A stretch of DNA of 64,000 nucleotides from Kiritimatiellia bacterium. Its GTDB lineage: Bacteria > Verrucomicrobiota > Kiritimatiellia > RFP12 > UBA1067. Both the position numbers and the translations under genes were made by a program. The notes under the pieces were generated by a model. It did no database searches. It was not told the DNA's origin and saw only the letters and a list, made by a program, of their open reading frames with translations. The stretch lies in contig JBMNFY010000017.1 in the NCBI GenBank assembly GCA_050949565.1, forward strand, positions 1,908,442 to 1,972,441, in the 5' to 3' direction. Positions 1 to 64,000 of this stretch are shown piece by piece. Numbering within the stretch: position 1 is the first letter of the stretch; each line of letters starts with the position of its first letter.

Positions 1-1
1 G

Positions 2-1153
2 AGCGGTATCCGTTTCGATGACGCCTCCCTGATCGTCGTTGAAGATGGTAAAACCTATCGTCTGCCCAAAAACCCTGCCTATGCGCTACCGCCCGCGTCG
101 GCACCGCAAGACACGCAACGGCCGACCCTTGAGGCGCTGTTGCCACGGAGTCTGGCAAAAGGTGCCGCGGCCACGGCCAGCTCGGTTCATCAAGCCTATC
201 AAGCGGCCTTTGCCGTCGACGGCGTGTTCGACGACGATTCGCGCTGGATCGGCGTCGGTCCCGGCAGTTGGCTCGCGCTCGACCTAGGTGCGCCCAAGAC
301 GTTCCGCAGTGTCTTCGTGGCTACCGGCTGGAAGCGTGAAACGATCTACGCTGTGCGCGATTTCGATGTGCAGGTCAAACGCGGCACGACTTGGCAGACT
401 CTGCCCGGCGGTGAGATCCGTGGCAACGCCGCTACGGTTGTCGGCGTGCGTCTGACTGAACCAGTGACCGCGCAAGAGGTACGTGTGCTTATCAAGGACG
501 CAGGATATACGCGTATCTATGAGGTCGCACTTTTCGAAGATCAGCCCGAGTTGCGTGACACTGACGCCTCGCGTCTGACCCACGCTCGCGTCTGTCGCGA
601 GGTTGCGACTGAGCGCGACCTCTTCAACATTCACGGCACCTTCTACGAACTGCCGGCCCGTAATGCGCAGGGGTTCGCCAAGATCCGTCCGATCGCGACG
701 CACAATCTCGCGATCCACGACTACGCCTCGCACTTCGGCATGCTCTTCCTCACCGGTCTCCGCGATACGCAAGCCGGCGAACGTGTCTTGGCCAGCGCCG
801 ATGGAAAGAGTGCCGTCTGGGCCGGCGTGGTCGACGACTTGTGGCAACTGGGCAAGCCGCGCGGTGAGGGCGGTGTGTGGGCGCGTACCGCCGTGAAGGC
901 GGGTGTCCCTTCTGATCCCTATCTGATGACCGGCTACGACCAGAAGAGTGTGCGCTTGCTGAGTACTGCCGATGCCCGCATCACGTTGGAGATCGACATC
1001 GACGGCACGGCACTGTGGGTACCTTACCAAACTTTCACGCTCAAGGCCGATGAAGCGCAGACCCACCGTTTCCCGGAGGGCTTCTCCGCTTACTGGGTAC
1101 GCGCCGTCAGTTCATCCGACACCACGGCTACCGTACTGTTCTCTTACGAATAA
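2..1153 (+). CDS. 5'-truncated conserved hypothetical protein with inserted F5/8 type C (discoidin) domain
   Basis: Frame is open from position 2 to TAA at 1153. It has discoidin-like motifs (AFAVDG..SRW..WLALDLG..IYEVALF). Confidence 0.75.
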   Translation, partial: SGIRFDDASLIVVEDGKTYRLPKNPAYALPPASAPQDTQRPTLEALLPRSLAKGAAATASSVHQAYQAAFAVDGVFDDDSRWIGVGPGSWLALDLGAPKTFRSVFVATGWKRETIYAVRDFDVQVKRGTTWQTLPGGEIRGNAATVVGVRLTEPVTAQEVRVLIKDAGYTRIYEVALFEDQPELRDTDASRLTHARVCREVATERDLFNIHGTFYELPARNAQGFAKIRPIATHNLAIHDYASHFGMLFLTGLRDTQAGERVLASADGKSAVWAGVVDDLWQLGKPRGEGGVWARTAVKAGVPSDPYLMTGYDQKSVRLLSTADARITLEIDIDGTALWVPYQTFTLKADEAQTHRFPEGFSAYWVRAVSSSDTTATVLFSYE

Positions 1154-1176
1154 ATGCCATAAACACCAAACACAAG

Positions 1177-1277
1177 GAGACTCTTGCAAAACCCCTCGTG
1201 ACATGGGCGTCTCGCCCATGAAACACGGGCAAGATGCCCGTGCCACACCTGCAAACAAAGGGTTTTACAAGAGTCTT
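1177..1277. repeat. REP-doublet element enclosed by ~17-bp terminal inverted repeats (MITE-like)
   Basis: Ends are AGACTCTTGCAAAACCC and GGGTTTTACAAGAGTCT. The core has two palindromes, CATGGGCGTCTCGCCCATG and CACGGGCAAGATGCCCGTG. ACAAG flanks both sides. Confidence 0.8.
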
Positions 1278-1289
1278 ACAAGGTCAACT

Positions 1290-3683
1290 ATGAACGCTTC
1301 TCTTACACGTGCCTGTTTTATCATCGCCGCCGCATACGCCGCTACTGCTGCGCCGCTCGCCATTCCCAATGCGGGTTTCGAAGAGACTGAGAAGCCGGCT
1401 TGGACCCTTGCCGATGGCGGTATGAGTGTCATCACGGAAGCGGCGGCACGAACGGGCATACGCGGTCTGCGCGTCACGGACACCTCCGACAAAAAGGGCA
1501 GCAACTGCCGTTCCGCCCCGGTGCCGATCACCGCCGGCAAAACCTACGCGCTCTCCTTTTGGGGACGTGTGCTGGAAGGCGACGGCGCGGTCGGCGTCTA
1601 CATACAGTTCGCTGACACGGATAGGCGCGTTCTCACCTCGCCCTCGCGCTACGGCGAGATCATCCAGGCCATTCAGGGCGACAAGGGCGAGTGGCATGCT
1701 TTCACGCTCTGCGGACGTGCGCCGCCCGAGTCGGCGATGATGTGGGTCTGGGTGCACAGCTTCGTCGCCTCTCGCGGAATAGCCGACGTGGACGATTTTG
1801 CGCTCACCGAGTTGAGCGAGGCCGAGGCAGAGAAGATGCGTATCGAATCCCTGCGTACATCGCGGAGCGGTTTCCCGCCGCCCGATCCTGCGCGCGTCGC
1901 GCAGATCGCCGCTTGGCTCGCGCCCGCGCCGCACGGTCTGGGACGTCCTGCCACCGATCGCGAGGCATGGGATCGTTTGACCGCATTGCCCGAAGCGGCC
2001 GCGCTGTTGCGTGAAGCGGAAAAGATCATGAACACGCCGCCGCCGGAGTTGCCCGACGAGCTTTACCTTGATTTCACCAACACCGGCAACCGCCGCAACT
2101 ACGAACGGCCCTACGGTCAGCGTTCACAGCGTATCAGCACCTTGTTGCTGGCCGAGTGTCTGGAGAACAAGGGACGCTTTCTGCCGGCGCTTGAACGTGA
2201 TGTGCTCGCAGTCTGCAACGAGCGAAGTTGGACCATGCCAGCGCATGATAGCAGCCTCAGCAATTTCAACGGCACGCGCCTGACCATTGACCTCGGTTCT
2301 TCCGCACGCGGCTGGCTGCTCGCCGAAGTGGATGCGTGGCTCGGTCACCGCCTCACGCCCGACGTGCGTACGCGGTTGCGCGACGAGGTTCGTCGGCGCG
2401 TGTTGGCGCCCTATCTGGACGTGGTGCGCAACGGCAACATCAACGGCAACTGGTGGATGCGCTGTGACAACAACTGGAATGCGGTCTGCTCCGCCGGTGT
2501 GGTTTGCTGTGCCTTGGCGTTGCTGGAGCCGCGCGAAGAACGCGCTTTGGTGCTGGCCGCCATGGAGTTCTCCAACCCCTTCTTCATCAGCGGTTTTACC
2601 GACGACGGCTATTGCAGCGAAGGCATGGGATATTGGAACTACGGGTTCGGCCATTACGTGATGATGGGGCTTGCCGTGCGTGCGGCTACTGGTGGTCGGC
2701 TTGATATTTTCACCGACGAGAAGCTGCCGCGCATCGCCGCGTATGCCAAGGGTTATCAGATTCAGTCGGGCCGCTCACCTTGGTTCGCGGACGGTGGCGG
2801 TGCGCCGAGTCCCGGTGTCTGGGCGCTGCTCCGGCAGGTCTTTCCCGAGGCCGTGCCGACCGACGTCCCTATGCCCGCGCTGCTGAAGGGCGACCACGCC
2901 ACCATCGGGCTGCGGGCTTTCGGACAGGAGCCGCCGTGGACCGCTGTCGAGGATCGCCTGCCGATCCGTACCTACTTCCAAGACGCGCAAGTCCTGATTA
3001 CGCGCTCCGGTGGCGCGACCAACGAGGTGCCGTTCGGTGCGGCCGTCAAGGGCGGGCACAACGCCGAACATCACAACCACAACGACCTCGGCTCGTATGT
3101 CGTGGTACTCGACGGCGTCGAGATGTTGGGCGATCCCGGCGGTGAGACCTACACGCGCCGGACCTTCAGCCGCGAGCGGTATGTCAGCCCGATGCTGAAC
3201 TCGTACGGTCACCCCGTGCCGGTGGTGGCGGGTCAACTCCAAGTGACCGGTCGACGCGCCGCCGCGCGTGTGCTGGAGACCGCATTCAGCGACACACGCG
3301 ACCGCATCGAACTCGACATTGCGGCGGCATACGACGTGCCCGCGCTGACCGCGTTGAAACGAAACTTCACGCATGACCGGACAGCGCGCGTGATCGAGAT
3401 CAGCGACGAGGTTCGTTTCACGACGCCGCAGACATTCAGCGTGCCGCTCGTCACCTATCGCGATGTGACGCGTAAAGACGACACCACGCTGCATTTCCAC
3501 GACAAAAAGCGTTGTGTCGAGGTGAAGATCGCTACCGAGGGCGGAACTTGGAAGTTGGAAGACGAGCAGCTTGAGAACCCCGGCAAGGCCTCGCCGCGCC
3601 GTCTGGCCGTGACCTTCGCCGCGCCTGTAACCTCTGCCCGCGTACGTATCACCATCACCCCCGTAGTCGGATTCAAACCCTAG
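1290..3683 (+). CDS. Heparinase II/III-like protein with N-terminal carbohydrate-binding module
   Basis: Signal peptide from ATG 1290; IPNAGFE CBM-like start; NNWNAVC, EGMGYWNYG, KGGHNAEHHNHNDLGSY and DPG motifs. Confidence 0.8.
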   Translation: MNASLTRACFIIAAAYAATAAPLAIPNAGFEETEKPAWTLADGGMSVITEAAARTGIRGLRVTDTSDKKGSNCRSAPVPITAGKTYALSFWGRVLEGDGAVGVYIQFADTDRRVLTSPSRYGEIIQAIQGDKGEWHAFTLCGRAPPESAMMWVWVHSFVASRGIADVDDFALTELSEAEAEKMRIESLRTSRSGFPPPDPARVAQIAAWLAPAPHGLGRPATDREAWDRLTALPEAAALLREAEKIMNTPPPELPDELYLDFTNTGNRRNYERPYGQRSQRISTLLLAECLENKGRFLPALERDVLAVCNERSWTMPAHDSSLSNFNGTRLTIDLGSSARGWLLAEVDAWLGHRLTPDVRTRLRDEVRRRVLAPYLDVVRNGNINGNWWMRCDNNWNAVCSAGVVCCALALLEPREERALVLAAMEFSNPFFISGFTDDGYCSEGMGYWNYGFGHYVMMGLAVRAATGGRLDIFTDEKLPRIAAYAKGYQIQSGRSPWFADGGGAPSPGVWALLRQVFPEAVPTDVPMPALLKGDHATIGLRAFGQEPPWTAVEDRLPIRTYFQDAQVLITRSGGATNEVPFGAAVKGGHNAEHHNHNDLGSYVVVLDGVEMLGDPGGETYTRRTFSRERYVSPMLNSYGHPVPVVAGQLQVTGRRAAARVLETAFSDTRDRIELDIAAAYDVPALTALKRNFTHDRTARVIEISDEVRFTTPQTFSVPLVTYRDVTRKDDTTLHFHDKKRCVEVKIATEGGTWKLEDEQLENPGKASPRRLAVTFAAPVTSARVRITITPVVGFKP

Positions 3684-3690
3684 ACAACGA

Positions 3691-4593
3691 ATGAAAAAAC
3701 GTGCACCACTCAAACTCTCTTTTGACTACATGGACACTGCTGAGCGGCGTGTCCTCTCGCTCGAAGATGACGGCTTGTTTTGTCTGCCCGTCATCGGTTT
3801 TGACAATTACCGCAAAAAATGGCAACAGGCCGCGCTTCATGTCCATGAAGAGTGTCTTGAGATAACCTTATGTCTGCGCGGCGACTTGGAGTTTGAGACC
3901 CGGAGCAAGACCTATCCGTTCAAACCCGGGAGCATCTTTGTTTCGGGGCCGAAGGACGTCCACCGCTTGAAGTCCTACCCCAAAGGCATGAGCAAGTACT
4001 GGCTCCTGTTCCGCATTCCGGGGCCGGATTGCCGACTTCTCGAATTGCCGCAAAAGGAGGCCCGGTCACTTGTTCATGATTTGACGCATCTCCCGAACCG
4101 TCTTTTCGCCGGGACAGATGAAGTCCAGCGTCTTTTCAAGAAACTGTTCCAGCAATACGACACGCTGCCGGCCAAGACACCGGATCGGTCGTTGCGTCTG
4201 CGGTCAACGGCCCTGTCGCTTCTACTGGCGATCGTGGACGCGGCGTCTTCCCCGCCGCGCGAACGCCCCGAGGTACGGCTAGAGCGGATCATCGCGGAAA
4301 TGCGCGCGCATCCCGAACGCTCATATCCGATTGATGTTCTTGCCGAAAAGGCCGCCCTCTCGCCAAACAGCCTTCTTACGCGCTTCAAACGTCTCACGGG
4401 GTCGCCGCCTCATGCGTTCCTGATCGCGCAACGCATTGCTCGCGCCAAGGAGATGCTGGCCGAAGATAAACCGATCTCCCTCATTGCGGATCAACTCGGC
4501 TTTTCATCCCCGCAACACTTTTCCAGCCTGTTCAAAGAGATCACCGGGCATACACCTTCTAAATGGCGGATGTACAGAAAATCACCGAAGTGA
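3691..4593 (+). CDS. AraC family transcriptional regulator
   Basis: N-terminal cupin (HVHEECLEI) and C-terminal HTH (IADQLGFSSPQHFSSLFKEITGHTPSKWR). Confidence 0.92.
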   Translation: MKKRAPLKLSFDYMDTAERRVLSLEDDGLFCLPVIGFDNYRKKWQQAALHVHEECLEITLCLRGDLEFETRSKTYPFKPGSIFVSGPKDVHRLKSYPKGMSKYWLLFRIPGPDCRLLELPQKEARSLVHDLTHLPNRLFAGTDEVQRLFKKLFQQYDTLPAKTPDRSLRLRSTALSLLLAIVDAASSPPRERPEVRLERIIAEMRAHPERSYPIDVLAEKAALSPNSLLTRFKRLTGSPPHAFLIAQRIARAKEMLAEDKPISLIADQLGFSSPQHFSSLFKEITGHTPSKWRMYRKSPK

Positions 4594-4687
4594 TATTTAA
4601 TCCCTCGGCTTGCCTTTGTCGATTTATACTTGTGCCCTAATTACGTCGTGTTCTGTTTGTAAACTCACAACCGAAAGGAGACAGAAG

Positions 4688-7600
4688 ATGAAACATCAAA
4701 AGCAGTCGTTAAGTTTCATTACAATCGGACTCGCGAGCATTTGCACGATGCTGGCCGGAGGTGTCGTCGCATCGCTGCCGACACCGATGGCGTGGTTCAC
4801 GATGGCCGAAGTCGAAGGGGCAGGAACCGTTATCGACGCATCCGGGAACGGGCGCAATCTCACCTTAGGGGCGAACGTGCAGATTGTCGACACCGAGCGG
4901 CACGGCAAGGCACTCAAATTCAGCGGCACGACGGCTGACTGGGCGCGGTTCTCCTGCCCCGCAGTCACGAACACCACGATTTCGTTCTGGCTCAACCGCG
5001 ATGCGCAGGACAGTTCAATCACCAATGCCTCCGGCACCGAGTTGAACACGATTCCCTATTTTCTCAATACCGGCTATTCGGGGTTCGGTATCAACTACGG
5101 AAGGAACACCGAAAACATATCGTTTATCAATCAAGCTAACAGTCCGCAGAGTAATTTTTTGGCTTTCGATGTATTGGCCAGATTGGCTTGGCACCATGTG
5201 GCGATTATCGTTGAACACATAGGGACGGACACAGTGAGCGGTTTCGAGATCCTGAAGTGTACCTCTTGTCGCGACGGATATTTTTACAAAAGTATCGTCT
5301 GGACGAACAATGCGGCGATGCGGACAGGTACCCAGACCGCCACGATCGGTAACAGCGGTGCCGGCGGTAATCGCCCGATCTCTGGTCTGATGGCCGACAT
5401 CCGTTTTTACGATCAGGCACTGACCCCCGCCCAAGTTGTGCAGGTTGCCTCAGAGGGCGGCGGTGCTGGCGCGCCCGAGCTGGTCATGCACTGGCCCTTC
5501 GACGAGATGACCGCGAATGAGGACGGCACATTCACGACGCCCGAGGCCACCGGTAGCGGTGCCACCATGACGTTGGGGGAGAACATGACGCTCGTCGACG
5601 ACGGGGTCATCGGCAAGGCTCTGTGTTTCAGGGGCACGAGCGGTCTCGGCGGCAGGGCGACGTCGATCGATCGTCCGGTCTACGAATATACGGCCACATG
5701 CTGGGTGCGGCGTTCGAGTCAGGCTCATCTGTACGACGCACTGGTCGATAAGCCCTATCCGCGTCTTTTTGACAGCTTCACCTCTTCGGGTGGTGGCGGT
5801 TACTGCATTTTTGAAGATCTCGCCGATAACGGCAAGGGCTTTTCCCTGATGCCGGCCGGGGCGGGCACCACGTTTAAGGCCGTACTTGGCACGCGCTCTC
5901 CGATGTCGATGTGTGGAGTCACTTGGCCATGGTGACGCGTTACATCACGGAGGGCGCTGACGCAGGCAAGGGCATCATCGATTTTTACGTGAACGGGGAG
6001 CCGGTCCATTCATACGATCTCCAGGCTGTGTTCAATCTGGTGCCAGTGCAGGCAGGTCGGGTATTCTGGGTTGGCAATGCAAACAGCGGGTACGATGGCA
6101 ACCGTTATTTCTGTGGCGAGTTTGACGATTTTCGCATCTACGATGGCGCGCTATCGTCCAACGAGGTTAGGCGCATCTCCCGTGGACTGGCGGCGATTTC
6201 CGCCGGATCGGACTTCACCGTCACCGGAGACTCGGCGGTTCTGGCCGGTACGGTCGGCAATCAAGCCGAGGGCACGTTGCGCAAGGGGTACGCCGGTACG
6301 ACGGCATGGTCGCTCGTTTCGGCACCTGAGGGCGGGGAGGGTGCTGTCATCCTCCAGCCGGAAGCCGCGCTCACGTCTGTCACGTTGCCAGTCGCGGGAG
6401 AGTACGTCTTCCGCCTCACGATTTCCGACCTTGGTGCCTCGATGTCGGATGACGTCACGGTGACCCGCGTCGTCGAGGATACCGCCAACACAGCACCGAC
6501 CGTTTCGCTGGCGGCGATGGCGGCGATGGCGGCGGTCACGCTGCCGGCGCCTCTGGAGCTTACGGCGACCGTCTCCGACGATGGCAGGCCGGCACCAGCG
6601 GCGCTCCGCACGCGCTGGACCAAAAAGTCAGGCCCCGGCGGTGTGTGGTTCGAGCCTGCGGACGCCGTGTCGACCAAGGCGTATTTCTCGGTCGGCGGCA
6701 CGTATGTCCTCACCTGTTGCGCGGATGACGGACAGGCGCAGACGGCCTCCGACGTGACGGCGACGGTGGCGGACGCTGCGGACGGTGACACGCTCACGAA
6801 CGGCCTGACGCGTTGCTGGACGCTGGAGGGGCATGCCCTGCCGTTCGGTACGGATGCGGTGACGGGCACGCCGATAAGCAGTGCCCCGGACTATGTGACA
6901 CGTGTCTATCTGCCGGGCAGGCTCGGAAACGGCATCCGCTGCATGGGCGCACACCTCTCTTACTTCAACACCGGACTATCCTTTGCGGAGACCAAGGATC
7001 CGGCCATGACCCAAAACTGGTGGCCTGTGGAGCAGTACCAGACCATCAGCGCGTGGATTAAGATCGACTCCACAGACACCAACGAGGTGTTGGGTGCAAA
7101 CATCCTCATGCAGCCGTATACGCTCGGCATCCGCTACAACGAAACAGGTACGTCCGCGCAGACGGGCGGCTTCTGCATTCATCAGCAGGGTGCCCTTGAT
7201 ACGGGCGGGATTAACATCGGTTGGGCACGGTATTTCTATCCCGCGCCGACGGTGAGTCCTGTCGATCGTTGGATGCACATCTGCGCTGTCGTCGACCGTC
7301 GTGAGGGGGAGGACATGGAGATGTGGTATGACGGTGTCAAGCAGACGCGGCTGAACACGGGTTCTGCTCGCGGTCGTGTAAATGGCAACAAAATCCTGCT
7401 TGGTGGACATGACAAGGCGGACGGAAACGACTACAACGGGTGCTGGACGAACTCCGTTTCCGGCGGGTTCTACAGCCGCACCTTTCCCGGCGTGATCGAC
7501 GAGGTGCGCATCTGGACGCGCAAGTTGTCGGAGGGTGAAATCCGCTATCTGGCGGCGAACCCGGTGATCGACCCCAATCGTGCGCCGACGATTGACGTGC

Positions 7601-7890
7601 CGGATGTGCCGCCACGGATGGTGGAGAAGCGCGTTACGGCGGTAGCGGCGGCTGTGTTTGATGATGCATTGCCCACAGGTAGTGTGCTGACGTATGCGTG
7701 GAGTGTACTTTCGGACAATGCGTCCGATGCTGTCTTCGGCGACGCGTCGGTGCGCGAGACGACCTTCACCGCGTACGCGGCCGGTACATACAAGCTCCAG
7801 CTTGTTGTTTCGGACGGCGAGCGGACAACCTATTCGCGGATCTGCACTGTGGATGTGTCTACAGCGGGAACCCTGATCCGCATCCGGTAA
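4688..7890 (+). CDS. Secreted multi-LamG (jellyroll) and PKD-like domain protein, split by one frameshift near 5885
   Basis: RBS AAAGGAG precedes ATG 4688. Three LamG repeats (WHHVA..DIRFYD; WSHLA..DDFRIYD; WMHIC..DEVRIW). ORFs 4688-5935 and 5911-7890 join inside the second repeat. Confidence 0.75.
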
Positions 7891-8006
7891 ACACGAAGGA
7901 TGGAGAGGAATCAGAAGTGAAAATCGTGAAAAGATACGCAGATACCACCCCGGCCACAAATAATGCCGCAACTCTGGACAGCGACCATAGCCGTTCAAGT
8001 GGAACC

Positions 8007-9932
8007 ATGAAACACATGAAATTTCATGAAAAACAGGGGCTCCTTGGCGGTTTCAGAAGGCGTTCAACTTTCAACGCTCAATTAAGTGTGCAAAATTTGG
8101 AGTGCGGTGACAAGAGTCGCGCTGTGCGCGGGTCGCGGCACCGCTTTCTCTCCGCGCTGTGCGCGGAGACACTCTTAGTCCTCACTCTTAATGCCTTTGC
8201 GCTTGCGCTGGTGTGTGGCTGCGCTGTGTGCGAGAAGACGGCGCAGCCAGCGATAGGCCCGGCGGCGCCGCTCGTGTTCACGGGTGACGTGCGCGGCGGG
8301 GCGCTCATCGAAGCGCCCGGTGGTGCCGAGCAGACGTTCGAGTGCTGGTTCATGGCGCTCGGTATGGGTCAAGGCGACAAACCCTATGACCGTATCGTGC
8401 AGACGCCGGACTGGTACCTTCACACGATCGCGAGCGAAGACGAGGTGAGCGCACTGACCTTCGGTTACACAGGTGCCGACGGGAAGGTACAGGGTTTCGG
8501 CAATCTCGGTGGCGCTGAGGGCGTCTATTTCGGCAAGTGGCAGCATGTCGCCGTCACGTACGCGCCCGAGGGTTTCCGCGTCTACCTGAACGGTACGCTG
8601 ATTTCCGGTGCCAAGGCACTTGCGCGCGCGCTTCCCGAGTCGCTCAAAGGCGGCCTTGCGTGTCTCGGCAACAGTTCCTTTGGCGCGCAGCGTGCATTTA
8701 AGGGCAAGATCGCGGGTGCGCGCTTTCTTGATCGTGCGCTGTCTGCCGCCGAGGTCGCCGCGCGTGCGACGATCAATCCCGACGGTAAGCCCATTGAGGT
8801 GCCGCCGAGCGCGGCAGCGACCGAGGCCGATCAAATTCCGGTCGTCGATATCTCGACCGACGCGTCGCGCCAAGTGATCATAGCCGAAGGAGCGAAAGAC
8901 CGCTACGAAGGCCATCCGACGACACTCCTCGCAGATGACGGTCGGACGATGTTCTGCGTCTGGACGACGGGACACGGCGGCCCGTGCGGACAGATGGCGC
9001 GTTCGGACGATGGCGGCTTGACGTGGACGCGGCTCGATGCGACACTTCCCGAGGTCTACGGGCGTACCCACCAGAACTGTCCCGTGCTGCAAAAAGCGAA
9101 GGGGCCGGACGGCAAAATGCGGTATTTCATCTATAGTGCTAAGGCTAGGGAAGGGCGCGGCCTCGGCATCCTCATGAGTGAGGATCTCGGTAAAAGCTGG
9201 CGGGAAATGCCCTTTCAGGCGCATCTTTCCGCAGGCATGCCGCCGACGGGCTTCATGGTGCTTAAGGACGGCACCTGTGCCCTGTTCGGGCAGATCTTCA
9301 AGTCGCGTGCGAAGGCCAAGGACCGCCCCACCGACGACCAAGCGGTGTGGATGTCTGTCTCGCAGGACGGCGGTATCACTTGGGGGCCGTCGCGCATTGT
9401 CGCGGAAGCCGACCGGCGTAACCTCTGCGAGCCGTGCTGCCTGCGTTCGCCGGACGGCAATACGCTTGTCCTGATCATGCGTGAGAACCGTCACCGCGGG
9501 CGTAGCATGATGTGCTTCTCGCGGGACGAGGGCCAGACGTGGACGACGCCGGTCGACACGCCGTGGGCGCTGACCGGCGACCGTCACGAAGGCGTGCTGC
9601 TGCCGGACGGACGCTATGTGATTGCGTTCCGTGACCGGGCGCTCGGCTCGGAGACGTACGGCCAGTTCATGGCGTGGGTCGGCACATGGGAGGATATCGT
9701 GCATGCCCGTCCTGGTCAGTACCGTATCCACCTGCTGCGTCACTACGGTCGCGGTGGTGTCTATCCGAGTGGCGACGGCGACACCGGTTATCCGGGGGTG
9801 GAACTGTTGCCGGACGGCACGCTGGTCTGTACCACCTACACGCGCCATTTCCCCGACGACCGTCAGAGTTCAGTGGTCCTCACGCGCTTCAAGATCGAAG
9901 AGATCGATAACCTTTACAGGAAAGCCAAATGA
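8007..9932 (+). CDS. LamG plus BNR/Asp-box sialidase-like protein, probable lipoprotein (start uncertain)
   Basis: Hydrophobic stretch ending VCGC; WQHVAVTY LamG motif; Asp-boxes SDDGGLTW, SEDLGKSW, SQDGGITW and SRDEGQTW; DTGYP motif. Confidence 0.8.
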   Translation: MKHMKFHEKQGLLGGFRRRSTFNAQLSVQNLECGDKSRAVRGSRHRFLSALCAETLLVLTLNAFALALVCGCAVCEKTAQPAIGPAAPLVFTGDVRGGALIEAPGGAEQTFECWFMALGMGQGDKPYDRIVQTPDWYLHTIASEDEVSALTFGYTGADGKVQGFGNLGGAEGVYFGKWQHVAVTYAPEGFRVYLNGTLISGAKALARALPESLKGGLACLGNSSFGAQRAFKGKIAGARFLDRALSAAEVAARATINPDGKPIEVPPSAAATEADQIPVVDISTDASRQVIIAEGAKDRYEGHPTTLLADDGRTMFCVWTTGHGGPCGQMARSDDGGLTWTRLDATLPEVYGRTHQNCPVLQKAKGPDGKMRYFIYSAKAREGRGLGILMSEDLGKSWREMPFQAHLSAGMPPTGFMVLKDGTCALFGQIFKSRAKAKDRPTDDQAVWMSVSQDGGITWGPSRIVAEADRRNLCEPCCLRSPDGNTLVLIMRENRHRGRSMMCFSRDEGQTWTTPVDTPWALTGDRHEGVLLPDGRYVIAFRDRALGSETYGQFMAWVGTWEDIVHARPGQYRIHLLRHYGRGGVYPSGDGDTGYPGVELLPDGTLVCTTYTRHFPDDRQSSVVLTRFKIEEIDNLYRKAK

Positions 9933-11920
9933 ACAAAACCTTCTTTCTGGGAGTGGCGGCGAGTGTCGCATTGAGCGGGAGTGCGCTCTGCGGCGAAGCA
10001 CTGCGTCCGCCTGCTATGCACGTGCTGCCTGATGGTGCGATTCAAGCGCGGGCGTGGCTCCGGCATCAGCTCGAACTGCAACGCGATGGCCTGACGGGAC
10101 ATGCGGAGGAGCTTTACGATGACATTGGTAACAGCGACTGGCTGACCGGCGCAGGACGGGGCGGCCAGTACGCCTGGGAACGCGGTCCCTATTACGCGAA
10201 GGGGCTTGTGGCACTAGCACTGGCGCTGGACGACGCCGCGCTCAAAGCGAAGGCGAAGCGCTGGGTGGATGCCATCCTCGCGAGTCAACGGCCGAATGGC
10301 GATTTCGGTCCGCGCGAACGCAACTGGTGGGCGAACATGATCGCGCTCTGGCTCGTGCGCGATTGGTGCGCGGCGACCGACGATCCGCGTGTACCGCCGT
10401 TTCTGGAGCGTTACTTTGCGTTTCAGGCGCAGGAATTGCAACGCTATACGTTGGTGGATGAGTCCAAGTGGGCCATGGCCCGCGGCGCGGATGAACTGGA
10501 CGTGGTTCTCTGGTTGCACGCGCGTACGGGCAAGAGGGAGCTTGAGGCGTTTGCCCGTCTGCTGTCGGGGCAGATCGCCGATTGGAGCACCTTCTATCAT
10601 CGCGGCGGCGACCCCTCAAAGGCGGGCTGCCGCAGCCACATCGTCAACTTCATGCAGGGCATCAAGGCACCGCCGCTGCAGTGGCGCGTCAACGGTGATC
10701 CCCGCCACCGCAACGCCTATGCGGCGGCGTTTGCGCCGGACGGTTGGATCATGACCTCCTACGGTCGGCCCGACCGCATGGTGAACGGCAGCGAGCCGCT
10801 TTCAAGTCGCAATGCATCAGAGGCCACGGAACTCTGTGCGATTGCCGAGCGCATCCTCAGCAATCTGGTGGCGCTGAGCACGTGGGGTGACGCCAGCATC
10901 GGCGATGATCTGGAGACGGTGGCGTACAATACGCTACCCGCGACTCTCGGCGCGGATGGACGCGGTATGCGCTACTACAACATTCTCAACCTGCCGTACT
11001 GTGTGGATGGGCGCTACGGGTTTGTCAATAACGGCGAAAAGGTTGGATCACTTTGTCCCGGTCCGCATTCAGGTTTTGGCTGTTGCCGCTCTAACTTCCA
11101 TTTCGCTTGGCCGAAATTCGTCCAGTCCCTTTGGATGCAAACGGCCGATGGCGGCCTCGCGGCGACAGCGTACGGACCTTGTACGGTGACGGCGGTCGCT
11201 GGCGGCACGCAGGTGACGGTGGAGGAGACGGGGAGCTATCCGTTCGGGCCGGATGTGAAGCTGACCTTCCGCGCGGGTGCGGCGACGTTTCCGCTCAAGC
11301 TGCGTATCCCCGGATGGTGTCGTGCGCCTCGGGTGACGGTGAACGGCGCAGCCGTGGCGGATGTCAAGCCGGGTTCATTCTGCACGGTCGCCCGTGCTTG
11401 GAAGCCGGGCGATGAGGTGGCGCTGCACTTCCCGATGGAGGTGACTGTCTCGGGCGGCTGGGATCGGGATGCGGCGGTGGTGACGCGGGGGCCGTTGCTC
11501 TATGCGCTCAAGCTCGCTTATGAAGACAAGGTGGTCGAGTCTTACGAGGTGCCGTTTGAAAAACGCACGGCGGGGGACCTGAACGGATTCCCGCGCCGCG
11601 AGATCCGCGCGGCTGAGCCGTGGAACCATGCGCTTGTGCTGAACGCGCGCGGCGGCATCGACGCCGAGGTGGTGACGCGGGAGATTCCCTTGCATCCATT
11701 CGACCCTGCCGCAGCGCCCGTGTCGCTGAAGGTGAAGACATTCAGGAGCGACTTCGGTGGATGGGGGCACACGCGCGACATTCTCACGGCGCGGGCCGTG
11801 GAGCCGCCGCCGAGTCCAATCGCGATTGAGGGTGATGTTCAAACGAGGGAACTTGTGCCGATGGGCGCGACCCAGGTGCGTATCGTTCTTTTCCCATGGG
11901 CGCGTGAGTCGGATAAGTGA
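9929..11920 (+). CDS. GH127/GH146-like beta-L-arabinofuranosidase domain protein, copy 1
   Basis: Signal peptide; ELC, CCRSN, YP..LRIPGW and RGPLLYAL motifs. Confidence 0.85.
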   Translation: MNKTFFLGVAASVALSGSALCGEALRPPAMHVLPDGAIQARAWLRHQLELQRDGLTGHAEELYDDIGNSDWLTGAGRGGQYAWERGPYYAKGLVALALALDDAALKAKAKRWVDAILASQRPNGDFGPRERNWWANMIALWLVRDWCAATDDPRVPPFLERYFAFQAQELQRYTLVDESKWAMARGADELDVVLWLHARTGKRELEAFARLLSGQIADWSTFYHRGGDPSKAGCRSHIVNFMQGIKAPPLQWRVNGDPRHRNAYAAAFAPDGWIMTSYGRPDRMVNGSEPLSSRNASEATELCAIAERILSNLVALSTWGDASIGDDLETVAYNTLPATLGADGRGMRYYNILNLPYCVDGRYGFVNNGEKVGSLCPGPHSGFGCCRSNFHFAWPKFVQSLWMQTADGGLAATAYGPCTVTAVAGGTQVTVEETGSYPFGPDVKLTFRAGAATFPLKLRIPGWCRAPRVTVNGAAVADVKPGSFCTVARAWKPGDEVALHFPMEVTVSGGWDRDAAVVTRGPLLYALKLAYEDKVVESYEVPFEKRTAGDLNGFPRREIRAAEPWNHALVLNARGGIDAEVVTREIPLHPFDPAAAPVSLKVKTFRSDFGGWGHTRDILTARAVEPPPSPIAIEGDVQTRELVPMGATQVRIVLFPWARESDK

Positions 11921-11947
11921 ATGACTAAAACAATGTTGTAAACGTAT

Positions 11948-12048
11948 GAGGCTCTTGTAAAACCCCTTCGTGGCATGGGCGTCTCGCCCATGAAACACGG
12001 GCAGGATGCCCGTGCCACGACTGTAAACAAAGGGTTTTTAAGAGCCTC
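11948..12048. repeat. REP-doublet MITE-like element
   Basis: Ends GAGGCTCTTGTAAAACCC and GGGTTTTTAAGAGCCTC with the same palindromic core as 1177-1277. Confidence 0.8.
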
Positions 12049-12074
12049 CGTGTACGAAAGAAAGGCAGAGAGAG

Positions 12075-13196
12075 ATGGCAGAGAAATGTTTCAAGGGTAT
12101 GAGCGGGGCGCATGCGGCGATGTTCACGCCGTTCGATGCGAAGGGACGCGTGAACCCGGAGATGATCGCAAAGATCATGGATTATGGATACGCGAATGGC
12201 TTGAAAGGGTTCTATCTGACGGGAACGACCGGCGAGTGGTGGCTGCTCTGCGGACAGATGGCGCGTTCGGACGATGGCGGCTTGACGTGGACGCGGCTCG
12301 ATGCGACACTTCCCGAGGTCTACGGGCGTACCCACCAGAACTGTCCCGTGCTGCAAAAAGCGAAGGGGCCGGACGGCAAAATGCGGTATTTCATCTATAG
12401 TGCTAAGGCTAGGGAAGGGCGCGGCCTCGGCATCCTCATGAGTGAGGATCTCGGTAAAAGCTGGCGGGAAATGCCCTTTCAGGCGCATCTTTCCGCAGGC
12501 ATGCCGCCGACGGGCTTCATGGTGCTTAAGGACGGCACCTGTGCCCTGTTCGGGCAGATCTTCAAGTCGCGTGCGAAGGCCAAGGACCGCCCCACCGACG
12601 ACCAAGCGGTGTGGATGTCTGTCTCGCAGGACGGCGGTATCACTTGGGGGCCGTCGCGCATTGTCGCGGAAGCCGACCGGCGTAACCTCTGCGAGCCGTG
12701 CTGCCTGCGTTCGCCGGACGGCAATACGCTTGTCCTGATCATGCGTGAGAACCGTCACCGCGGGCGTAGCATGATGTGCTTCTCGCGGGACGAGGGCCAG
12801 ACGTGGACGACGCCGGTCGACACGCCGTGGGCGCTGACCGGCGACCGTCACGAAGGCGTGCTGCTGCCGGACGGACGCTATGTGATTGCGTTCCGTGACC
12901 GGGCGCTCGGCTCGGAGACGTACGGCCAGTTCATGGCGTGGGTCGGCACATGGGAGGATATCGTGCATGCCCGTCCTGGTCAGTACCGTATCCACCTGCT
13001 GCGTCACTACGGTCGCGGTGGTGTCTATCCGAGCGGCGACGGCGACACCGGTTATCCGGGGGTGGAACTGTTGCCGGATGGCACGCTGGTCTGTACCACC
13101 TACACGCGCCATTTCCCCGACGACCGTCAGAGTTCAGTGGTCCTCACGCGCTTCAAGATCGAAGAGATCGATAACCTTTACAGGAAAGCCAAATGA
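12075..13196 (+). CDS. Chimeric ORF: first ~58 aa of the NanA-like protein fused in frame to the sialidase-like C-terminus
   Basis: Translation reads ...GTTGEWWLL|CGQMARSDDGG... and spans the duplication junction. Confidence 0.75.
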   Translation: MAEKCFKGMSGAHAAMFTPFDAKGRVNPEMIAKIMDYGYANGLKGFYLTGTTGEWWLLCGQMARSDDGGLTWTRLDATLPEVYGRTHQNCPVLQKAKGPDGKMRYFIYSAKAREGRGLGILMSEDLGKSWREMPFQAHLSAGMPPTGFMVLKDGTCALFGQIFKSRAKAKDRPTDDQAVWMSVSQDGGITWGPSRIVAEADRRNLCEPCCLRSPDGNTLVLIMRENRHRGRSMMCFSRDEGQTWTTPVDTPWALTGDRHEGVLLPDGRYVIAFRDRALGSETYGQFMAWVGTWEDIVHARPGQYRIHLLRHYGRGGVYPSGDGDTGYPGVELLPDGTLVCTTYTRHFPDDRQSSVVLTRFKIEEIDNLYRKAK

Positions 13197-15184
13197 ACAA
13201 AACCTTCTTTCTGGGAGTGGCGGCGAGTGTCGCATTGAGCGGGAGTGCGCTCTGCGGCGAAGCACAGCGTCCGCCTGCTATGCACGTGCTGCCTGATGGT
13301 GCGATTCAAGCGCGGGCGTGGCTCCGGCATCAACTCGAACTGCAACGCGATGGCCTGACGGGACATGCGGAGGAGCTTTACGATGACATCGGCAACAGCG
13401 ACTGGCTGACCGGTGCGGGGCGGGGCGGCCAGTACGCCTGGGAGCGCGGTCCCTATTACGCGAAGGGGCTTGTGGCACTGGCGCTGGCGCTGGACGACGC
13501 CGCGCTCAAAGCGAAGGCGAAGCGCTGGGTGGATGCCATCCTCGCGAGTCAGCGGCCGAACGGCGATTTCGGTCCGCGCGAACGCAACTGGTGGGCGAAC
13601 ATGATCGCGCTCTGGCTCGTGCGCGACTGGTGCGCGGCGACCGACGATCCGCGTGTACCGCCGTTTCTGGAGCGTTACTTTGCGTTTCAGGCGCAGGAAT
13701 TGCAACGCTATACGTTGGTGGATGAGTCCAAGTGGGCCATGGCTCGCGGCGCGGATGAACTGGACGTGGTTCTCTGGTTGCACGCGCGTACGGGCAAGCA
13801 GGAGCTTGAGGCGTTTGCCCGTCTGTTGTCGGGGCAGGTCGCCGATTGGAGCACCTTCTATCATCGCGGCGGCGACCCCTCAAAGGCGGGCTGCCGCAGC
13901 CACATCGTCAACTTCATGCAGGGCATCAAGGCACCGCCGCTGCAGTGGCGCGTCAACGGTGATCCCCGTCACCGCAACGCCTATGCGGCGGCGTTTGCGC
14001 CGGACGGTTGGATCATGACCTCCTACGGTCGGCCCGACCGCATGGTGAACGGCAGCGAGCCGCTTTCAAGTCGCAATGCATCAGAGGCCACAGAACTCTG
14101 CGCGATTGCCGAGCGCATCCTCAGCAATCTGGTGGCGCTGAGCACGTGGGGTGACGCCAGCATCGGCGATGATCTGGAGACGGTGGCGTACAATACGCTA
14201 CCCGCGACTCTCGGCGCGGATGGACGCGGCATGCGCTACTACAATGTCCTCAACCTGCCGTACTGTGTGGATGGGCGCTACGGGTTTGTGAATAACGGCG
14301 AAAAGGTTGGATCACTTTGTCCCGGTCCGCATTCAGGTTTTGGCTGCTGCCGCTCTAACTTCCATTTCGCCTGGCCGAAATTCGTCCAGTCCCTTTGGAT
14401 GCAAACGGCCGATGGCGGCCTCGCAGCGACAGCGTACGGACCTTGTACGGTGACGGCGGTCGCTGGCGGCACGCAGGTGACGGTGGAGGAGACGGGGAGC
14501 TATCCGTTCGGACCGGATGTGAAGCTGGTCTTCCGCGCGAGTGCGGCGACGTTTCCGCTCAAACTGCGCATCCCCGGATGGTGTCGTGCGCCTCGGGTGA
14601 CGGTGAACGGCGCAGCCGTGGCGGATGTCAAGCCGGGTTCATTCTGCACGGTCGCCCGTGCTTGGAAGCCGGGCGATGAGGTGGCGCTGCACTTCCCGAT
14701 GGAGGTGACTGTCTCGGGCGGCTGGGATCGGGATGCGGCGGTGGTGACGCGGGGGCCGTTGCTCTATGCGCTCAAGCTCGCTTACGAAGACAAGGTGGTC
14801 GAGTCCTACGAGGTGCCGTTTGAAAAACGCACGGTGGGGGACCTGAACGGGTTTCCGCGCCGCGAGATCCGTGCGGCCGAGCCGTGGAACCATGCGCTTG
14901 TGCTGAACGCGCGCGGCGGCATCGACGCCGAGGTGGTGACGCGGGAGATTCCCTTGCATCCATTCGACCCCGCCGCAGCGCCCGTGTCGCTGAAGGTGAA
15001 GACATTCAGGAGCGACTTCGGTGGATGGGGGCACACGCGCGACATTCTCACGGCGCGGGCCGTGGAGCCGCCGCCGAGTCCAATCGCGATTGAGGGTGAT
15101 GTTCAAACGAGGGAACTTGTGCCGATGGGCGCGACCCAGGTGCGTATCGTTCTTTTCCCATGGGCGCGTGAGTCAGGCAAGTGA
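13193..15184 (+). CDS. GH127/GH146-like protein, copy 2
   Basis: 663 aa, with about 8 substitutions relative to copy 1. Confidence 0.85.
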   Translation: MNKTFFLGVAASVALSGSALCGEAQRPPAMHVLPDGAIQARAWLRHQLELQRDGLTGHAEELYDDIGNSDWLTGAGRGGQYAWERGPYYAKGLVALALALDDAALKAKAKRWVDAILASQRPNGDFGPRERNWWANMIALWLVRDWCAATDDPRVPPFLERYFAFQAQELQRYTLVDESKWAMARGADELDVVLWLHARTGKQELEAFARLLSGQVADWSTFYHRGGDPSKAGCRSHIVNFMQGIKAPPLQWRVNGDPRHRNAYAAAFAPDGWIMTSYGRPDRMVNGSEPLSSRNASEATELCAIAERILSNLVALSTWGDASIGDDLETVAYNTLPATLGADGRGMRYYNVLNLPYCVDGRYGFVNNGEKVGSLCPGPHSGFGCCRSNFHFAWPKFVQSLWMQTADGGLAATAYGPCTVTAVAGGTQVTVEETGSYPFGPDVKLVFRASAATFPLKLRIPGWCRAPRVTVNGAAVADVKPGSFCTVARAWKPGDEVALHFPMEVTVSGGWDRDAAVVTRGPLLYALKLAYEDKVVESYEVPFEKRTVGDLNGFPRREIRAAEPWNHALVLNARGGIDAEVVTREIPLHPFDPAAAPVSLKVKTFRSDFGGWGHTRDILTARAVEPPPSPIAIEGDVQTRELVPMGATQVRIVLFPWARESGK

Positions 15185-15211
15185 GCTGTTTAAACGATGT
15201 TGTAAACGTAT

Positions 15212-15312
15212 GAGGCCCTTGTAAAACCCCCTCGTGGCATGGGCGTCTCGCCCATGAAACACGGGCAGGATGCCCGTGCCACGTCTGCAAACAAAGGGTT
15301 TTTAAGAGCCTC
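15212..15312. repeat. REP-doublet MITE-like element (duplicated copy)
   Basis: Matches 11948-12048 at offset 3264. Confidence 0.8.
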
Positions 15313-15338
15313 CGTGTACGAAAGAAAGGCAGAGAGAG

Positions 15339-16253
15339 ATGGCAGAGAAATGTTTCAAGGGCATGAGCGGGGCGCATGCGGCAATGTTCACGCCGTTCGA
15401 TGCGAAGGGACGCGTGAACCCGGAGATGATCGCAAGGATCATGGACTACGGATATGCGAACGGCTTGAGAGGGTTTTATCTGACGGGGACGACCGGCGAG
15501 TGGTGGTTGCTTTCCCTCGAGGAGCGCAAGCAGGTGCTCGCGGCGGCGGTGGCATCGAATAAGGGACGCGGCAAATTGATCGCGCATGTGGGGGCGAACC
15601 GCACCGATGATTCGGTTGAACTTGCGCGATATGCGGCAGAGATCGGCATCGACTGGGTGAGTTCCATCGCACCGCAACTCTACAGGACTTCGTTTGATGC
15701 GACGCTGTACCACTACCGCAAGATCGCCGAGGCGACCGACCTGCCCTTCATGGTGTACTCGATGGGCGCGGCGCTCGTCCCGGAGCGCGACATCCGCTTC
15801 TTTGACCTGAAGAATGTGAAGGGCATCAAGTACACGGGACGCGACTACTACGCCGCGCAGCGGTTGAAGCGTGTGCTCGACAAGAGCAAGGAGACAATCT
15901 GGTTCGCCGGCTGCGACGAACAGCTTCGCTGTGGGCTCGCCCTCGGCAATGTTTTCGCGGGCGGTATCGGTACCTCCTACAACATCATCCCGAAACACAT
16001 CGCGATGATCTGCGAATATGCCGCGAAGAATGATTTCCGGACGGCGGCAAAGTGGCAGGACGAAACGAATCGCTTAATTGAGCTGATGATCGAATCAGAC
16101 AACTGGAGCTACCGCAAGGCGATGATGCGGTTCATCGGTCTTGACTGCGGTCCGTACCGCAAGCCCTTTGAACCGCTGACGGCCGCGCAATACAAGGCCT
16201 TCGCGAAGCGTTTTGCCGCGCTCAACATCGTGAAGGCCGATCAGGCGATATGA
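15339..16253 (+). CDS. nanA: N-acetylneuraminate lyase / DHDPS family aldolase
   Basis: TPFD, GTTGE, IAHVGA and GIKYT (Schiff-base Lys) motifs; lies next to a sialidase-like gene. Substrate is inferred. Confidence 0.7.
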   Translation: MAEKCFKGMSGAHAAMFTPFDAKGRVNPEMIARIMDYGYANGLRGFYLTGTTGEWWLLSLEERKQVLAAAVASNKGRGKLIAHVGANRTDDSVELARYAAEIGIDWVSSIAPQLYRTSFDATLYHYRKIAEATDLPFMVYSMGAALVPERDIRFFDLKNVKGIKYTGRDYYAAQRLKRVLDKSKETIWFAGCDEQLRCGLALGNVFAGGIGTSYNIIPKHIAMICEYAAKNDFRTAAKWQDETNRLIELMIESDNWSYRKAMMRFIGLDCGPYRKPFEPLTAAQYKAFAKRFAALNIVKADQAI

Positions 16254-16291
16254 ACGCCGAACGCCGAACACAGAAGTGAAACCCTGAAACC

Positions 16292-17623
16292 GTGAGACTT
16301 AGTGCTGAACAGATCTTCTTGGCCGGCGTGAAGCAGGTTTTGCCGGACGCCCTGATCCGTGCGCAGCTCGAGCGTGAGGCGGATCGGTTGGTGATCGCCG
16401 GGCGTGACGTGCCGCTGCCGCGTTCGCTCTACCTGCTGGCGGCGGGCAAGGCGGCGGCGCTGATGGCCAAAGCTGCGGAGGAGGTTCTGGGGGCGCTCAT
16501 CACGGACGGCCATGTGGTCACCAAGTATGGGCACGGTCTGCCGTTGGAGCGGATCGCCCTCACCGAGGCGGGTCATCCCCTGCCCGACGCGGCAGGAGTG
16601 GAGGCCACGCGCCGGATGCTGGCCCTTGCGCGGCAGGCGGGCGCAGATGATTTGGTGCTCTGTCTGCTGTCGGGCGGGGCGTCGTCGCTGATGGCTGATC
16701 TGCCGGACGACGCGACCCTGGACGAACTGGCGGCGGCCAATGAGTTGCTGGTGAAGAGTGGTGCCGACATTTGGGCGATCAACTGCGTGCGCAAGCACCT
16801 TTCCGCCGTGAAGGGCGGACAACTGGCCGCTGCAGCCGCGCCCGCGAATGTGGTGAGCCTGATTCTCTCCGACGTGGTGGGTGATGACATCGGCGTGATC
16901 GCCTCCGGCCCTACAGCGCCTGACGAGAGTATCTTTGCCGATGCGCTGGCTGTGATTGGTCGTTTCCGGCTGTCGGATCGTCTGCCGGCATCGCTCTGGA
17001 ACCACCTGCAACGCGGCGCGTCGGGGCTGATCCCGGAAACTCCCAAGCCGGGTGATCCGCTTTTCGACAAAGTACAGAACCGAATCATCGGCAGCAACCG
17101 TTTGGCGTTGGAGGGCGCGGCGCAAAAGGCGAACGCACTCGGCTTCGAGCCGCGCATCATCACCGACACATTGCGAGGTGATTGTGGCGCGGTGGCGGAG
17201 TTCATTCTTCGTACCCTCGACGATCATCTGGCGTCGGAGTCGCGCCGTCCGCTCTGCCTGCTGTTCGGTGGCGAGCCCACGCTAAAGGTAGAGGGCGACG
17301 GGCTGGGCGGTCGCAACCAGCACTTGGCGCTTTTGTTGGCGACGCGGCTTCAAGGTCGGCAAGGAGTGACTCTGCTCTGTGCGGGCACCGATGGCACCGA
17401 CGGCCCCACCGATGCCGCCGGCGCTGTGGTGGATGGCCGTACCTTGTTTGACGCATTAGAGAAGGGGATCGATGCTCAAGCGTATCTCGACCGTTACGAC
17501 TCCTACCACTTCTTCCAGCAGGCGGGCGGCCATATTCTCACCGGCAGCACCCACACCAACGTGATGGACATGGTGGTGGCCGTGCTGCCGCGCACGGCGC
17601 GGCAACACGGAGGTAGCATTTAG
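16292..17623 (+). CDS. Glycerate kinase type 2 (MOFRL family)
   Basis: GKAA, HPLPD, LSGGASSL, KGGQLA, SDVVGDD, GGRNQ, GTDGTDG and TNVMD motifs. Confidence 0.92.
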   Translation: MRLSAEQIFLAGVKQVLPDALIRAQLEREADRLVIAGRDVPLPRSLYLLAAGKAAALMAKAAEEVLGALITDGHVVTKYGHGLPLERIALTEAGHPLPDAAGVEATRRMLALARQAGADDLVLCLLSGGASSLMADLPDDATLDELAAANELLVKSGADIWAINCVRKHLSAVKGGQLAAAAAPANVVSLILSDVVGDDIGVIASGPTAPDESIFADALAVIGRFRLSDRLPASLWNHLQRGASGLIPETPKPGDPLFDKVQNRIIGSNRLALEGAAQKANALGFEPRIITDTLRGDCGAVAEFILRTLDDHLASESRRPLCLLFGGEPTLKVEGDGLGGRNQHLALLLATRLQGRQGVTLLCAGTDGTDGPTDAAGAVVDGRTLFDALEKGIDAQAYLDRYDSYHFFQQAGGHILTGSTHTNVMDMVVAVLPRTARQHGGSI

Positions 17624-17697
17624 GATTTAGGATTTAGGAGTTTTGGCGCTGCCCGGGTTTATTTTTTACTGCGGATGACGCAGATTAACGCAGAGAT

Positions 17698-17747
17698 GTG
17701 GCACGGGCATCTTGCCCGTGTTTTCATGGGCGTGACGCCCATGCCAC
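17698..17747. repeat. REP doublet core in reverse orientation
   Basis: GTGGCACGGGCATCTTGCCCGTG-TTTT-CATGGGCGTGACGCCCATGCCAC between convergent genes. Confidence 0.8.
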
Positions 17748-17817
17748 TGGGAGTTTTTTGAACTGCCGGAACTGCCAGCACTGTCGGCAGGATCGGCAGT
17801 GCCGATAGTCCCAAATC

Positions 17818-18892
17818 CTAAATCTTGCTTCTCGCCTCCATATCATACGCATGCAGCGCATCGAGCAGGGGGTCGAGTTCGCCTTCGACGACGCGGTCGA
17901 GGCTGTAGAGCGTGAGGTTGATGCGGTGGTCGGTCACGCGGTTTTGCGGGAAGTTGTAGGTGCGGATGCGCTGGCTGCGGTCGCCTGAGCCGCGCAGGTC
18001 GAGGCGCGTCTTGCCGAGTTCGGCTTCTTCGGCCTGACGGCGCTGGTCAAGGATGCGCGACCGCAGGACGGCCATGGCCTTTTCCTTGTTGCGGTGCTGC
18101 GAGCGTTCATCCTGGCATTGCGCCACCAGCCCAGTCGGCAGGTGGGTGATACGGATGGCGGAGTAGGTGGTGTTGACGCCTTGACCGCCGTGACCGCCGG
18201 CGCAGAAAATATCGACACGCAGGTCGCTTTCGGGGATGTCGAGTTCGTCATCCTCGTCAGCTTCGGGGAAGACAATCAGCGTGGCCGCTGAAGTGTGGAT
18301 GCGGCCCTGAGCTTCCGTTTCCGGTACGCGTTGTACGCGGTGGCCGCCGCTCTCGAATTTGAAGGTGCCGTACGCGCCGTCGCCCACGACCGTGAAGACG
18401 ATCTCTTTGTAACCGCCCAACTCGGTGCCGCTGGCATCAATGATCGAGATCTTCCAGCCTTTGGCGTCGCAGTACTTAGAGTACATACGGAAGAGCACGG
18501 CAGCAAACAGCGCCGCCTCCTCGCCGCCGGTTCCGGCGCGGATTTCGAAAACCGCGTTCCGCGCGTCTGTCGGATCGGGGGGGATCAGACCGGCCAAGAC
18601 CTGACGCTCGGCTTCAGGTAGCGCGGCCTCGATGCGTTCAAGCTCCTCCTGCGCCATGGCGGCCAGTTCGGGATCGCCGTCAGGGATCGCTGGCCAGTTC
18701 GCGGTTGCCTTCCTGCTCGTCCAGCAAGCGGAAGTAAGCGTTCGCGGTGCTCTCCAACTTACGCAGCGCCGCATGCTCGCGCATCTTCTCGCGATACGCC
18801 TTGGGGTTGCCGAGCACGGCAGGGTCCGACAAGTCCGCCTCCACGGCTTGGAGCTTGTCCAGTACACGCTGAATATGCGACCTATCGATCAT
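17818..18892 (-). CDS. prfA: Peptide chain release factor 1, interrupted by a +1 frameshift at 18680-18685
   Basis: HRVQRVPET (PxT motif = RF1), GGQ and RIRTYNFPQ motifs. The N-terminus MIDRSH...ASDP ends at TGA and continues in the +1 frame as DGDPELA. Lies downstream of rpmE. Confidence 0.93.
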
Positions 18893-18964
18893 GGCAATAC
18901 ACAAAACGGGCCGGAGGAGCCTTCGCCGTACGGCGGCACCCCCGACCCGTTGTTGTGAAAACAG

Positions 18965-19171
18965 CTACGCCTTCTTGATGTTGTAGCGCCGCATGAACAG
19001 GTCAACACGACCCTCGGTGTCCAGCATGGTCTGCTGGCCCGTGTAGTAGGGATGGCAAGCCGAGCAGGTGTTGACATTCATTGTTTTCGTGGTCGACCGC
19101 GTATTGATCACATTGCCGCAAGCGCAGCTAATCGTCGCGTCACCATAATTTGGGTGGATATCCTTCTTCAT
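18965..19171 (-). CDS. rpmE: 50S ribosomal protein L31 (zinc-binding C+ type)
   Basis: MKKDIHPNY..CACGN..CSACHPYYTG..GRVD.F. Confidence 0.97.
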   Translation of the reverse strand: MKKDIHPNYGDATISCACGNVINTRSTTKTMNVNTCSACHPYYTGQQTMLDTEGRVDLFMRRYNIKKA

Positions 19172-19357
19172 AAAACAAAGCCTTTCCGTGAACGGAACGC
19201 CCAATTTAGCGTATTTCGCACATACCCCGCAAGGGGAAAGTTTTTTTATTCCGGCTTCCGGCTTCCCGCCTCTGTCTCCTCCCGCAATGAGTTGCTCCCT
19301 GATGGACGAGCGATGTGGTGAAAACGTCCGCCTCCCGCGCTCTTGCACTATTCGCTG

Positions 19358-20131
19358 TCACTGTTTCCTCTTACGGAGACCACGCCACAGGAGGAGGGCG
19401 GCGAGAACGCCCCCGCCGACAGCGAGCAGAACGGCAGGGCAAAGAGGACATGAGGGAAGAGAATCCGCTGATGGATTTTCTGCAACGGGCGGGGCATTGG
19501 TATGCGCTGGAGTTGCGGGAACGGTCAACTTTTGCGATACGGCCTTGACAGAAGAAGTGATGGCGACAGATGTGAGAGGCGGCTCTGAATCAGTCGGAGA
19601 AGCGTTCAAAAGTTTCCATATCCCTTTGCGTTCAGCCTGAGCTTGCCTCTGAGCCTCTTCCATTTTTTGTACGGAAATACCCCTCGACATAAAACGTCCC
19701 GTCCACCTTGCCATCCCGTCTCTTACCATAATGAGATTGACGCAATCGTCATCGGTGTATCGCATATCATTATCTCTCATAAAAAAGATGCAAGCACCGT
19801 GTGATACGTCGCCCTCCAACTCCTCAAGAAAATGTAATTTTTTGTTCAAAACCAGTTCGCTCAGCCGCTTGCATGATTCGACACCGAAAGAGTTTGTTCG
19901 TTCTGGTGCCACAATACCATCAAGTCGGACAATATACGGGGGAATCGTGTGTCGCCATCGTCCAAATTGTCGGTCAGCGATGACAACACTGTTTCCATCA
20001 ATGACATTTGTGACAGTTGCGAAATACCCCATACGCGCAACCGCAGGCTGGCAATTAAGAAAACCTAACGTAATCACTACGATCTGCCGTATATGTAGTG
20101 ACACACGAACACGGAACTTGTCTTTTTTCAC
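19358..20131 (-). CDS. Thermonuclease (SNase)-fold protein with degenerate active site and C-terminal membrane anchor
   Basis: VIDGNS, VRLDGIVAPE, VNLIMVRDGMA and AQAERKGIW motifs; hydrophobic helix plus RKRKQ tail. Confidence 0.75.
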   Translation of the reverse strand: MKKDKFRVRVSLHIRQIVVITLGFLNCQPAVARMGYFATVTNVIDGNSVVIADRQFGRWRHTIPPYIVRLDGIVAPERTNSFGVESCKRLSELVLNKKLHFLEELEGDVSHGACIFFMRDNDMRYTDDDCVNLIMVRDGMARWTGRFMSRGISVQKMEEAQRQAQAERKGIWKLLNASPTDSEPPLTSVAITSSVKAVSQKLTVPATPAHTNAPPVAENPSADSLPSCPLCPAVLLAVGGGVLAALLLWRGLRKRKQ

Positions 20132-20255
20132 TCGGTTACTCCTCTCTCAATGCGTCGGTAATCTGACCATCGGCGGCAAATCCATAGCCGTCGCTTCCCA
20201 GCAAGACAATCTCGCCTTTACGAGTGACAAACAGTTGAATTTGACTTTTTCCCCA

Positions 20256-21290
20256 TCATGTGAAATTCGCGCCGACGATCTCGCCCGTGACAGCATCGAC
20301 ATAAATCCACACATATTGGGGATTGTTGCCATGTTCACCCGTCTTCCCGGTATGAACATCCACGGTTACAAAATGGACCATCCAGCACAATCTAGTTTCC
20401 GTTGGAGGTCTATCTCGTATCCAGACAGCACGCTTGGGGTCCAACGCCCAATTAGGAAGATAAACGCGCAAAGCAATTTCCTCCACCGTACGCACCTTGT
20501 AATCCGAATGGCCGTTGCGCGCACGAAACATCGGGGTTTTGAACACGAGAGGTGCGGCCCGTTCGGCTTTTGTGAGCGCCTCTTCGCGTGTAAGCTTCAC
20601 ATCAGTTGACTTGGGAAGAGGCCAATAGTCTTGCATGTGAAATCGCAGGAACCCATATCGTTCGTTGAAGATAACACTGACAAACTGAACATACGGCTCC
20701 ATTACCGTATCGTATGCGTGTCCGCCAGCCGTTGGCTCCCATGTAATAGTCCAAGAATGCTTATAATAAGGGTCGTTGAAAATACAGGAGGTCAGTATCA
20801 CGTTGCTCGACAGTGGTATACCGATGAGTTCCAGATAACGTTTGGCCTCACGAACCGCCTCTGTCATCGTCAACGTCGGAACTTTTTGAACTGCGTTTGT
20901 ATTCACAAAGTCAATCAGTTTTTTGTTATATATCCGGCATGGGGTCAGTGTGTGCCGGTTGAATGAAAGATTGAGTTGGCCCTCTGCGGTTACGGTCTCG
21001 CCCTCATAATCAGAACGTATCTCATATCCGCTGGGAGCGCCTCCACCCCGGAACGGCTGCCGGTATTCTTCGTAACCCGGAACATTGGTAGACACCAGTT
21101 TGGATGCATATATCCGATAGAGGTTGGTGACGGCGGCCCAATCCGTTTGTTGCCAGGCACGTTTTTCAGAAGCACAGGCAGCCTTTTCTTGTGCACGCAC
21201 ACGGGAAAATGACAGCACCGATAAAATAGCGAAAACAGAAATGAATGAGAGTGATATGACGCAAGAGGCGAAAAGAACATTTGATTTCAT
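20256..21290 (-). CDS. Hypothetical exported protein with PepSY-like C-terminus
   Basis: 344-aa lower-GC ORF with RBS AAAGGAG, N-terminal hydrophobic helix, TREEAL..A and YVDAVTGEIVG motifs. Confidence 0.65.
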   Translation of the reverse strand: MKSNVLFASCVISLSFISVFAILSVLSFSRVRAQEKAACASEKRAWQQTDWAAVTNLYRIYASKLVSTNVPGYEEYRQPFRGGGAPSGYEIRSDYEGETVTAEGQLNLSFNRHTLTPCRIYNKKLIDFVNTNAVQKVPTLTMTEAVREAKRYLELIGIPLSSNVILTSCIFNDPYYKHSWTITWEPTAGGHAYDTVMEPYVQFVSVIFNERYGFLRFHMQDYWPLPKSTDVKLTREEALTKAERAAPLVFKTPMFRARNGHSDYKVRTVEEIALRVYLPNWALDPKRAVWIRDRPPTETRLCWMVHFVTVDVHTGKTGEHGNNPQYVWIYVDAVTGEIVGANFT

Positions 21291-21413
21291 TGTCCATTCA
21301 CTCCTTTCCGATCATCAACGTCGCCGAAGAGGCGCACGCGTAGCACCGTGAACGCATTAGCCACGCGATGGATATGATCGTTCTTGCCCGTCCACTCCTC
21401 TCCAAGGAAGAGC

Positions 21414-22286
21414 CTATTTGCCATCGCACCCGCGCAGTCTGCGTTCCCATTCGGGCACCTCGTCCCTGTGCTTGTAGAACGAGCGCAATGTCTTTTCTGA
21501 CATCCCGCCGGGCGGTTGATTCGTTTTCATGATCGCCAAGAAATCCGCCTCGTCCTTCGCCCCGCGCATGGCTGCGGCAAGCGGCAGGAATATCTGCTGA
21601 GCCCCGCCCCACAAGCCGGAGCGGCTCGGCCCACCGCCTTCCAGCATGTAATAATCCCCGTTCGACAGGCCCCTCACGAAGATTTCAGCGGTCTTATCAA
21701 TGAACGACTCGGCCTGCTCTTTTGTAATGTTCAATTCACCTCGGGGGGGAGGGGGGGAAATATTATACCGTTCCCCATCTATCCAGATCAAAGTAACACG
21801 CCTGGGGTCCTGCGGGTCGGGTTTTGCCTCTTTAACGCATGGAAGCCCTTTATAGATATTGGCCATCATTTCATTCCCAACAAGATCTCCATGTTTAGAC
21901 ACTAGATATTGCCGAGTATCTGAAATATATGCGATATAATCTTTGTCATATGGCGTGGTATTAGTCGTAATGGTCGACGGTATCGAGGGCATTTTTTTCG
22001 GTGGTGGCGGCGTCGTTTTCTTTCTCGGGGGCCATTGGAGTGCCCAGACGATCTGGTGATTGTTAACAAAGACTAGACCCTCCTTGCGCGAAACGACATA
22101 AGGCGGAGGAATGTAACGCCCGTCGACAAACAAGACGCCGCTGGAGATCGGTGCCCATTTCCGTTCTCCGATGGACAGGTCATTTGTCCCTCCAGGGCAT
22201 TGACCTTCAGCCCGGACGCACACAACGCTGCCGATGAAACAGCAGACGATGCCCCTGATAAAAACGGTTTGTTTTTTCATAATCAT
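21414..22286 (-). CDS. Signal-peptide paralog family B, member 4 (putative immunity protein)
   Basis: Shares GVLFVDGRYIPPPYVVSR and DEADFL.IMKTNQPPGGMSEK..VPEWE with three neighbours. Confidence 0.75.
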   Translation of the reverse strand: MIMKKQTVFIRGIVCCFIGSVVCVRAEGQCPGGTNDLSIGERKWAPISSGVLFVDGRYIPPPYVVSRKEGLVFVNNHQIVWALQWPPRKKTTPPPPKKMPSIPSTITTNTTPYDKDYIAYISDTRQYLVSKHGDLVGNEMMANIYKGLPCVKEAKPDPQDPRRVTLIWIDGERYNISPPPPRGELNITKEQAESFIDKTAEIFVRGLSNGDYYMLEGGGPSRSGLWGGAQQIFLPLAAAMRGAKDEADFLAIMKTNQPPGGMSEKTLRSFYKHRDEVPEWERRLRGCDGK

Positions 22287-22322
22287 TCCCCATTCTGGCC
22301 ATGCGCCGATCCAAGGAAGAGC

Positions 22323-23192
22323 CTATTTATCATCGCACCCGCGCAGTCTGCGTTCCCATTCGGGCACCTCGTCCTTGTACTTGTAGAACGAGCGCAATGT
22401 CTTTTCTGACATTCCGCCGGGCGGTTGATTCGTTTTCATGATCGCCAAGAAATCCGCCTCGTCCTTCGCCCCGCGCATGGCTGCGGCAAGCGGCAGGAAT
22501 ATCTGCTGAGCCCCGCCCCACAAGCCGGAGCGGCTCGGCCCACCGCCTTCCAGCATGTAATAATCCCCATTCGACAGCCCTTTTACGAAGATTTCAGCGG
22601 TCTTATCAATGAACGACTCGGCCTGTTCTTTCGTCAGGTCGATTTCTTTGCGCTTGGGAGGGACTTGTATGATACCACCCCTTGAACCGTCGGCCCACAC
22701 AACTTCTATTGTGTTGGGACTGGTTACATCGCGTACGGCGGTTTTGATACACGGTAGCCGCCGGTAAACATCGACCATCAGATCGATGCCTTTTTCACTC
22801 CCGAATTTTGCGAATAGAAACTGTCGGACATTCGAGATATAGGTGAGGTAGTCTTTATCATAGCGTGTTGTTTGTTTCGTGATTGATGTCGGCATGACGG
22901 GTTCCGTTTCAGGCGGTGGTGGAGGCGGCATTCTTTTCTTTGGCGGCCATTGGAGTGCCCAAGCGATATCATGCCCATTGACGAAAACATCCCCCTCCTT
23001 GCGCGAAACGACATAAGGCGGAGGAATGTAACGCCCGTCGACAAACAAGACGCCGTTGGAGATCGGTGCCCACGCCCGCTCTCCGATGGACAGGTCGTTT
23101 GTCCCTCCAGGGCATTGACCTTCAGCCCGGACGTACACAACGCTGCCGATGAAACAGCAGACGATAAAAACGGTTTGTTTTTTCATAATCAT
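22323..23192 (-). CDS. Signal-peptide paralog family B, member 3 (putative immunity protein)
   Basis: Termini are near-identical to 21414-22286; the centre is divergent. Confidence 0.75.
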   Translation of the reverse strand: MIMKKQTVFIVCCFIGSVVYVRAEGQCPGGTNDLSIGERAWAPISNGVLFVDGRYIPPPYVVSRKEGDVFVNGHDIAWALQWPPKKRMPPPPPPETEPVMPTSITKQTTRYDKDYLTYISNVRQFLFAKFGSEKGIDLMVDVYRRLPCIKTAVRDVTSPNTIEVVWADGSRGGIIQVPPKRKEIDLTKEQAESFIDKTAEIFVKGLSNGDYYMLEGGGPSRSGLWGGAQQIFLPLAAAMRGAKDEADFLAIMKTNQPPGGMSEKTLRSFYKYKDEVPEWERRLRGCDDK

Positions 23193-23228
23193 TCCCCATT
23201 CTGGCCATGCGCCGATCCAAGGAAGAGC

Positions 23229-24080
23229 CTATTTGCCATCGCACCCGCGCAGTCTGCGTTCCCATTCGGGCACCTCGTCCTTGTACTTGTAGAACGAGCG
23301 CAATGTCTTTTCTGACATTCCGCCGGGCGGTTGATTCGTTTTCATTACAGAAAGAAAATCTGCCTCGTCTTTGGCAGAGCGCAATGCGTTTGCCAGTGGT
23401 TCAAGTGTGCGCGCGAAACTCTCCTGCGTTCCTCTCCGCTTGGCACTGCCGAACATAAAATAGTTTGTGGCTTTTAACCCCTCAGCGTAGATTTCGCAGA
23501 CACCGTCAAGCAGCTTGACCGCCTGATCGGGCGTGATGTCAACAGGCTTTCGCATCAGTGGAACTTGGCCTATGTGAGATACCCTTCCTGATCGCCATTT
23601 TACAGAAATTGTATTTGGACTCTCCGCATCTCTCGTAGCTGACACAATGCAGGGTAGGGATTTGTAGGCATCTACCATCAAATTCATCCCCTCCTCTTGT
23701 CCGTATTCGTGAAACAGATAGCGTCGCTTTTCATGAATATAGCGTATAAAATCTTTGTCGTATTGGGTTGTCTTCTCTGTAATCGTTTCCGGCACAACAG
23801 GATCTGTTAAAAAAACATCCGGTCGCGCTTCTTGCATATTTTGTGTATGCCAAGGCAACGGCGACTCGATATGCCGCCCATTTATATAGATGCCATTGCC
23901 AATGCGCGAGACCACATAGGGTGGCGGCAAAAACTCTCCCTCAACGAACACCAACCCATTTGATACGGCTGGCCAAGTCCTTGTCCCTAGCGACAGGTCG
24001 GGCTCCTGCCCGACCGAACTTCCCGCGCTCAGGTACGCATTCAGGAGTAAAACCGCAAAGAGCCCACATTTCGTTTTCAT
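23229..24080 (-). CDS. Signal-peptide paralog family B, member 2 (putative immunity protein)
   Basis: SNGLVFVEGEFLPPPYVVSRIG motif and shared C-terminus. Confidence 0.75.
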   Translation of the reverse strand: MKTKCGLFAVLLLNAYLSAGSSVGQEPDLSLGTRTWPAVSNGLVFVEGEFLPPPYVVSRIGNGIYINGRHIESPLPWHTQNMQEARPDVFLTDPVVPETITEKTTQYDKDFIRYIHEKRRYLFHEYGQEEGMNLMVDAYKSLPCIVSATRDAESPNTISVKWRSGRVSHIGQVPLMRKPVDITPDQAVKLLDGVCEIYAEGLKATNYFMFGSAKRRGTQESFARTLEPLANALRSAKDEADFLSVMKTNQPPGGMSEKTLRSFYKYKDEVPEWERRLRGCDGK

Positions 24081-24091
24081 AGAGGAAGGAC

Positions 24092-24943
24092 CTATTTACT
24101 ATCGCACCCGCGCAGTAGGGGTTCCCATTCCGGCACTTCGCCCCTGTGCTTGTAGAACGAGCGCAACGCTTTTTCGGACATTCCGCCGGGCGGTTGATTC
24201 GTTTTCATCATAGAAAGAAAATCCGCCTCGTCTTTGGCAGAGCGCAGCGCGTTTGCCAGTGGTTCAAGTGTGCGCGCGAAACTCTCCTGCGTTCCTCTCC
24301 GCTTGGCACTGCCGAACATAAAATAGTTTGTGGCTTTTAACCCCTCAGCGTAGATTTCGCAGACACCGTCAAGCAGCTTGACCGCCTGATCGGGCGTGAT
24401 GTCAACAGGCTTCCGCGTGGGAGGAAACTCATTGACCCCCTCTTTTCGCCCGTTTTGCCAGACCAGAATGATGGTGCTTTCGGTATTGGGTTCATGATAA
24501 GCATCCGCGATGCAGGGGAGTTCTTTATAAGCCTTAATCAGCATTTCAAGAACCTCATGTTTGTCATGCTTTGATAAAAGAAAGGCTTTCTTTGCGTTTA
24601 TATAGTTAATGAATTCGGAATCAAATTGTGTCGTGAGCTTTGTGATTGCTTCCGGAATGGTTGGGTTTACAGTGTTTGTTGCTGTTTGCGCAGGCTTCGG
24701 ATTCTGAGGCGGCCAAGGCAATGGCGACTCGATATGCCGCCCATTTATATAGATGCCGCTGCCAATGCGCGAGACCACATAGGGTGGTGGCAAAAACTCT
24801 CCCTCAACGAACACTAACCCATTTGATACGGCCGGCCACTCTCGACGGCCGAGCCCGCTGTCAGCCACCCTTTCGCCGCTAGGCTGGGCTTCTGACATCA
24901 ACGCTGACAAACAAATACTAACCATGACAACTGCTGTCTTCAT
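24092..24943 (-). CDS. Signal-peptide paralog family B, member 1 (putative cognate immunity of the orphan cassette)
   Basis: RBS GGAGG; starts 15 bp after the cassette stop; paralog of the next three genes. Confidence 0.75.
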   Translation of the reverse strand: MKTAVVMVSICLSALMSEAQPSGERVADSGLGRREWPAVSNGLVFVEGEFLPPPYVVSRIGSGIYINGRHIESPLPWPPQNPKPAQTATNTVNPTIPEAITKLTTQFDSEFINYINAKKAFLLSKHDKHEVLEMLIKAYKELPCIADAYHEPNTESTIILVWQNGRKEGVNEFPPTRKPVDITPDQAVKLLDGVCEIYAEGLKATNYFMFGSAKRRGTQESFARTLEPLANALRSAKDEADFLSMMKTNQPPGGMSEKALRSFYKHRGEVPEWEPLLRGCDSK

Positions 24944-24958
24944 GTCGGTAACCTCCGT

Positions 24959-26809
24959 TTAGAAACTCCACTCCTGCCATCCGGCGGGCCATGAGAAAAC
25001 GCGACGGACAAGCGGACGTCCGCCACCCTCGCCCTCATTCAAACACTTGTTCGAATCAGTCCGAAGCCAAATCATGTCGCATGCCGATTTATCGTATCTG
25101 AAGCCGAGACCGCGCTTGCCGACGCCGACACCAAGCCATCTCACATCCGTAATTGCGGTTCCCGCCAGTTGCTGAATTGCCAACGCTGCAGATCCATTAT
25201 CGGAAATGTAGGTGTCGAAAAGGACACACCCCCAGCCTTTTCCTTCGTTCGCGGACGAACCGGGGCCAGGAAACTGACCTATAGGTAACCACGCGTTAGC
25301 AGGAATATGGGCGGGACACAGTGTTGTCCAAGGATTCCCGGACATCGTCACCCCATAACCCGCGTACTCATTACCACCGTTCCATGCAGCCCCCGCCGTC
25401 CGACGCATGCCGTCCCCTTGCTTGCCGTTCATGAACTGGAAGAATGTTTCGTTGACGACGTAGTTTTCGAATGACGATATCGGCACGGTGTAACCGATTC
25501 TCCAGCGCCCTCCGGCACCTTCCTTCACACTGTACATCTGGCCGATAGGAGTGCCTGAATAACATATTGCCCAAACAGTGATCGCTCTATTGGTGTCAAG
25601 CCATGGTTTCCAGTTCGTTCGCATCCATCCGCTAGAAACTCGTGCAAAGTAGCATCCCGGTTGAGCGGGTGAGTTCGTTGTTGGTAGCACACTTCTACAA
25701 CTCATGCCAATGTTTGAGGAGCACCAGTTTTCAATTAATTGTCGCCCCTCTTCGGTATACGGCGCGTAAACTGCGTGATGGTATCCTGGCTCACCATGGG
25801 ATGCTGTCACGCAAACCAAGCCCGCGTTGCGCATATTTAGGTAATTCTCGACCGTGCAGGTGCCAACATCCAAATCCGTGTCACCTGTCTCATCCTCGTA
25901 CCAGACCACCTCAGGCCACCCTTGGCTGGACAATTCCGCCGCAAGATATTCCCCGTCAAGCCAGCCCACGTTGTTATTCGTGTTTGCATTGTTCCTCGTC
26001 TTTAGCGGTGCCCAGATCGCGGCGAAATTACCGCCGCCGGGCGCGTAGGAGGCGGGCGGGATGACGGTAAGGCGGACGCTGTCGCTGGTGAGCGTCTGCC
26101 CGTTCCTGATCGCGGAGTATGCCAGCGACACCGCGCCGGTCGCGACCCCGTCCACCCAGACATGCGCCGGCGGCGTCTCTCCCTGCGACACGTCCCACTC
26201 CACGGGCAACGTGAGGGCGGCGGCGCCCGGCGCCGTGTTCGTCCAGACCCTGACCTGACCGCATCCCGCGGACTGCGCCAGCCGGACCGAACCGGCGAAA
26301 TTGGCGACATCGCCGGACAACCTGACGGGGTAGCGCATCCCCGCGCCTTCCGCCAGCCCGTTCGTGACAGTCAGGAGCAACCCCGGGGCATAATCTTCGT
26401 ACCCGTCCTCGTCGTTGTTATCGGTATCGATCGCGCCGTCATTATTCGAATCAACGTCGATGTCCACACCCCAAGCCGTGATCTCCACCTGCGTCTCGCA
26501 GTCGAAGCGCGCCGCCGCGCCCGCGCCCTGGAACGAGAGGGTGAGCGTGGCGGTGCAGGGGCGGTCGGCCTGGACCTCGAGGGTCTCGGCGGTGGGGCCG
26601 GGCGGGAAGGCGACGGCGTTGCTCTCGCCGCCGCGCACGGCGACGCCCCCGTAGCGCGCGACGATGTTGGACGGGCCGTCGAGGGCGAGCGTGTACGCGC
26701 CGGGCAGCGCGACGTCGTTGAAGACCTTGAGCGGGAATGCGTTGGTCCCCGCCGGGATCAGCCATGTCCGGTCCCAACCCGGCCAAATGTCAGAGATCAG
26801 GCTTTTCAT
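24959..26809 (-). CDS. Orphan C-terminal cassette of the 1282-aa protein family with an alternative tip domain
   Basis: Homology to the large gene starts abruptly at WDRTWLIPAGTNAFPLKVFND (26776 vs 29911). It has no signal peptide, and the lower-GC tip contains ASHG and AICYSG. Confidence 0.75.
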   Translation of the reverse strand: MKSLISDIWPGWDRTWLIPAGTNAFPLKVFNDVALPGAYTLALDGPSNIVARYGGVAVRGGESNAVAFPPGPTAETLEVQADRPCTATLTLSFQGAGAAARFDCETQVEITAWGVDIDVDSNNDGAIDTDNNDEDGYEDYAPGLLLTVTNGLAEGAGMRYPVRLSGDVANFAGSVRLAQSAGCGQVRVWTNTAPGAAALTLPVEWDVSQGETPPAHVWVDGVATGAVSLAYSAIRNGQTLTSDSVRLTVIPPASYAPGGGNFAAIWAPLKTRNNANTNNNVGWLDGEYLAAELSSQGWPEVVWYEDETGDTDLDVGTCTVENYLNMRNAGLVCVTASHGEPGYHHAVYAPYTEEGRQLIENWCSSNIGMSCRSVLPTTNSPAQPGCYFARVSSGWMRTNWKPWLDTNRAITVWAICYSGTPIGQMYSVKEGAGGRWRIGYTVPISSFENYVVNETFFQFMNGKQGDGMRRTAGAAWNGGNEYAGYGVTMSGNPWTTLCPAHIPANAWLPIGQFPGPGSSANEGKGWGCVLFDTYISDNGSAALAIQQLAGTAITDVRWLGVGVGKRGLGFRYDKSACDMIWLRTDSNKCLNEGEGGGRPLVRRVFSWPAGWQEWSF

Positions 26810-27686
26810 TTTTCGGTTCAGGATCAAGCAACTCTCCTTTGGCGGTAAAATCCTTGCGTTTAGCCGTGGGCGTTTTTTCGATCTCCGCCTTGACTGCCTC
26901 AAAGTGCGGGCGGCTGTATTCCGGCCCGGCCTTCACCATCCGATCCGCCACCTTTTCGCGCTGGACGCTGGCTGGATAGCCCTCCAATGTCTCGCACAAA
27001 ACTTGGTCTATCATCTTAACGGTATCACCGGCTTTTTCTTTTTCGACCGATTCTAGTAAGAATTGATGAGCATCATCCAGTCTTGCTTTCGGGTTGTTTT
27101 TTTTCTCCATCCGAACTCTGCGCCCAAAAGTTTCATATAAACTATAGAATTCTCTCGGCGTATGTGTTCCATCGCGTTCAATTTTACGAAGAAACGAAAT
27201 CGCCTCAATTCCGAGCACGTTGACAACACCTCTGGATGCCGTTTCGCGGATATCCCTATCTGCAGAAGTGCTCTTGAGTTCTAAATAGGGAAGCGCAGAT
27301 GGGTCTTTGGTATGGCTCATGAAAGTGAGTAACTTCCGGCAATATCGCGTAAGTTCAGATTTCTCGTCTCGATTGGTTATATTGCCAGACGACAACATTA
27401 CCAATCCTTCCTCTGCAACATTTTTCGCCTCAGTTACCATATCGTGAACCGGTATCCCGTTGTTCTTCGCATACAGAAGAAGCGTGTCATCTGGTCGGGG
27501 TAATCGATAGTCTCTTGGACTTCGCAATAAACTAAGCGCCACCACTGTCCGCAAGTCGTGTTTCCCGTCGTACAGATCCCAATGGTGCACCGTGTTCGTG
27601 ACCGGCCAGCCAGACGGCCAGCCAAACACAGAAGGGGCAAGCAGCGTCGCCACCGCCAGACAGATGTTGCATAGTGACTGTTTCAT
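26790..27686 (-). CDS. Signal-peptide helical paralog family A, member 2, copy 1 (putative immunity protein)
   Basis: Paralog of the adjacent 292-aa gene; HEAT-like KDPSALPYLE..IRETA segment. Confidence 0.75.
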   Translation of the reverse strand: MKQSLCNICLAVATLLAPSVFGWPSGWPVTNTVHHWDLYDGKHDLRTVVALSLLRSPRDYRLPRPDDTLLLYAKNNGIPVHDMVTEAKNVAEEGLVMLSSGNITNRDEKSELTRYCRKLLTFMSHTKDPSALPYLELKSTSADRDIRETASRGVVNVLGIEAISFLRKIERDGTHTPREFYSLYETFGRRVRMEKKNNPKARLDDAHQFLLESVEKEKAGDTVKMIDQVLCETLEGYPASVQREKVADRMVKAGPEYSRPHFEAVKAEIEKTPTAKRKDFTAKGELLDPEPKNEKPDL

Positions 27687-28561
27687 TGTTCCGCTCGTTC
27701 AGGATCAAGCAACTCTCCTTTGGCGGCAAAATCCTTGCGTTTAGCCGTGGGCGTTTTTTCGATCTCCGCCTTGACTGCCTCAAAATGCGGGCGGCTGTAT
27801 TCCGGCCCGGCCTTCACCATCCGATCCGCCACCTTTTCGCGCTGGACGCTGGCTGAATATCCCTCCAATGTCTCGCACAAAACACGATCTAACATTTTGA
27901 CGGTACTCCCCTCCTCTTCTTCTATCAATTCCAGTAAGAAAGCATAGGCATCGTCCACTTTCGCTTTCGGATTGCTTGCCTTCTCCATCCGAATCTTATA
28001 TCCAAATGATTCATATAGACTATATAAATCCCCTCTATACAATTCGTTTTTTTTGAAGTCACGAAGAAAACCAATAGCATTCGATCCCAAAATGTTCACA
28101 ATCATATTCGCTGCAGTCCGACGGATGTCATCATTGGCGGATGTGCTTTTTAACTCCAAATATGGAAGGGCAGACGGGTCTTTTGTATACCCCATGAATC
28201 CTATGAGTATCCCGCAATATCGCATGACCGCCGCAGCTTCTTCTTTGTTTGTGAGGCTTCCCGACTCCAGCATGGCAAACCCCTCCTCAGCGACCGTTTG
28301 GGCCACGCCCACCATATTGCTGACCGGTATCCTGTGTTCTTTCGCGTATGCGAGCAACATGTCCTCTGTTCGCGGCAACCGGTAATCTCGGGGAATTCGC
28401 ATCAGTCCCACGGCCACCACTGTCCGCAAGTCATGTTTCCCGTCATATACCTCCCAGTGCGGCACCGTATTTGTGACCGGCCAGCCGGACGGCCATCCAA
28501 ACACAGAAGAGGCAAGCAGCGTCGCCACCGCCAACCAGATATTGCACACTAACTGTTTCAT
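27683..28561 (-). CDS. Signal-peptide helical paralog family A, member 1, copy 1 (putative cognate immunity protein)
   Basis: RBS AAAGGAG; directly follows the HExxH gene; lower GC. Confidence 0.75.
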   Translation of the reverse strand: MKQLVCNIWLAVATLLASSVFGWPSGWPVTNTVPHWEVYDGKHDLRTVVAVGLMRIPRDYRLPRTEDMLLAYAKEHRIPVSNMVGVAQTVAEEGFAMLESGSLTNKEEAAAVMRYCGILIGFMGYTKDPSALPYLELKSTSANDDIRRTAANMIVNILGSNAIGFLRDFKKNELYRGDLYSLYESFGYKIRMEKASNPKAKVDDAYAFLLELIEEEEGSTVKMLDRVLCETLEGYSASVQREKVADRMVKAGPEYSRPHFEAVKAEIEKTPTAKRKDFAAKGELLDPERAEQ

Positions 28562-28576
28562 TCTTTCACTCCTTTC

Positions 28577-31500
28577 TCATTGATGGCAGGGCTGCCGATT
28601 GCCCATGCTGTTCAACCCGACGGGAGCCAAACTTTGCTCCCAAACATCGATTACGACATCCCCTTCGAAAAGAGGCGGCAGGCGATCAAACCATGTGCCG
28701 TAGACCGACCCCAGAGGGATGTCGCATGTCGTCGTGATGGTGGGGTCCTCATAGCCCATCATCAACAACCGGTAGGTGATCAAATATGCCTGTAGCAAAT
28801 CAGGGGGGTAATAACCCGCGCCCCAGTCCTGCGGGAGACGATCCGCCGTGACGGGGCCTGTGACAACTCTTTCAAGTGTGTTCGACACCGACCGATACGG
28901 ATAAATATCCAGCAGTCCGCACGCATGGCCGATCTCGTGGGCCAAAGTTCTCTCCGAGATGCCGCTCCTCAAAACAATCCCCTGCGTGTCTTCAAGTCCC
29001 AAAAGACTCCCAGCTATAGTCCCATCAATATAAAAATCTCGGACAAAATAAAGCTCTATGCCGCCTGTCGCCGTCTCGATATTGCGTATGGACTCCAATT
29101 CGCCGGACCAGCCATTGGTAAAGTCAATATCCAGCCATTCCTCGCAATTCGTATATTGAATCGCTCCGTTCACATGGAAGGTCATGGCGCACTGCTTGAA
29201 GATCGCGTTCACCCCGCTCAGCAGTTCCTGCACGCGGCCTTCGGAGCAAGCCGCGTTATTCCCGTTATCATCCCGGACAATCCACACCGTGACCGGAACC
29301 GTTTTAGGATCGAGCACCATCCCCGCAATGCAGGGATTGGCGGGGAAGTTCACCCCTTCCAGCTCAACCTCGAGCTTGAACGCGCCCTCAGTGCTTCCGC
29401 CCTTCACGGCGACCAGACGCCCCGTGTTGCGGTTCCCAACAAACGACACATCCCCGGAGACCACGCTCCAAGATATTTTGTCGTCAGGGAAAAGAGAGGT
29501 TGGCTCGACATTGATCTTGTAATATCCGATCCCGCCGGTCGCTATGCCGCAGGGATTATAGACTTCCGGACTGTTTTCAGTTGTAACGGGTTCCAAGGTG
29601 ACCGCAACCGCCGTCATCTTCAGCAAGGCCTCGCAGGAAATGCCCGACGCCGCGCCCGTACCCTGGAATGAGAGCGTCAGGACGGCCTCACCGGGACCCT
29701 CCGCCTGAACCAGGACGGTCTCCAGCGTGGAGCCGGGCGGAAAGGCGACGGCGTTGCTCTCGCCGCCGCGGACGGTGACGCCCCCGTAGCGCGCGACGAT
29801 GTTGGACGGGCCGTCGAGGGCGAGCGTGTACGCGCCGGGCAGCGCGGCGTCGTTGAAGACCTTGAGCGGGAATGCGTTGGTCCCCGCCGGGATCAGCCAT
29901 GTCCGGTCCCAGTCCGCCGCCAGCGCGGCGTCGTCGCCGGGGCCGGCCGCCCCGTCGAGGTCCACGTCCGGCTGGAGGTCGAGCGAGAGGACCGTGAAGC
30001 GGTCGGTCTCGTAAAAGGTCATGGGCAGGTGCGGGTCGAACCGCGAGAAGCGCACGGAGCGGTCGTAGGGCGCCGCGCTGGGCGTGAGCCCGGTGACGGT
30101 GACCACGCCCGGCGAATCGGGCAGCGGCCCGGGCGCGAGCGGGACGGCCCCGCCGCCGTCGAAGGACCTGAACGCGGCCGCCAGCCCGGCCGCGCCCTCG
30201 TAGACGACGGGGCCGGAGCCCTGTCCACCGCCGCCGCCGGAGTGCGGGTTGTGCTCCGGGCAGGAACAGCAGCCGCTGTGGTCGAATATGGTGCCGCCCG
30301 TTTCCTGGCGCCGGTGCCAGTGGTCGACCGCCCACTGGCAGTGGCTGCAGCCGGGGCCGTGGCCGCAGTCGTCGGGATCGTTCGGGGGCGTTCCCTGTCC
30401 GCCATGCCCCGACGGCCAGGGGCTGAGCGTGGCCCAGCAGTCCGGCCACGCCGCGGGGCGGCGCGGCACCGGCAGCGTGAAAAACGTGTTGGTGCCGTTG
30501 GCAGGGGGGATATAGCCGCGTCCGGCGGCTGGGCAACGTCCTTCGTCCGCCGGTTTGCCGGTCAGGTCGCACCACCAGCGCGTGAGGCTGTTGGTGGTCA
30601 CATGCCTCTGGCAGTAGCCGCAGGAACTGCACCGGGTCGCGGGCCATTCCGAGCGCAGAGATGACAGGGTGCCGGTGCCGGCCCGGGCGGGGGCGCCCGC
30701 GTCCAGCCCGTCGGGCATGAACGCGACGGAGACCTCCGTCGGCAGTCCGTCGATGTCGGGCCAGACCGTGAACTCGGGCACGTTGGTCACGACGGTCGTG
30801 CCGCCGTAGCTCCAGGCGTATTGCCCGGAGAGGCCCGCCGCGCAGCCGGTCGCGCGGAAGGTGATCGGTTCGCCGTGGAAACAGGCGGCGGCGGGCTCCA
30901 CCGTGAAGAACGGCGCGGCGACGGTGCCTTCCCGGCTGACCGCGTGCGACAGCGGCGGCGGCGGGGGGGCGGGCGGCGGCTGCTGGATGAAGAACCCGGG
31001 GACATCGGACGAGACCGTGTAATCCACCTCGACGCCGTGGCGGGCGCAGAGCCACACGGTCTGGGTCGCCGCCTTGTCCAGCCACAGCGTCCATGATCCG
31101 GGGTCGCGCATGACGAGGGGGATCTCGCCGATCCAGAGCACCGCGCCGGGATCGGCGACGGGGGCGTCCAGCGTGACCGTGACCGCGAACAGGGAGTCGT
31201 CCCAGGGGAATCCCGATGCCTCGCAGGTACCGTTCGTGGGCAGCGCGTGGTGCATGTGGAAGAGCCAGGTGTTGGAACAGCAGTTCAATATCGCGCCGGG
31301 ATCGCCGGGGGAGAGCGGGTCGGGGTCGATGGAGTCGGCCGCGAGGTCGCCGTCGGTGTCGGGGTCGAGGGGGTCCGTGCCGAGGGTCATTTCCACGCCG
31401 TCGTCCGCCCCGTCGCCGTCGCTGTCGGCGCGGCGCGGGTCGGTGCCGTGGATGAGCAGTTCGTCATAGATGGAGAGGCCGTCGCCGTCGTGGTCGTCAA

Positions 31501-32425
31501 TGGCCGGGTCGAGCAGGCCGAAGGCGCGCCAGCACAGCTCAAGGCCATTGGTGAGCGCGGAGGGATCGTTGAGGGCGTAAGCCTCGCCGCCGCCGTTGTG
31601 CAGGGCGCCGATGAAGAGGTTGGTGAAGGCGTGGCCGGGGGATCGGAGCGCGGAGCCGGCCGGTATTTTGTACCGGAAGCGGAAATCGCCGTTTCCGAAG
31701 AGCTCGGACTGGAAGGAGACCGGGCAGTTGGTGTCGCGCCCGGCGTAGAGGTTCTCCCAGGTCAGCAGCAGGCCGCCGGAGGGCGTGGGCGCGTGCCAGA
31801 AGCGCCCCTGCGGCGGCACGGTGCCGAAGCTGCCGTGCAGCGGCGCGAGCAGGCTGGCGTTCGCGGGCACGGAGGAGGGGGAAGGTGTGGACAACGGGTC
31901 ACGGAACGACACCAGCCCCGAGCTGGAGACGTGCAGGCCGTCGATCTGGTTCGTGCCGAGGGTGAAGGACCAGCCGTTTGTCTGCAGCCAGAAGGTGTCC
32001 TCGGCCACGCCGTACACGGTCCACGGCGCGTGGACGATCGCATTGGAGGGCGCGGCACGCCAGGCGGCGGCGTTGGTCGCGGCGGAGACGAGGGCGACCC
32101 CGGCGGCGTACTGGGCGGGGGTGAGCGCACCGGCGCGGGGCGCGCCGGTGCGGTCGTTCAAAGGTTCAAGAGGTTCAAGAGGGACGGCGGAGGTGGCGGG
32201 GGCGGGGGCGGGCTCCGGGGTGCCGGCCGGGACCTTGCGCTTGGAACCGCCGCTGACACAGCACGCGATAAGAAAAATCGCGATGAACACTTGGTCGAAG
32301 CGGGACTGGGCGAGGAAGCGGCGTATCGGGTCGCGGAAAAAGGCACCGCCGGTCTCGCAGATACGGGCGATAAACCACAGCACGAAAGCGATGCAGAGGA
32401 ACCAGAAAAGCATGTTGGGTGTCAT
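28577..32425 (-). CDS. 1282-aa membrane-anchored multidomain protein with DxDGDG repeats and C-terminal zincin-like HExxH domain, copy 1
   Basis: Two N-terminal hydrophobic helices; DHDGDG/DSDGDG/DTDGD repeats; Cys/His-rich middle; TLAHEIGHACGL and downstream LMM. Confidence 0.8.
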   Translation of the reverse strand: MTPNMLFWFLCIAFVLWFIARICETGGAFFRDPIRRFLAQSRFDQVFIAIFLIACCVSGGSKRKVPAGTPEPAPAPATSAVPLEPLEPLNDRTGAPRAGALTPAQYAAGVALVSAATNAAAWRAAPSNAIVHAPWTVYGVAEDTFWLQTNGWSFTLGTNQIDGLHVSSSGLVSFRDPLSTPSPSSVPANASLLAPLHGSFGTVPPQGRFWHAPTPSGGLLLTWENLYAGRDTNCPVSFQSELFGNGDFRFRYKIPAGSALRSPGHAFTNLFIGALHNGGGEAYALNDPSALTNGLELCWRAFGLLDPAIDDHDGDGLSIYDELLIHGTDPRRADSDGDGADDGVEMTLGTDPLDPDTDGDLAADSIDPDPLSPGDPGAILNCCSNTWLFHMHHALPTNGTCEASGFPWDDSLFAVTVTLDAPVADPGAVLWIGEIPLVMRDPGSWTLWLDKAATQTVWLCARHGVEVDYTVSSDVPGFFIQQPPPAPPPPPLSHAVSREGTVAAPFFTVEPAAACFHGEPITFRATGCAAGLSGQYAWSYGGTTVVTNVPEFTVWPDIDGLPTEVSVAFMPDGLDAGAPARAGTGTLSSLRSEWPATRCSSCGYCQRHVTTNSLTRWWCDLTGKPADEGRCPAAGRGYIPPANGTNTFFTLPVPRRPAAWPDCWATLSPWPSGHGGQGTPPNDPDDCGHGPGCSHCQWAVDHWHRRQETGGTIFDHSGCCSCPEHNPHSGGGGGQGSGPVVYEGAAGLAAAFRSFDGGGAVPLAPGPLPDSPGVVTVTGLTPSAAPYDRSVRFSRFDPHLPMTFYETDRFTVLSLDLQPDVDLDGAAGPGDDAALAADWDRTWLIPAGTNAFPLKVFNDAALPGAYTLALDGPSNIVARYGGVTVRGGESNAVAFPPGSTLETVLVQAEGPGEAVLTLSFQGTGAASGISCEALLKMTAVAVTLEPVTTENSPEVYNPCGIATGGIGYYKINVEPTSLFPDDKISWSVVSGDVSFVGNRNTGRLVAVKGGSTEGAFKLEVELEGVNFPANPCIAGMVLDPKTVPVTVWIVRDDNGNNAACSEGRVQELLSGVNAIFKQCAMTFHVNGAIQYTNCEEWLDIDFTNGWSGELESIRNIETATGGIELYFVRDFYIDGTIAGSLLGLEDTQGIVLRSGISERTLAHEIGHACGLLDIYPYRSVSNTLERVVTGPVTADRLPQDWGAGYYPPDLLQAYLITYRLLMMGYEDPTITTTCDIPLGSVYGTWFDRLPPLFEGDVVIDVWEQSLAPVGLNSMGNRQPCHQ

Positions 32426-32470
32426 ATTCGCGTCTCCCCGGCTACTTTAACGATGTTCTTGTAAGCCTCT

Positions 32471-32520
32471 CGTGGCATGGGCGTCCCGCCCATGAACACG
32501 GGCAAGATGCCCGTGCCACG
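32471..32520. repeat. REP doublet core
   Basis: CGTGGCATGGGCGTCCCGCCCATGAACACGGGCAAGATGCCCGTGCCACG. Confidence 0.8.
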
Positions 32521-32555
32521 CCTGCAAACGAGAAGTTCTGCAAAAGCCTCTCCTG

Positions 32556-33155
32556 TCATTTGATGGTGATCCGTGTGGCGTCCGGGGCGGACATGATGGT
32601 GATGCGCTCCTGCGGCGCGTCCGCGCCGCGCGCGGTGACGCGCAGGGTGTCCCATGTTCCGGGGCGCAGCCATTCCGGCAGGGGCGGCTGAGGGAGGCCC
32701 GCGAAGGCGACCGCGCCGTCGCGGTCGGTGAAGGCCGGGGGCAGACAGACACCCGAAGCAGTGACGCGGATGAGGGCGGTGAGCCTCTGCGTGCCGTTGG
32801 ACGAGGCGGCGGGGACGGCGTGACGGGTGCGCAGGCCGCGCGGCGACAGGAACCACCCGCCGCGGTCCCATCCGATGGCGAGGTCGGTCTCGCCAGCGTC
32901 GAGCACGCCGTCCGCCGGGGCGGCGTCGCGGCCCAGGCAGACCTGGACGTGGTTGGAGGGCGTGGCCTCGAAGACAAGCTCAAGACGGAAGACGCGCGGG
33001 CCGTCGGGGCCGACGGCGGGCAGGGCGTGCGTCGCCGACACCTCGCGGTCGGCGGTCGCGGGCTCCGGCAGGCGCGGCGCCTCAAGGGTGGCGGCACCCG
33101 CCGCCAGCGCGGCTGCGGTGATGGCAGTGACTATGGCTGTTACGTTGTGTTTCAT
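32556..33155 (-). CDS. Secreted hypothetical protein, first gene of the operon, copy 1
   Basis: 199 aa with an Ala-rich signal peptide; ends PDATRITIK. Confidence 0.7.
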   Translation of the reverse strand: MKHNVTAIVTAITAAALAAGAATLEAPRLPEPATADREVSATHALPAVGPDGPRVFRLELVFEATPSNHVQVCLGRDAAPADGVLDAGETDLAIGWDRGGWFLSPRGLRTRHAVPAASSNGTQRLTALIRVTASGVCLPPAFTDRDGAVAFAGLPQPPLPEWLRPGTWDTLRVTARGADAPQERITIMSAPDATRITIK

Positions 33156-33515
33156 CTCGTTCCCTTCGCTCGGTTCTCCGGCAGGGAAAAGGCGCGGACC
33201 CCGCTCCGCGCCTCCTACGAGGGACCGCTAAGACCCTTTGGCAAAGCCCGGCGACGAGGCCGCGCCCGATCGGGCGCGTCCCCACGCATCTCGCTTTGCT
33301 GTGAAAACTAGCGGTTGGTTTCGTTTGAAGCGTTATGCGCGAAAGCGCAAAAATCAAATCAGTCTATGGGGTTCGGTTCTCTTCTCGTCCTCCGGTTCTC
33401 GCTCTTCTTGTCCGCCAAGCGGCTCTCGTTCGCATGCGGCTTGTCCACTGCCACCCGGCAACAACGCCGCATTCCGTCGTTGAGTGCATTTTATACTCAC
33501 TGGCAGATCGAACGC

Positions 33516-33755
33516 CTGAACCAGGACGGTCTCCAGCGTGGAGCCGGGCGGAAAGGCGACGGCGTTGCTCTCGCCGCCGCGGACGGTGACGCCCCCGTAC
33601 CGCGCGACGACGTTGGACGGGCCTGCGAGGGCGATCGTGTACACGCCGGGCAGCGCGACGCCGTTGAAGACCGTGAGCGGGAAGGCGTTGGTCCCCGCCG
33701 GGATCAGCCATGTCCGGTCCCAACCCGGCCAAATGTCAGAGATCAGGCTTTTCAT
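33516..33755 (-). pseudogene. Truncated orphan-cassette head cut by the duplication junction
   Basis: WDRTWLIPAGTNAFPLTVFNGVALPGVYTIALAG...TLETVLVQA, then runs into leader sequence. Confidence 0.75.
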
Positions 33756-34632
33756 TTTTCGGTTCAGGATCAAGCAACTCTCCTTTGGCGGTAAAATCCT
33801 TGCGTTTAGCCGTGGGCGTTTTTTCGATCTCCGCCTTGACTGCCTCAAAGTGCGGGCGGCTGTATTCCGGCCCGGCCTTCACCATCCGATCCGCCACCTT
33901 TTCGCGCTGGACGCTGGCTGGATAGCCCTCCAATGTCTCGCACAAAACTTGGTCTATCATCTTAACGGTATCACCGGCTTTTTCTTTTTCGACCGATTCT
34001 AGTAAGAATTGATGAGCATCATCCAGTCTTGCTTTCGGGTTGTTTTTTTTCTCCATCCGAACTCTGCGCCCAAAAGTTTCATATAAACTATAGAATTCTC
34101 TCGGCGTATGTGTTCCATCGCGTTCAATTTTACGAAGAAACGAAATCGCCTCAATTCCGAGCACGTTGACAACACCTCTGGATGCCGTTTCGCGGATATC
34201 CCTATCTGCAGAAGTGCTCTTGAGTTCTAAATAGGGAAGCGCAGATGGGTCTTTGGTATGGCTCATGAAAGTGAGTAACTTCCGGCAATATCGCGTAAGT
34301 TCAGATTTCTCGTCTCGATTGGTTATATTGCCAGACGACAACATTACCAATCCTTCCTCTGCAACATTTTTCGCCTCAGTTACCATATCGTGAACCGGTA
34401 TCCCGTTGTTCTTCGCATACAGAAGAAGCGTGTCATCTGGTCGGGGTAATCGATAGTCTCTTGGACTTCGCAATAAACTAAGCGCCACCACTGTCCGCAA
34501 GTCGTGTTTCCCGTCGTACAGCTCCCAATGGTGCACCGTGTTCGTGACCGGCCAGCCAGACGGCCAGCCAAACACAGAAGGGGCAAGCAGCGTCGCCACC
34601 GCCAGACAGATGTTGCATAGTGACTGTTTCAT
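33736..34632 (-). CDS. Family A member 2, copy 2
   Basis: Translation matches 26790-27686 except HHWE versus HHWD. Confidence 0.75.
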   Translation of the reverse strand: MKQSLCNICLAVATLLAPSVFGWPSGWPVTNTVHHWELYDGKHDLRTVVALSLLRSPRDYRLPRPDDTLLLYAKNNGIPVHDMVTEAKNVAEEGLVMLSSGNITNRDEKSELTRYCRKLLTFMSHTKDPSALPYLELKSTSADRDIRETASRGVVNVLGIEAISFLRKIERDGTHTPREFYSLYETFGRRVRMEKKNNPKARLDDAHQFLLESVEKEKAGDTVKMIDQVLCETLEGYPASVQREKVADRMVKAGPEYSRPHFEAVKAEIEKTPTAKRKDFTAKGELLDPEPKNEKPDL

Positions 34633-35507
34633 TGTTCCGCTCGTTCAGGATCAAGCAACTCTCCTTTGGCGGCAAAATCCTTGCGTTTAGCCGTGGGCGT
34701 TTTTTCGATCTCCGCCTTGACTGCCTCAAAATGCGGGCGGCTGTATTCCGGCCCGGCCTTCACCATCCGATCCGCCACCTTTTCGCGCTGGACGCTGGCT
34801 GAATATCCCTCCAATGTCTCGCACAAAACACGATCTAACATTTTGACGGTACTCCCCTCCTCTTCTTCTATCAATTCCAGTAAGAAAGCATAGGCATCGT
34901 CCACTTTCGCTTTCGGATTGCTTGCCTTCTCCATCCGAATCTTATATCCAAATGATTCATATAGACTATATAAATCCCCTCTATACAATTCGTTTTTTTT
35001 GAAGTCACGAAGAAAACCAATAGCATTCGATCCCAAAATGTTCACAATCATATTCGCTGCAGTCCGACGGATGTCATCATTGGCGGATGTGCTTTTTAAC
35101 TCCAAATATGGAAGGGCAGACGGGTCTTTTGTATACCCCATGAATCCTATGAGTATCCCGCAATATCGCATGACCGCCGCAGCTTCTTCTTTGTTTGTGA
35201 GGCTTCCCGACTCCAGCATGGCAAACCCCTCCTCAGCGACCGTTTGGGCCACGCCCACCATATTGCTGACCGGTATCCTGTGTTCTTTCGCGTATGCGAG
35301 CAACATGTCCTCTGTTCGCGGCAACCGGTAATCTCGGGGAATTCGCATCAGTCCCACGGCCACCACTGTCCGCAAGTCATGTTTCCCGTCATATACCTCC
35401 CAGTGCGGCACCGTATTTGTGACCGGCCAGCCGGACGGCCATCCAAACACAGAAGAGGCAAGCAGCGTCGCCACCGCCAACCAGATATTGCACACTAACT
35501 GTTTCAT
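34629..35507 (-). CDS. Family A member 1, copy 2
   Basis: Translation matches 27683-28561. Confidence 0.75.
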   Translation of the reverse strand: MKQLVCNIWLAVATLLASSVFGWPSGWPVTNTVPHWEVYDGKHDLRTVVAVGLMRIPRDYRLPRTEDMLLAYAKEHRIPVSNMVGVAQTVAEEGFAMLESGSLTNKEEAAAVMRYCGILIGFMGYTKDPSALPYLELKSTSANDDIRRTAANMIVNILGSNAIGFLRDFKKNELYRGDLYSLYESFGYKIRMEKASNPKAKVDDAYAFLLELIEEEEGSTVKMLDRVLCETLEGYSASVQREKVADRMVKAGPEYSRPHFEAVKAEIEKTPTAKRKDFAAKGELLDPERAEQ

Positions 35508-35522
35508 TCTTTCACTCCTTTC

Positions 35523-38500
35523 TCATTGATGGCAGGGCTGCCGATTGCCCATGCTGTTCAACCCGACGGGAGCCAAACTTTGCTCCCAAACATCGATTAC
35601 GACATCCCCTTCGAAAAGAGGCGGCAGGCGATCAAACCATGTGCCGTAGACCGACCCCAGAGGGATGTCGCATGTCGTCGTGATGGTGGGGTCCTCATAG
35701 CCCATCATCAACAACCGGTAGGTGATCAAATATGCCTGTAGCAAATCAGGGGGGTAATAACCCGCGCCCCAGTCCTGCGGGAGACGATCCGCCGTGACGG
35801 GGCCTGTGACAACTCTTTCAAGTGTGTTCGACACCGACCGATACGGATAAATATCCAGCAGTCCGCACGCATGGCCGATCTCGTGGGCCAAAGTTCTCTC
35901 CGAGATGCCGCTCCTCAAAACAATCCCCTGCGTGTCTTCAAGTCCCAAAAGACTCCCAGCTATAGTCCCATCAATATAAAAATCTCGGACAAAATAAAGC
36001 TCTATGCCGCCTGTCGCCGTCTCGATATTGCGTATGGACTCCAATTCGCCGGACCAGCCATTGGTAAAGTCAATATCCAGCCATTCCTCGCAATTCGTAT
36101 ATTGAATCGCTCCGTTCACATGGAAGGTCATGGCGCACTGCTTGAAGATCGCGTTCACCCCGCTCAGCAGTTCCTGCACGCGGCCTTCGGAGCAAGCCGC
36201 GTTATTCCCGTTATCATCCCGGACAATCCACACCGTGACCGGAACCGTTTTAGGATCGAGCACCATCCCCGCAATGCAGGGATTGGCGGGGAAGTTCACC
36301 CCTTCCAGCTCAACCTCGAGCTTGAACGCGCCCTCAGTGCTTCCGCCCTTCACGGCGACCAGACGCCCCGTGTTGCGGTTCCCAACAAACGACACATCCC
36401 CGGAGACCACGCTCCAAGATATTTTGTCGTCAGGGAAAAGAGAGGTTGGCTCGACATTGATCTTGTAATATCCGATCCCGCCGGTCGCTATGCCGCAGGG
36501 ATTATAGACTTCCGGACTGTTTTCAGTTGTAACGGGTTCCAAGGTGACCGCAACCGCCGTCATCTTCAGCAAGGCCTCGCAGGAAATGCCCGACGCCGCG
36601 CCCGTACCCTGGAATGAGAGCGTCAGGACGGCCTCACCGGGACCCTCCGCCTGAACCAGGACGGTCTCCAGCGTGGAGCCGGGCGGAAAGGCGACGGCGT
36701 TGCTCTCGCCGCCGCGGACGGTGACGCCCCCGTAGCGCGCGACGATGTTGGACGGGCCGTCGAGGGCGAGCGTGTACGCGCCGGGCAGCGCGGCGTCGTT
36801 GAAGACCTTGAGCGGGAATGCGTTGGTCCCCGCCGGGATCAGCCATGTCCGGTCCCAGTCCGCCGCCAGCGCGGCGTCGTCGCCGGGGCCGGCCGCCCCG
36901 TCGAGGTCCACGTCCGGCTGGAGGTCGAGCGAGAGGACCGTGAAGCGGTCGGTCTCGTAAAAGGTCATGGGCAGGTGCGGGTCGAACCGCGAGAAGCGCA
37001 CGGAGCGGTCGTAGGGCGCCGCGCTGGGCGTGAGCCCGGTGACGGTGACCACGCCCGGCGAATCGGGCAGCGGCCCGGGCGCGAGCGGGACGGCCCCGCC
37101 GCCGTCGAAGGACCTGAACGCGGCCGCCAGCCCGGCCGCGCCCTCGTAGACGACGGGGCCGGAGCCCTGTCCACCGCCGCCGCCGGAGTGCGGGTTGTGC
37201 TCCGGGCAGGAACAGCAGCCGCTGTGGTCGAATATGGTGCCGCCCGTTTCCTGGCGCCGGTGCCAGTGGTCGACCGCCCACTGGCAGTGGCTGCAGCCGG
37301 GGCCGTGGCCGCAGTCGTCGGGATCGTTCGGGGGCGTTCCCTGTCCGCCATGCCCCGACGGCCAGGGGCTGAGCGTGGCCCAGCAGTCCGGCCACGCCGC
37401 GGGGCGGCGCGGCACCGGCAGCGTGAAAAACGTGTTGGTGCCGTTGGCAGGGGGGATATAGCCGCGTCCGGCGGCTGGGCAACGTCCTTCGTCCGCCGGT
37501 TTGCCGGTCAGGTCGCACCACCAGCGCGTGAGGCTGTTGGTGGTCACATGCCTCTGGCAGTAGCCGCAGGAACTGCACCGGGTCGCGGGCCATTCCGAGC
37601 GCAGAGATGACAGGGTGCCGGTGCCGGCCCGGGCGGGGGCGCCCGCGTCCAGCCCGTCGGGCATGAACGCGACGGAGACCTCCGTCGGCAGTCCGTCGAT
37701 GTCGGGCCAGACCGTGAACTCGGGCACGTTGGTCACGACGGTCGTGCCGCCGTAGCTCCAGGCGTATTGCCCGGAGAGGCCCGCCGCGCAGCCGGTCGCG
37801 CGGAAGGTGATCGGTTCGCCGTGGAAACAGGCGGCGGCGGGCTCCACCGTGAAGAACGGCGCGGCGACGGTGCCTTCCCGGCTGACCGCGTGCGACAGCG
37901 GCGGCGGCGGGGGGGCGGGCGGCGGCTGCTGGATGAAGAACCCGGGGACATCGGACGAGACCGTGTAATCCACCTCGACGCCGTGGCGGGCGCAGAGCCA
38001 CACGGTCTGGGTCGCCGCCTTGTCCAGCCACAGCGTCCATGATCCGGGGTCGCGCATGACGAGGGGGATCTCGCCGATCCAGAGCACCGCGCCGGGATCG
38101 GCGACGGGGGCGTCCAGCGTGACCGTGACCGCGAACAGGGAGTCGTCCCAGGGGAATCCCGATGCCTCGCAGGTACCGTTCGTGGGCAGCGCGTGGTGCA
38201 TGTGGAAGAGCCAGGTGTTGGAACAGCAGTTCAATATCGCGCCGGGATCGCCGGGGGAGAGCGGGTCGGGGTCGATGGAGTCGGCCGCGAGGTCGCCGTC
38301 GGTGTCGGGGTCGAGGGGGTCCGTGCCGAGGGTCATTTCCACGCCGTCGTCCGCCCCGTCGCCGTCGCTGTCGGCGCGGCGCGGGTCGGTGCCGTGGATG
38401 AGCAGTTCGTCATAGATGGAGAGGCCGTCGCCGTCGTGGTCGTCAATGGCCGGGTCGAGCAGGCCGAAGGCGCGCCAGCACAGCTCAAGGCCATTGGTGA

Positions 38501-39371
38501 GCGCGGAGGGATCGTTGAGGGCGTAAGCCTCGCCGCCGCCGTTGTGCAGGGCGCCGATGAAGAGGTTGGTGAAGGCGTGGCCGGGGGATCGGAGCGCGGA
38601 GCCGGCCGGTATTTTGTACCGGAAGCGGAAATCGCCGTTTCCGAAGAGCTCGGACTGGAAGGAGACCGGGCAGTTGGTGTCGCGCCCGGCGTAGAGGTTC
38701 TCCCAGGTCAGCAGCAGGCCGCCGGAGGGCGTGGGCGCGTGCCAGAAGCGCCCCTGCGGCGGCACGGTGCCGAAGCTGCCGTGCAGCGGCGCGAGCAGGC
38801 TGGCGTTCGCGGGCACGGAGGAGGGGGAAGGTGTGGACAACGGGTCACGGAACGACACCAGCCCCGAGCTGGAGACGTGCAGGCCGTCGATCTGGTTCGT
38901 GCCGAGGGTGAAGGACCAGCCGTTTGTCTGCAGCCAGAAGGTGTCCTCGGCCACGCCGTACACGGTCCACGGCGCGTGGACGATCGCATTGGAGGGCGCG
39001 GCACGCCAGGCGGCGGCGTTGGTCGCGGCGGAGACGAGGGCGACCCCGGCGGCGTACTGGGCGGGGGTGAGCGCACCGGCGCGGGGCGCGCCGGTGCGGT
39101 CGTTCAAAGGTTCAAGAGGTTCAAGAGGGACGGCGGAGGTGGCGGGGGCGGGGGCGGGCTCCGGGGTGCCGGCCGGGACCTTGCGCTTGGAACCGCCGCT
39201 GACACAGCACGCGATAAGAAAAATCGCGATGAACACTTGGTCGAAGCGGGACTGGGCGAGGAAGCGGCGTATCGGGTCGCGGAAAAAGGCACCGCCGGTC
39301 TCGCAGATACGGGCGATAAACCACAGCACGAAAGCGATGCAGAGGAACCAGAAAAGCATGTTGGGTGTCAT
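35523..39371 (-). CDS. 1282-aa HExxH-tipped protein, copy 2
   Basis: Translation appears identical to 28577-32425. Confidence 0.8.
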   Translation of the reverse strand: MTPNMLFWFLCIAFVLWFIARICETGGAFFRDPIRRFLAQSRFDQVFIAIFLIACCVSGGSKRKVPAGTPEPAPAPATSAVPLEPLEPLNDRTGAPRAGALTPAQYAAGVALVSAATNAAAWRAAPSNAIVHAPWTVYGVAEDTFWLQTNGWSFTLGTNQIDGLHVSSSGLVSFRDPLSTPSPSSVPANASLLAPLHGSFGTVPPQGRFWHAPTPSGGLLLTWENLYAGRDTNCPVSFQSELFGNGDFRFRYKIPAGSALRSPGHAFTNLFIGALHNGGGEAYALNDPSALTNGLELCWRAFGLLDPAIDDHDGDGLSIYDELLIHGTDPRRADSDGDGADDGVEMTLGTDPLDPDTDGDLAADSIDPDPLSPGDPGAILNCCSNTWLFHMHHALPTNGTCEASGFPWDDSLFAVTVTLDAPVADPGAVLWIGEIPLVMRDPGSWTLWLDKAATQTVWLCARHGVEVDYTVSSDVPGFFIQQPPPAPPPPPLSHAVSREGTVAAPFFTVEPAAACFHGEPITFRATGCAAGLSGQYAWSYGGTTVVTNVPEFTVWPDIDGLPTEVSVAFMPDGLDAGAPARAGTGTLSSLRSEWPATRCSSCGYCQRHVTTNSLTRWWCDLTGKPADEGRCPAAGRGYIPPANGTNTFFTLPVPRRPAAWPDCWATLSPWPSGHGGQGTPPNDPDDCGHGPGCSHCQWAVDHWHRRQETGGTIFDHSGCCSCPEHNPHSGGGGGQGSGPVVYEGAAGLAAAFRSFDGGGAVPLAPGPLPDSPGVVTVTGLTPSAAPYDRSVRFSRFDPHLPMTFYETDRFTVLSLDLQPDVDLDGAAGPGDDAALAADWDRTWLIPAGTNAFPLKVFNDAALPGAYTLALDGPSNIVARYGGVTVRGGESNAVAFPPGSTLETVLVQAEGPGEAVLTLSFQGTGAASGISCEALLKMTAVAVTLEPVTTENSPEVYNPCGIATGGIGYYKINVEPTSLFPDDKISWSVVSGDVSFVGNRNTGRLVAVKGGSTEGAFKLEVELEGVNFPANPCIAGMVLDPKTVPVTVWIVRDDNGNNAACSEGRVQELLSGVNAIFKQCAMTFHVNGAIQYTNCEEWLDIDFTNGWSGELESIRNIETATGGIELYFVRDFYIDGTIAGSLLGLEDTQGIVLRSGISERTLAHEIGHACGLLDIYPYRSVSNTLERVVTGPVTADRLPQDWGAGYYPPDLLQAYLITYRLLMMGYEDPTITTTCDIPLGSVYGTWFDRLPPLFEGDVVIDVWEQSLAPVGLNSMGNRQPCHQ

Positions 39372-39416
39372 ATTCGCGTCTCCCCGGCTACTTTAACGAT
39401 GTTCTTGTAAGCCTCT

Positions 39417-39466
39417 CGTGGCATGGGCGTCCCGCCCATGAACACGGGCAAGATGCCCGTGCCACG
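39417..39466. repeat. REP doublet core (duplicated copy)
   Basis: Same sequence as 32471-32520. Confidence 0.8.
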
Positions 39467-39501
39467 CCTGCAAACGAGAAGTTCTGCAAAAGCCTCTCCT
39501 G

Positions 39502-40101
39502 TCATTTGATGGTGATCCGTGTGGCGTCCGGGGCGGACATGATGGTGATGCGCTCCTGCGGCGCGTCCGCGCCGCGCGCGGTGACGCGCAGGGTGTCCCA
39601 TGTTCCGGGGCGCAGCCATTCCGGCAGGGGCGGCTGAGGGAGGCCCGCGAAGGCGACCGCGCCGTCGCGGTCGGTGAAGGCCGGGGGCAGACAGACACCC
39701 GAAGCAGTGACGCGGATGAGGGCGGTGAGCCTCTGCGTGCCGTTGGACGAGGCGGCGGGGACGGCGTGACGGGTGCGCAGGCCGCGCGGCGACAGGAACC
39801 ACCCGCCGCGGTCCCATCCGATGGCGAGGTCGGTCTCGCCAGCGTCGAGCACGCCGTCCGCCGGGGCGGCGTCGCGGCCCAGGCAGACCTGGACGTGGTT
39901 GGAGGGCGTGGCCTCGAAGACAAGCTCAAGACGGAAGACGCGCGGGCCGTCGGGGCCGACGGCGGGCAGGGCGTGCGTCGCCGACACCTCGCGGTCGGCG
40001 GTCGCGGGCTCCGGCAGGCGCGGCGCCTCAAGGGTGGCGGCACCCGCCGCCAGCGCGGCTGCGGTGATGGCAGTGACTATGGCTGTTACGTTGTGTTTCA
40101 T
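39502..40101 (-). CDS. Secreted hypothetical protein, first gene of the operon, copy 2
   Basis: Translation matches 32556-33155. Confidence 0.7.
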   Translation of the reverse strand: MKHNVTAIVTAITAAALAAGAATLEAPRLPEPATADREVSATHALPAVGPDGPRVFRLELVFEATPSNHVQVCLGRDAAPADGVLDAGETDLAIGWDRGGWFLSPRGLRTRHAVPAASSNGTQRLTALIRVTASGVCLPPAFTDRDGAVAFAGLPQPPLPEWLRPGTWDTLRVTARGADAPQERITIMSAPDATRITIK

Positions 40102-40431
40102 CTCGTTCCCTTCGCTCGGTTCTCCGGCAGGGAAAAGGCGCGGACCCCGCTCCGCGCCTCCTACGAGGGACCGCTAAGACCCTTTGGCAAAGCCCGGCGA
40201 CGAGGCCGCGCCCGATCGGGCGCGTCCCCGTGCACTCCGCTCCTGTTTGAAAATTGACGGTTTTTCGTTTGAAGCGTTCTGCGCGAAAGCGCAAAAATCA
40301 AATCAGTCTATGGGGTTCGGTTCTCTTCTCGTCCTCCGGTTCTCGCTCTTCTTGTCCGCCAAGCGGCTCTCGTTCGCATGCGGCTTGTCCACTGCCACCC
40401 GGCAACAACGCCGCATTCCGTCGTTGAGTGC

Positions 40432-40461
40432 ATTTTATACTCACTGGCAGATCGAACGCAA
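40432..40461 (-). promoter_or_regulatory. Candidate sigma70 promoter of the island operon
   Basis: Minus strand TTGCGT-16 nt-TATAAAAT with an AT-rich upstream region. Confidence 0.45.
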
Positions 40462-40480
40462 GGTTGAAAAATTTAAATTC

Positions 40481-41945
40481 CGTGCGCGCGGTATGTCATA
40501 GTCATGGACACCGTAGCCAAAATCGCGGTGTCCGGAAATCAAGCGCATCCGTCAAATACTGGACACCGTGCTAGAATCGGCTCGCATGAGAAACGAGATG
40601 TCACGGAAAGCCACGATGGAATACGTCGGCGCGAAGCGTCGCGCCTATTCAAAACTGAAGAGCAAGAAGGCCAAGAGTGCCGCGATCGACGACTTCTGCC
40701 AGGTCACGGGGGCCGAGCGCAAATACGCCATCCGGCTGCTGACCGGCAACCGGAAGTACCGCGATCACGCCGGGCGCGGGAAGACGTACACGCCCGGGGC
40801 GGAAGCCCTGTTCCTGCGTCTCTGGCGCGCCTCGGGACGCATGACGCCCCAGTACCTTGTGACCGTGGCGGGCCGCCAGATGGCCGCGCTGCGCGAGCTC
40901 GAGCATGTCGACGAGGCGGCCGCGGCGCAGGTTCTGCGCATGAGCGCGTCGACGATGGAGCGCATCCTCCGCAAGCACCCGCGCGAGGCCCCGCGCCGCC
41001 GCAACCGCCGCAGCGGGGCGAACGCGCTGGCGTCGAGCGTCCCCTGCGTCCCGGGCGAGGCGCTGCCGCCCGCCGCCCCCGGCGACACGCAGGTCGACAC
41101 GGTCGCGCTCTGCGGGGGCGACATGAGCGGCAACTTCTTCTGGATACTCACGCTCACGGACCGCCTGACGCAGTGGACGGAGCTGCGCTGCGTCTGGAAC
41201 CGCGGCGCGGCCGCGACCAAGGAAGGCCTCGCCGACGCCGAGGCCGCGTTCCCGTTCCCGCTCACGGCCATGCACTCGGACAGCGGGCTGGAGTTCCTCA
41301 ACGCCCACGTGCTCGGCTACGCGCGGGACCGCCCCCGCCCCCTCGCCTTCACCCGTTCCCGCCCCGGGAACAAGAACGACAACGCCCGCGTGGAGCAGAA
41401 GAACGCCTCCGTCGTCCGCGAGTATTTCGGCTACGAGCGCATCGACCGCCTCGAGCTCAAGAAGGACATGGACGTCCTGTGCGCGAAGATATCGCTGTAC
41501 AACAACCTCTTCCGCCCCTGCAAGCGGCTCATCTCCAAAACCAAAAGGCCGGACTCGCACGGCTTCTCCAAGCGTTACGACAAGCCCGCCACGCCCCTCG
41601 ACAGGGTGATTGCGTCGGGATACGCGGACCCCGCCGTGATCCGGCGTCTTACCGCGCTCCGCGAAAAGACCAATCCGATCCGCCTCCTTGAGGACATCCG
41701 CCGCCGATACGCGCTGATCCTGCGCAAGCAGAACAAGCTCGCCAAACGCGAAGCGCAAGGGATGACCACCCCGGGTTCCGCGCCCTGTCCCGCCGGTATT
41801 CCGGCGGGACAGGGCGCGGAACCCGGCCACCCTTCACGCCGTTGACCAGCCCCTCGTCCCTTGACCCCCTCGGTGTCCAGTGTTTGACGGATCGTCACCG
41901 CCTCAAAAAAACCTACGGTGTCTTTTCTATTTGACGGACCGCACG
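40481..41945 (+). mobile_element. Insertion sequence with DDE (rve) transposase, probably ISNCY-like; ends approximate
   Basis: Inverted pair ATCCGTCAAATACTGGACACCG (~40547-40568) and CGGTGTCCAGTGTTTGACGGAT (41871-41892), plus an outer imperfect pair with GACACCGTAG/CTACGGTGTC. Confidence 0.75.
40568..41845 (+). CDS. DDE-type integrase/transposase
   Basis: QVDTVALCG..LTLTD..W.E, HSDSGLEFLN and FTRSRPGNKNDNARVEQKN motifs. Confidence 0.9.
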   Translation: MLESARMRNEMSRKATMEYVGAKRRAYSKLKSKKAKSAAIDDFCQVTGAERKYAIRLLTGNRKYRDHAGRGKTYTPGAEALFLRLWRASGRMTPQYLVTVAGRQMAALRELEHVDEAAAAQVLRMSASTMERILRKHPREAPRRRNRRSGANALASSVPCVPGEALPPAAPGDTQVDTVALCGGDMSGNFFWILTLTDRLTQWTELRCVWNRGAAATKEGLADAEAAFPFPLTAMHSDSGLEFLNAHVLGYARDRPRPLAFTRSRPGNKNDNARVEQKNASVVREYFGYERIDRLELKKDMDVLCAKISLYNNLFRPCKRLISKTKRPDSHGFSKRYDKPATPLDRVIASGYADPAVIRRLTALREKTNPIRLLEDIRRRYALILRKQNKLAKREAQGMTTPGSAPCPAGIPAGQGAEPGHPSRR

Positions 41946-42075
41946 TTCGCGATCCTCGGCACGTAATCCGTACACTTTTTTTAGTCATTCGTACAAGACA
42001 ATCGCTTGAACGGCGTGGTATACTAAAAGCAACGATTGTCCTGTAGATCGACCTCTGTTTGATGAAGGAGCAGCT

Positions 42076-45000
42076 ATGATGATGACCTCGCGTGTAGTTC
42101 GGGCGGCTTTGTGCGGCCTGTTGTTCTCGTTGGTGTTTGGTGTGGCGGAGGGCTTTGCGGCACCGCCGTTGCGTTGGAATGGACCGGCGGGCGGGGTGTG
42201 GGACGCTGCCACGCCTAATTGGCTGGACGCAGGGGATAACGCTGTGGCGTGGATTCCCGGCGCCGAGGCGGTCTTCGAGGGCGCGGGCGGATTGATCGAG
42301 ATCGCCGCCGACGTCAGTGCCACCAACCTTACCTTCACCGGCAACGGCTACACGCTGCTGGGTGCGGGACGTCTGTATGTCGAGGGTGTGCTCACGGCAG
42401 CGACCGCCACCACCAACAGCATTGTCGCCGACCTGTGCACGGCCGGCGGCCTGACGAAGAGCGGTGCGGGTGCGTTGGCGCTGGCGCGTTGCGCTGGTCT
42501 CGTGAGCGTCCAGGGCGGCAGCCTGCTGGCCGCCGGATCGCTCTTCGTAGACGCGGAGATCGCGGTCGCCGCCGGTGCGTCGCTGATCACGCTGGGCGAG
42601 CCGGACAGCGGCGCGAATCTGATCGTTAACGGCAGCTTCGAGACACCCGCGCTGTCGAGCGGGGGCTGGAGTTACAGCGTTCCCTCCGGGTGGACCGTTG
42701 TCTATCCAAACTACGTCGGCCGACAAAACACCAAGTCTGTCGCAGGTTACAACAACCCTTGGAACGCGGCCGGTACCTCTCCCGACGGCGACCAGATGAT
42801 GATTCTGCAGTATGGCGGTACCGCAGCGCAGACAGTGACGGTCCCGGCTGACGGTCTCTACAGTATCGCCTTCTCCTATCTGATGCGCAGCGATAACAGG
42901 GAAACTCAGGTTTACCTGACGCTGGACGGCATCCCGTTCGCGACCTTCCTCAATCGGAGCCCCCAGACCGCTCCCGGGCGCTTTGTCAGCGGTGCGCTCT
43001 GGCTCACCGCGGGCAGCCACACACTGGGCATCGGCGGTGAACACGGCTGGGGCGACCGCTCGACCATGGTCGACCTCGTCTGCCTCGCCGCGCCTTCCAG
43101 CGCGCAGCCCTGCCGTGCCTTGGGCGGCGATTCGGTCCTGAAGGTCGTGGACGCTGCCAACGTGGTCATGGAGCACACTGGGGCCACGCCGATCGCCTAC
43201 GTGGCGATCAACGGCACCGCCGCCAGCGGCACGTTCAACGCTTCCCATGTCTCGGGTGTTTTTTCAGGTAGCGGCAGCCTGGCCTGCGCCACGCCCGCCA
43301 ACATCTATACCTGGAGCGGCGTCGGCTCTTGGAGCGACGCGACGCATTGGGCAGATGGTGTAGCACCCGTCGCGGGTGGCGGCCGGGATCTCCTTATCCG
43401 CTTCCCCTCGGCCACCGGTGCCGCTTCCGCTAACGACCTCGCGGGCGAGTTCCTCGCGCGCGGTCTCGCGGCCTCGGGCATCGCCGCCGACGGTGTCGTC
43501 ACGCTCTCGGGCGGCACCGTAGTCCTTACCAACAGTTCGAGCGGCGCGGCTCCTAAGATCTCGCTCCAAGCGCCCGGTACTTGGACGGTCACGGCCCCGG
43601 TCGAAGCGCGCCATACACTGACCCTCGACGTGGCGGGTCAGTTGACTTTCCAAGAGAACCCACTCGGGGTTGCCTCCAACGGTACATTCTACAAAACCGG
43701 CTCCGGCACCGTCACCCTGCCTACCTTCACGAATCGCGTGGCTTCGGCCATCGTTTATGACGGCGCCATACAGACCCCTCAGCTCCCCTCCAGCCTGACG
43801 GTCAATCTCTTCTCACAGCGCGGTAGGGCAGCGGCCCTCTGTCTCACGCAAGGCGGTCTCACGTTCGGCAACACGATCAATCTGCTGGGTTCGGGAACCC
43901 CGATCTTCGCCACCCGTTGCGGAGGAACGACGCTGACTTGTTCGAACTGGACTTACGGCTACGGTGATACCGCGCTCTTCGATGTCGGTGTCGGCGATAC
44001 CCTCTCGCTTCAGCAGATGCTGCTCATCAACAACAGCCGCGGCTATAGCGCTACCGCGCTCGTCAAGGCTGGCCCCGGCACGCTCGAAATCCGTTCCGCA
44101 GGCGCCGACACCGACAAAAACCGTGCCTACCGCGGACGTACCACGTTGCGCAACGGCACACTGGTTCTCACCGAAGACGACTGGGGCACATTGGCCAACT
44201 GGTCCAACCCCTTCAACGGGCGTACCTACGCCGGTACTGGCGGTTCACTGGGCTACAACCTACTGACCAATGCCGTGCTCATCGGCGACAGCGGCACCGC
44301 CCCTTCCGACGCGCTCGCGCTGATCGCGGCCGGTGATGGCCGCTGGATCGGTCACGATATCGAGGTTGCCAACGCAGGTGCCAGCGTGACGCTCGGCATG
44401 ACGGCCGGATCGGCCATGTTCGCGGGCACCCTCACGCTGCATCGCAATATCGCGTTCTCCGGCCCGGCCGACGGTATCCTCACGCTCAATTCCGTTTGCC
44501 TCGCCCCCGACTTCACGGGGACGTTCGCGCCTGCGTTTTCGGGTCTTGCCGCCCTGCGTATTGAGGGCGACTTCCCGTCCACCGCGTCGCTCGCCCTTCG
44601 CGGCCGCGCCCTGCGCTTCGCGACCGGTATCGTGCGCGACCAGACTCTCGCTTCGCTGGCTCTCGGTGACCCCGACGCACCGGCGGCGTTGGACGTCGAC
44701 TTCGGCGCCGGCGTCAACGACATTCTCCGCGTGACCGCCACGGACGGCCTGACGCTCAGCAACACCGTGGTCAACCTGTTCTACGCCGGAACCGGGCAGC
44801 CCTTCGCCGAACCCGGCACCTACACGCTCTTCACCTACCAGGGTACGCTCGACGGTGACGCGGCGTTGCTGTCGGTCGGCAACCCGCAGGACGGTGCGAG
44901 CTATGCTTTTGCCAATGACACCGCCAACCGCCGCGTGACCCTCACCATCACCGGTACATCGGGCGGCATCGCCGCTGTTTGGATACATCCGGAAGGCGGC

Positions 45001-48000
45001 GCATGGGCTGTCGGTGCGAACTGGGACGGCGGCACAGCGCCGAACGGCGCGGGCCTCGTGCCGCTCTTCGGCCTTGCCATCACCAATCACGCGACGATCG
45101 ATACCGGCGCGGGCTATACCGTTGGCGGGCTGACCTTCAACAACGCTGCCTACGGCTACACCCTTGGAGGCAGCGGCGGGCTGACCTTTGCCGATGCCGG
45201 AGACCCTTCGACCGTTTCCGTGTCCGCGGGCGCGCACACGCTGAATACCGCGCTCAACGCCCCGGACGGGCTGAACGTCACGACCGCAGATGACGCGCAA
45301 CTGGCGCTCGGTCCCGACGCCACCGTCGCCGCCGCGCTCACGCTTGCGCAGGGCACGCTTGAGTTGCAGGGCAATGCCACACTCGACGGTGCAGTTGATC
45401 TGGCCGACGCCACCATGCTGCGCGCACGCGCCACCACCAACGCCGCCATCGGCACCCTGAGCGGCGCGTCATCGTCCGTCGTGGCGCTGACCGGCGATGC
45501 GCCCGCACTGACGATCAATCAGGCCGCCGACGCGACTTTTGCCGGTTCGTTTACGGGCGATGCCAACGCAACGCTCGACAAACTTGGTGCCGGCGCACTG
45601 CATCTATCACACCCCTACTCCCCGTTCGCCGGAAAGGTGTCGGCCGATGCCGGTACGCTCGCCTTGCACGCCTTCGTAACGCCCGCTTCGGTCCAAGTGC
45701 CCGCATCCGGCGCGCTCGCGATCAACACGCCGACAATGAACGGACTCATGGGGTATTACTACAGCGTTGCGCCCAACACCAATGCCTTCTGGACACTGGC
45801 CGGTATGGAGAGTCACTTCGCCGCGATGGTTCCGGATCTGGTGTTCCCGAGCGGTGCATCTGGCGAACGGTTTGACTTCGGGGTCGGGTCCACCTATACC
45901 TTCCCGGTGCCCTACCATAACGGCGGCAGTCGTGCTCATCATTTTGAGGTGGTGTGGCGCGGCGTTATCACGTTGCCGGAAAACGGCACCTACACCTTCG
46001 GCGTGCAGTGCGACGACGGCGTCCTGCTCGCCATCGACGGCCGGCAGGTTCTGTCCCGCAACTACTACTCAAGTGCTTGGATCGAAGAAACGATCACGCT
46101 TGATGCGGGCCGCCACGACATCGTGCTCGGCTATTTCCAACTGACCGGCGGTGGCGGCATCCGCCTGCGCGTGCGCTGTCCCAGTCAGGGCACGGCGCAG
46201 CTTGTGCCCTCTTCATGGCTCGCGCCCTACGCGCAGGCCTCGCGTCTGTCCGGTAACGGTGCGCTCTCGTTGGCCGCGCCGGACAGCATGTGGCGCACGG
46301 CGCAAGCCGGTGGATTTGAGACGTGGCGCGGCATTCTCAGCGGGGTGAGCGGGAGCTTGTTCGCCAAATCCGCCACCGGGCATTTCAGCCTGTCTAGCAG
46401 TGGTGCGCCCAACGCCTTTGCGGGCGGCCTCGATGTGCAGGGTGGTATCCTGGCTCTTGATGCGCACGAACAGGTCGATGATGCATCGCGCCTCAACGTA
46501 TGTCAAGGTGCGACGCTGGCCCTCGCCGCGACAGAGACCGTCGGCGCGCTCTCGGGTAACGGCACACTTGCCATCGGCGGCCACGTCTACATGATACCCT
46601 TCATCGGCGACGAGGACTGCGGGATCTCGACCGACAGCACGTACACGCACCTGCTGGACTTCCCGCTCGACACCTACAAGCCGACCGTCAACGGCGTCCT
46701 GTTCGACAACCAAGGTGGCCGCAGCGGTACCCTGCCGGGCGGCGCATGGAACGACAGTCCGAATGATGCTACGCGCAGTGGCATTGACAGCCTGTTGTGG
46801 GATTTCGCTTACGGATCAACCAACTTCACCTTCCATCTCGAGGGTCTTACCGAGGGCCAGGCGTATGACCTGCGCCTGTACTTCCGTAATTTCGCCAACA
46901 ATCCGCGCCGCCTGACCTTCACGTTCACGGCCGGAACACGAGTGGTCGGCAGCATCAACCACAATCCAGACTCCGTGTCCCGTAGCATCGTCGGTTGCCG
47001 TTATGTGGTTGACGCGAGCAAGAGCATCACCGTTAACGTAATCTCACACGAAACGGCCCACACCTGCCACCTCTACGGCCTTTCAAATGAGGCGTTGGGT
47101 GGCATGAATGCAGCCAAGCTGACTGTGGCGCCGGTCGTCGGCCAGAACGCGACCTTTGGCGGCAGTGTTGTCGGGTTGGGCGAGTTGACTGTGGCTGGAG
47201 CCGGCACGCAGCGCTTCAGCGGGGCTAGCACGCTTGCCACGCCGCTTACGGTTACGGCGGGCACGGCGGCGCTGGAGCCCGGTGCGTCTGTGCTGGCGGG
47301 CGTGGCCGTTGATGCCGACGGAACCCTCGCAATTCCGGCGGGAGATGTTACCCTCGGCGGCCTCACGGGCACAGGGGTGCTCGATCTTCAGGGTGGCGGG
47401 ATCTATCCCACCAACACCGCGCCCTATTTCGTGACCTTCACCAACGATGCCGGATGCGGGATCTCGCCGACCAAGGTCTATACCCATGCCATCGACTTCG
47501 GCGGCAACGGCGCGCCGACAATCGTCAACGGCGTCTCGTTCACGAGAACCAACGCGCCCAGCGGCGTGATCAATGGCTACGGTTGGGTTAACGCACCGCC
47601 CAGCACCCATGGCGGCGACAGAGCTAGCAGTGTCGGTTTGGGCAATGACAATGGTGTCTTCCACCTGCTTTACGGCATGAACTACAGCCTGCCGAGCGGT
47701 CAGACCTTTAAACTGACGGGCTTGACCCCCGGCAAATGGTATGAGGTACGCCTCTATAATCGTACTTGGGATCCAACGTGTAATCGGACGCAGACGCTCA
47801 TCTTTGACCCGGACGGCGCCGGGCCGATCAGCCACTCTGTGACGTATGACTTTGATGTTCCAGATGCGCCGCCGAACTATCTCGGATACCGCTATCTGGC
47901 TGCAACTGGCGAACTGTCGATCACCATCACCCGCACGGTGGGGGACTCGTACCACCTGTATGCGTTCACCAATGAAGAGTCGAGTGACGGCACGCCGGGT

Positions 48001-48618
48001 GCCACCACGCTTGCCCTCGCAGATGACTGCGTGTTCAGCGGCACGGTGACCGGCAACGGCGGCCTGATCAAGAGCGGCGCGGGCGTATTCACCGTTACCG
48101 GCGTCGGCGACGCCACCGGTGCGCTGACCGTCAGCGGCGGTGCGTGCGGTGTGGCCGAAGGCGGACGCATCACCACCGGCCCGGTCAATGTGCTGGCAGG
48201 TGCGACACTCTTCGGCCACGGCCAGATGGGCGGTTCGGTCAGCGTGGCCAGCAACGCTTGGTTACAGGCAGGCACCGCCGCCGTGTGCGGCACGCTGGCG
48301 GTGGGAGGCGACCTGACACTCGCGCCCGGCGCCAACATCGCTTGGCGCTATGCCGACGGCGGCGCGTTCGATACCATCACCGTCGCGGGCACGGTGAACA
48401 TGCCGACCAACGGCCTGGTGCAGGTTTCCTCGCTCACGCCGGAACTGAAGCCGCCCGCCAAGAGACCGCTGATCGCCGCGACGACCGCGATCAACGGCCC
48501 GGACGACCTGAGCGGCTGGACCATCGAGGGTGCGAAAAACGCCAGTCTGCGCTACAGCGATGATCGCACCAAGATCTACTTCTTCACGCCGCGCGGCATG
48601 TTGTTTATCTTGGAGTAA
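42076..48618 (+). CDS. 2180-aa secreted protein with autotransporter-associated beta-strand repeats and a PA14 domain
   Basis: Signal peptide; repeated L.K.G.G.L.L units; GLMGYYY..WRGVI..GTYTFGVQCDDG PA14 motif; no C-terminal beta-barrel visible. Confidence 0.85.
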   Translation: MMMTSRVVRAALCGLLFSLVFGVAEGFAAPPLRWNGPAGGVWDAATPNWLDAGDNAVAWIPGAEAVFEGAGGLIEIAADVSATNLTFTGNGYTLLGAGRLYVEGVLTAATATTNSIVADLCTAGGLTKSGAGALALARCAGLVSVQGGSLLAAGSLFVDAEIAVAAGASLITLGEPDSGANLIVNGSFETPALSSGGWSYSVPSGWTVVYPNYVGRQNTKSVAGYNNPWNAAGTSPDGDQMMILQYGGTAAQTVTVPADGLYSIAFSYLMRSDNRETQVYLTLDGIPFATFLNRSPQTAPGRFVSGALWLTAGSHTLGIGGEHGWGDRSTMVDLVCLAAPSSAQPCRALGGDSVLKVVDAANVVMEHTGATPIAYVAINGTAASGTFNASHVSGVFSGSGSLACATPANIYTWSGVGSWSDATHWADGVAPVAGGGRDLLIRFPSATGAASANDLAGEFLARGLAASGIAADGVVTLSGGTVVLTNSSSGAAPKISLQAPGTWTVTAPVEARHTLTLDVAGQLTFQENPLGVASNGTFYKTGSGTVTLPTFTNRVASAIVYDGAIQTPQLPSSLTVNLFSQRGRAAALCLTQGGLTFGNTINLLGSGTPIFATRCGGTTLTCSNWTYGYGDTALFDVGVGDTLSLQQMLLINNSRGYSATALVKAGPGTLEIRSAGADTDKNRAYRGRTTLRNGTLVLTEDDWGTLANWSNPFNGRTYAGTGGSLGYNLLTNAVLIGDSGTAPSDALALIAAGDGRWIGHDIEVANAGASVTLGMTAGSAMFAGTLTLHRNIAFSGPADGILTLNSVCLAPDFTGTFAPAFSGLAALRIEGDFPSTASLALRGRALRFATGIVRDQTLASLALGDPDAPAALDVDFGAGVNDILRVTATDGLTLSNTVVNLFYAGTGQPFAEPGTYTLFTYQGTLDGDAALLSVGNPQDGASYAFANDTANRRVTLTITGTSGGIAAVWIHPEGGAWAVGANWDGGTAPNGAGLVPLFGLAITNHATIDTGAGYTVGGLTFNNAAYGYTLGGSGGLTFADAGDPSTVSVSAGAHTLNTALNAPDGLNVTTADDAQLALGPDATVAAALTLAQGTLELQGNATLDGAVDLADATMLRARATTNAAIGTLSGASSSVVALTGDAPALTINQAADATFAGSFTGDANATLDKLGAGALHLSHPYSPFAGKVSADAGTLALHAFVTPASVQVPASGALAINTPTMNGLMGYYYSVAPNTNAFWTLAGMESHFAAMVPDLVFPSGASGERFDFGVGSTYTFPVPYHNGGSRAHHFEVVWRGVITLPENGTYTFGVQCDDGVLLAIDGRQVLSRNYYSSAWIEETITLDAGRHDIVLGYFQLTGGGGIRLRVRCPSQGTAQLVPSSWLAPYAQASRLSGNGALSLAAPDSMWRTAQAGGFETWRGILSGVSGSLFAKSATGHFSLSSSGAPNAFAGGLDVQGGILALDAHEQVDDASRLNVCQGATLALAATETVGALSGNGTLAIGGHVYMIPFIGDEDCGISTDSTYTHLLDFPLDTYKPTVNGVLFDNQGGRSGTLPGGAWNDSPNDATRSGIDSLLWDFAYGSTNFTFHLEGLTEGQAYDLRLYFRNFANNPRRLTFTFTAGTRVVGSINHNPDSVSRSIVGCRYVVDASKSITVNVISHETAHTCHLYGLSNEALGGMNAAKLTVAPVVGQNATFGGSVVGLGELTVAGAGTQRFSGASTLATPLTVTAGTAALEPGASVLAGVAVDADGTLAIPAGDVTLGGLTGTGVLDLQGGGIYPTNTAPYFVTFTNDAGCGISPTKVYTHAIDFGGNGAPTIVNGVSFTRTNAPSGVINGYGWVNAPPSTHGGDRASSVGLGNDNGVFHLLYGMNYSLPSGQTFKLTGLTPGKWYEVRLYNRTWDPTCNRTQTLIFDPDGAGPISHSVTYDFDVPDAPPNYLGYRYLAATGELSITITRTVGDSYHLYAFTNEESSDGTPGATTLALADDCVFSGTVTGNGGLIKSGAGVFTVTGVGDATGALTVSGGACGVAEGGRITTGPVNVLAGATLFGHGQMGGSVSVASNAWLQAGTAAVCGTLAVGGDLTLAPGANIAWRYADGGAFDTITVAGTVNMPTNGLVQVSSLTPELKPPAKRPLIAATTAINGPDDLSGWTIEGAKNASLRYSDDRTKIYFFTPRGMLFILE

Positions 48619-48624
48619 ACTTGT

Positions 48625-51420
48625 TCATTTTGCGGTAGTCGCCGGCGGAATCGGAACGGAGACGAGCCACTCGGGGTGCTCCCGCACGCCCTCGGCCTCT
48701 TGAATCGGCCAGGTCGCGCGGGCGGCATCCGCGTACGGCCCGATCCGTTCGAACGGGATCGGTTCGAAGCCTAGGCGCAAGGCCGGCGAGTCGGGCTTGA
48801 GCCGGAAATCGCCTTTAGCGGCATCCACGAAAAGTGGATCGGCCACGAGCGATGCGGTGTCGGCACCCGCCATCTGCCATGCTTCCCACTCGGTAGCGGG
48901 CTGTATCTCTTCCAAGCGTAGGTCGCTGATTTCGACCGCCCCTTGGGCCGACTTAAATTCGAACTGCAGCGAGAGCGCCGTCACCCGCTCGTCGTAGTCG
49001 GCCTCGCCGGGTTTCGGCAGATAAAAGGAGGTCTCGCAGGGGTAGGCCACCGATGCAGTGCTAACATCCGACATGTCGTAGCGCCGCAAGAAATGACGCG
49101 CACCGAAGGCCTTCCACAGCCCTTTGTTCTCACATACAAAGCGCGCGATCAGGGCACCGGTCGCCGCTTCGTGGCGCAACTGGAACGAGAGCCGATAGTG
49201 CTTGCCGGGGGCCAGTTCAAACGGCGCGGAACGGATGCAGGTGTTTTTGATGTAGCGCTGTTCGGCGTTGAACGCACCCGGCAACCGCAACGTACACTTG
49301 CCATCCTTCTCCAGCACCTCGGCCTTCAGGTCCGGTAGCGTTTTGTGGTACCAGAACCAGTCGGCCGCTACCGTACGGTTGGGGTCTTTCTCCAACTCCT
49401 CCGGTGTCAGGCGGCGCGTGAAAGCGACGTTCGGAATCGCTGCGGTCAGATCGGCCAGCGCCTGCTTCACACCCTGTCGGCCTGTCTTGATCGGTACGCT
49501 ACCGCCGTTCCAAACGAGGTTCGAGTTGATGATGTTGTATTCGAGATTCACGCCGTTCTCGCGCACGTAGGTGGAGTTCGGCTGATTCGGGTAGTAGAAG
49601 ATGTTGCGCGTGATACGATTGCCGCGCATGACGGTGCCGTCCGGTAAAAACGGATCCCTCGGCGACACATGCATGCCGCGCATCTCGGCCCACGCCGGAT
49701 TGGTCATCAGCCGTTCGTAGTCCTTGATTGATGGCGGCTGGCGGTCGCGCAGAAACACCCCCTGCGGCGAATTGTTCCACGTTTGCAGCGAGAGTTGATG
49801 CGTCTTGCCTTCGGGACCTGCGTTATGCGCGAAAATGTTGTTGTAGATGTGGCTTTCGCGCGCGTTGTGCAGGTGCATCGCACCAACTTGACAGCGCTCG
49901 ACGACGTTGCCGTATACGTCGTTGCCGCAGCCGCTCTCGTCCAAGTAGATGCCCCAGGCGAAAACGAAAAACTTACCGTGGTTGTTGAAACCGATGCTGT
50001 CGGTGCAGTGGTTGTAGCGGATCGTCTGCCAGCCGCCGCACCAGCCGCCGGTGTAGGTGCAGCCGGTGTCTTCCATTTCCAGGTTGCAGTGACGGATGCG
50101 GTTATACTCCAGCGTGTTGAGTGCGCCGCCGTGAAAGATGCCACAGCGCGGCATATCGTGGATCAGGTTATGCGCAACGCGGATACCGACGCCGCCGAGC
50201 ATCACGCCGATCCCGTGCCGGTTGAATTGACCGACGTGGTGGATGTAGCAGTTGACAACTTCATGCTCGCAGCGCTCCATCTTCAGCTTGTCGCCGCCGT
50301 GTACCGAAACGCCGTGCCCGCCGATGTTCCAGATGTCGCAACCGCGCACCGCGCAGGCGCGCCCCTTATTGAATGCCACCGCTGAGCCGTGGAAGTAGCC
50401 CAGATCATGGATCAAGCACGCTTCGACGAGGGCATGTTCGCACTCGGTAAAGCGCAACGCATGTTGCTCGGCGCAGGTCAGCTCAAGTCCCCGGACGCGC
50501 ACATGGTGCGTCTGGTGGAAGGTCAAGATGTCATTGACGGTCGGCACGGTCACCGTGTCGCGCGCGAGGTCCGCGCCCGTCGGCGGGATCAAGTAGAGCT
50601 TCTGGTTCGCGACATCTTGCCACCACTCGCCGGGTGCGTCCAACTCCTCCCGCAACCCCATCAGGCAGAAGCGGTCCTCGGGGCGCGCGGCGTACTGCAT
50701 CTTGTTGTGCAGGGTGAAGGTGCGCGTCGCCGGATCATACGCCTTGATCCGCTCGATACGGTTCCACCAGTTGTAGCGCGGGAAGATGCACAACTCGCCC
50801 TCCTGCGGGTTCGACCATGTGCGCGCGTCTTGTGCCCGCAACACCACGATATCGGTACGTTCGCCCTCGATATCCTGATACATCGGCGGGCGTTTGCCGT
50901 CAACGTATGCCCAGCCGCCTGAATACGGCAGCGCGGGATCTTCATTCGGATAACGCGCCCACGTCAGGCGACGGCCGTTCAGGTAGAGTTGTCGGAACTG
51001 AGCCTTCAGGTTCAGCGGTGCGAGATCCGTCACAAACACATCGCGTCCGTTGAACGTGCCGCGCGTCCAGCCGGTCACCACCGTACCGCCCGCCAGCACG
51101 GCCCGTGCATCGGGCGCGGCAGGATCGCGTCGCGCCGCGATGGTCAGCGGTGCCGCCGCTGTTCCCGCATCCTGCGCGGTGAAGGCAACCGTTCGCGTCA
51201 CGCGGTGGATGCCCGGATGCAGCCAGATCGTGATGGCCGCATTGGGCTCGGCCTGTCGTGCAGCCCGTGCGAGGTCACGCGCCTTTTCCAACGTCTGGAC
51301 CGGTGCCGCCTCGCTGCCGACATGGCTATCGGCCCCCGACGGCGCTACGTGGATATCCGCAGCTCCAGCAATCCACGCACTCGCCACAATTCCCGCCGCG
51401 AATCCTATAACACGCATCAT
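48625..51420 (-). CDS. Right-handed parallel beta-helix protein (putative carbohydrate-active enzyme)
   Basis: [39 protein letters not shown] and DPLFVD..GDFRL motifs. Confidence 0.85.
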
Positions 51421-51606
51421 CTCGTTTCCCCCTTGTTTTTCAACCGGACAGCAACCGTCCAGCAGATGACATCACGGTAGACGAGTAGCCCTGCAAAGTC
51501 AACGCTTTGCGCTTGCAATCTCATCCGGGGCTGTTTACAGTTCGCGGCGTCGGTTATGGGTGTGTGAGAACAGTCTGAATCTCAAGCGAAAACAAGGAGA
51601 TTGAGC

Positions 51607-52221
51607 ATGAACGTCCAAGTCATTTTTTACAGCATGTACGGTCACGTTTGGCAGATGGCCGAGGCGATGGCGGAAGGCGCCGGCGAGGTGCAGGGTGCCA
51701 AGGTCTCGTTGTGGCAGGTCGAGGAGTTGGTTTCGGAAGAGTCGCTGGCGGCCAGCGGTGCCTTGGAAGCGCGCGCCCAGTTCGCGCATATTCCGGTAGC
51801 GCGGGTGGCCCAACTCGAAGAGGCGGATGTGATCCTGTTCGGCGCGCCGACGCGTTACGGCATGATGGCCGCGCAGATGAAGCAGTTCATCGATCAGACC
51901 GGCGGCCTGTGGGCGCGTGGCGTTCTGGTCGGCAAACTGGGCGGTGTCTTCGGTTCGACCAACAGCCAGCACTGCGGTCACGAGGCGACGCTGCTGAGTT
52001 TCCACACGGTACTGTTCGGTCTCGGCATGGTGGTGGTGGGCGTGCCGCCCACGGCACCCGGATTGCATGTGGGCGACGCGATCAGCGGCGGCACGCCCTA
52101 CGGCGCCACGACCATTGCCGGTTCGGACGGTTCACGACAGCCCTCGCCGATCGAGCTTGAGACGGCCCGCCTGCAAGGGCGTCATGCGGCGACGATCGGC
52201 ATGCGCCTTTTCGCGCGTTGA
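51607..52221 (+). CDS. wrbA: NAD(P)H:quinone oxidoreductase WrbA
   Basis: FYSMYGHV, GAPTRYG, FIDQTGGLW and GGTPYGA motifs; RBS AAGGAG. Confidence 0.93.
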   Translation: MNVQVIFYSMYGHVWQMAEAMAEGAGEVQGAKVSLWQVEELVSEESLAASGALEARAQFAHIPVARVAQLEEADVILFGAPTRYGMMAAQMKQFIDQTGGLWARGVLVGKLGGVFGSTNSQHCGHEATLLSFHTVLFGLGMVVVGVPPTAPGLHVGDAISGGTPYGATTIAGSDGSRQPSPIELETARLQGRHAATIGMRLFAR

Positions 52222-52233
52222 CGTCAATCTGTC

Positions 52234-52740
52234 ATGTGTGACGGTGAGTTATACGATTCCGCGTCCCGCCCTTCCGCGCTTGATGCGGAGACCGCGCATG
52301 CCTTGCGCACCTATCTCGCCGGATTCGGCGTGCCGCCGGATGCGCCGCACGCGCAGGTATGCGAGCCACCTGTTGGATTGAGCGATTACCTCGCCCGCGC
52401 CGACGTTTCGTTTTCGCGTCGCCTGCTTCAACTCATCCGCGCCAGCGGACTCAGCGAGGTCGAGGTTTACAAGCGGGCGCATGTGGATCGTAAGTTGTTT
52501 TCGAAGATCCGCAGCGACCCCGCCTATCAACCCAAGAAGCAAACGGTGATCGCTTTCGCACTCGCGCTACGCTTGACGCCTGACCAGACCGAGGTGCTGC
52601 TCGCCTCGGCTGGGTTTGCGCTCTCGACCAGTGCGCCCTTCGATCTGATCGTGCGGTTTTTTATAGAGCGCGGCCAATACGATCCCTTGCGCATCAACGA
52701 CGCGCTCTACGCCTTCAACCAGCCGCTGCTCCTGGTGTAA
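52234..52740 (+). CDS. Conserved HTH-like hypothetical protein
   Basis: VYKRAHVDRKLFSKIRS..PKK.T..A.AL.L..LL..AGFALS pattern. Confidence 0.7.
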   Translation: MCDGELYDSASRPSALDAETAHALRTYLAGFGVPPDAPHAQVCEPPVGLSDYLARADVSFSRRLLQLIRASGLSEVEVYKRAHVDRKLFSKIRSDPAYQPKKQTVIAFALALRLTPDQTEVLLASAGFALSTSAPFDLIVRFFIERGQYDPLRINDALYAFNQPLLLV

Positions 52741-52765
52741 GGCTCCGTGCGAGGCGTGGAGCCTT

Positions 52766-52850
52766 GGTTTCAGGGTTTCAGGGTTTCAGGGTTTCAGGGT
52801 TCCAGGGTTCCAGGGTTTCAGGGTTTCAGGGTTCCAGGGTTTCAGGGTTT
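52766..52850. repeat. Octamer tandem repeat (GGTTYCAG) x10.6
   Basis: Read directly; followed by TTACTTM-like heptamers to ~52907. Confidence 0.95.
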
Positions 52851-52907
52851 GGCGTGGTTGGGGGAGAGTTCTCTCTTACTTCTTACTTATTACTTATTAC
52901 CTCTTAC

Positions 52908-53190
52908 CCTAAAAAGAGCAGTTGAGCATGCAGATTTTGAGCAAAGCCCCGTAAACATTGGCTTCCGTTGAGATTCGCGCCGCACCTATTTGGTGCAGAA
53001 CGCAATTTCTGATTGGAACCACGGAACACACTAAACATACGGAAACAGAGCCATACCTTTCCGTGTGTTCGGTGTGTTCCGTGGTTAAACAATCGATCCC
53101 GATAGCGATCCCGATCCCGATTTGGATGAAACCATGAAACCTTGAAACTAGAAACCAAAGAGAGTTGAAGGTTCAACTGCTCTTTTTAGG
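52908..53190. mobile_element. 283-bp non-autonomous MITE-like element
   Basis: Perfect 18-bp inverted repeats CCTAAAAAGAGCAGTTGA / TCAACTGCTCTTTTTAGG, with CTTAC directly on both flanks. Confidence 0.75.
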
Positions 53191-53312
53191 CTTACCTAAA
53201 AATGTCGCTTGGCAAGCGACATATCAAGCCTCCCTGTGTGTTAAGGTGACGCTGTTTTCATGACCGGATCATGAAACGCACACGAACACAACCAACACCG
53301 AGGAGGTTTGAC

Positions 53313-53987
53313 ATGAACAACACTGCAACACTCACACCGACTGCACGTCCCGTCACCGACGCCGCGCGCGCTTATCGTCCGCGCCTCTCGTTCTTTCACG
53401 CCAACAGCAAGGGCACCGGCAGCGCAGCGCGCTTTGAATTGGTGCCGGCCACTGGCGAACGCGACGGTGCGATTTTCATGACACTCGCGCAGCAGAAGAG
53501 CGTGGCCAGCGGCTCGGTCGAACAGGGCAACCGCCGGTACGCCACGTTCGACTGGCAGAACCGGATCACGGTCAAGCTCAACTTCACAGACCTGAGCCAG
53601 TTGCTACTGGTCCTGAAGGGTGTCACCGCCACCATCGCTGACGGCAAGGGCCTCTACCACGATACCCGCGCAGCGACCACGCTCATCAATCTGACGCGCC
53701 AGACCGAGCCTTACGCCGGCTACGCGTTGGATGTCTCGCGCCGTGCCAAGAGCACGCCCGATGCGTCCGCCCGCGTGCGCATCTTCTTCAACGGCGTGGA
53801 AGCGTTCGGGCTCAGCATGGTCCTTGAGCAGGCATTGAGCGTGGTGGCGTTCGGCGTTCCGCGCGGACCATCGGCTTTCGGCGCGTCTCCGTTCGGCAGC
53901 GACCAGTCCGTGGACGACCTGTCCACGATGGACCTCTCCAGTATGGACCCGCTCGGTGAGGATGAGGAGGAATCCGCGCCGTTCTGA
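53313..53987 (+). CDS. Hypothetical protein, Whirly-like ssDNA-binding candidate with acidic ..PF tail
   Basis: RBS GAGGAGG; FDW..RITVKL..TDL and YHD motifs; tail GEDEEESAPF. Confidence 0.65.
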   Translation: MNNTATLTPTARPVTDAARAYRPRLSFFHANSKGTGSAARFELVPATGERDGAIFMTLAQQKSVASGSVEQGNRRYATFDWQNRITVKLNFTDLSQLLLVLKGVTATIADGKGLYHDTRAATTLINLTRQTEPYAGYALDVSRRAKSTPDASARVRIFFNGVEAFGLSMVLEQALSVVAFGVPRGPSAFGASPFGSDQSVDDLSTMDLSSMDPLGEDEEESAPF

Positions 53988-53989
53988 TC

Positions 53990-55417
53990 TCACCCCAGGA
54001 GTACGCGGATGGCATCGGCGGCGGTGTAGTCCGGCTTTTCCGGCGAGCAGAAACGTCCGATGTGGACCAGATCGTCGCCCAGCGTGATGATGGCCGGTTC
54101 GCGGTAACCGTCGGGCCGCACTTGCGCGAGGCCGATATTGCTGAAGAGCCCGTTGCAGATGCACTTGCGCCCGATGGTGTCCTCTTCCTTGCCGCCTTTG
54201 GCGAGGTATGCGGCCACAGTCTCAGAGGGGCAACGGTAGCCGATCGAGCCGTCCTCCTTGCGGTAGGCTTCGCGCAGATAGCCGAGATCGCAAACCCGGC
54301 GGCGGGCCGCATAAACGTCCGGTTCGGAGAGTGTGCCTTCGAGGTCTGCGACCTTGAACGGGAAGCCGGTGGACGAGGCGAGCGGATCAGTGAAAACCTT
54401 GCCCTCGCCAGCCAGCGCCCGACGGACCAGAGCGCGGCGCATCTCCGGCTCCAGGCCCGACTCTTCACAGAGCGCGAAAGGTGTGCCGACCTGCACGCCA
54501 GCGGCACCCTCTTCGAGTGCCATGCGCAGGGCCTCGGGCGATCCGTAGCCGCCGCCCAGCCAGAACGGCATGCCGATCTTGCGCATGGCCTCCAACTTGA
54601 CCACATCACGCGGGCCGTAAATCGGCTGGCCGTCGGGGGTCAGTTGTAGCGGACCGCGCGGCGGTGCATTATGACCACCGGCCGTCGGTCCTTCAACCAC
54701 AAAGCCCTCCACGCTGCCGCTGGCGCGCCGCAGCAACATGGTGGCGAGCGAGTCCGCAGAGATGATTGGCAGGAAGTCCGGACGCCGCAGGTCAGGCGGC
54801 GTGCAGCCGTCTTCAAAGAAGAGTGCCGGGTCAAAGACGCGCTGGCAGTCGGTCTCCGGGGTTGCACCTTGGATGCGGACGGTGTAGGTCACGGCTTCAT
54901 GGCGTGACAGCGCATCCAGCACGCCCGGAAACTCCACGGGGATGCCGGCGCCGACGATCATGACTGCCGCGCCGGCGAGCATCGCGCCGTAGGCGGAGGG
55001 CAGATGGGGGAACTGGATTTTCTCAAGATAGTTGATGCCGACTGGATTGGAGTGGCCCTCACGCGCGAGGAAGACTTCTACGAAGTTGGAGACGATGCAT
55101 AGTTCATCGAACCAACGGCTGTTTTTGAGCGCCGGTTTTTCGCTCGGCTTGTAGGGCTCGTCGGGCTTCTTGCCGCCTGCGATGAACAGCGTGTCCAGAA
55201 TGCGCTGCGCCATCTGCGGGAAGGGGAAATGGGCCAACGCACGGCGCATATCACCGCCGGGGTCGCCATCCTGCAAACGCCGGGCGAGCACTTGGTCAAG
55301 TCCTGTTCCAGATACGATGCCGAGCTGACCGATACGGGCGACCGCCTGTGCCAAGCGCCAATTGGAGACGCCGACGCCCATGCCGCCTTGAATGATTTTG
55401 GGGAGAGGAATCTGCAT
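53990..55417 (-). CDS. Nitronate monooxygenase / 2-nitropropane dioxygenase family flavoprotein
   Basis: IIQGGMGVGVS, VGAGIP, EGPTAGGH and GVQVGT motifs. Confidence 0.9.
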   Translation of the reverse strand: MQIPLPKIIQGGMGVGVSNWRLAQAVARIGQLGIVSGTGLDQVLARRLQDGDPGGDMRRALAHFPFPQMAQRILDTLFIAGGKKPDEPYKPSEKPALKNSRWFDELCIVSNFVEVFLAREGHSNPVGINYLEKIQFPHLPSAYGAMLAGAAVMIVGAGIPVEFPGVLDALSRHEAVTYTVRIQGATPETDCQRVFDPALFFEDGCTPPDLRRPDFLPIISADSLATMLLRRASGSVEGFVVEGPTAGGHNAPPRGPLQLTPDGQPIYGPRDVVKLEAMRKIGMPFWLGGGYGSPEALRMALEEGAAGVQVGTPFALCEESGLEPEMRRALVRRALAGEGKVFTDPLASSTGFPFKVADLEGTLSEPDVYAARRRVCDLGYLREAYRKEDGSIGYRCPSETVAAYLAKGGKEEDTIGRKCICNGLFSNIGLAQVRPDGYREPAIITLGDDLVHIGRFCSPEKPDYTAADAIRVLLG

Positions 55418-55610
55418 AAAAGAACGTATAAATGAGTGAAACTTAAAAACGCAAGTCCAACGGCGATACAGTATAGCGTTTGTGTGACCGGATTGGGAGT
55501 CAGAATTTTGTCAGAAATTGATCGCACTTGCGGCGGGAAGGAGTGAGGCGTATGATAAGGAAAGTTACTGAGGAGAGAAGGCGGACGGTAACGTAAGCAA
55601 GGAGGATGAA

Positions 55611-56264
55611 ATGTCGCGAGAACGCACGGATACTAAAAAAGGCGGGTGTTTGAGGAAGGTGGGTATCGGCTGCTTGACGCTGGTTATTCTGCTGGCGGTC
55701 GGCGGTGTGCTGGTTTACCGCACGGCGAGATCGACCGTCACGCGGTTGGCTGCACGATACACGGACGTCGCGCCGACAGAGTTGCCGGAATTCCAGATGG
55801 AGGAAGGAGAGAAACGCGCGTTGTTTGAACGGGTGGATGGGTTTGTCAAGGCGGTGAAAGAGGGCAAGTCGGATCAAACCTTGTCATTGTCCGCGCGTGA
55901 CATCAATGCTTTGATTCAAAATTCACCGGAGTTGGCCGGACGCCTCTTTGTGGAGATTGAGGACGAGCGTATCTGCGGTGATGTCAGCTTTCCGCTGGAT
56001 CAACTGAGCAGCCTTGATCTGCTGAAAGGCCGCTGGCTGAACGGATCCGTGGAGCTTAGCGTGAACACGGTTGCGGGGCGGCTCGTCGTGTTCATGGAGT
56101 CGCTGACGGTACGCGGGAAACCTGTGCCGGAGCAGTTGATGTCTGCGATCCGCTCAAGGAATCTGGCCGACCAAGCGTTCGGAAGCCCGAAAGCCGCGCA
56201 GATCCTACAGCGCATCGAAAAGGTGAAAGTCGAGGACGGGCGTCTAGTGATTGAGAGTGAATAG
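55611..56264 (+). CDS. Hypothetical membrane-anchored protein
   Basis: RBS AGGAGG; KKGGCL..GC followed by a transmembrane helix; candidate promoter TTGCGG-17-TATGAT at 55528-55556. Confidence 0.75.
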   Translation: MSRERTDTKKGGCLRKVGIGCLTLVILLAVGGVLVYRTARSTVTRLAARYTDVAPTELPEFQMEEGEKRALFERVDGFVKAVKEGKSDQTLSLSARDINALIQNSPELAGRLFVEIEDERICGDVSFPLDQLSSLDLLKGRWLNGSVELSVNTVAGRLVVFMESLTVRGKPVPEQLMSAIRSRNLADQAFGSPKAAQILQRIEKVKVEDGRLVIESE

Positions 56265-56378
56265 GCGGACACCGCGCGACGGAAAAACCAGACGTGGCAC
56301 GGGCATCATGCCCATGCCGTGAGGAGTTTCGGGGATCTGCCGGAAGCATCGGCAGGATCGGCAGTGCCGGAAAAGACG

Positions 56379-56414
56379 AAGCGCCGGAAGTTGATTTCCG
56401 GCGCTTGTTTTTTT
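56379..56414 (+). terminator. Intrinsic terminator between convergent genes
   Basis: AAGCGCCGGAA-loop-TTCCGGCGCTT followed by a T run. Confidence 0.7.
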
Positions 56415-56601
56415 ACTGGTAGCGGTCTCTATAGCCGCCCGGCAGGGGCATGGTGCCTTCCCATCCAGCCGGCGCGGCCCACGGCATGTCAGTTTCGTTC
56501 GGGTTGTCGACCATGCATCCGGTGAGCCCGAGCAGGGTGAGCGCCGCGAGTAGGAGACAGAGGCTACGGATCGTCAGGCTCGTCTCAGAAGAAGACGACA
56601 T
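56413..56601 (-). CDS. Small putative lipoprotein
   Basis: Hydrophobic stretch with lipobox LTGC; MPWAAPAGWEG; overlaps the stop of the upstream gene. Confidence 0.6.
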   Translation of the reverse strand: MSSSSETSLTIRSLCLLLAALTLLGLTGCMVDNPNETDMPWAAPAGWEGTMPLPGGYRDRYQ

Positions 56602-57721
56602 CGCCTTTCTCCACCGGTGCCTGCTGCCAGTCGTTCAGAATGTCAGCAACCACGAAGTTCTTGCCGCGCACGGCCTGGCGCAGTTTGATACGCGTGACGA
56701 ACTCGCCGGCGGCGCTTTGACGGCCAGTGCGGCGCACGTTCATCTCGAGCTGCGGCAGAGCATTCTGGCGCTCAGGGCCGAGCAACTCAGCAATGGCGTC
56801 GTCAGAGAGTTCAATGATCGCGAACTTCAGTTCGTCATTGGCCTCGATGATCTTGCCCTTGTCACCGGCGGTTGGAGCCGTAGCCATGCCCTGAGCCGGT
56901 GCGACGGTACCGGGACGCGAACCTTGGCCGCTCAACCTCTTCTTCAGTTCTTCGTTCTGCTCGCGCAGTTTGGCGAGATCATCGGTCAAGTTGACCTTGT
57001 CCTCGTTCAGCGTCTCGATCGTGTTCTTGGCGTCGGCGAGTTCGGCGGTGAGTTCCCGCTTCTCGGCGGTGAGCCGGGTCACGCTTGTTTCCAACGCTGT
57101 TTTTTCGGTGGTGAGGGTAGCGACCTTTTCCTTTTCGCCTTTCAGTTCCACCTTGGCGGCACGGCCGTCGGTCTTGAGCTTGTTGATCTCATCGATCGAG
57201 GCGGTGAACTGATCGCGCATCTTGGAGAGTTCGGCGCGCGTCTTATTGAGCGAGGCCTGCTGGGCCTTGGCGCGATCGAAGAGCTGGTCCATTAGCTCTT
57301 GCATGGTGCCGGGACCCTTGGTGTCGGGCTTGTTATCCACCGGGTTGAGGATATAGTTGCCTTCGTCGTCGACACGGTAGAGGCAGCGGAGCTGCAGGCG
57401 CTTTTCGGTGTTACCGAAGTCGAGCGTGGGCAGATTCTGCTGCTCCAGCTTGATCGGGTAGCCCTCCAGCATCGCCTGCTTCTCGGGGTTTGTCAGCTCA
57501 CGGTCGGAGACTTCAGAGGTGTCCTTCATCACGCTTGGCGCATCGGCCTCGGCGGGATCTTGCCCCTCAATCGTCTTCGCCACTTTGATGAACGTCTCCT
57601 CAAGTACACTGTTGCGCTTCGTCAACAGCTCCCGTTTTTCGAACAACTTGTGAGCAAAAAACAGGGACACAGCACTCAGGATCAGAATGATGATAACCAA
57701 CACACGCAGCACTTTAGCCAT
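56585..57721 (-). CDS. Membrane-anchored coiled-coil protein
   Basis: N-terminal transmembrane helix, long heptad region and small beta-rich C-terminal domain. Confidence 0.8.
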   Translation of the reverse strand: MAKVLRVLVIIILILSAVSLFFAHKLFEKRELLTKRNSVLEETFIKVAKTIEGQDPAEADAPSVMKDTSEVSDRELTNPEKQAMLEGYPIKLEQQNLPTLDFGNTEKRLQLRCLYRVDDEGNYILNPVDNKPDTKGPGTMQELMDQLFDRAKAQQASLNKTRAELSKMRDQFTASIDEINKLKTDGRAAKVELKGEKEKVATLTTEKTALETSVTRLTAEKRELTAELADAKNTIETLNEDKVNLTDDLAKLREQNEELKKRLSGQGSRPGTVAPAQGMATAPTAGDKGKIIEANDELKFAIIELSDDAIAELLGPERQNALPQLEMNVRRTGRQSAAGEFVTRIKLRQAVRGKNFVVADILNDWQQAPVEKGDVVFF

Positions 57722-57840
57722 TTCAAAACCTCAAGATTAACTGGTGACACGTTTACGCGTATGGTCAAAAGGTAATTCAAACCGGGCCGAACTGCAACAA
57801 CAAACTGTGAGAAGATGTGATTTTTTTTTGTGGTTTGAAA

Positions 57841-57869
57841 TTGACCTTGGCGCACAGCCTCCGTACAAT
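57841..57869 (+). promoter_or_regulatory. Sigma70-like promoter
   Basis: TTGACC-17 nt-TACAAT, 11 nt upstream of ATG 57881. Confidence 0.6.
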
Positions 57870-57880
57870 TGCTCCTCACT

Positions 57881-60800
57881 ATGACTAAGAAGCGTTCCAA
57901 GATTTTTGGCTGCTGGCTTGTTGGGCTCCTGGGTGTGGGTATTCCTCTGTGCGGGGCGTTCGCGCAGGCTGACGCTGAAAAGGCGTTGGAAGACGAACTG
58001 AAGTACATCGAGCTCTTGCAGCAGATGCGCATGCCGGATATCGCCAACGAGGTGATAGCCGAGACCAAGGCGCGTTTTCCTGAGGCGGCCGCCAAGCTCA
58101 GGGTCAGCGAACTCAAAGGCTTGCTCTCTCAGGGGCGTTTTGACGACGTCCAGAAGGAGATCGACGCGATCCCCGATAAAAACGGGGTTGAATTCTGGGC
58201 GTTGACGCTGGCCAAGGCCGATGCCTACTATGCCTTCCAGAGGTATGACGAGGCGGATAAACTCTATCTGGGCTTCTTCAAAAAGGTTGAAAAGCCGGCC
58301 GGTGCGCTGGTCACCTTTTATCGTGACGCGGCCTACAGGTACGTCCAGATGTTGCTCTATCTGGGCAGAGATAAAGAGGCCCTCGTGGCTTTCCGCAACC
58401 TCTTCAAGGTGCCGCTGGAGGAGGCTGCCGAGCGGCAGGTACGCGCCGACATGGCCGAATTGATGCTCAAGCTCCTGCCTGATGTCGAGAAGAAGGAGGA
58501 GAAGGACAAGATGATCAAGGAGGCCGAGGCCAATGTCGACAAGCTGCTCTGGAAGCAGGACATCTGGTTCGGCAAGGCGATCGTGATGAAGGCGCACCTC
58601 CTCCTGATGCGCGGCGACCTCACGGGAACCCGGGATCTGGTCGAGAATTACATGCCGCAACTCAGGACCATCCATGATTCTCTGCGCGATCAGGATCCCG
58701 ATGGCTCGCAAGGCTTGCTGCGCATGAGTCCGATGCCGCAGTGCCGTTACTTGCTGGCGGTGTTGCTGATGGACGAAGCGATGGCCGAGGCCAAGAAGGA
58801 CAAGCCCGATGAAGACCGTATCAAAGACCTGCTGATCGGTGAAAGGGATGCCCAGTCCGGCAAGCGCAAGCAGAACGGTGCCTTCAACCACTTTATCAAC
58901 GTGTTTGTCCGCTTCCCGGAGAGCCAGTGGGCCTCCGAGGCCGGCGAACGTTCCGAGATCCTGCGCAAGTTCATTAAGACCCGCTACAATGCGGACCTGC
59001 GCACGCCGGTGACCGAAGAACAGATGCGCAGGGTGCGTGAAATGCAGTTCGCGGGGGCGCGGCTCATCTTCAGCCGGAACCAGTTCAAGGAGGCGATCGA
59101 CAAGTACCTGCTGGTGCTCAACCAGTTTCCGGAGTCCCCGGAGTCGGTGTCGGCCTTGGGTGACCTCGCGATCAGCTACATTGAGACCTCTGGCGAGGAC
59201 GCAGAAGCGGCGCTGATGGCTGAGACCGTCATCGGCCACCTCTCTGAGCGTTTCGCGTGCCACCCCAAGCTTATGAAAGAAGCGGGCGACCAGATGCGCC
59301 GCATCGCTGAGCACTACGGCGATCTGCGCATGGAAGACAAGCGACGTCAGACTTACGCGCTCTTCTTCCGCGATTACCCGGACCATTACGCCGCAGGCCA
59401 GCTCGTGATGAGTTTCGCTGAGCGCGAGTTTTCCGCCAAGAACTATGTCGGCGCGATGACGTATTACCGGCAGATCAGCGAGACTTACACCAATTCGCCC
59501 CACTATTTCGATGCCATCAGCCGCATGGCGCAGATCTACAAAGAAGAGGAACAGGCGACCAACGAGATCCAGACACTGGAGTTTTATGTCGAGCGTCTCG
59601 GCGCACGCGAGCGCCCCGACCATACGCTGATCGTCGGCACCTTCCGCTTGGCCGACGCCTACCGCGAGTACGGCATTAGCCTGCTCCATGGCGGCGACAC
59701 GAATGAAACCGAGACCGTCGACGCCGCGCAGAGAGCGGAGGAGCGGACGCAGGGCGTGAACATGTTGAGCAGAGCGGTCATGAACTTCAACAACGTCGCC
59801 AAGATGTTGGATGAGAATGCGGCCGCTTACCAGCGGAACGATGAAGAGAAGCAGCGTAACGAGCAGATGCGCGAGTTGGCCGTCTTCACCAAAGCGGTCT
59901 GCCTGACGCAGATCAACCAGCCCGAGGATAAGTTGCCGCTGTTGCGCAAGCTGGCCATCAACGCCTATGAGGATTACGTCAAGCGTTTCCCCAAGGGACA
60001 ATACGCCCCCAGAGCGCAGTTGCAGATCGGTACGCTTTACACTATTTTGCAGGACACCGCCAACGCGCAGGCAGCCTTTGAGAAGCTCAGCAAAAACTAT
60101 CCGGAGTCCGCCGAGGCTAAGAACTCGGTGCCGATGCAGGCCGCTGCTTTGATCGAGATCGGGTTACGCGGCGAGGGTGTTGCCAAGTACCGCGAGATGT
60201 TCGCCGCTGGCGGCACCTATACGGAAGGCCAGTTCATGGCCGCAGCGGATGCCTTGGAGAAGAGCCGGGAGTACGACATGGCGGTTCAAGCGTACGACAA
60301 GGTGTTGTCCACCGCCAAGGATATTAGTTTGATCGCCAATGCCCGGTTGGGACGCACCCGCTCGCTGATCGGCCTCAAGAAGTATGGTGAGGCGCACAAG
60401 ATGCTGGAAGCCTTTATCAAAGATGAAAAGCTCTCTAAGCTCGCACTGGTGGTCGACGCCAACCTGTTGCTGGTTGACGTGGCCAGCGAGGAGGGCAAGG
60501 TTGAAAAGGATGACAGGGAGCGCGCTCGTCTCTTCAATGCGGCGGTGGATGCGCTCAAGATGGTCAGGGGCTACCGCACCACGCCGGAAGAGCAGGCCGA
60601 ACTGGACCTGATGACTGGCGAGGTCCTGTTGCGCAGGTGGTCGGCTGAAAAGAAGTTGGGGTTGAACGAACAGGCGGCCGAGACGCGCGGTAAGGCGATT
60701 GTGGCCTTCCAGGGGATGATCCTGAGCATAGACCCCGGCAATCTCGCTTTGTCAAGTGTCCTCGAAAAATCCTATTTCCACTGCATCCCGCTGCTGCTGG

Positions 60801-60919
60801 AACACAAGAAGTTCAAGGATGCTGAGGAGGACTGCGAGAAGTATCTCTCGCTCTTCCCGGACGGCCGCTACAAGACCGATGTGCAAAATTGGCTGAATCA
60901 GGCGCGGATCGGCCAGTAG
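57881..60919 (+). CDS. Large exported tetratricopeptide-repeat protein
   Basis: Signal peptide; repeated TPR-like helical units ending FPES/YPD/FPKG/FPDG. Confidence 0.88.
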   Translation: MTKKRSKIFGCWLVGLLGVGIPLCGAFAQADAEKALEDELKYIELLQQMRMPDIANEVIAETKARFPEAAAKLRVSELKGLLSQGRFDDVQKEIDAIPDKNGVEFWALTLAKADAYYAFQRYDEADKLYLGFFKKVEKPAGALVTFYRDAAYRYVQMLLYLGRDKEALVAFRNLFKVPLEEAAERQVRADMAELMLKLLPDVEKKEEKDKMIKEAEANVDKLLWKQDIWFGKAIVMKAHLLLMRGDLTGTRDLVENYMPQLRTIHDSLRDQDPDGSQGLLRMSPMPQCRYLLAVLLMDEAMAEAKKDKPDEDRIKDLLIGERDAQSGKRKQNGAFNHFINVFVRFPESQWASEAGERSEILRKFIKTRYNADLRTPVTEEQMRRVREMQFAGARLIFSRNQFKEAIDKYLLVLNQFPESPESVSALGDLAISYIETSGEDAEAALMAETVIGHLSERFACHPKLMKEAGDQMRRIAEHYGDLRMEDKRRQTYALFFRDYPDHYAAGQLVMSFAEREFSAKNYVGAMTYYRQISETYTNSPHYFDAISRMAQIYKEEEQATNEIQTLEFYVERLGARERPDHTLIVGTFRLADAYREYGISLLHGGDTNETETVDAAQRAEERTQGVNMLSRAVMNFNNVAKMLDENAAAYQRNDEEKQRNEQMRELAVFTKAVCLTQINQPEDKLPLLRKLAINAYEDYVKRFPKGQYAPRAQLQIGTLYTILQDTANAQAAFEKLSKNYPESAEAKNSVPMQAAALIEIGLRGEGVAKYREMFAAGGTYTEGQFMAAADALEKSREYDMAVQAYDKVLSTAKDISLIANARLGRTRSLIGLKKYGEAHKMLEAFIKDEKLSKLALVVDANLLLVDVASEEGKVEKDDRERARLFNAAVDALKMVRGYRTTPEEQAELDLMTGEVLLRRWSAEKKLGLNEQAAETRGKAIVAFQGMILSIDPGNLALSSVLEKSYFHCIPLLLEHKKFKDAEEDCEKYLSLFPDGRYKTDVQNWLNQARIGQ

Positions 60920-60977
60920 GTCGTCCGATGAGTTGGATTATTCCCTACAAGTGACACCCCTTTCAAGGAGCAAACGT

Positions 60978-61783
60978 ATGAAGATGAGAATACAGACTGG
61001 ACTGGCCGCGTTGGCCGCGACCTTCATTGCTGCCGAGGCCGCCGCCGTGCAGGGCGTCATCACGATGCCCAACGGATCGAAGCGCGAAGGCGAGATCAAA
61101 TGGATTGCGCGTGACAAGGCGTATGGCATTGTCGAGAAGGGCCGCTCGATTGAAATGCAGTTGAAGCCAGAGGAGATCGCTGGTCTGCAGATCCCGCGGC
61201 CGCGCGAGCTTGACGCTGCAATCGAGGCGATCCGCCAGGGCAACGCCAATGCTGCGATTCCGATGTTGGAGAAGATTGCGTCCGACTACATGATGTTGCA
61301 GTGGGACAAGCCCGCCACCCGTTATCTGGCCGAGGCGCACGTGCAGGCCGGCAACGCCGACAAAGCGATTGCTGTCTGTGAGAAGGTCATCGCCGCCGAC
61401 CCCGAGGCCGCCTATCTAGGCGAGATGGCCCCGGTTTACTGGCAGGCGCTGATCAAGCGCGAGCGCCTCAGCAAGGTCGAGGAACTGCTCGGCAAGGCGA
61501 TCAAAACCGGCGACCGCCTGGCCTCGGCCAACGCGCTGATCGCGCGCGGCGACCTGATTCAGCAGGCGGGCGGCGACACCCCACGAGATCATTGCCAAGA
61601 AGGCGCTGCGCGACGGTTACCTGCGCGTGAGTCACGCTCTACCGGAGCGAGCGCGCCGCGCAGCCGGAAGCGCTGTATAAGGCGGCCAAGTGTTTTGAAA
61701 ACCTGGGGCAGACCCAGCGCGCGGATCAATTGCGGACCACCCTCAAGGGTGAGTTCGGCTCGTCGGAGTGGGCCAAGAAGTAA
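60978..61783 (+). CDS. Exported TPR protein with two apparent frameshifts (~61580 and ~61630)
   Basis: RBS AAGGAG and signal peptide. The reconstructed end KKALRDGYLRV.TLY..PEALYKAAKCFENLG..SEWAKK stops at TAA 61783. Confidence 0.7.
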
Positions 61784-61862
61784 GGCTCAGGGAACAACAT
61801 GTCAAACAGGATTTTGTTAGTCAGCGAAACTAACTTGAACAAAGGTAACAACGCGAGAGGTA

Positions 61863-62653
61863 ATGATGAAAAGACTGGTCATGTCGGCAGTGATGGTGGC
61901 AGGTTTGGCGGTGGGCACGGTGCTAGCCCAGGATGCGGCACCGGCGGCGGATGGTGCTGCGGCACCGGCGGTGGAAGCGGCGGATGGTGCAAAGGCACCG
62001 GCCAAGCCAAAGGATAACACCGGCTTCCTTGCCGTGGTGTTTGGCTCTGGTACAGTCGGTATGCTCCTGTGGGCAGCGCTCTTCGGTTGCGGTGCGGCCG
62101 CGATCTATTTTGTCGTGGACAGCGCAATCCTGATCCGCCCACAGAGGATCATGCCGCAGACGCTGATTAATAAAGTCAAGGCCGCTATGGCCGAGGGCGA
62201 TGTGATGAAGGCGCTGCACGCCTGCGAGAGCGAGCCTGGCCCCATGGCCAACATTCTTTCGGCCGGCTTCGCGCATGTGGAGGAGGGCTTCGAGGTCATC
62301 CAAGAGGCGATCACCGCAGCGGCCGACCTCGAGATCGAGCGCATTATGCAGCGCCTCACCTGGGTCTCGGTCTGCTCCAACCTCTCCCCGATGCTCGGCC
62401 TGCTCGGAACGGTGCAGGGTATGATCATGTGCTTTAGCGCACTGGCTACCGGTGCCCCCGACGTCGGCGCCCTGGCGCTCGCCATTTCGCAGGCGCTCTG
62501 GACGACCGGCAGGCGGACTGGCCATCGCCATCCCGGCCATCACGTGCTACTACAGCCTCCGTAACAACGCCAACCGGCCTGATCCTGCGCATGGAGGCGA
62601 TGACCATGGAGCTGATTAAGGATCTGCGCAATGTCGAGGTCGTAAGCGAGTAA
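61863..62653 (+). CDS. MotA/TolQ/ExbB proton channel protein with two apparent frameshifts (~62508 and ~62577)
   Basis: SPMLGLLGTVQGMI and ISQALWTT, then AGGLAIAIPA in the shifted frame. Confidence 0.85.
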
Positions 62654-62812
62654 TCCTCGCCGACGATGCGGACAGAGCCGATCCCCCGGCTCTGTCCGGT
62701 CGCTACTCGCTGAGAAGTCGGTGCGCGGCTCGAGCACCGACCGAGCGGTTTACCGGAAGAGCCGGAAGATGAGGATTTTTATGCGGATCCCCCGCAGACA
62801 GGATTGAATGCC

Positions 62813-63243
62813 ATGGCTAGACGCTCTTCAGAACAGTGCGATATCGACATGACGCCGATGATTGACGTCGTGTTCCAACTGATCATTTTCTTCGTCGTTA
62901 CGATCAAGTTTTCTTCGGATGTCAATCCCGACATCTTTCTTGAGGACGGCAAGCATGGCGAGACGCTGACGCAGGACAACATGCCGCCCAGCACCCCTCG
63001 AGATCGAAGTGGACCGGCGCGGGACGTATCTCGATCCACAACGCCACTCTGACGCCGAATATGCTCAGGGGAGGTCATCAGATACCGGATCAGCCGCCAC
63101 GGCTACGAGTTCCCTATTCTAATCCGTGCCGACCGCCGTGCGCAGCACGAGAGGGTGCGCAGGGTGATGGACATCTGCACCGACATGCGGCCCTCTGGAA
63201 ACTGTCGTTCCTCGCGATTCAGGAACACAAAACGAAGGAATAG
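62813..63243 (+). CDS. ExbD/TolR family protein with several apparent frameshifts
   Basis: IDMTPMIDVVFQLIIFF; ILIRADRR..VRRVMDIC in another frame. Confidence 0.8.
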
Positions 63244-63252
63244 GAGGAGATT

Positions 63253-63660
63253 ATGGCTAGAAAACGCGAACGGAATAAAGGCGAAACCCCGAAACTCGAT
63301 ATGACGGCGATGATCGATGTCGTGTTTCAGCTCCTGATCTTCTTTGTCGTCACACTGAAGCAAGAGGATATCCTCTCCAGACTGACCGCCGCCCGCCCAG
63401 CACCGAGTACGGACGAGGAAACGAAAACCAAAGACCCCAATCTGATCACTGTCGTCGTGGCACCCGATGGTTTCCTCTTGAATGGTCGGCCGATGCGCCT
63501 GCCGGAATTGGATCGTAACATCGAGCGCTTCGCCGGCTATAGCAAGACCGCCATGGTCGTCATTAAGTGCACGAAAGATTCACCTCACGCCTTCCTTGTC
63601 CAGGCGTTGGATATCTGCAACAAGCACGGCATGACCAACCTGTCGATCTTCACCTTGTAA
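63253..63660 (+). CDS. ExbD/TolR family protein
   Basis: LDMTAMIDVVFQLLIFFVVT; RBS AGGAGGAG. Confidence 0.9.
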   Translation: MARKRERNKGETPKLDMTAMIDVVFQLLIFFVVTLKQEDILSRLTAARPAPSTDEETKTKDPNLITVVVAPDGFLLNGRPMRLPELDRNIERFAGYSKTAMVVIKCTKDSPHAFLVQALDICNKHGMTNLSIFTL

Positions 63661-63699
63661 GTCTATTTGCCACAATAGTTATTTTTTTGATTTTCGGGG

Positions 63700-63728
63700 T
63701 TGACTCTTTTCGTCATCCCCCGCATAAT
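63700..63728 (+). promoter_or_regulatory. Sigma70-like promoter
   Basis: TTGACT-17 nt-CATAAT. Confidence 0.55.
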
Positions 63729-63818
63729 TGAGCGCGAAAGGTGGGGTCGCGTCTGATGGCACCGTTAAGCCCGGACGTTGACACCTGTCTTCCGAGCATG
63801 ACAAGCGAGGAGGTTATC

Positions 63819-64000
63819 ATGAACAACCACGACATCGGTATAGAACGAATAGACGCCGGTCTCAAAGAAATTGAGCGGAAGTATAGCAATGAGACTCTGG
63901 TAAAGCGTCTCAAGGTACTGTTCGGCGGGCTCAAGGCACCGCGTCAGTCCCGTGAGTATAAAGCTGCGATGATCGAGATGCAGCGCCTCTCTGCGCCGGT
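63819..64000 (+). CDS. 3'-truncated ORF of unknown function
   Basis: RBS GAGGAGG and ATG 63819; frame open to the window end (MNNHDIGIERIDAG...). Confidence 0.65.
   Translation, partial: MNNHDIGIERIDAGLKEIERKYSNETLVKRLKVLFGGLKAPRQSREYKAAMIEMQRLSAP

Follow-up and report, generated by a model that had tools for sequence, protein, structure and literature searches.

We interpret a minus-strand gene array in an uncultured Kiritimatiellia bacterium from an anaerobic digester community as a polymorphic toxin-immunity system, probably of the Sec-dependent, MafB-like kind and built on an undescribed carrier module. The array lies in a 64,000-nt stretch of contig JBMNFY010000017.1 (the window, in whose positions all coordinates are given) and has the look of a bacterial weapon, with a large exported protein, an exchangeable enzyme tip, and an exported antidote for each tip. 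This supports an earlier note, made from the sequence, that had read the locus as a polymorphic effector-immunity system. Every array element listed in that note was found on the minus strand, though a unit that it described once is duplicated in tandem in the assembly, so there is no single simple array. The reported contrast in base composition is also present (genome mean GC, 0.604), with a trunk at 0.70 to 0.745, an HExxH tip at 0.53 to 0.58, and partner genes at 0.455 to 0.52, a drop of 10 to 20 points from the trunk to the tips and partners. Six of the window's seven partner genes passed a crude test for a hydrophobic N-terminus, and the seventh appears signal-like by eye. The island's last low-GC gene (GC 0.50) encodes a 257-aa SNase-like protein whose membership in the toxin-immunity system is uncertain. 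A 2180-aa PA14 protein is encoded nearby.

Features of the array, in window coordinates (residues are those of the 1282-aa effector)
Feature	Position	Strand	Basis
p199 copy 2, 199-aa exported companion	39502..40101	-	ORF; identical to copy 1
Effector copy 2, 1282 aa	35523..39371	-	Protein 100% identical to copy 1, residues 1-1282
Family-A partner, 292 aa, copy 2	34629..35507	-	ORF and paralog comparison
Family-A partner, 298 aa, copy 2	33736..34632	-	99.66% identity to copy 1, one residue differs
Truncated cassette head (recombination block alone) at duplication junction	33514..33722	-	Starts 13 nt past stop of 298-aa gene
Copy of non-coding region upstream of p199, plus start of p199 copy 1	33100..33515	-	96.7% identity to 40046-40459
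p199 copy 1, 199-aa exported companion	32556..33155	-	ORF; many relatives have homologs immediately before NTD genes
p199/effector spacer, ~50-nt hairpin repeat	32426..32555	-	Fold energy -54.4 kcal/mol, z -3.7
Residues 1-62, leader: helix 1, Arg-rich loop, helix 2 ending SGG/SK	32240..32425	-	Sequence; layout common across family
Residues 101-310, constant N-terminal beta domain (NTD)	31496..32125	-	480 representative proteins, E ≤ 1e-3
Residues 311-375, TSP3-type calcium-binding repeats	31301..31495	-	Pfam TSP3_bac E 1.3e-6; DxDxDG at 311, 334, 354
Residues 376-838, Cys/His-rich middle	29912..31300	-	Conserved CCxCxxH motif in family alignments
Residues 839-945, recombination block common to cassettes	29591..29911	-	76% protein identity to cassette residues 43-149
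Residues 946-1040, Ig-like beta sandwich opening the tip module	29306..29590	-	AF2 model; Foldseek matches intimin D0-D1
Residues 1041-1282, metzincin metallopeptidase tip	28580..29305	-	H1163, E1164, H1167, G1170, D1173; Met-turn M1222
Family-A partner, 292 aa, exported, HEAT-like, predicted metzincin inhibitor	27683..28561	-	Starts 16 nt past effector's stop
Family-A partner, 298 aa, paralog of 292-aa gene	26790..27686	-	70% identity
Orphan cassette: block, DxDxD/Ig-like region, Cys/His peptidase-like tip	24959..26776 (also given as 24959-26902)	-	Without own start
Family-B partner, 283 aa	24092..24943	-	Family-B gene next to cassette tip in metagenome loci
Family-B partner, 283 aa	23229..24080	-	65% identity to gene 24092..24943
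Family-B partner, 289 aa	22323..23192	-	41-50% identity to 283-aa genes
Family-B partner, 290 aa	21414..22286	-	75% identity to 289-aa gene
PepSY-like exported gene, 344 aa	20256..21290	-	PepSY E 5.3e-4, under Pfam cutoff
SNase-like exported nuclease, 257 aa, with C-terminal membrane anchor	19358..20131	-	Pfam SNase E 1.7e-9; C-terminal hydrophobic run

The duplicated unit, which comprises the 199-, 1282-, 292-, and 298-aa genes, occurs twice at an offset of 6946 bp; the earlier note missed the second copy. Positions 26868 to 33250 and 33814 to 40196 differ by one mismatch in 6383 nt (27576/34522). Between them lie a 209-nt truncated cassette head and a copy of the upstream region, so the real order is unit, cassette stub, unit, full cassette. 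The stub has 95% identity to the trunk block at 29702 to 29911 and then breaks into the upstream-region copy. The duplication remains a candidate, as its junction (about 33513 to 33516) is vouched for by this assembly only. The second unit could be an assembly artifact or a join of two strain variants, with one real unit in the genome, an explanation that concerns the duplication only and that we think somewhat unlikely. None of the four public runs compared has a contig bridging the junction, and contigs arriving there diverge into trunk sequence on one side and the sequence of 40460 onward on the other; the best run, with 0.94 of the sampled words, is compatible with the absence of the junction words alone. 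However, short-read contigs break at repeats, and the lack of bridging contigs is therefore expected. Further against an artifact, the unit copies differ by one base, the stub carries its own block variant (a 1030-nt contig of run X1 contains it exactly), and a second, older tandem duplication (94 to 100% identical) lies 15 kb away.

Five parts make up the 1282-aa effector: a two-helix leader, an all-beta NTD, TSP3 repeats, a Cys/His-rich middle, and a tip composed of an Ig-like domain and a metzincin. It contains four DxDxDG motifs and a single HExxH (residue 1163), in agreement with the repeats and protease-like tip described before. We infer the topology of the leader, and probable cleavage after its GG, from the sequence. 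The NTD was modeled (AF2 pLDDT, 85.5) and has no clear relative among solved structures (best Foldseek E, 0.087; best VIA Z, 5.7), while the Cys/His-rich middle matched no family in Pfam and other profile searches. Pfam recognized only TSP3_bac in the effector, plus a sub-threshold Reprolysin_3, and neither motif nor Pfam searches found a YDxxG motif or YD repeat. The earlier note had seen no YD, FHA, LXG, PAAR, or VgrG signature in the trunk, but in paralogs and relatives the same N-terminal module precedes RHS repeats. The trunk family is therefore not separate from Rhs, and what is new is the carrier module at the N-terminus, together with its 199-aa companion (p199), rather than a system apart from Rhs; the trunk itself may be a new delivery class.

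A constant head with variable tails is evident both within this genome and among relatives. p199 and effector residues 1 to ∼375 recur at four distinct loci of the genome with differing C-terminal parts, one of them RHS. Some of these copies may be dead, since the C10 RHS paralog is split across two frames and the C19 paralog is in pieces. Searches with the NTD retrieved at least 480 representative proteins or clusters at E ≤ 1e-3 (220 at E ≤ 1e-10). Among the 150 matches listed, the NTD lies near the N-terminus, mostly about 90 to 170 residues in, and 77 proteins are at least 700 aa long; the last 220 aa of these fall into 40 clusters, which is the diversity of C-termini that the earlier note had set as a test of its reading. 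In a Pfam scan of 30 NTD proteins, TSP3 was present in 23 and RHS repeats in 5, and C-terminal domains included PAD (4 proteins), Tae4 (1; residues 2367 to 2486 of 2514), and colicin M (1; residues 2199 to 2309 of 2318); these 30 showed neither a glycoside hydrolase nor any other feeding enzyme. RHS cages, Tae4, colicin M, and arginine deiminase all occur at the C-termini of NTD proteins. Relatives also have tips that vary, small genes downstream of them, and orphan cassettes of RHS ends, and in relative G029 the first downstream ORF is signal- or lipoprotein-like at its start by eye at 11 of 15 loci, with 4 unclear.

p199 has a hydrophobic N-terminus and no family in Pfam, NCBIfam, or PADLOC. 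All 20 relatives whose NTD match reaches E ≤ 1e-20 possess it, versus 5 of 20 others; this cutoff was set after viewing the data and applied to kin that are not independent. Its usual position is directly upstream of the NTD gene on the same strand, but it is missing from the upstream DNA examined at 9 of 15 NTD loci in G029 and therefore need not be present in cis. Contig depth over the spacer that separates p199 from the effector was 777 to 5404, versus about 10 to 50 around it, in all four runs.

The tip of the effector has the hallmarks of a metzincin fold, with H, E, H, G, and M invariant in 21 sequences, a confident model (AF2 pLDDT, 88; pTM, 0.89), and Foldseek matches to PAPP-A (E 9.4e-6), ADAM-8, mirolysin, and ulilysin. 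The 292-aa partner encoded behind it has a profile match to alphaRep/HEAT proteins (E 1e-5). Co-folding of tip and partner, a check that had been proposed with the original reading, scored 0.76, a measure of model confidence, versus 0.00 for the best of three controls; this level was attained for 58 of 80 solved complexes and for 2 of 110 mismatched pairs, a rough guide here given that our own alignments were used. The runs share at least 78% of contacts (partner pLDDT, at least 84), which join partner residues 54 to 60 to tip residues H224, D234, and 285 to 290, i.e., the zinc site and Met-turn region, and a loop of the family-A partner is thus predicted to fill the active-site cleft. Of the 20 metzincin ORFs in the genome, 10 have a family-A ORF behind them at -85 to +18 nt, 2 more precede family-A ORFs with overlapping called starts, and 8 lack a following family-A gene; the 17 family-A ORFs all adjoin metzincin ORFs.

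This metzincin is of the full-size extracellular type (PAPP-A, ulilysin, ADAM-like), unlike the small Tox-MPTase of polymorphic-toxin lists (PMC3482391), and might therefore serve in digestion or processing. The proteins could then be secreted or surface proteases for feeding or envelope upkeep, with a periplasmic inhibitor or chaperone protecting the producer during export, as Inh/AprI does for serralysin, and no role in killing. Polymer degradation is the way of life of relatives in the phylum, the tip is an ordinary metzincin of the extracellular type, its partner is predicted to sit in the active-site cleft, and 8 of the 20 metzincin ORFs lack a family-A neighbor. We nevertheless regard such a role as improbable: it leaves unexplained the start-less orphan cassettes with a common recombination block, the in-frame exchange of tips between populations, the arrays of two to four partner paralogs, and the use of one carrier module before RHS cages, Tae4, and colicin M, and none of the 30 scanned NTD proteins carries a feeding enzyme.

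Exchange of tips, as expected of a polymorphic toxin, is visible at the orphan cassette. The cassette block starts 13 nt past the stop of the 298-aa gene, matches trunk residues 839 to 945 (81/107 identical, E 1e-44), and diverges afterwards, confirming the repeated trunk block and new tip described before; ∼210 nt are nearly identical between trunk and cassettes. Elsewhere, full-length proteins of 1227 to 1613 aa end in the cassette tip, and on metagenome contigs L087 and L088 the trunk (83% identity to residues 654 to 945) runs in frame with the cassette tip (94%). The swappable tips of the earlier note are borne out by these contigs. H369-G370 and C447 of the tip are invariant in all seven sequences and, with weak Atlas leads (0.77 to 0.81; TM 0.44 to 0.53), hint weakly at a clan CD peptidase. 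A family-B gene comes next after the cassette tip in all six metagenome loci, including a pair with lower identity (tip, 58%; partner, 50 to 54%), and the window's four family-B paralogs share 41 to 75% pairwise identity. Together with the family-A linkage, this agrees with the expectation that each tip has its own partner family. Homologs (35 to 42%) of the 344-aa PepSY-like protein lie directly behind an 1825-aa paralog on C17, and a 93% homolog occupies the equivalent position in L087, suggesting that this gene is an orphan partner of a third tip type.

The tight, specific linkage of tips to downstream families also argues against effectors that target non-bacteria (protists or host tissue) or act as adhesins, with unrelated exported proteins encoded downstream, which we consider very unlikely. 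TSP3 repeats, Ig-like domains, and the neighboring 2180-aa PA14 protein are adhesin-like, and PAD and ADAM-like proteases are best known in eukaryote biology; however, Tae4 and colicin M tips attack bacterial cell walls, the DNA comes from an anaerobic digester community, and predicted binding of the partner in the active site points to self-protection. The extracytoplasmic target that the earlier note had suggested from the exported partners is consistent with them and with the envelope-acting Tae4 and colicin M tips on relatives.

As a toxin-immunity system, the locus might work as follows. The leader (ending GG/SK), beta-sandwich NTD, TSP3 repeats, and Cys/His-rich middle would form a constant carrier, behind which sits an exchangeable tip module, currently an Ig-like domain and a metzincin protease. 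The leader would direct Sec passage, with helix 2 as signal sequence; exported p199 may help the effector to cross the outer membrane or reach its surface, much as MafA acts on MafB; binding to the target cell may fall to the NTD and TSP3 part; and the tip would act in the rival's periplasm or on its surface. The 292- and 298-aa exported HEAT-like proteins would plug the protease cleft and so shield the producer's own envelope. The downstream cassette may be a displaced older tip, Cys/His peptidase-like, accompanied by four genes of its own exported partner family, and beyond these would sit the PepSY-like gene, an orphan partner for a third kind of tip. The 107-aa block could be where recombination brings in new tips, as in CDI, Rhs, and Maf orphan arrays.

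Several known systems offer parallels. Serralysin metzincins (AprA-AprI, Inh) likewise have an adjacent exported blocker of the active site, binding here being predicted from co-folding, but the partner described here is a ∼270-residue HEAT-like helical repeat rather than a small beta-barrel, the pair is a mobile cassette, and RTX/T1SS features are absent. Periplasmic type VI secretion (T6SS) pairs (e.g., Tae4-Tai4) and colicin M are envelope-attacking toxins with exported immunity, as proposed here, and Tae4 and colicin M domains even occur as tips of NTD proteins; in contrast, the carrier is unrelated, and searches of this genome (92% complete) revealed no TssC, PAAR, or sheath gene. With CDI (CdiB-CdiA-CdiI, orphan cdiA-CT/cdiI) the locus shares a conserved pre-tip sequence at the exchange point and displaced start-less tips that stay downstream with immunity genes. 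It differs in that profile searches and gene neighborhoods revealed no TPS domain, FHA repeats, VENN motif, or nearby CdiB-type gene at the locus and in that the tips are predicted to act outside the cytoplasm.

Rhs/YD and Maf toxins offer further parallels. Zhang et al. 2012 (PMC3482391) list Sec-dependent ("T2SS") Rhs/YD polymorphic toxins for Verrucomicrobia; the main text of that paper does not name the leader, NTD, TSP3 module, or p199 and contains no occurrence of TSP3 or thrombospondin. Relatives and one paralog have RHS repeats behind the same N-terminal module, and relatives share with these toxins a tip that varies, small genes downstream, and orphan cassettes of RHS ends, whereas the window's effector lacks a YD repeat and bears its tip naked on an Ig-like domain. 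Compared with Maf, our effector is 4 to 8 times larger, has a two-helix leader, TSP3 repeats, and, in relatives, an RHS cage, and is accompanied by partners that are exported rather than cytoplasmic and by a p199 without a lipobox; since the effector and p199 have no Pfam family beyond TSP3 and the weak Reprolysin_3, there is no match to MAFB-N/DUF1020 or the MafA family. MafB toxins nevertheless have a leader, a constant N-terminal domain specific to the lineage, and a C-terminus that varies, as here (main text of Zhang et al. 2012, PMC3482391), and MafA, described as an outer-membrane protein required for MafB secretion (PMC7738311), provides a model for p199. As in the Maf islands of Neisseria (mafA-mafB-mafI plus orphan mafB-CT/mafI), a small exported companion, toxin, immunity genes, and orphan cassettes follow one another in order.

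The 199-aa companion p199 (87 to 92% identical) and the first ~375 residues of the 1282-aa effector (55 to 90%) recur at three further loci in the source genome, with differing continuations. At the paralog locus on C17, the window's own contig, the continuation is a 1825-aa ORF with two homologs of the window's PepSY-like gene behind it; on contig C10 it lies in a second frame and has RHS repeats (E = 2.5e-17) along with an Rhs-type core end; and on contig C19 the copy is fragmented. The C10 paralog (L038, C10:291787-299147) has its trunk, with the N-terminal beta domain (NTD), and its RHS part in two overlapping frames that change near C10:296000-296120, and is either a pseudogene or the product of an assembly indel error. 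Three more distant full-length paralogs end in a metzincin (NTD 36 to 40% identical, tip 32 to 38%).

The architecture is modular well beyond this genome, with a constant head and variable tips. An NTD match at E ≤ 1e-20 occurs in 20 of 40 related genomes, and the near-complete related genome G029 has at least 17 NTD genes, many of ~2500 aa with RHS repeats, which have a common leader and different ends, each with small low-GC genes and orphan RHS-end pieces behind it. An NTD search of 1.84 billion representatives returned 480 proteins (clusters at 50% identity), 220 of them at E ≤ 1e-10. Among the 150 matches listed, the NTD sits near the N-terminus, mostly ~90 to 170 residues in; 77 of these proteins have at least 700 residues, and BLAST sorts the final 220 residues of these into 40 clusters, some of the listed proteins possibly being truncated metagenome fragments. 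As a check, the earlier note had suggested looking for many unrelated C-termini on relatives of the trunk, the part of the effector before its exchangeable C-terminal tip, and the 40 clusters among 77 long relatives and the four loci in the source genome come out in its favor. Pfam scans of 30 NTD proteins identified TSP3 in 23 and RHS in 5; four of the proteins end in a protein-arginine deiminase, one in a Tae4 amidase (residues 2367-2486 of 2514), and one, behind RHS repeats, in a colicin M catalytic domain (2199-2309 of 2318). Tae4 and colicin M target the bacterial cell wall from the periplasm. The deiminase tips (proteins P0051, P0053, P0063, and P0104) are of eukaryote type, with E values down to 1.2e-34; the word "deiminase" is absent from the searched text of Zhang et al. 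2012 (PMC3482391).

The locus had been read as a single minus-strand array, and the genes named are all present; what that reading missed is the duplication of a four-gene unit (p199, effector, and two family A genes, which encode the partners of the metzincin tip). The units lie in tandem at an offset of 6946 bp, and 26868-33250 differs from the second copy at one base. The junction stub starts 13 nt past the stop of the 298-aa gene, just as the full cassette does, has its own, partly trunk-like variant of the block (effector residues 839-945, common to orphan cassettes), and after ~209 nt switches abruptly to a copy of the p199 upstream region. Contigs from 4 public runs (4 studies) reach the junction from opposite sides and run on differently, and none bridges it; because short-read contigs stop at repeats, the missing bridges neither confirm nor refute the duplication. 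The source assembly comprises 4.66 Mb in 21 contigs and is 92% complete.

Features of the locus and its immediate surroundings (window coordinates)
Feature	Position	Strand	Basis or remark
p199, copy 2	39502-40101	-	ORF
1282-aa effector, copy 2	35523-39371	-	ORF
Family A paralogs, 292 and 298 aa	downstream of effector copy 2	-	ORFs
Cassette-head stub, 209 nt	between the two units	-	nucleotide comparison
p199, copy 1	32556-33155	-	ORF
1282-aa effector, copy 1	28577-32425	-	ORF
Family A, 292 aa, copy 1	27683-28561	-	ORF
Family A, 298 aa, copy 1	26790-27686	-	ORF
Start-less cassette	24959-26776	-	listed as 647-aa ORF to 26902
Family B, four paralogs, 283-290 aa	after cassette	-	ORFs
344-aa PepSY-like gene	after family B	-	ORF
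257-aa exported SNase-like gene	19358-20131	-	end of low-GC island
Release-factor gene	17818-18867		beyond SNase-like end of array
IS-like repeat, 1456 bp	~40487-41942		directly upstream of locus

As described from the sequence, a GC-rich trunk (0.70 to 0.745) gives way to a lower-GC HExxH tip (0.53 to 0.58), and GC falls further in the partner genes (0.455 to 0.52; genome mean, 0.604). The nuclease gene closes the low-GC island; its SNase-like product has a Pro-rich linker and a C-terminal membrane anchor, and the anchor segment is also present in one C19 ORF and in the metagenome contig L087. The IS-like repeat has at least 9 genome copies at 99 to 99.6% identity, one adjoining the C19 paralog locus, and Pfam gave nothing for its 395-aa ORF (40504-41691). 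A gene for a 2180-aa exported PA14 protein (42076-48618) with a weak HpiC1-like match stands upstream of the locus in divergent orientation, and no link between it and the toxin system was found. The p199-effector spacer contains a GC-rich hairpin of ~50 nt (32469-32519 and 39415-39465; fold -54.4 kcal/mol, z -3.7), and its contig depth (777 to 5404 versus ~10 to 50 nearby, in 4 of 4 public runs) marks it as an extremely abundant short repeat. Another short dispersed repeat, a ~90-nt stretch at 11948-12040, occurs in at least 20 places in the genome at 84 to 94% identity. A second, older tandem duplication at ~8985-15514 (offset, 3264 bp; 94 to 100% identical per 200-nt bin) holds two GH127-like 663-aa genes (9929-11920 and 13193-15184), with a 395-aa minus-strand ORF of no Pfam family between them.

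Residues 1 to 62 of the effector form two hydrophobic helices with an Arg-rich loop between them, the second ending CCVSGG/SK, and the same layout (helix, basic loop, helix with a small-residue end plus [ST/P]K) recurs in nearly every relative whose sequence before the NTD was read. By the positive-inside and -3/-1 rules, helix 2 would be the core of a signal sequence with a signal-peptidase-type site. A low-complexity linker leads from this leader to the NTD (residues ~101-310), which is modeled as all-beta (AF2, pLDDT 85.5) and has no Foldseek match at E ≤ 1e-3 (best E, 0.087); a wide VIA search reached at best Z 5.7, with generic beta-supersandwich domains (glycoside phosphorylases, aldose epimerases, YidC P1), matches that may reflect just a common arrangement. 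Residues 311 to 375 are TSP3 calcium repeats (Pfam E = 1.3e-6). The Cys/His-rich residues 376 to 838 matched no family in Pfam, NCBIfam, PADLOC, or a PDB sequence search, and the whole effector had no meaningful match among PDB sequences. The NCBIfam matches CglD and MtsD were rejected, as they covered the TSP3 part alone and fell far under their cut-offs. Pfam returned no RHS_repeat in the 1282-aa protein at E ≤ 0.1, YDxxG motifs numbered 0, the CDI features TPS, FHA, and VENN were absent from Pfam matches at E ≤ 0.1, no cdiB gene is adjacent, and no PAAR, VgrG, or MIX-type domain was found by Pfam. The earlier note had seen no YD, FHA, LXG, PAAR, or VgrG signature in the trunk; none appears in Pfam or motif scans of the protein, nor did Pfam, NCBIfam, or PADLOC place the trunk in a described toxin-delivery family.

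The tip of the effector (residues 946-1282) is modeled as an Ig-like sandwich followed by a metzincin protease (pLDDT 88, pTM 0.89). Its predicted features are those of the metzincins, namely, the HExxHxxGxx[H/D] zinc site, the Met-turn, and the fold: the motif consensus is HEIGHACGLxDIY; all of 21 sequences keep H224, E225, H228, G231, and M283 (tip numbering); and Foldseek matches include PAPP-A (E = 9.4e-6), ADAM-8, ecarin, mirolysin, and ulilysin, the probability being 1.00 for PAPP-A, ADAM, mirolysin, and ulilysin. The Pfam Reprolysin_3 profile scores 14.6 bits on the tip, under its cut-off of 22.4. Profile searches of the genome gave 20 metzincin ORFs and 17 family A ORFs, and all 17 of the latter adjoin a metzincin ORF, the C14 and C15 loci scoring identically and perhaps representing one locus assembled twice. 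Seen from the metzincin side, a family A ORF begins -85 to +18 nt from the stop in 10 of 20 cases, 2 further metzincin ORFs are overlapped by the called start of the following family A ORF, and 8 lack a family A gene. Contigs C17 and C15 contain more metzincin fragments with family A genes.

Family A proteins have no Pfam, NCBIfam, or PADLOC match and are helical HEAT-like repeat proteins by profile (versus alphaRep chains, E = 1e-5); their N-terminus is of export type, and distant paralogs have a membrane anchor at the C-terminus. Fold profile and gene position fit a putative HEAT-repeat immunity protein. Co-folding, which had been suggested as a check, paired the tip module with the mature 292-aa partner at 0.76 (runs, 0.75, 0.76, and 0.77), and the best of three controls scored 0.00. 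The mark of the tip-partner pair is one that 58 of 80 solved complexes and 2 of 110 mismatched pairs attain, counts that apply roughly to these runs because the alignments for them were made within this analysis. The runs have at least 78% of contacts in common, with partner pLDDT of at least 84, and confidently predict an inhibitor-type complex in which partner loop 54-60 (MRIPRDY) abuts the first zinc His, the motif Asp, and the stretch just past the Met-turn. This modeled position at the zinc site supports a putative role for the 292-aa partner as an inhibitor that plugs the metzincin cleft.

The start-less cassette was described as repeating an internal trunk block and then diverging, and it is identical to the trunk at 81 of 107 block residues, and ~210 nt match almost perfectly before the similarity fades. 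Elsewhere, six full-length proteins of 1227 to 1613 aa end in the cassette's tip (residues 285-647; 31 to 62% identical); one of these, P0096, is an NTD protein also recovered by an independent search, and another, P0185, starts with the leader type of the source genome. On metagenome contigs L087 and L088, an ORF that matches trunk residues 654-945 at 83% identity leads without a frame break to the cassette tip (94%), and on L087 the tip is followed by two genes of family B, the partners of the cassette tip, and then by a 93% homolog of the window's PepSY-like gene. Compared with the L087 arrangement, the window holds an array with the metzincin tip and two family A genes inserted at the block, a recombination that left the older tip as a start-less orphan. 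Such displacement is a pattern known from CDI, Rhs, and Maf loci. Because the swap is observed between natural populations, the block offers a clean model of how cassettes are exchanged.

A family B gene (50 to 100% identical) lies directly behind the cassette tip (58 to 99%) at 6 of 6 metagenome loci, and the two diverge together. With the 17 of 17 family A genes beside a metzincin, this agrees with the expectation that each tip has its own partner family, and in both cases the tip-specific neighbors appear exported. The cassette tip is present in 2 of 41 genomes searched, the source genome and G025; the ORF downstream of the G025 copy has no family B likeness at E ≤ 1e-5. Neither the cassette, its tip included, nor family B matched Pfam or, meaningfully, PDB sequences; NCBIfam and PADLOC also gave none for the cassette and family B, and the PepSY-like protein had no meaningful match among PDB sequences. 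Residues H369-G370 and C447 of the tip are invariant in 7 of 7 sequences, and ESM Atlas offers Peptidase_C25 (gingipain) and CHAT as weak matches (scores 0.77 to 0.81, TM 0.44 to 0.53). The two invariant sites and weak fold matches provide a lead, and only that, to a clan CD/caspase-like cysteine peptidase.

A constant head with many C-termini, a downstream gene linked to each tip, and start-less cassettes with a common block together give the locus, as far as its sequence can tell, the logic of polymorphic toxin systems. The main rival explanation sees a family of secreted proteases that play no part in conflict and whose inhibitors protect the producer itself. It accounts for the metzincin and its partner and leaves unexplained the orphan cassettes, tip exchange, and partner arrays, as well as the relatives with RHS, Tae4, and colicin M.

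The p199 companion matched no family in Pfam, NCBIfam, or PADLOC and in ESM Atlas retrieved unnamed Kiritimatiellota clusters alone, with no structure. In many relatives an NTD gene is immediately preceded, on its own strand, by a p199 homolog (identity down to ~30%), and p199 is present in 20 of 20 relatives with an NTD match at E ≤ 1e-20 versus 5 of 20 others, a comparison whose threshold was set post hoc among kin that are not independent. It is absent from the examined flank at 9 of 15 NTD loci in G029 and is therefore not needed in cis. At C15:77524-78951, one ORF has an Ig-like plus metzincin tip directly behind a p199-like domain (31% identical); a family A gene and another metzincin fragment come next. 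A prePAAR/Eag-type reading of the N-terminal helices and upstream gene was dropped, given no PAAR, no T6SS, and an export-type N-terminus on p199.

Under the toxin reading, the effector would be exported via Sec through its bipartite leader, and p199 may help it to the cell surface or into the medium, much as MafA is required for MafB secretion (PMC7738311). The NTD and TSP3 part may bind the target, the tip would act on the envelope of neighboring bacteria, and the exported partners would protect kin; export-type sequences on all partners seen single out the cell envelope as the probable battlefield. The T6SS and contractile-injection markers PF05943 (TssC), PF05488 (PAAR), and PF04984 (sheath) were not found in the 92%-complete assembly, making a T6SS or injection-machine route unlikely. 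With carrier and p199 falling in no described family, this points to unstudied toxin export or delivery across two membranes. We tentatively propose, as a possibility we hold with some reserve, that leader, NTD, TSP3 part, and p199 form an unrecognized delivery route without T6SS or T5SS, widespread in Kiritimatiellia/Lentisphaerae-labeled genomes, that carries enzymes attacking the envelope, either naked or in an RHS cage (metzincin, Cys/His peptidase, arginine deiminase, Tae4, colicin M) to the periplasm of rivals, with p199 acting in MafA-like outer-membrane export and the NTD in receptor binding or translocation. Whether the carrier is a new secretion or delivery route is the most interesting question of the locus. 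The NTD family is large (480 clusters) and belongs to a poorly studied, mostly uncultured phylum. The locus also provides new candidate protease-inhibitor pairs, the metzincin with HEAT-like family A, for which an interface is predicted, and the putative Cys/His peptidase with family B.

Most known polymorphic toxins come from Proteobacteria, Firmicutes, and Bacteroidota, with delivery tied to T5SS, T6SS, T7SS, or Maf. Literature searches, with most subscription journals outside their reach, found nothing on polymorphic toxins in Kiritimatiellia or Rhs in Kiritimatiellaeota and, by title, no metzincin polymorphic toxin system like the window's; for Rhs, Verrucomicrobia, polymorphic toxins, and immunity combined, the sole relevant match found was Zhang et al. 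2012 (PMC3482391). That paper already catalogs Sec-dependent Rhs toxins from Verrucomicrobia, tips of the metallopeptidase and caspase kinds, immunity proteins with HEAT repeats, and "lineage-specific N-terminal domains," MAFB-N among them. Family A is likened to its Imm-HEAT proteins by repeat type and gene position; they are not described in that text as exported, whereas family A has an export-type N-terminus. In these searches, no described family matched the leader/NTD/TSP3 carrier, p199, the naked non-RHS trunk, or families A and B. T6SS effectors combine a PAAR, VgrG, or MIX domain with a T6SS, found neither in the effector nor in the genome at its 92% completeness. CdiA of CDI systems has TPS, FHA, and VENN and a cdiB partner, whereas the window locus has none of these and is bordered by the IS-like repeat, PA14 protein, and release factor. 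Rhs/YD toxins place a YD/RHS cage before the tip, which the window effector lacks but the C10 paralog and relatives possess. MafB pairs MAFB-N (DUF1020) with a MafA companion, whereas the effector N-terminus and p199 have no Pfam match, and the resemblance to the window locus lies in gene order and logic alone. Among these systems, a full-size metzincin as a cassette tip and consistently exported partners are distinctive of the window locus.

What the first reader, a model, noticed from the sequence alone, without database searches (positions are those of the whole stretch)
53313..53987. Bacterial Whirly-like protein with an SSB-style acidic C-terminal tail
Seen: the motif order G.A.RFE..P, GAIFMTLA, FDW..RITVKL..TDL..L, YHD, G.ALDVS, I....EA..L...L..A...FG, followed by a low-complexity linker and DEEESAPF. 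Known: plant Whirly ssDNA-binding domains have a similar order (KGKAAL, G..LL.FAP, YDW.KKQ.F.LS.TE, FFHD, G.F.NLSV, I.I...EF..L, GW), and bacterial SSBs recruit partners through an acidic tail ending PF. Inference: a non-OB-fold ssDNA-binding hub protein, possibly relevant to the origin of Whirly proteins. The alignment was made from memory.
Basis: inference. Interest (0 to 1): 0.7.

Follow-up and report, generated by a model that had tools for sequence, protein, structure and literature searches.

The report
Bacterial Whirly-fold protein with SSB-like tail
A bacterium of the Kiritimatiellia group encodes a protein predicted to have the four-bladed "Whirly" shape, so far described mainly in plant organelle DNA-binding proteins, and it ends in an acidic tail much like the partner-recruiting tail of ordinary bacterial single-strand DNA-binding proteins.

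Summary
Window 53313-53987 (+) is a real 224-aa gene with a conserved ribosome-binding site and ATG.

- **Fold.** The core (residues ~20-183) is confidently predicted as a tandem beta-beta-beta-beta-alpha Whirly fold. The best solved matches are potato StWhy2 (Z 17.7), PBF-2 (Z 17.1) and trypanosome MRP1/2 (Z 15.7); the next hit scores 7.5.
- **Assembly.** A four-copy model packs through the two helices (score 0.90; best control 0.00).
- **Tail.** Residues 184-224 are disordered and acidic and end in ...DEEESAPF. The genome's canonical SSB ends in ...DDEDLPF.
- **Family membership.** Sequence links to Pfam Whirly are below threshold (14.5 bits against 23).
- **Distribution.** The family has 427 clusters. 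They include Kiritimatiellia chromosomes and tail-less forms on phage contigs.
- **Tail conservation.** Only 11 of 121 close homologs end in PF, and 83 of 121 end in a hydrophobic residue.
In this clade the gene is paired with an upstream XRE-type HTH gene (32 of 39 loci). It is preceded by a dedicated palindrome, TGTCGC-N7-GCGACA, and a leader hairpin.

Most likely it is a regulated, tetrameric auxiliary binder of single-stranded nucleic acid. The partner-hub role and any link to the origin of plant Whirly proteins remain inference.

The parts
52234..52740 (+). ORF168: a 168-aa XRE/Cro-type helix-turn-helix protein with an extra C-terminal helical part. It is the conserved upstream partner of the Whirly-like gene and the candidate regulator.
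   Evidence: It lies directly upstream on the same strand in 32 of 39 related loci, whereas the other neighbours are shared by only 1-3 of 39. Pfam HTH_31 matches weakly (E 0.031, residues 60-121). The AF2 model has pLDDT 82.9 and nine helices. Foldseek's best hits are C.AhdI, DdrO, C.BclI, C.Esp1396I, 434 Cro and SinR, with target TM 0.7-0.83 but E only 0.05-0.3.
52766..52850 (.). Tandem array of GGTTTCAG, 10.6 copies, inside a ~450-bp insertion that the second copy of the region (contig C13) lacks.
   Evidence: Tandem Repeats Finder; pairwise alignment of the two copies.
52908..53194 (.). MITE-like ~287-bp dispersed repeat inserted between ORF168 and the Whirly-like gene. It is not part of the conserved module.
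   Evidence: At least 35 near-full-length copies at 88-99% identity lie on both strands of the genome. There are ~22-bp terminal matches in inverted orientation and an inner palindrome. The element is absent from the C13 copy.
53202..53222 (.). Palindrome P1, ATGTCGCTTGGCAAGCGACAT (core TGTCGC-N7-GCGACA): an operator-like site dedicated to this gene.
   Evidence: The strict pattern occurs upstream of the gene in 33 of 37 loci examined, and L038 has a near variant. The arms are invariant while the inner arm position covaries T..A / C..G. In the own genome the exact pattern occurs only at the two copies of this gene. One-mismatch hits are at control level, 34 against 31.
53239..53247 (+). Conserved TGnTAnnnT element (TGTTAAGGT), read as an extended -10 promoter box. 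This reading is inferred.
   Evidence: It is conserved in the 35-sequence upstream alignment (consensus 'gt.TG.TA.g.T'). The simple sigma-70 scan found no -35/-10 pair. RNA-library contigs start 3-16 nt further upstream (53223-53236), which does not fit a transcription start just after this box.
53256..53276 (+). Leader hairpin P2: TTTCATGA - CCGGA - TCATGAAA.
   Evidence: 85.7% of cells pair, against 27-54% when the partner is slid. Three pairs change on both sides, G-U pairs are used, and 0 of 500 shuffles reach the covariation score. Seven outlier loci have hairpins of different sequence at the same place (MFE -7.1 to -13.8 kcal/mol). RNAalifold on the whole 70-nt alignment predicted nothing.
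53300..53306 (+). Ribosome-binding site GAGGAGG.
   Evidence: Read directly from the sequence; conserved as aGGAG in 35 upstream regions.
53313..53987 (+). Whirly-like gene, 224 aa plus stop.
   Evidence: Homologs: 186 by the word-index search and 427 cluster representatives at E <= 1e-3.
53370..53861 (+). Whirly-fold core, residues 20-183: two beta-beta-beta-beta-alpha repeats. It is basic (pI 9.9).
   Evidence: AF2 gives 120 residues at pLDDT >= 90, with strands and helices in the order 4 beta - alpha - 4 beta - alpha. Structure matches. The tetramer interface uses helices 91-104 and 161-186. Charge.
53862..53984 (+). Disordered acidic tail, residues 184-224 (pI 4.05).
   Evidence: pLDDT 40-44; 10 D/E against 1 K/R.
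53961..53984 (+). C-terminal tip DEEESAPF.
   Evidence: For comparison, the canonical SSB of the same genome ends DDEDLPF (TIGR00621 114.8 bits).

Best explanation
The gene encodes a homotetrameric Whirly-fold protein. The basic beta-sheet 'blades' of the core most likely bind single-stranded nucleic acid, with ssDNA the first guess.

The 41-residue disordered acidic tail ends in ...SAPF. Most likely it works as in bacterial SSB and phage SSBs: it folds back on the basic core when the protein is free, and when the core is on DNA it offers its acidic, hydrophobic tip to partner proteins.

The protein is an auxiliary to the genome's canonical OB-fold SSB, not a replacement for it. In this clade its expression is set by a dedicated circuit. 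The adjacent XRE-type HTH protein (ORF168) is proposed to bind the palindrome TGTCGC-N7-GCGACA just upstream of a conserved -10-like box, and a conserved leader hairpin could allow feedback by the protein itself.

The family also lives on phages as a tail-less core. The chromosomal form therefore looks like a phage-type ssDNA-binding module that acquired a tail and a regulator.

Shown: the gene, its conservation, the predicted fold, the predicted tetramer, the composition of the tail, the gene pairing, and the palindrome and hairpin. Inferred: nucleic-acid binding, the role of the tail, which protein binds the palindrome, and the direction of transfer between phage and host.
For: - **Fold.** AF2 core pLDDT is above 90. 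Foldseek's top ranks are all plant Whirly or MRP1/2 (E 1.5e-6 to 1.3e-5, target TM 0.58-0.73), with Pur-alpha next at about 6e-3. VIA-align gives StWhy2 Z 17.7 (rmsd 2.2 over 144 residues), PBF-2 Z 17.1 and MRP1/2 Z 15.7, then 7.5.
- **Sequence trace.** Pfam Whirly is a weak hit on this protein (E 0.033). It hits 22 of 129 relatives at E <= 0.1, and one of 128 reaches the gathering score (25.9 bits). The 129-member profile finds only three PDB sequences at E <= 10, and all three have the Whirly fold: MRP1 at 0.017 and StWhy2 at 0.54 and 0.65. The ESM Atlas's nearest named clusters carry PF08536 in 12-17% of their members.
- **Tetramer.** Four copies of residues 15-190 score ipSAE 0.90 in all three runs, with 0.00 as the best of 3 controls. 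Contacts agree at 88% or more and partner pLDDT is at least 86. In the tool's calibration the mark was reached by 20 of 30 true homo-pairs and 1 of 23 single chains. The interface uses helices 91-104 and 161-186.
- **Charge layout.** The core has pI 9.9 and the tail pI 4.05.
- **Tail tip.** It resembles the own SSB's ...DDEDLPF.
- **Regulation.** ORF168 is adjacent in 32 of 39 loci and has an HTH fold. P1 is present in 33 of 37 loci and is unique in the genome. The hairpin shows covariation.
- **Phage relatives.** Ten viral contigs carry homologs at 34-46% identity, E 3e-23 to 3e-45. Portal and capsid genes lie nearby.
[quoted passage not shown] Plant Whirlies act as SSB-type accessory factors for RecA strand exchange (10.64898/2026.10.24.761589).
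Against: - No binding was tested for any ligand.
- The PF tip is a minority state. It ends 11 of 121 close homologs, and another 15 end in some other residue followed by F. The commonest tips are AE.E[RP]AA[I/V/L]. All 10 phage homologs lack a tail. An SSB-like hub role therefore cannot be the family's general function.
- The Pfam gathering score is not reached.
- Plant Whirly tetramers are solved structures, so the complex model may pass from memory. It also used four copies and my own alignment, which differs from the tool's calibration.
- RNA-library contigs begin at 53223-53236, upstream of the proposed -10 box. The neighbouring genes are covered at similar depth, so neither the transcription start nor expression itself is shown.
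- Twenty other genomes of the class carry divergent Whirly-like genes (32-49% identity) with no ORF168 and no P1. The circuit is therefore specific to this clade.
- Which protein binds P1 is unknown. It could be the Whirly-like protein itself.
Confidence: 0.55

Rival explanations
1. It is mainly an RNA-binding or RNA-annealing protein, like kinetoplastid MRP1/MRP2 or jumbo-phage ChmC. It would act on mRNAs, perhaps including its own leader hairpin, and the acidic disordered tail would tune RNA binding or condensation rather than recruit DNA-repair partners.
For: MRP1 is the best sequence-level PDB hit of the family profile (E 0.017), and MRP1/2 is a top structural hit (Z 15.7). ChmC combines a Whirly fold with a disordered C-terminal region that has S/D/E-rich stretches, and it prefers RNA (passages). 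A conserved hairpin that uses G-U pairs lies in the presumed leader.
Against: Structural scores are slightly higher for the plant ssDNA-binding Whirlies (Z 17.7 and 17.1). The phage relatives lie among genes typical of DNA-handling or early regions (MutS_I, DUF932, DUF3560, PcfJ, GP88). The PF tip resembles the tip of DNA SSBs.
Confidence: 0.2
2. It is a domesticated phage gene that serves in phage-host conflict. It might sense or sequester phage ssDNA. Alternatively it could be a decoy whose SSB-like tip competes with the host SSB for partner proteins, kept silent by the HTH repressor until infection or stress.
For: The family is common on phage contigs, and the Atlas taxa are mostly Uroviricota. 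sPC4/Whirly-fold domains are proposed infection sensors in the Shedu and Menshen systems (passages). The two-gene module sits in variable surroundings.
Against: There is no PADLOC match for either protein. No nuclease or other effector gene is conserved beside the pair: no other neighbour family is shared by more than 5 of 30 loci. The neighbours in the window are metabolic genes.
Confidence: 0.12
3. It is itself a sequence-specific regulator, as first proposed for potato PBF-2. It would bind the melted palindrome P1 or the hairpin in single-stranded form and control its own gene or ORF168.
For: A dedicated, perfectly conserved palindrome and a hairpin lie in front of the gene. From recall, not from a call: PBF-2 binds an inverted-repeat promoter element in single-stranded form.
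Against: The exact palindrome occurs nowhere else in the genome, so any regulon would consist of one gene. A classical HTH protein that fits a 19-21-bp dyad is encoded next door. Phage and divergent homologs lack P1.
Confidence: 0.08
4. It binds no nucleic acid. The fold serves as a protein-binding scaffold, as in the sPC4-like immunity proteins of polymorphic toxin systems.
For: The sPC4-like fold has been reported as an immunity-protein scaffold (PMC9424270, passage).
Against: No toxin gene is conserved nearby. The core is basic (pI 9.9). The close structural matches are the nucleic-acid binders, not CdiI-type proteins.
Confidence: 0.05

Closest known systems
Plant Whirly proteins (StWhy1/PBF-2 p24, StWhy2, AtWHY1-3; Pfam PF08536)
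   Same: Both have the tandem beta-beta-beta-beta-alpha fold (Z 17.7 and 17.1). The predicted homotetramer is built on the helices. Conserved motifs fall in the same order: FDW...VKL matches YDW...FALS, GY.L.V matches GYFISLSV, and EA..L matches AEF..M. Both have a basic nucleic-acid-binding type of core.
   Different: This protein is bacterial and has no transit peptide. It falls below the Pfam gathering score (14.5 bits against 23) and shares only 12-17% identity with the solved structures. It has NSKGTGSAA where higher plants have KGKAAL. The KGKAAL motif is quoted from passages of PMC9070903. It carries an SSB-like acidic PF tail and has its own HTH and palindrome circuit.
[quoted passage not shown]
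   Same: They share the Whirly fold (Z 15.7; Foldseek E 3.5e-6). MRP1 is the best sequence-profile hit in the PDB (E 0.017). They also form a tetramer.
   Different: MRP is a heterotetramer of two paralogs that anneals RNAs in mitochondria. Here only one gene type is present: the second copy lies on a 96-99% identical contig. An acidic PF tail is also present.
Bacterial OB-fold SSB (TIGR00621 / PF00436)
   Same: Both have a basic DNA-binding core, a disordered linker and an acidic tip that ends in PF. The own SSB ends ...DDEDLPF and this protein ends ...DEEESAPF. Both are predicted or known to be tetramers.
   Different: The fold is entirely different: there is no OB fold and no PF00436 hit. 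The genome keeps a canonical SSB. Within the Whirly-like family the tip is not conserved.
Jumbo-phage ChmC (PhiPA3 gp61)
   Same: ChmC is a phage-encoded tetramer with a Whirly-type fold and a disordered C-terminal region that includes acidic stretches (passages of 10.1101/2023.09.22.559000).
   Different: ChmC has beta-beta-beta-alpha repeats, prefers RNA and forms condensates. No sequence link was seen here: 0 of 129 family members match any PHROG, and tblastn against the phage records found nothing. The phage members of the present family have no tail.
Deinococcus DdrO repressor with the non-OB SSB DdrB (analogy recalled from memory, apart from the DdrO fold hit)
   Same: An XRE-type repressor with a palindromic operator controls an alternative, non-OB ssDNA-binding protein. 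DdrO is among the best fold matches of ORF168.
   Different: There is no sequence relationship to DdrB. No IrrE-type protease partner was looked for. The analogy is functional only and was not tested.

Membership tests
Whirly (Pfam PF08536; plant p24/WHY) | Fold of two beta-beta-beta-beta-alpha repeats forming the 'whirligig' blade | tested here: met
   The AF2 model has core pLDDT above 90 and the matching order of elements. StWhy2 gives Z 17.7 (rmsd 2.2 over 144 residues) and PBF-2 gives Z 17.1. Foldseek E is 1.5e-6 to 6e-6. This rests on a predicted structure, not a solved one.
Whirly (Pfam PF08536; plant p24/WHY) | Score at or above Pfam's gathering threshold (23 bits) | tested here: not met
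   This protein scores 14.5 bits, E 0.033. Of 128 diverse relatives, one reaches the threshold (P0205, 25.9 bits) and four more score 19-20.7 bits.
Whirly (Pfam PF08536; plant p24/WHY) | Homotetramer held together by the helices | tested here: met
   This is a prediction only. ipSAE is 0.90 in all three runs against 0.00 for the best of 3 controls. Contacts agree at 88% or more and pLDDT is at least 86. In calibration 20 of 30 true pairs and 1 of 23 single chains reached the mark. The interface residues are 91-104 and 161-186. The pass may come from memory of solved Whirly tetramers.
Whirly (Pfam PF08536; plant p24/WHY) | KGKAAL motif of higher-plant Whirlies (ssDNA binding and higher-order assembly) | tested here: inconclusive
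   The protein has N31-S-K-G-T-G-S-A-A39, and K33, G36 and S37 are invariant in 25 close homologs. No significant alignment of this segment to a plant Whirly was obtained. According to passages of PMC9070903, algal Whirly-like proteins also lack the motif.
Whirly (Pfam PF08536; plant p24/WHY) | Binds single-stranded DNA or RNA | not testable with these tools
   Only indirect evidence is available: the core has pI 9.9.
Bacterial SSB (TIGR00621 / PF00436) | OB-fold DNA-binding domain | tested here: not met
   There is no PF00436 or NCBIfam SSB hit, and the fold is Whirly. The canonical SSB is encoded elsewhere in the genome.
Bacterial SSB (TIGR00621 / PF00436) | Disordered linker plus an acidic C-terminal tip ending in Pro-Phe | tested here: met
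   Residues 184-224 have pLDDT 40-61 and 10 D/E against 1 K/R, and the protein ends DEEESAPF. The own SSB ends DDEDLPF. That the tip is an SSB hallmark (E. coli ...DDDIPF) is recalled, not taken from a call.
Bacterial SSB (TIGR00621 / PF00436) | The tip is conserved across orthologs and binds partner proteins | tested here: not met
   For conservation: PF ends 11 of 121 close homologs and 8 of 150 representatives, and none of the 10 phage homologs has a tail. Partner binding could not be tested.
MRP1/MRP2 (kinetoplastid) | Heterotetramer of two paralogous Whirly-fold subunits | tested here: not met
   The genome holds one gene type. The second hit lies on contig C13, which is colinear with the window at 96-99% identity over 20 kb.
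XRE/Cro-type HTH regulators (for ORF168) | Five-helix HTH DNA-binding domain | tested here: inconclusive
   Foldseek gives probability 1.00 and target TM 0.7-0.83 to C.AhdI, DdrO, 434 Cro and SinR, but E only 0.05-0.3. Pfam HTH_31 scores 15 bits against a cut-off of 27. There are no NCBIfam or PDB sequence hits.

The most novel reading that the evidence does not exclude
Whirly proteins are not a plant invention. A large prokaryotic family, mainly phage-borne, of tandem-repeat tetrameric Whirly proteins is the pool from which the organellar Whirly proteins of plants, and perhaps the MRP proteins of kinetoplastid mitochondria, were recruited. This would parallel the phage-derived organellar RNA polymerase and the Twinkle primase-helicase. 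In Kiritimatiellia one such phage gene was domesticated and given an SSB-type acidic PF tip and an XRE repressor. It now serves as a conditionally expressed second SSB with a non-OB fold that plugs into the SSB interactome.
Probability: 0.2. Interest if true: 0.85.

Novelty: new variant of a known kind. Interest (0 to 1): 0.62.

Why it matters
Reviews and recent papers call Whirly proteins plant-specific (passages of PMC9070903; passages of 10.64898/2026.10.24.761589). This family shows the full two-repeat Whirly architecture, with a predicted tetramer, in bacteria and phages: 427 clusters at 50% identity.

- It gives plant biologists a prokaryotic outgroup for asking where Whirly proteins came from.
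- It gives microbiologists a candidate second class of ssDNA-binding protein that is not OB-fold.
- The member studied here adds a tail that converges on the SSB tip. That offers a natural experiment on whether the acidic PF tip is a portable 'plug' for the SSB partner network.
- The compact set of HTH gene, palindrome, leader hairpin and gene is a small circuit that can be tested directly.

Within the sPC4/Whirly superfamily, bacterial members described so far in the papers I read are half-units in defence sensors or phage ChmC.

Tried and rejected
**Sequence searches that found nothing or only spurious hits**
- phmmer of the protein and hmmsearch of the 25-member profile against PDB sequences gave only coatomer beta appendage (E 0.027-0.25), PlyP35 and uS5. 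I treat these as spurious short matches to the FDW.N..TV.N..DL segment.
- The Pfam Coatomer_b_Cpla hit (E 0.012; 16 bits against a cut-off of 32.7) is rejected for the same reason.
- NCBIfam: no family for the protein or for ORF168.
- PADLOC: none for either protein.
- PHROGs: 0 of 129 family members.
- tblastn against 50,697 phage records: no match.
- IMG/VR scanned with the close-clade alignment A1: none. Only the distant sub-alignments A4 and A5 found viral loci.
- The search for related loci with the 129-member alignment failed because no stretch was conserved enough, so A1 was used instead.
- The listing of cluster members on 10 distant representatives returned no names, so the taxa of the short forms stay unknown apart from the viral contigs.
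- The search of earlier findings by sequence: nothing.

**RNA and promoter analyses**
- Rfam around the gene gave only two sub-threshold miRNA-precursor matches to the palindrome inside the MITE.
- RNAalifold on the 70-nt leader alignment predicted no structure. The hairpin was then tested with a structure I named myself, which leans in its favour.
- The sigma-70 scan found no promoter.

**Expression**
- RNA-library contigs of 4 runs from 4 studies cover the whole gene, but the neighbouring genes are covered at similar depth. DNA carry-over cannot be excluded, so I claim neither expression nor a transcription start.

**Phyletic link of ORF168**
- The whole-genome search found an ORF168-like match in 17 of 301 genomes, and only 12 first-look candidates per genome were scored.
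- Direct fetching of 20 loci showed that the genomes without ORF168 carry divergent Whirly-like genes of 32-49% identity. The pairing therefore belongs to one clade, not to the whole family.
- The script stopped with an error after 13 of 20 loci, and several ORFs ran off the fetched stretch. I draw no tail counts from it.

- A direct profile-profile comparison or tree with plant Whirly sequences could not be made, because no tool gave me plant sequences.

**Literature**
- Searches for a described bacterial Whirly protein found none in the library held. Subscription journals and InterPro or Pfam member lists were not searchable.
Full report
**The gene.** Window 53313-53987 (+) is an open frame of 224 codons. 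GAGGAGG lies at 53300-53306, six bases before the ATG. In an alignment of 35 upstream regions from related genomes the ribosome-binding site and the ATG are conserved, while the first codons after it drift.

**Family.** A word-index search found 186 relatives, of which the best 120 are listed. These share 61-100% identity and come mostly from metagenome bins that their depositors label Kiritimatiellia. All the names given are 'hypothetical protein'. A full HMMER pass over 1.84 billion cluster representatives found 427 clusters at E <= 1e-3, 226 at <= 1e-10 and 24 at <= 1e-30. Most distant members are 150-180 aa and end a few residues after a conserved ...AFG[V/I]P. Columns conserved at 90% or more across 129 diverse members are H29, G36, A38, Q61, F79, L89, V100, G103, G113, E163, F180 and G181.

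**Fold.** AlphaFold2 with a 25-sequence alignment gave mean pLDDT 77.9. There are 120 residues at 90 or more, and only residues 1-13, 189-207 and 213-222 fall below 50. The elements run four strands, helix, four strands, long helix.
- Foldseek against the PDB found 23 matches at E <= 1e-3. The listed top ranks are all potato PBF-2, Arabidopsis WHY1/2/3, potato StWhy2 or T. brucei MRP1/2 (E 1.5e-6 to 1.3e-5, target TM 0.58-0.73). Pur-alpha follows at about 6e-3.
- An independent all-against-representatives alignment gave StWhy2 Z 17.7 (rmsd 2.2 A over 144 residues), PBF-2 Z 17.1 and MRP1/2 Z 15.7, then Pur-alpha at 7.5.

**Sequence-level link.**
- Pfam Whirly hits this protein at E 0.033, 14.5 bits, below the 23-bit cut-off.
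- Among 129 family members, 22 hit it at E <= 0.1.
- Among the 128 others, 5 hit at E <= 0.002 and only one (25.9 bits) passes the cut-off.
- The 129-member profile finds just three PDB sequences at E <= 10, and all three have the Whirly fold: MRP1 at 0.017 and StWhy2 at 0.54 and 0.65.
- The ESM Atlas's nearest named clusters carry PF08536 in 12-17% of members and are mostly of phage origin. This is a lead, not a test.

I therefore file the family as a remote relative that shares the Whirly fold, not as a curated member of PF08536.

**Assembly.** Four copies of residues 15-190, supplied with alignment A1, scored ipSAE 0.90 in each of three runs against 0.00 for the best of three controls. Contacts agree at 88% or more and partner pLDDT is at least 86. 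In the tool's calibration the mark was reached by 20 of 30 proteins solved as homo-pairs and 1 of 23 solved as single chains. The interface is made by helix 91-104, the C-terminal helix 161-186 and the strand edges 21-25 and 41-48. This is how Whirly tetramers are described. Because such tetramers are solved, the pass may reflect likeness rather than independent evidence. The job, with four copies and my own alignment, also differs from the calibration.

**Tail.** The core (residues 20-183) has 19 K/R against 13 D/E, pI 9.9. The tail (184-224) has 1 K/R against 10 D/E, pI 4.05. The protein ends DEEESAPF. The genome has a canonical SSB (TIGR00621, 114.8 bits against a cut-off of 53.95) that ends DDEDLPF. 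So the resemblance to an SSB tip is real for this protein.

It is not a family trait.
- In 121 close homologs, 11 end in PF and 15 in another residue followed by F.
- The last residue is F in 26, I in 26, V in 15, L in 12, M in 4 and G in 18. Common tips are AE.E[R/P]AA[I/V/L].
- Among 150 distant representatives, 8 end in PF and 6 in another residue plus F.
- All 10 homologs on viral contigs stop within about 10 residues of the core.

An acidic tail with a hydrophobic end is typical of the close clade. The SSB-like PF tip is a minority state that recurs in several sub-clusters.

**Distribution.**
- With the broad profile, 30 of 301 sampled genomes of the phylum have a match at E <= 1e-5. All 30 are in the window's own class, including 12 of 12 in its family. 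None was found in the other families sampled, for example 0 of 48 in f30 and 0 of 152 in 30 further families.
- A scan of GTDB species genomes with patterns from the close clade returned 39 loci, all from Kiritimatiellia-type bins.
- P0001 also matches 10 IMG/VR contigs directly at 34-46% identity, E 3e-23 to 3e-45.
- Pfam on 97 neighbouring ORFs of those contigs named 11. These include three portal proteins, a capsid protein, GP88, DUF3560, DUF932, MutS_I, PcfJ, UPF0102 and RhuM.

The family is therefore shared between phages and one bacterial class.

In 32 of 39 related loci the gene directly upstream on the same strand is a homolog of window ORF 52234-52740 ('ORF168'). The other neighbours in the window are shared by only a few loci: flavodoxin-like 3 of 39, nitronate monooxygenase-like 2 of 39, beta-helix protein 1 of 39. 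No other neighbour family is shared by more than 5 of 30 loci.

ORF168 is all-helical (AF2 pLDDT 82.9). Its middle part matches XRE/Cro-type HTH domains (C.AhdI, DdrO, C.BclI, C.Esp1396I, 434 Cro, SinR) at probability 1.00 and target TM 0.7-0.83, though E is only 0.05-0.3. Pfam HTH_31 is a weak hit.

Between the two genes lie three conserved elements.
- **P1 (53202-53222).** The palindrome has the core TGTCGC-N7-GCGACA. The strict pattern is present in 33 of 37 loci examined, and L038 has a near variant. The arms are invariant and the inner position covaries. In the own genome it occurs only at the two copies of this gene, and one-mismatch hits equal the reversed-pattern control, 34 against 31.
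- **A conserved TGnTAnnnT (53239-53247)** that reads as an extended -10 box.
- **Hairpin P2 (53256-53276).** It shows 85.7% paired cells against 27-54% for slid partners, three pairs with changes on both sides, use of G-U pairs, and 0 of 500 shuffles reaching the covariation score. Seven loci break the alignment but each carries a different hairpin at the same spot.

I read this as a repressor or activator site for ORF168 plus a leader hairpin. Both readings are inferences. RNA-library contigs start at 53223-53236, upstream of the proposed -10 box, which does not fit my promoter reading.

**Limits of the pairing.** Twenty other genomes of the class that match the broad profile carry genes only 32-49% identical to this one, with neither ORF168 nor P1 beside them. 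Of the 30 genomes with a Whirly-like gene, 6 show the adjacent pair by coordinates: G000, G083, G197, G227, G257 and G293. The 32-of-39 figure comes from a scan seeded with close-clade patterns, so it describes that clade only.

**Expression.** Thirteen runs labelled RNA hold part of the stretch. In four of them, from four studies of biogas fermenters, anaerobic digesters and activated sludge, contigs cover the whole gene. The flanking genes are covered at similar depth, so DNA carry-over cannot be excluded.

**What is known.** I read passages only of each paper cited here.
- Reviews call Whirlies plant-specific and note algal Whirly-like proteins that lack KGKAAL (PMC9070903).
- A 2026 preprint again calls them plant-specific SSBs and shows that they stimulate RecA strand exchange (10.64898/2026.10.24.761589).
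- The Whirly/sPC4 fold has been recognised in jumbo-phage ChmC (10.1101/2023.09.22.559000), in Shedu N-terminal sensor domains (10.1101/2023.08.10.552793), in Menshen sensors (PMC12065111) and in immunity proteins (PMC9424270).
- Six searches found no description of a stand-alone bacterial two-repeat Whirly protein or of one with an SSB-like tail. The library lacks most subscription journals, and supplements were not consulted.

**Verdict.** The hub function and the evolutionary claim remain hypotheses. The feature is a new variant of a known kind: a prokaryotic and phage Whirly-fold family whose Kiritimatiellia branch gained an acidic tail, here with an SSB-type PF tip, and a dedicated HTH-palindrome-hairpin control region.

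Noticed in passing
window 52908-53194: A MITE-like ~287-bp element lies here. The genome holds at least 35 near-full copies at 88-99% identity on both strands, with ~22-bp inverted ends and an inner palindrome. This copy sits between ORF168 and the Whirly-like gene and is absent from the second copy of the region.
   Followed up: partly
window 52766-52850 (also 52874-52907, 53059-53083, 53094-53121 and 53126-53157): Five short tandem arrays lie in the same intergenic insertion. The largest is GGTTTCAG x 10.6. It creates spurious 'GFQGFRVSGFQG' ORFs.
   Followed up: no
window 44001-64000 against G000:C13:28783-48396: Contig C13 is colinear, in reverse orientation, with the last 20 kb of the window at 96-99% identity. 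So the 'second copy' of the gene is probably a co-assembled strain variant or a large recent duplication, not a paralog.
   Followed up: partly
window 52265 -> 54003 (run X1): One RNA-library contig joins 52265 to 54003 with 16 unrelated letters between them, skipping ORF168 and the Whirly-like gene. The shorter side is only 30 letters, so this may be an artefact or a relative that lacks the two-gene module.
   Followed up: no
L046, L048, L052 and L044 (IMG/VR contigs): The phage homologs lie next to GP88, MutS_I, DUF932, DUF3560 and PcfJ-like genes. From recall, this set is typical of early or leading regions of mobile DNA, where SSB genes often sit.
   Followed up: no
G047, G086, G119, G190 and G042 (other genomes of the phylum): The ORF168 core (about residues 45-167) also occurs without a Whirly-like neighbour. 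In several cases it lies inside much longer open frames of 230-449 aa, so it is a wider HTH-plus-helical domain family.
   Followed up: no
L080-L099 (20 genomes of the same class): A divergent set of Whirly-like genes (32-49% identity to this one) lacks both ORF168 and the P1 palindrome. Their contexts were not examined.
   Followed up: partly
protein residues 68-105: The FDWQNRITVKLNFTDL segment gives recurrent weak hits to the appendage platform of eukaryotic coatomer beta (E 0.012-0.25). I judged these spurious, but they appear in three separate searches.
   Followed up: no
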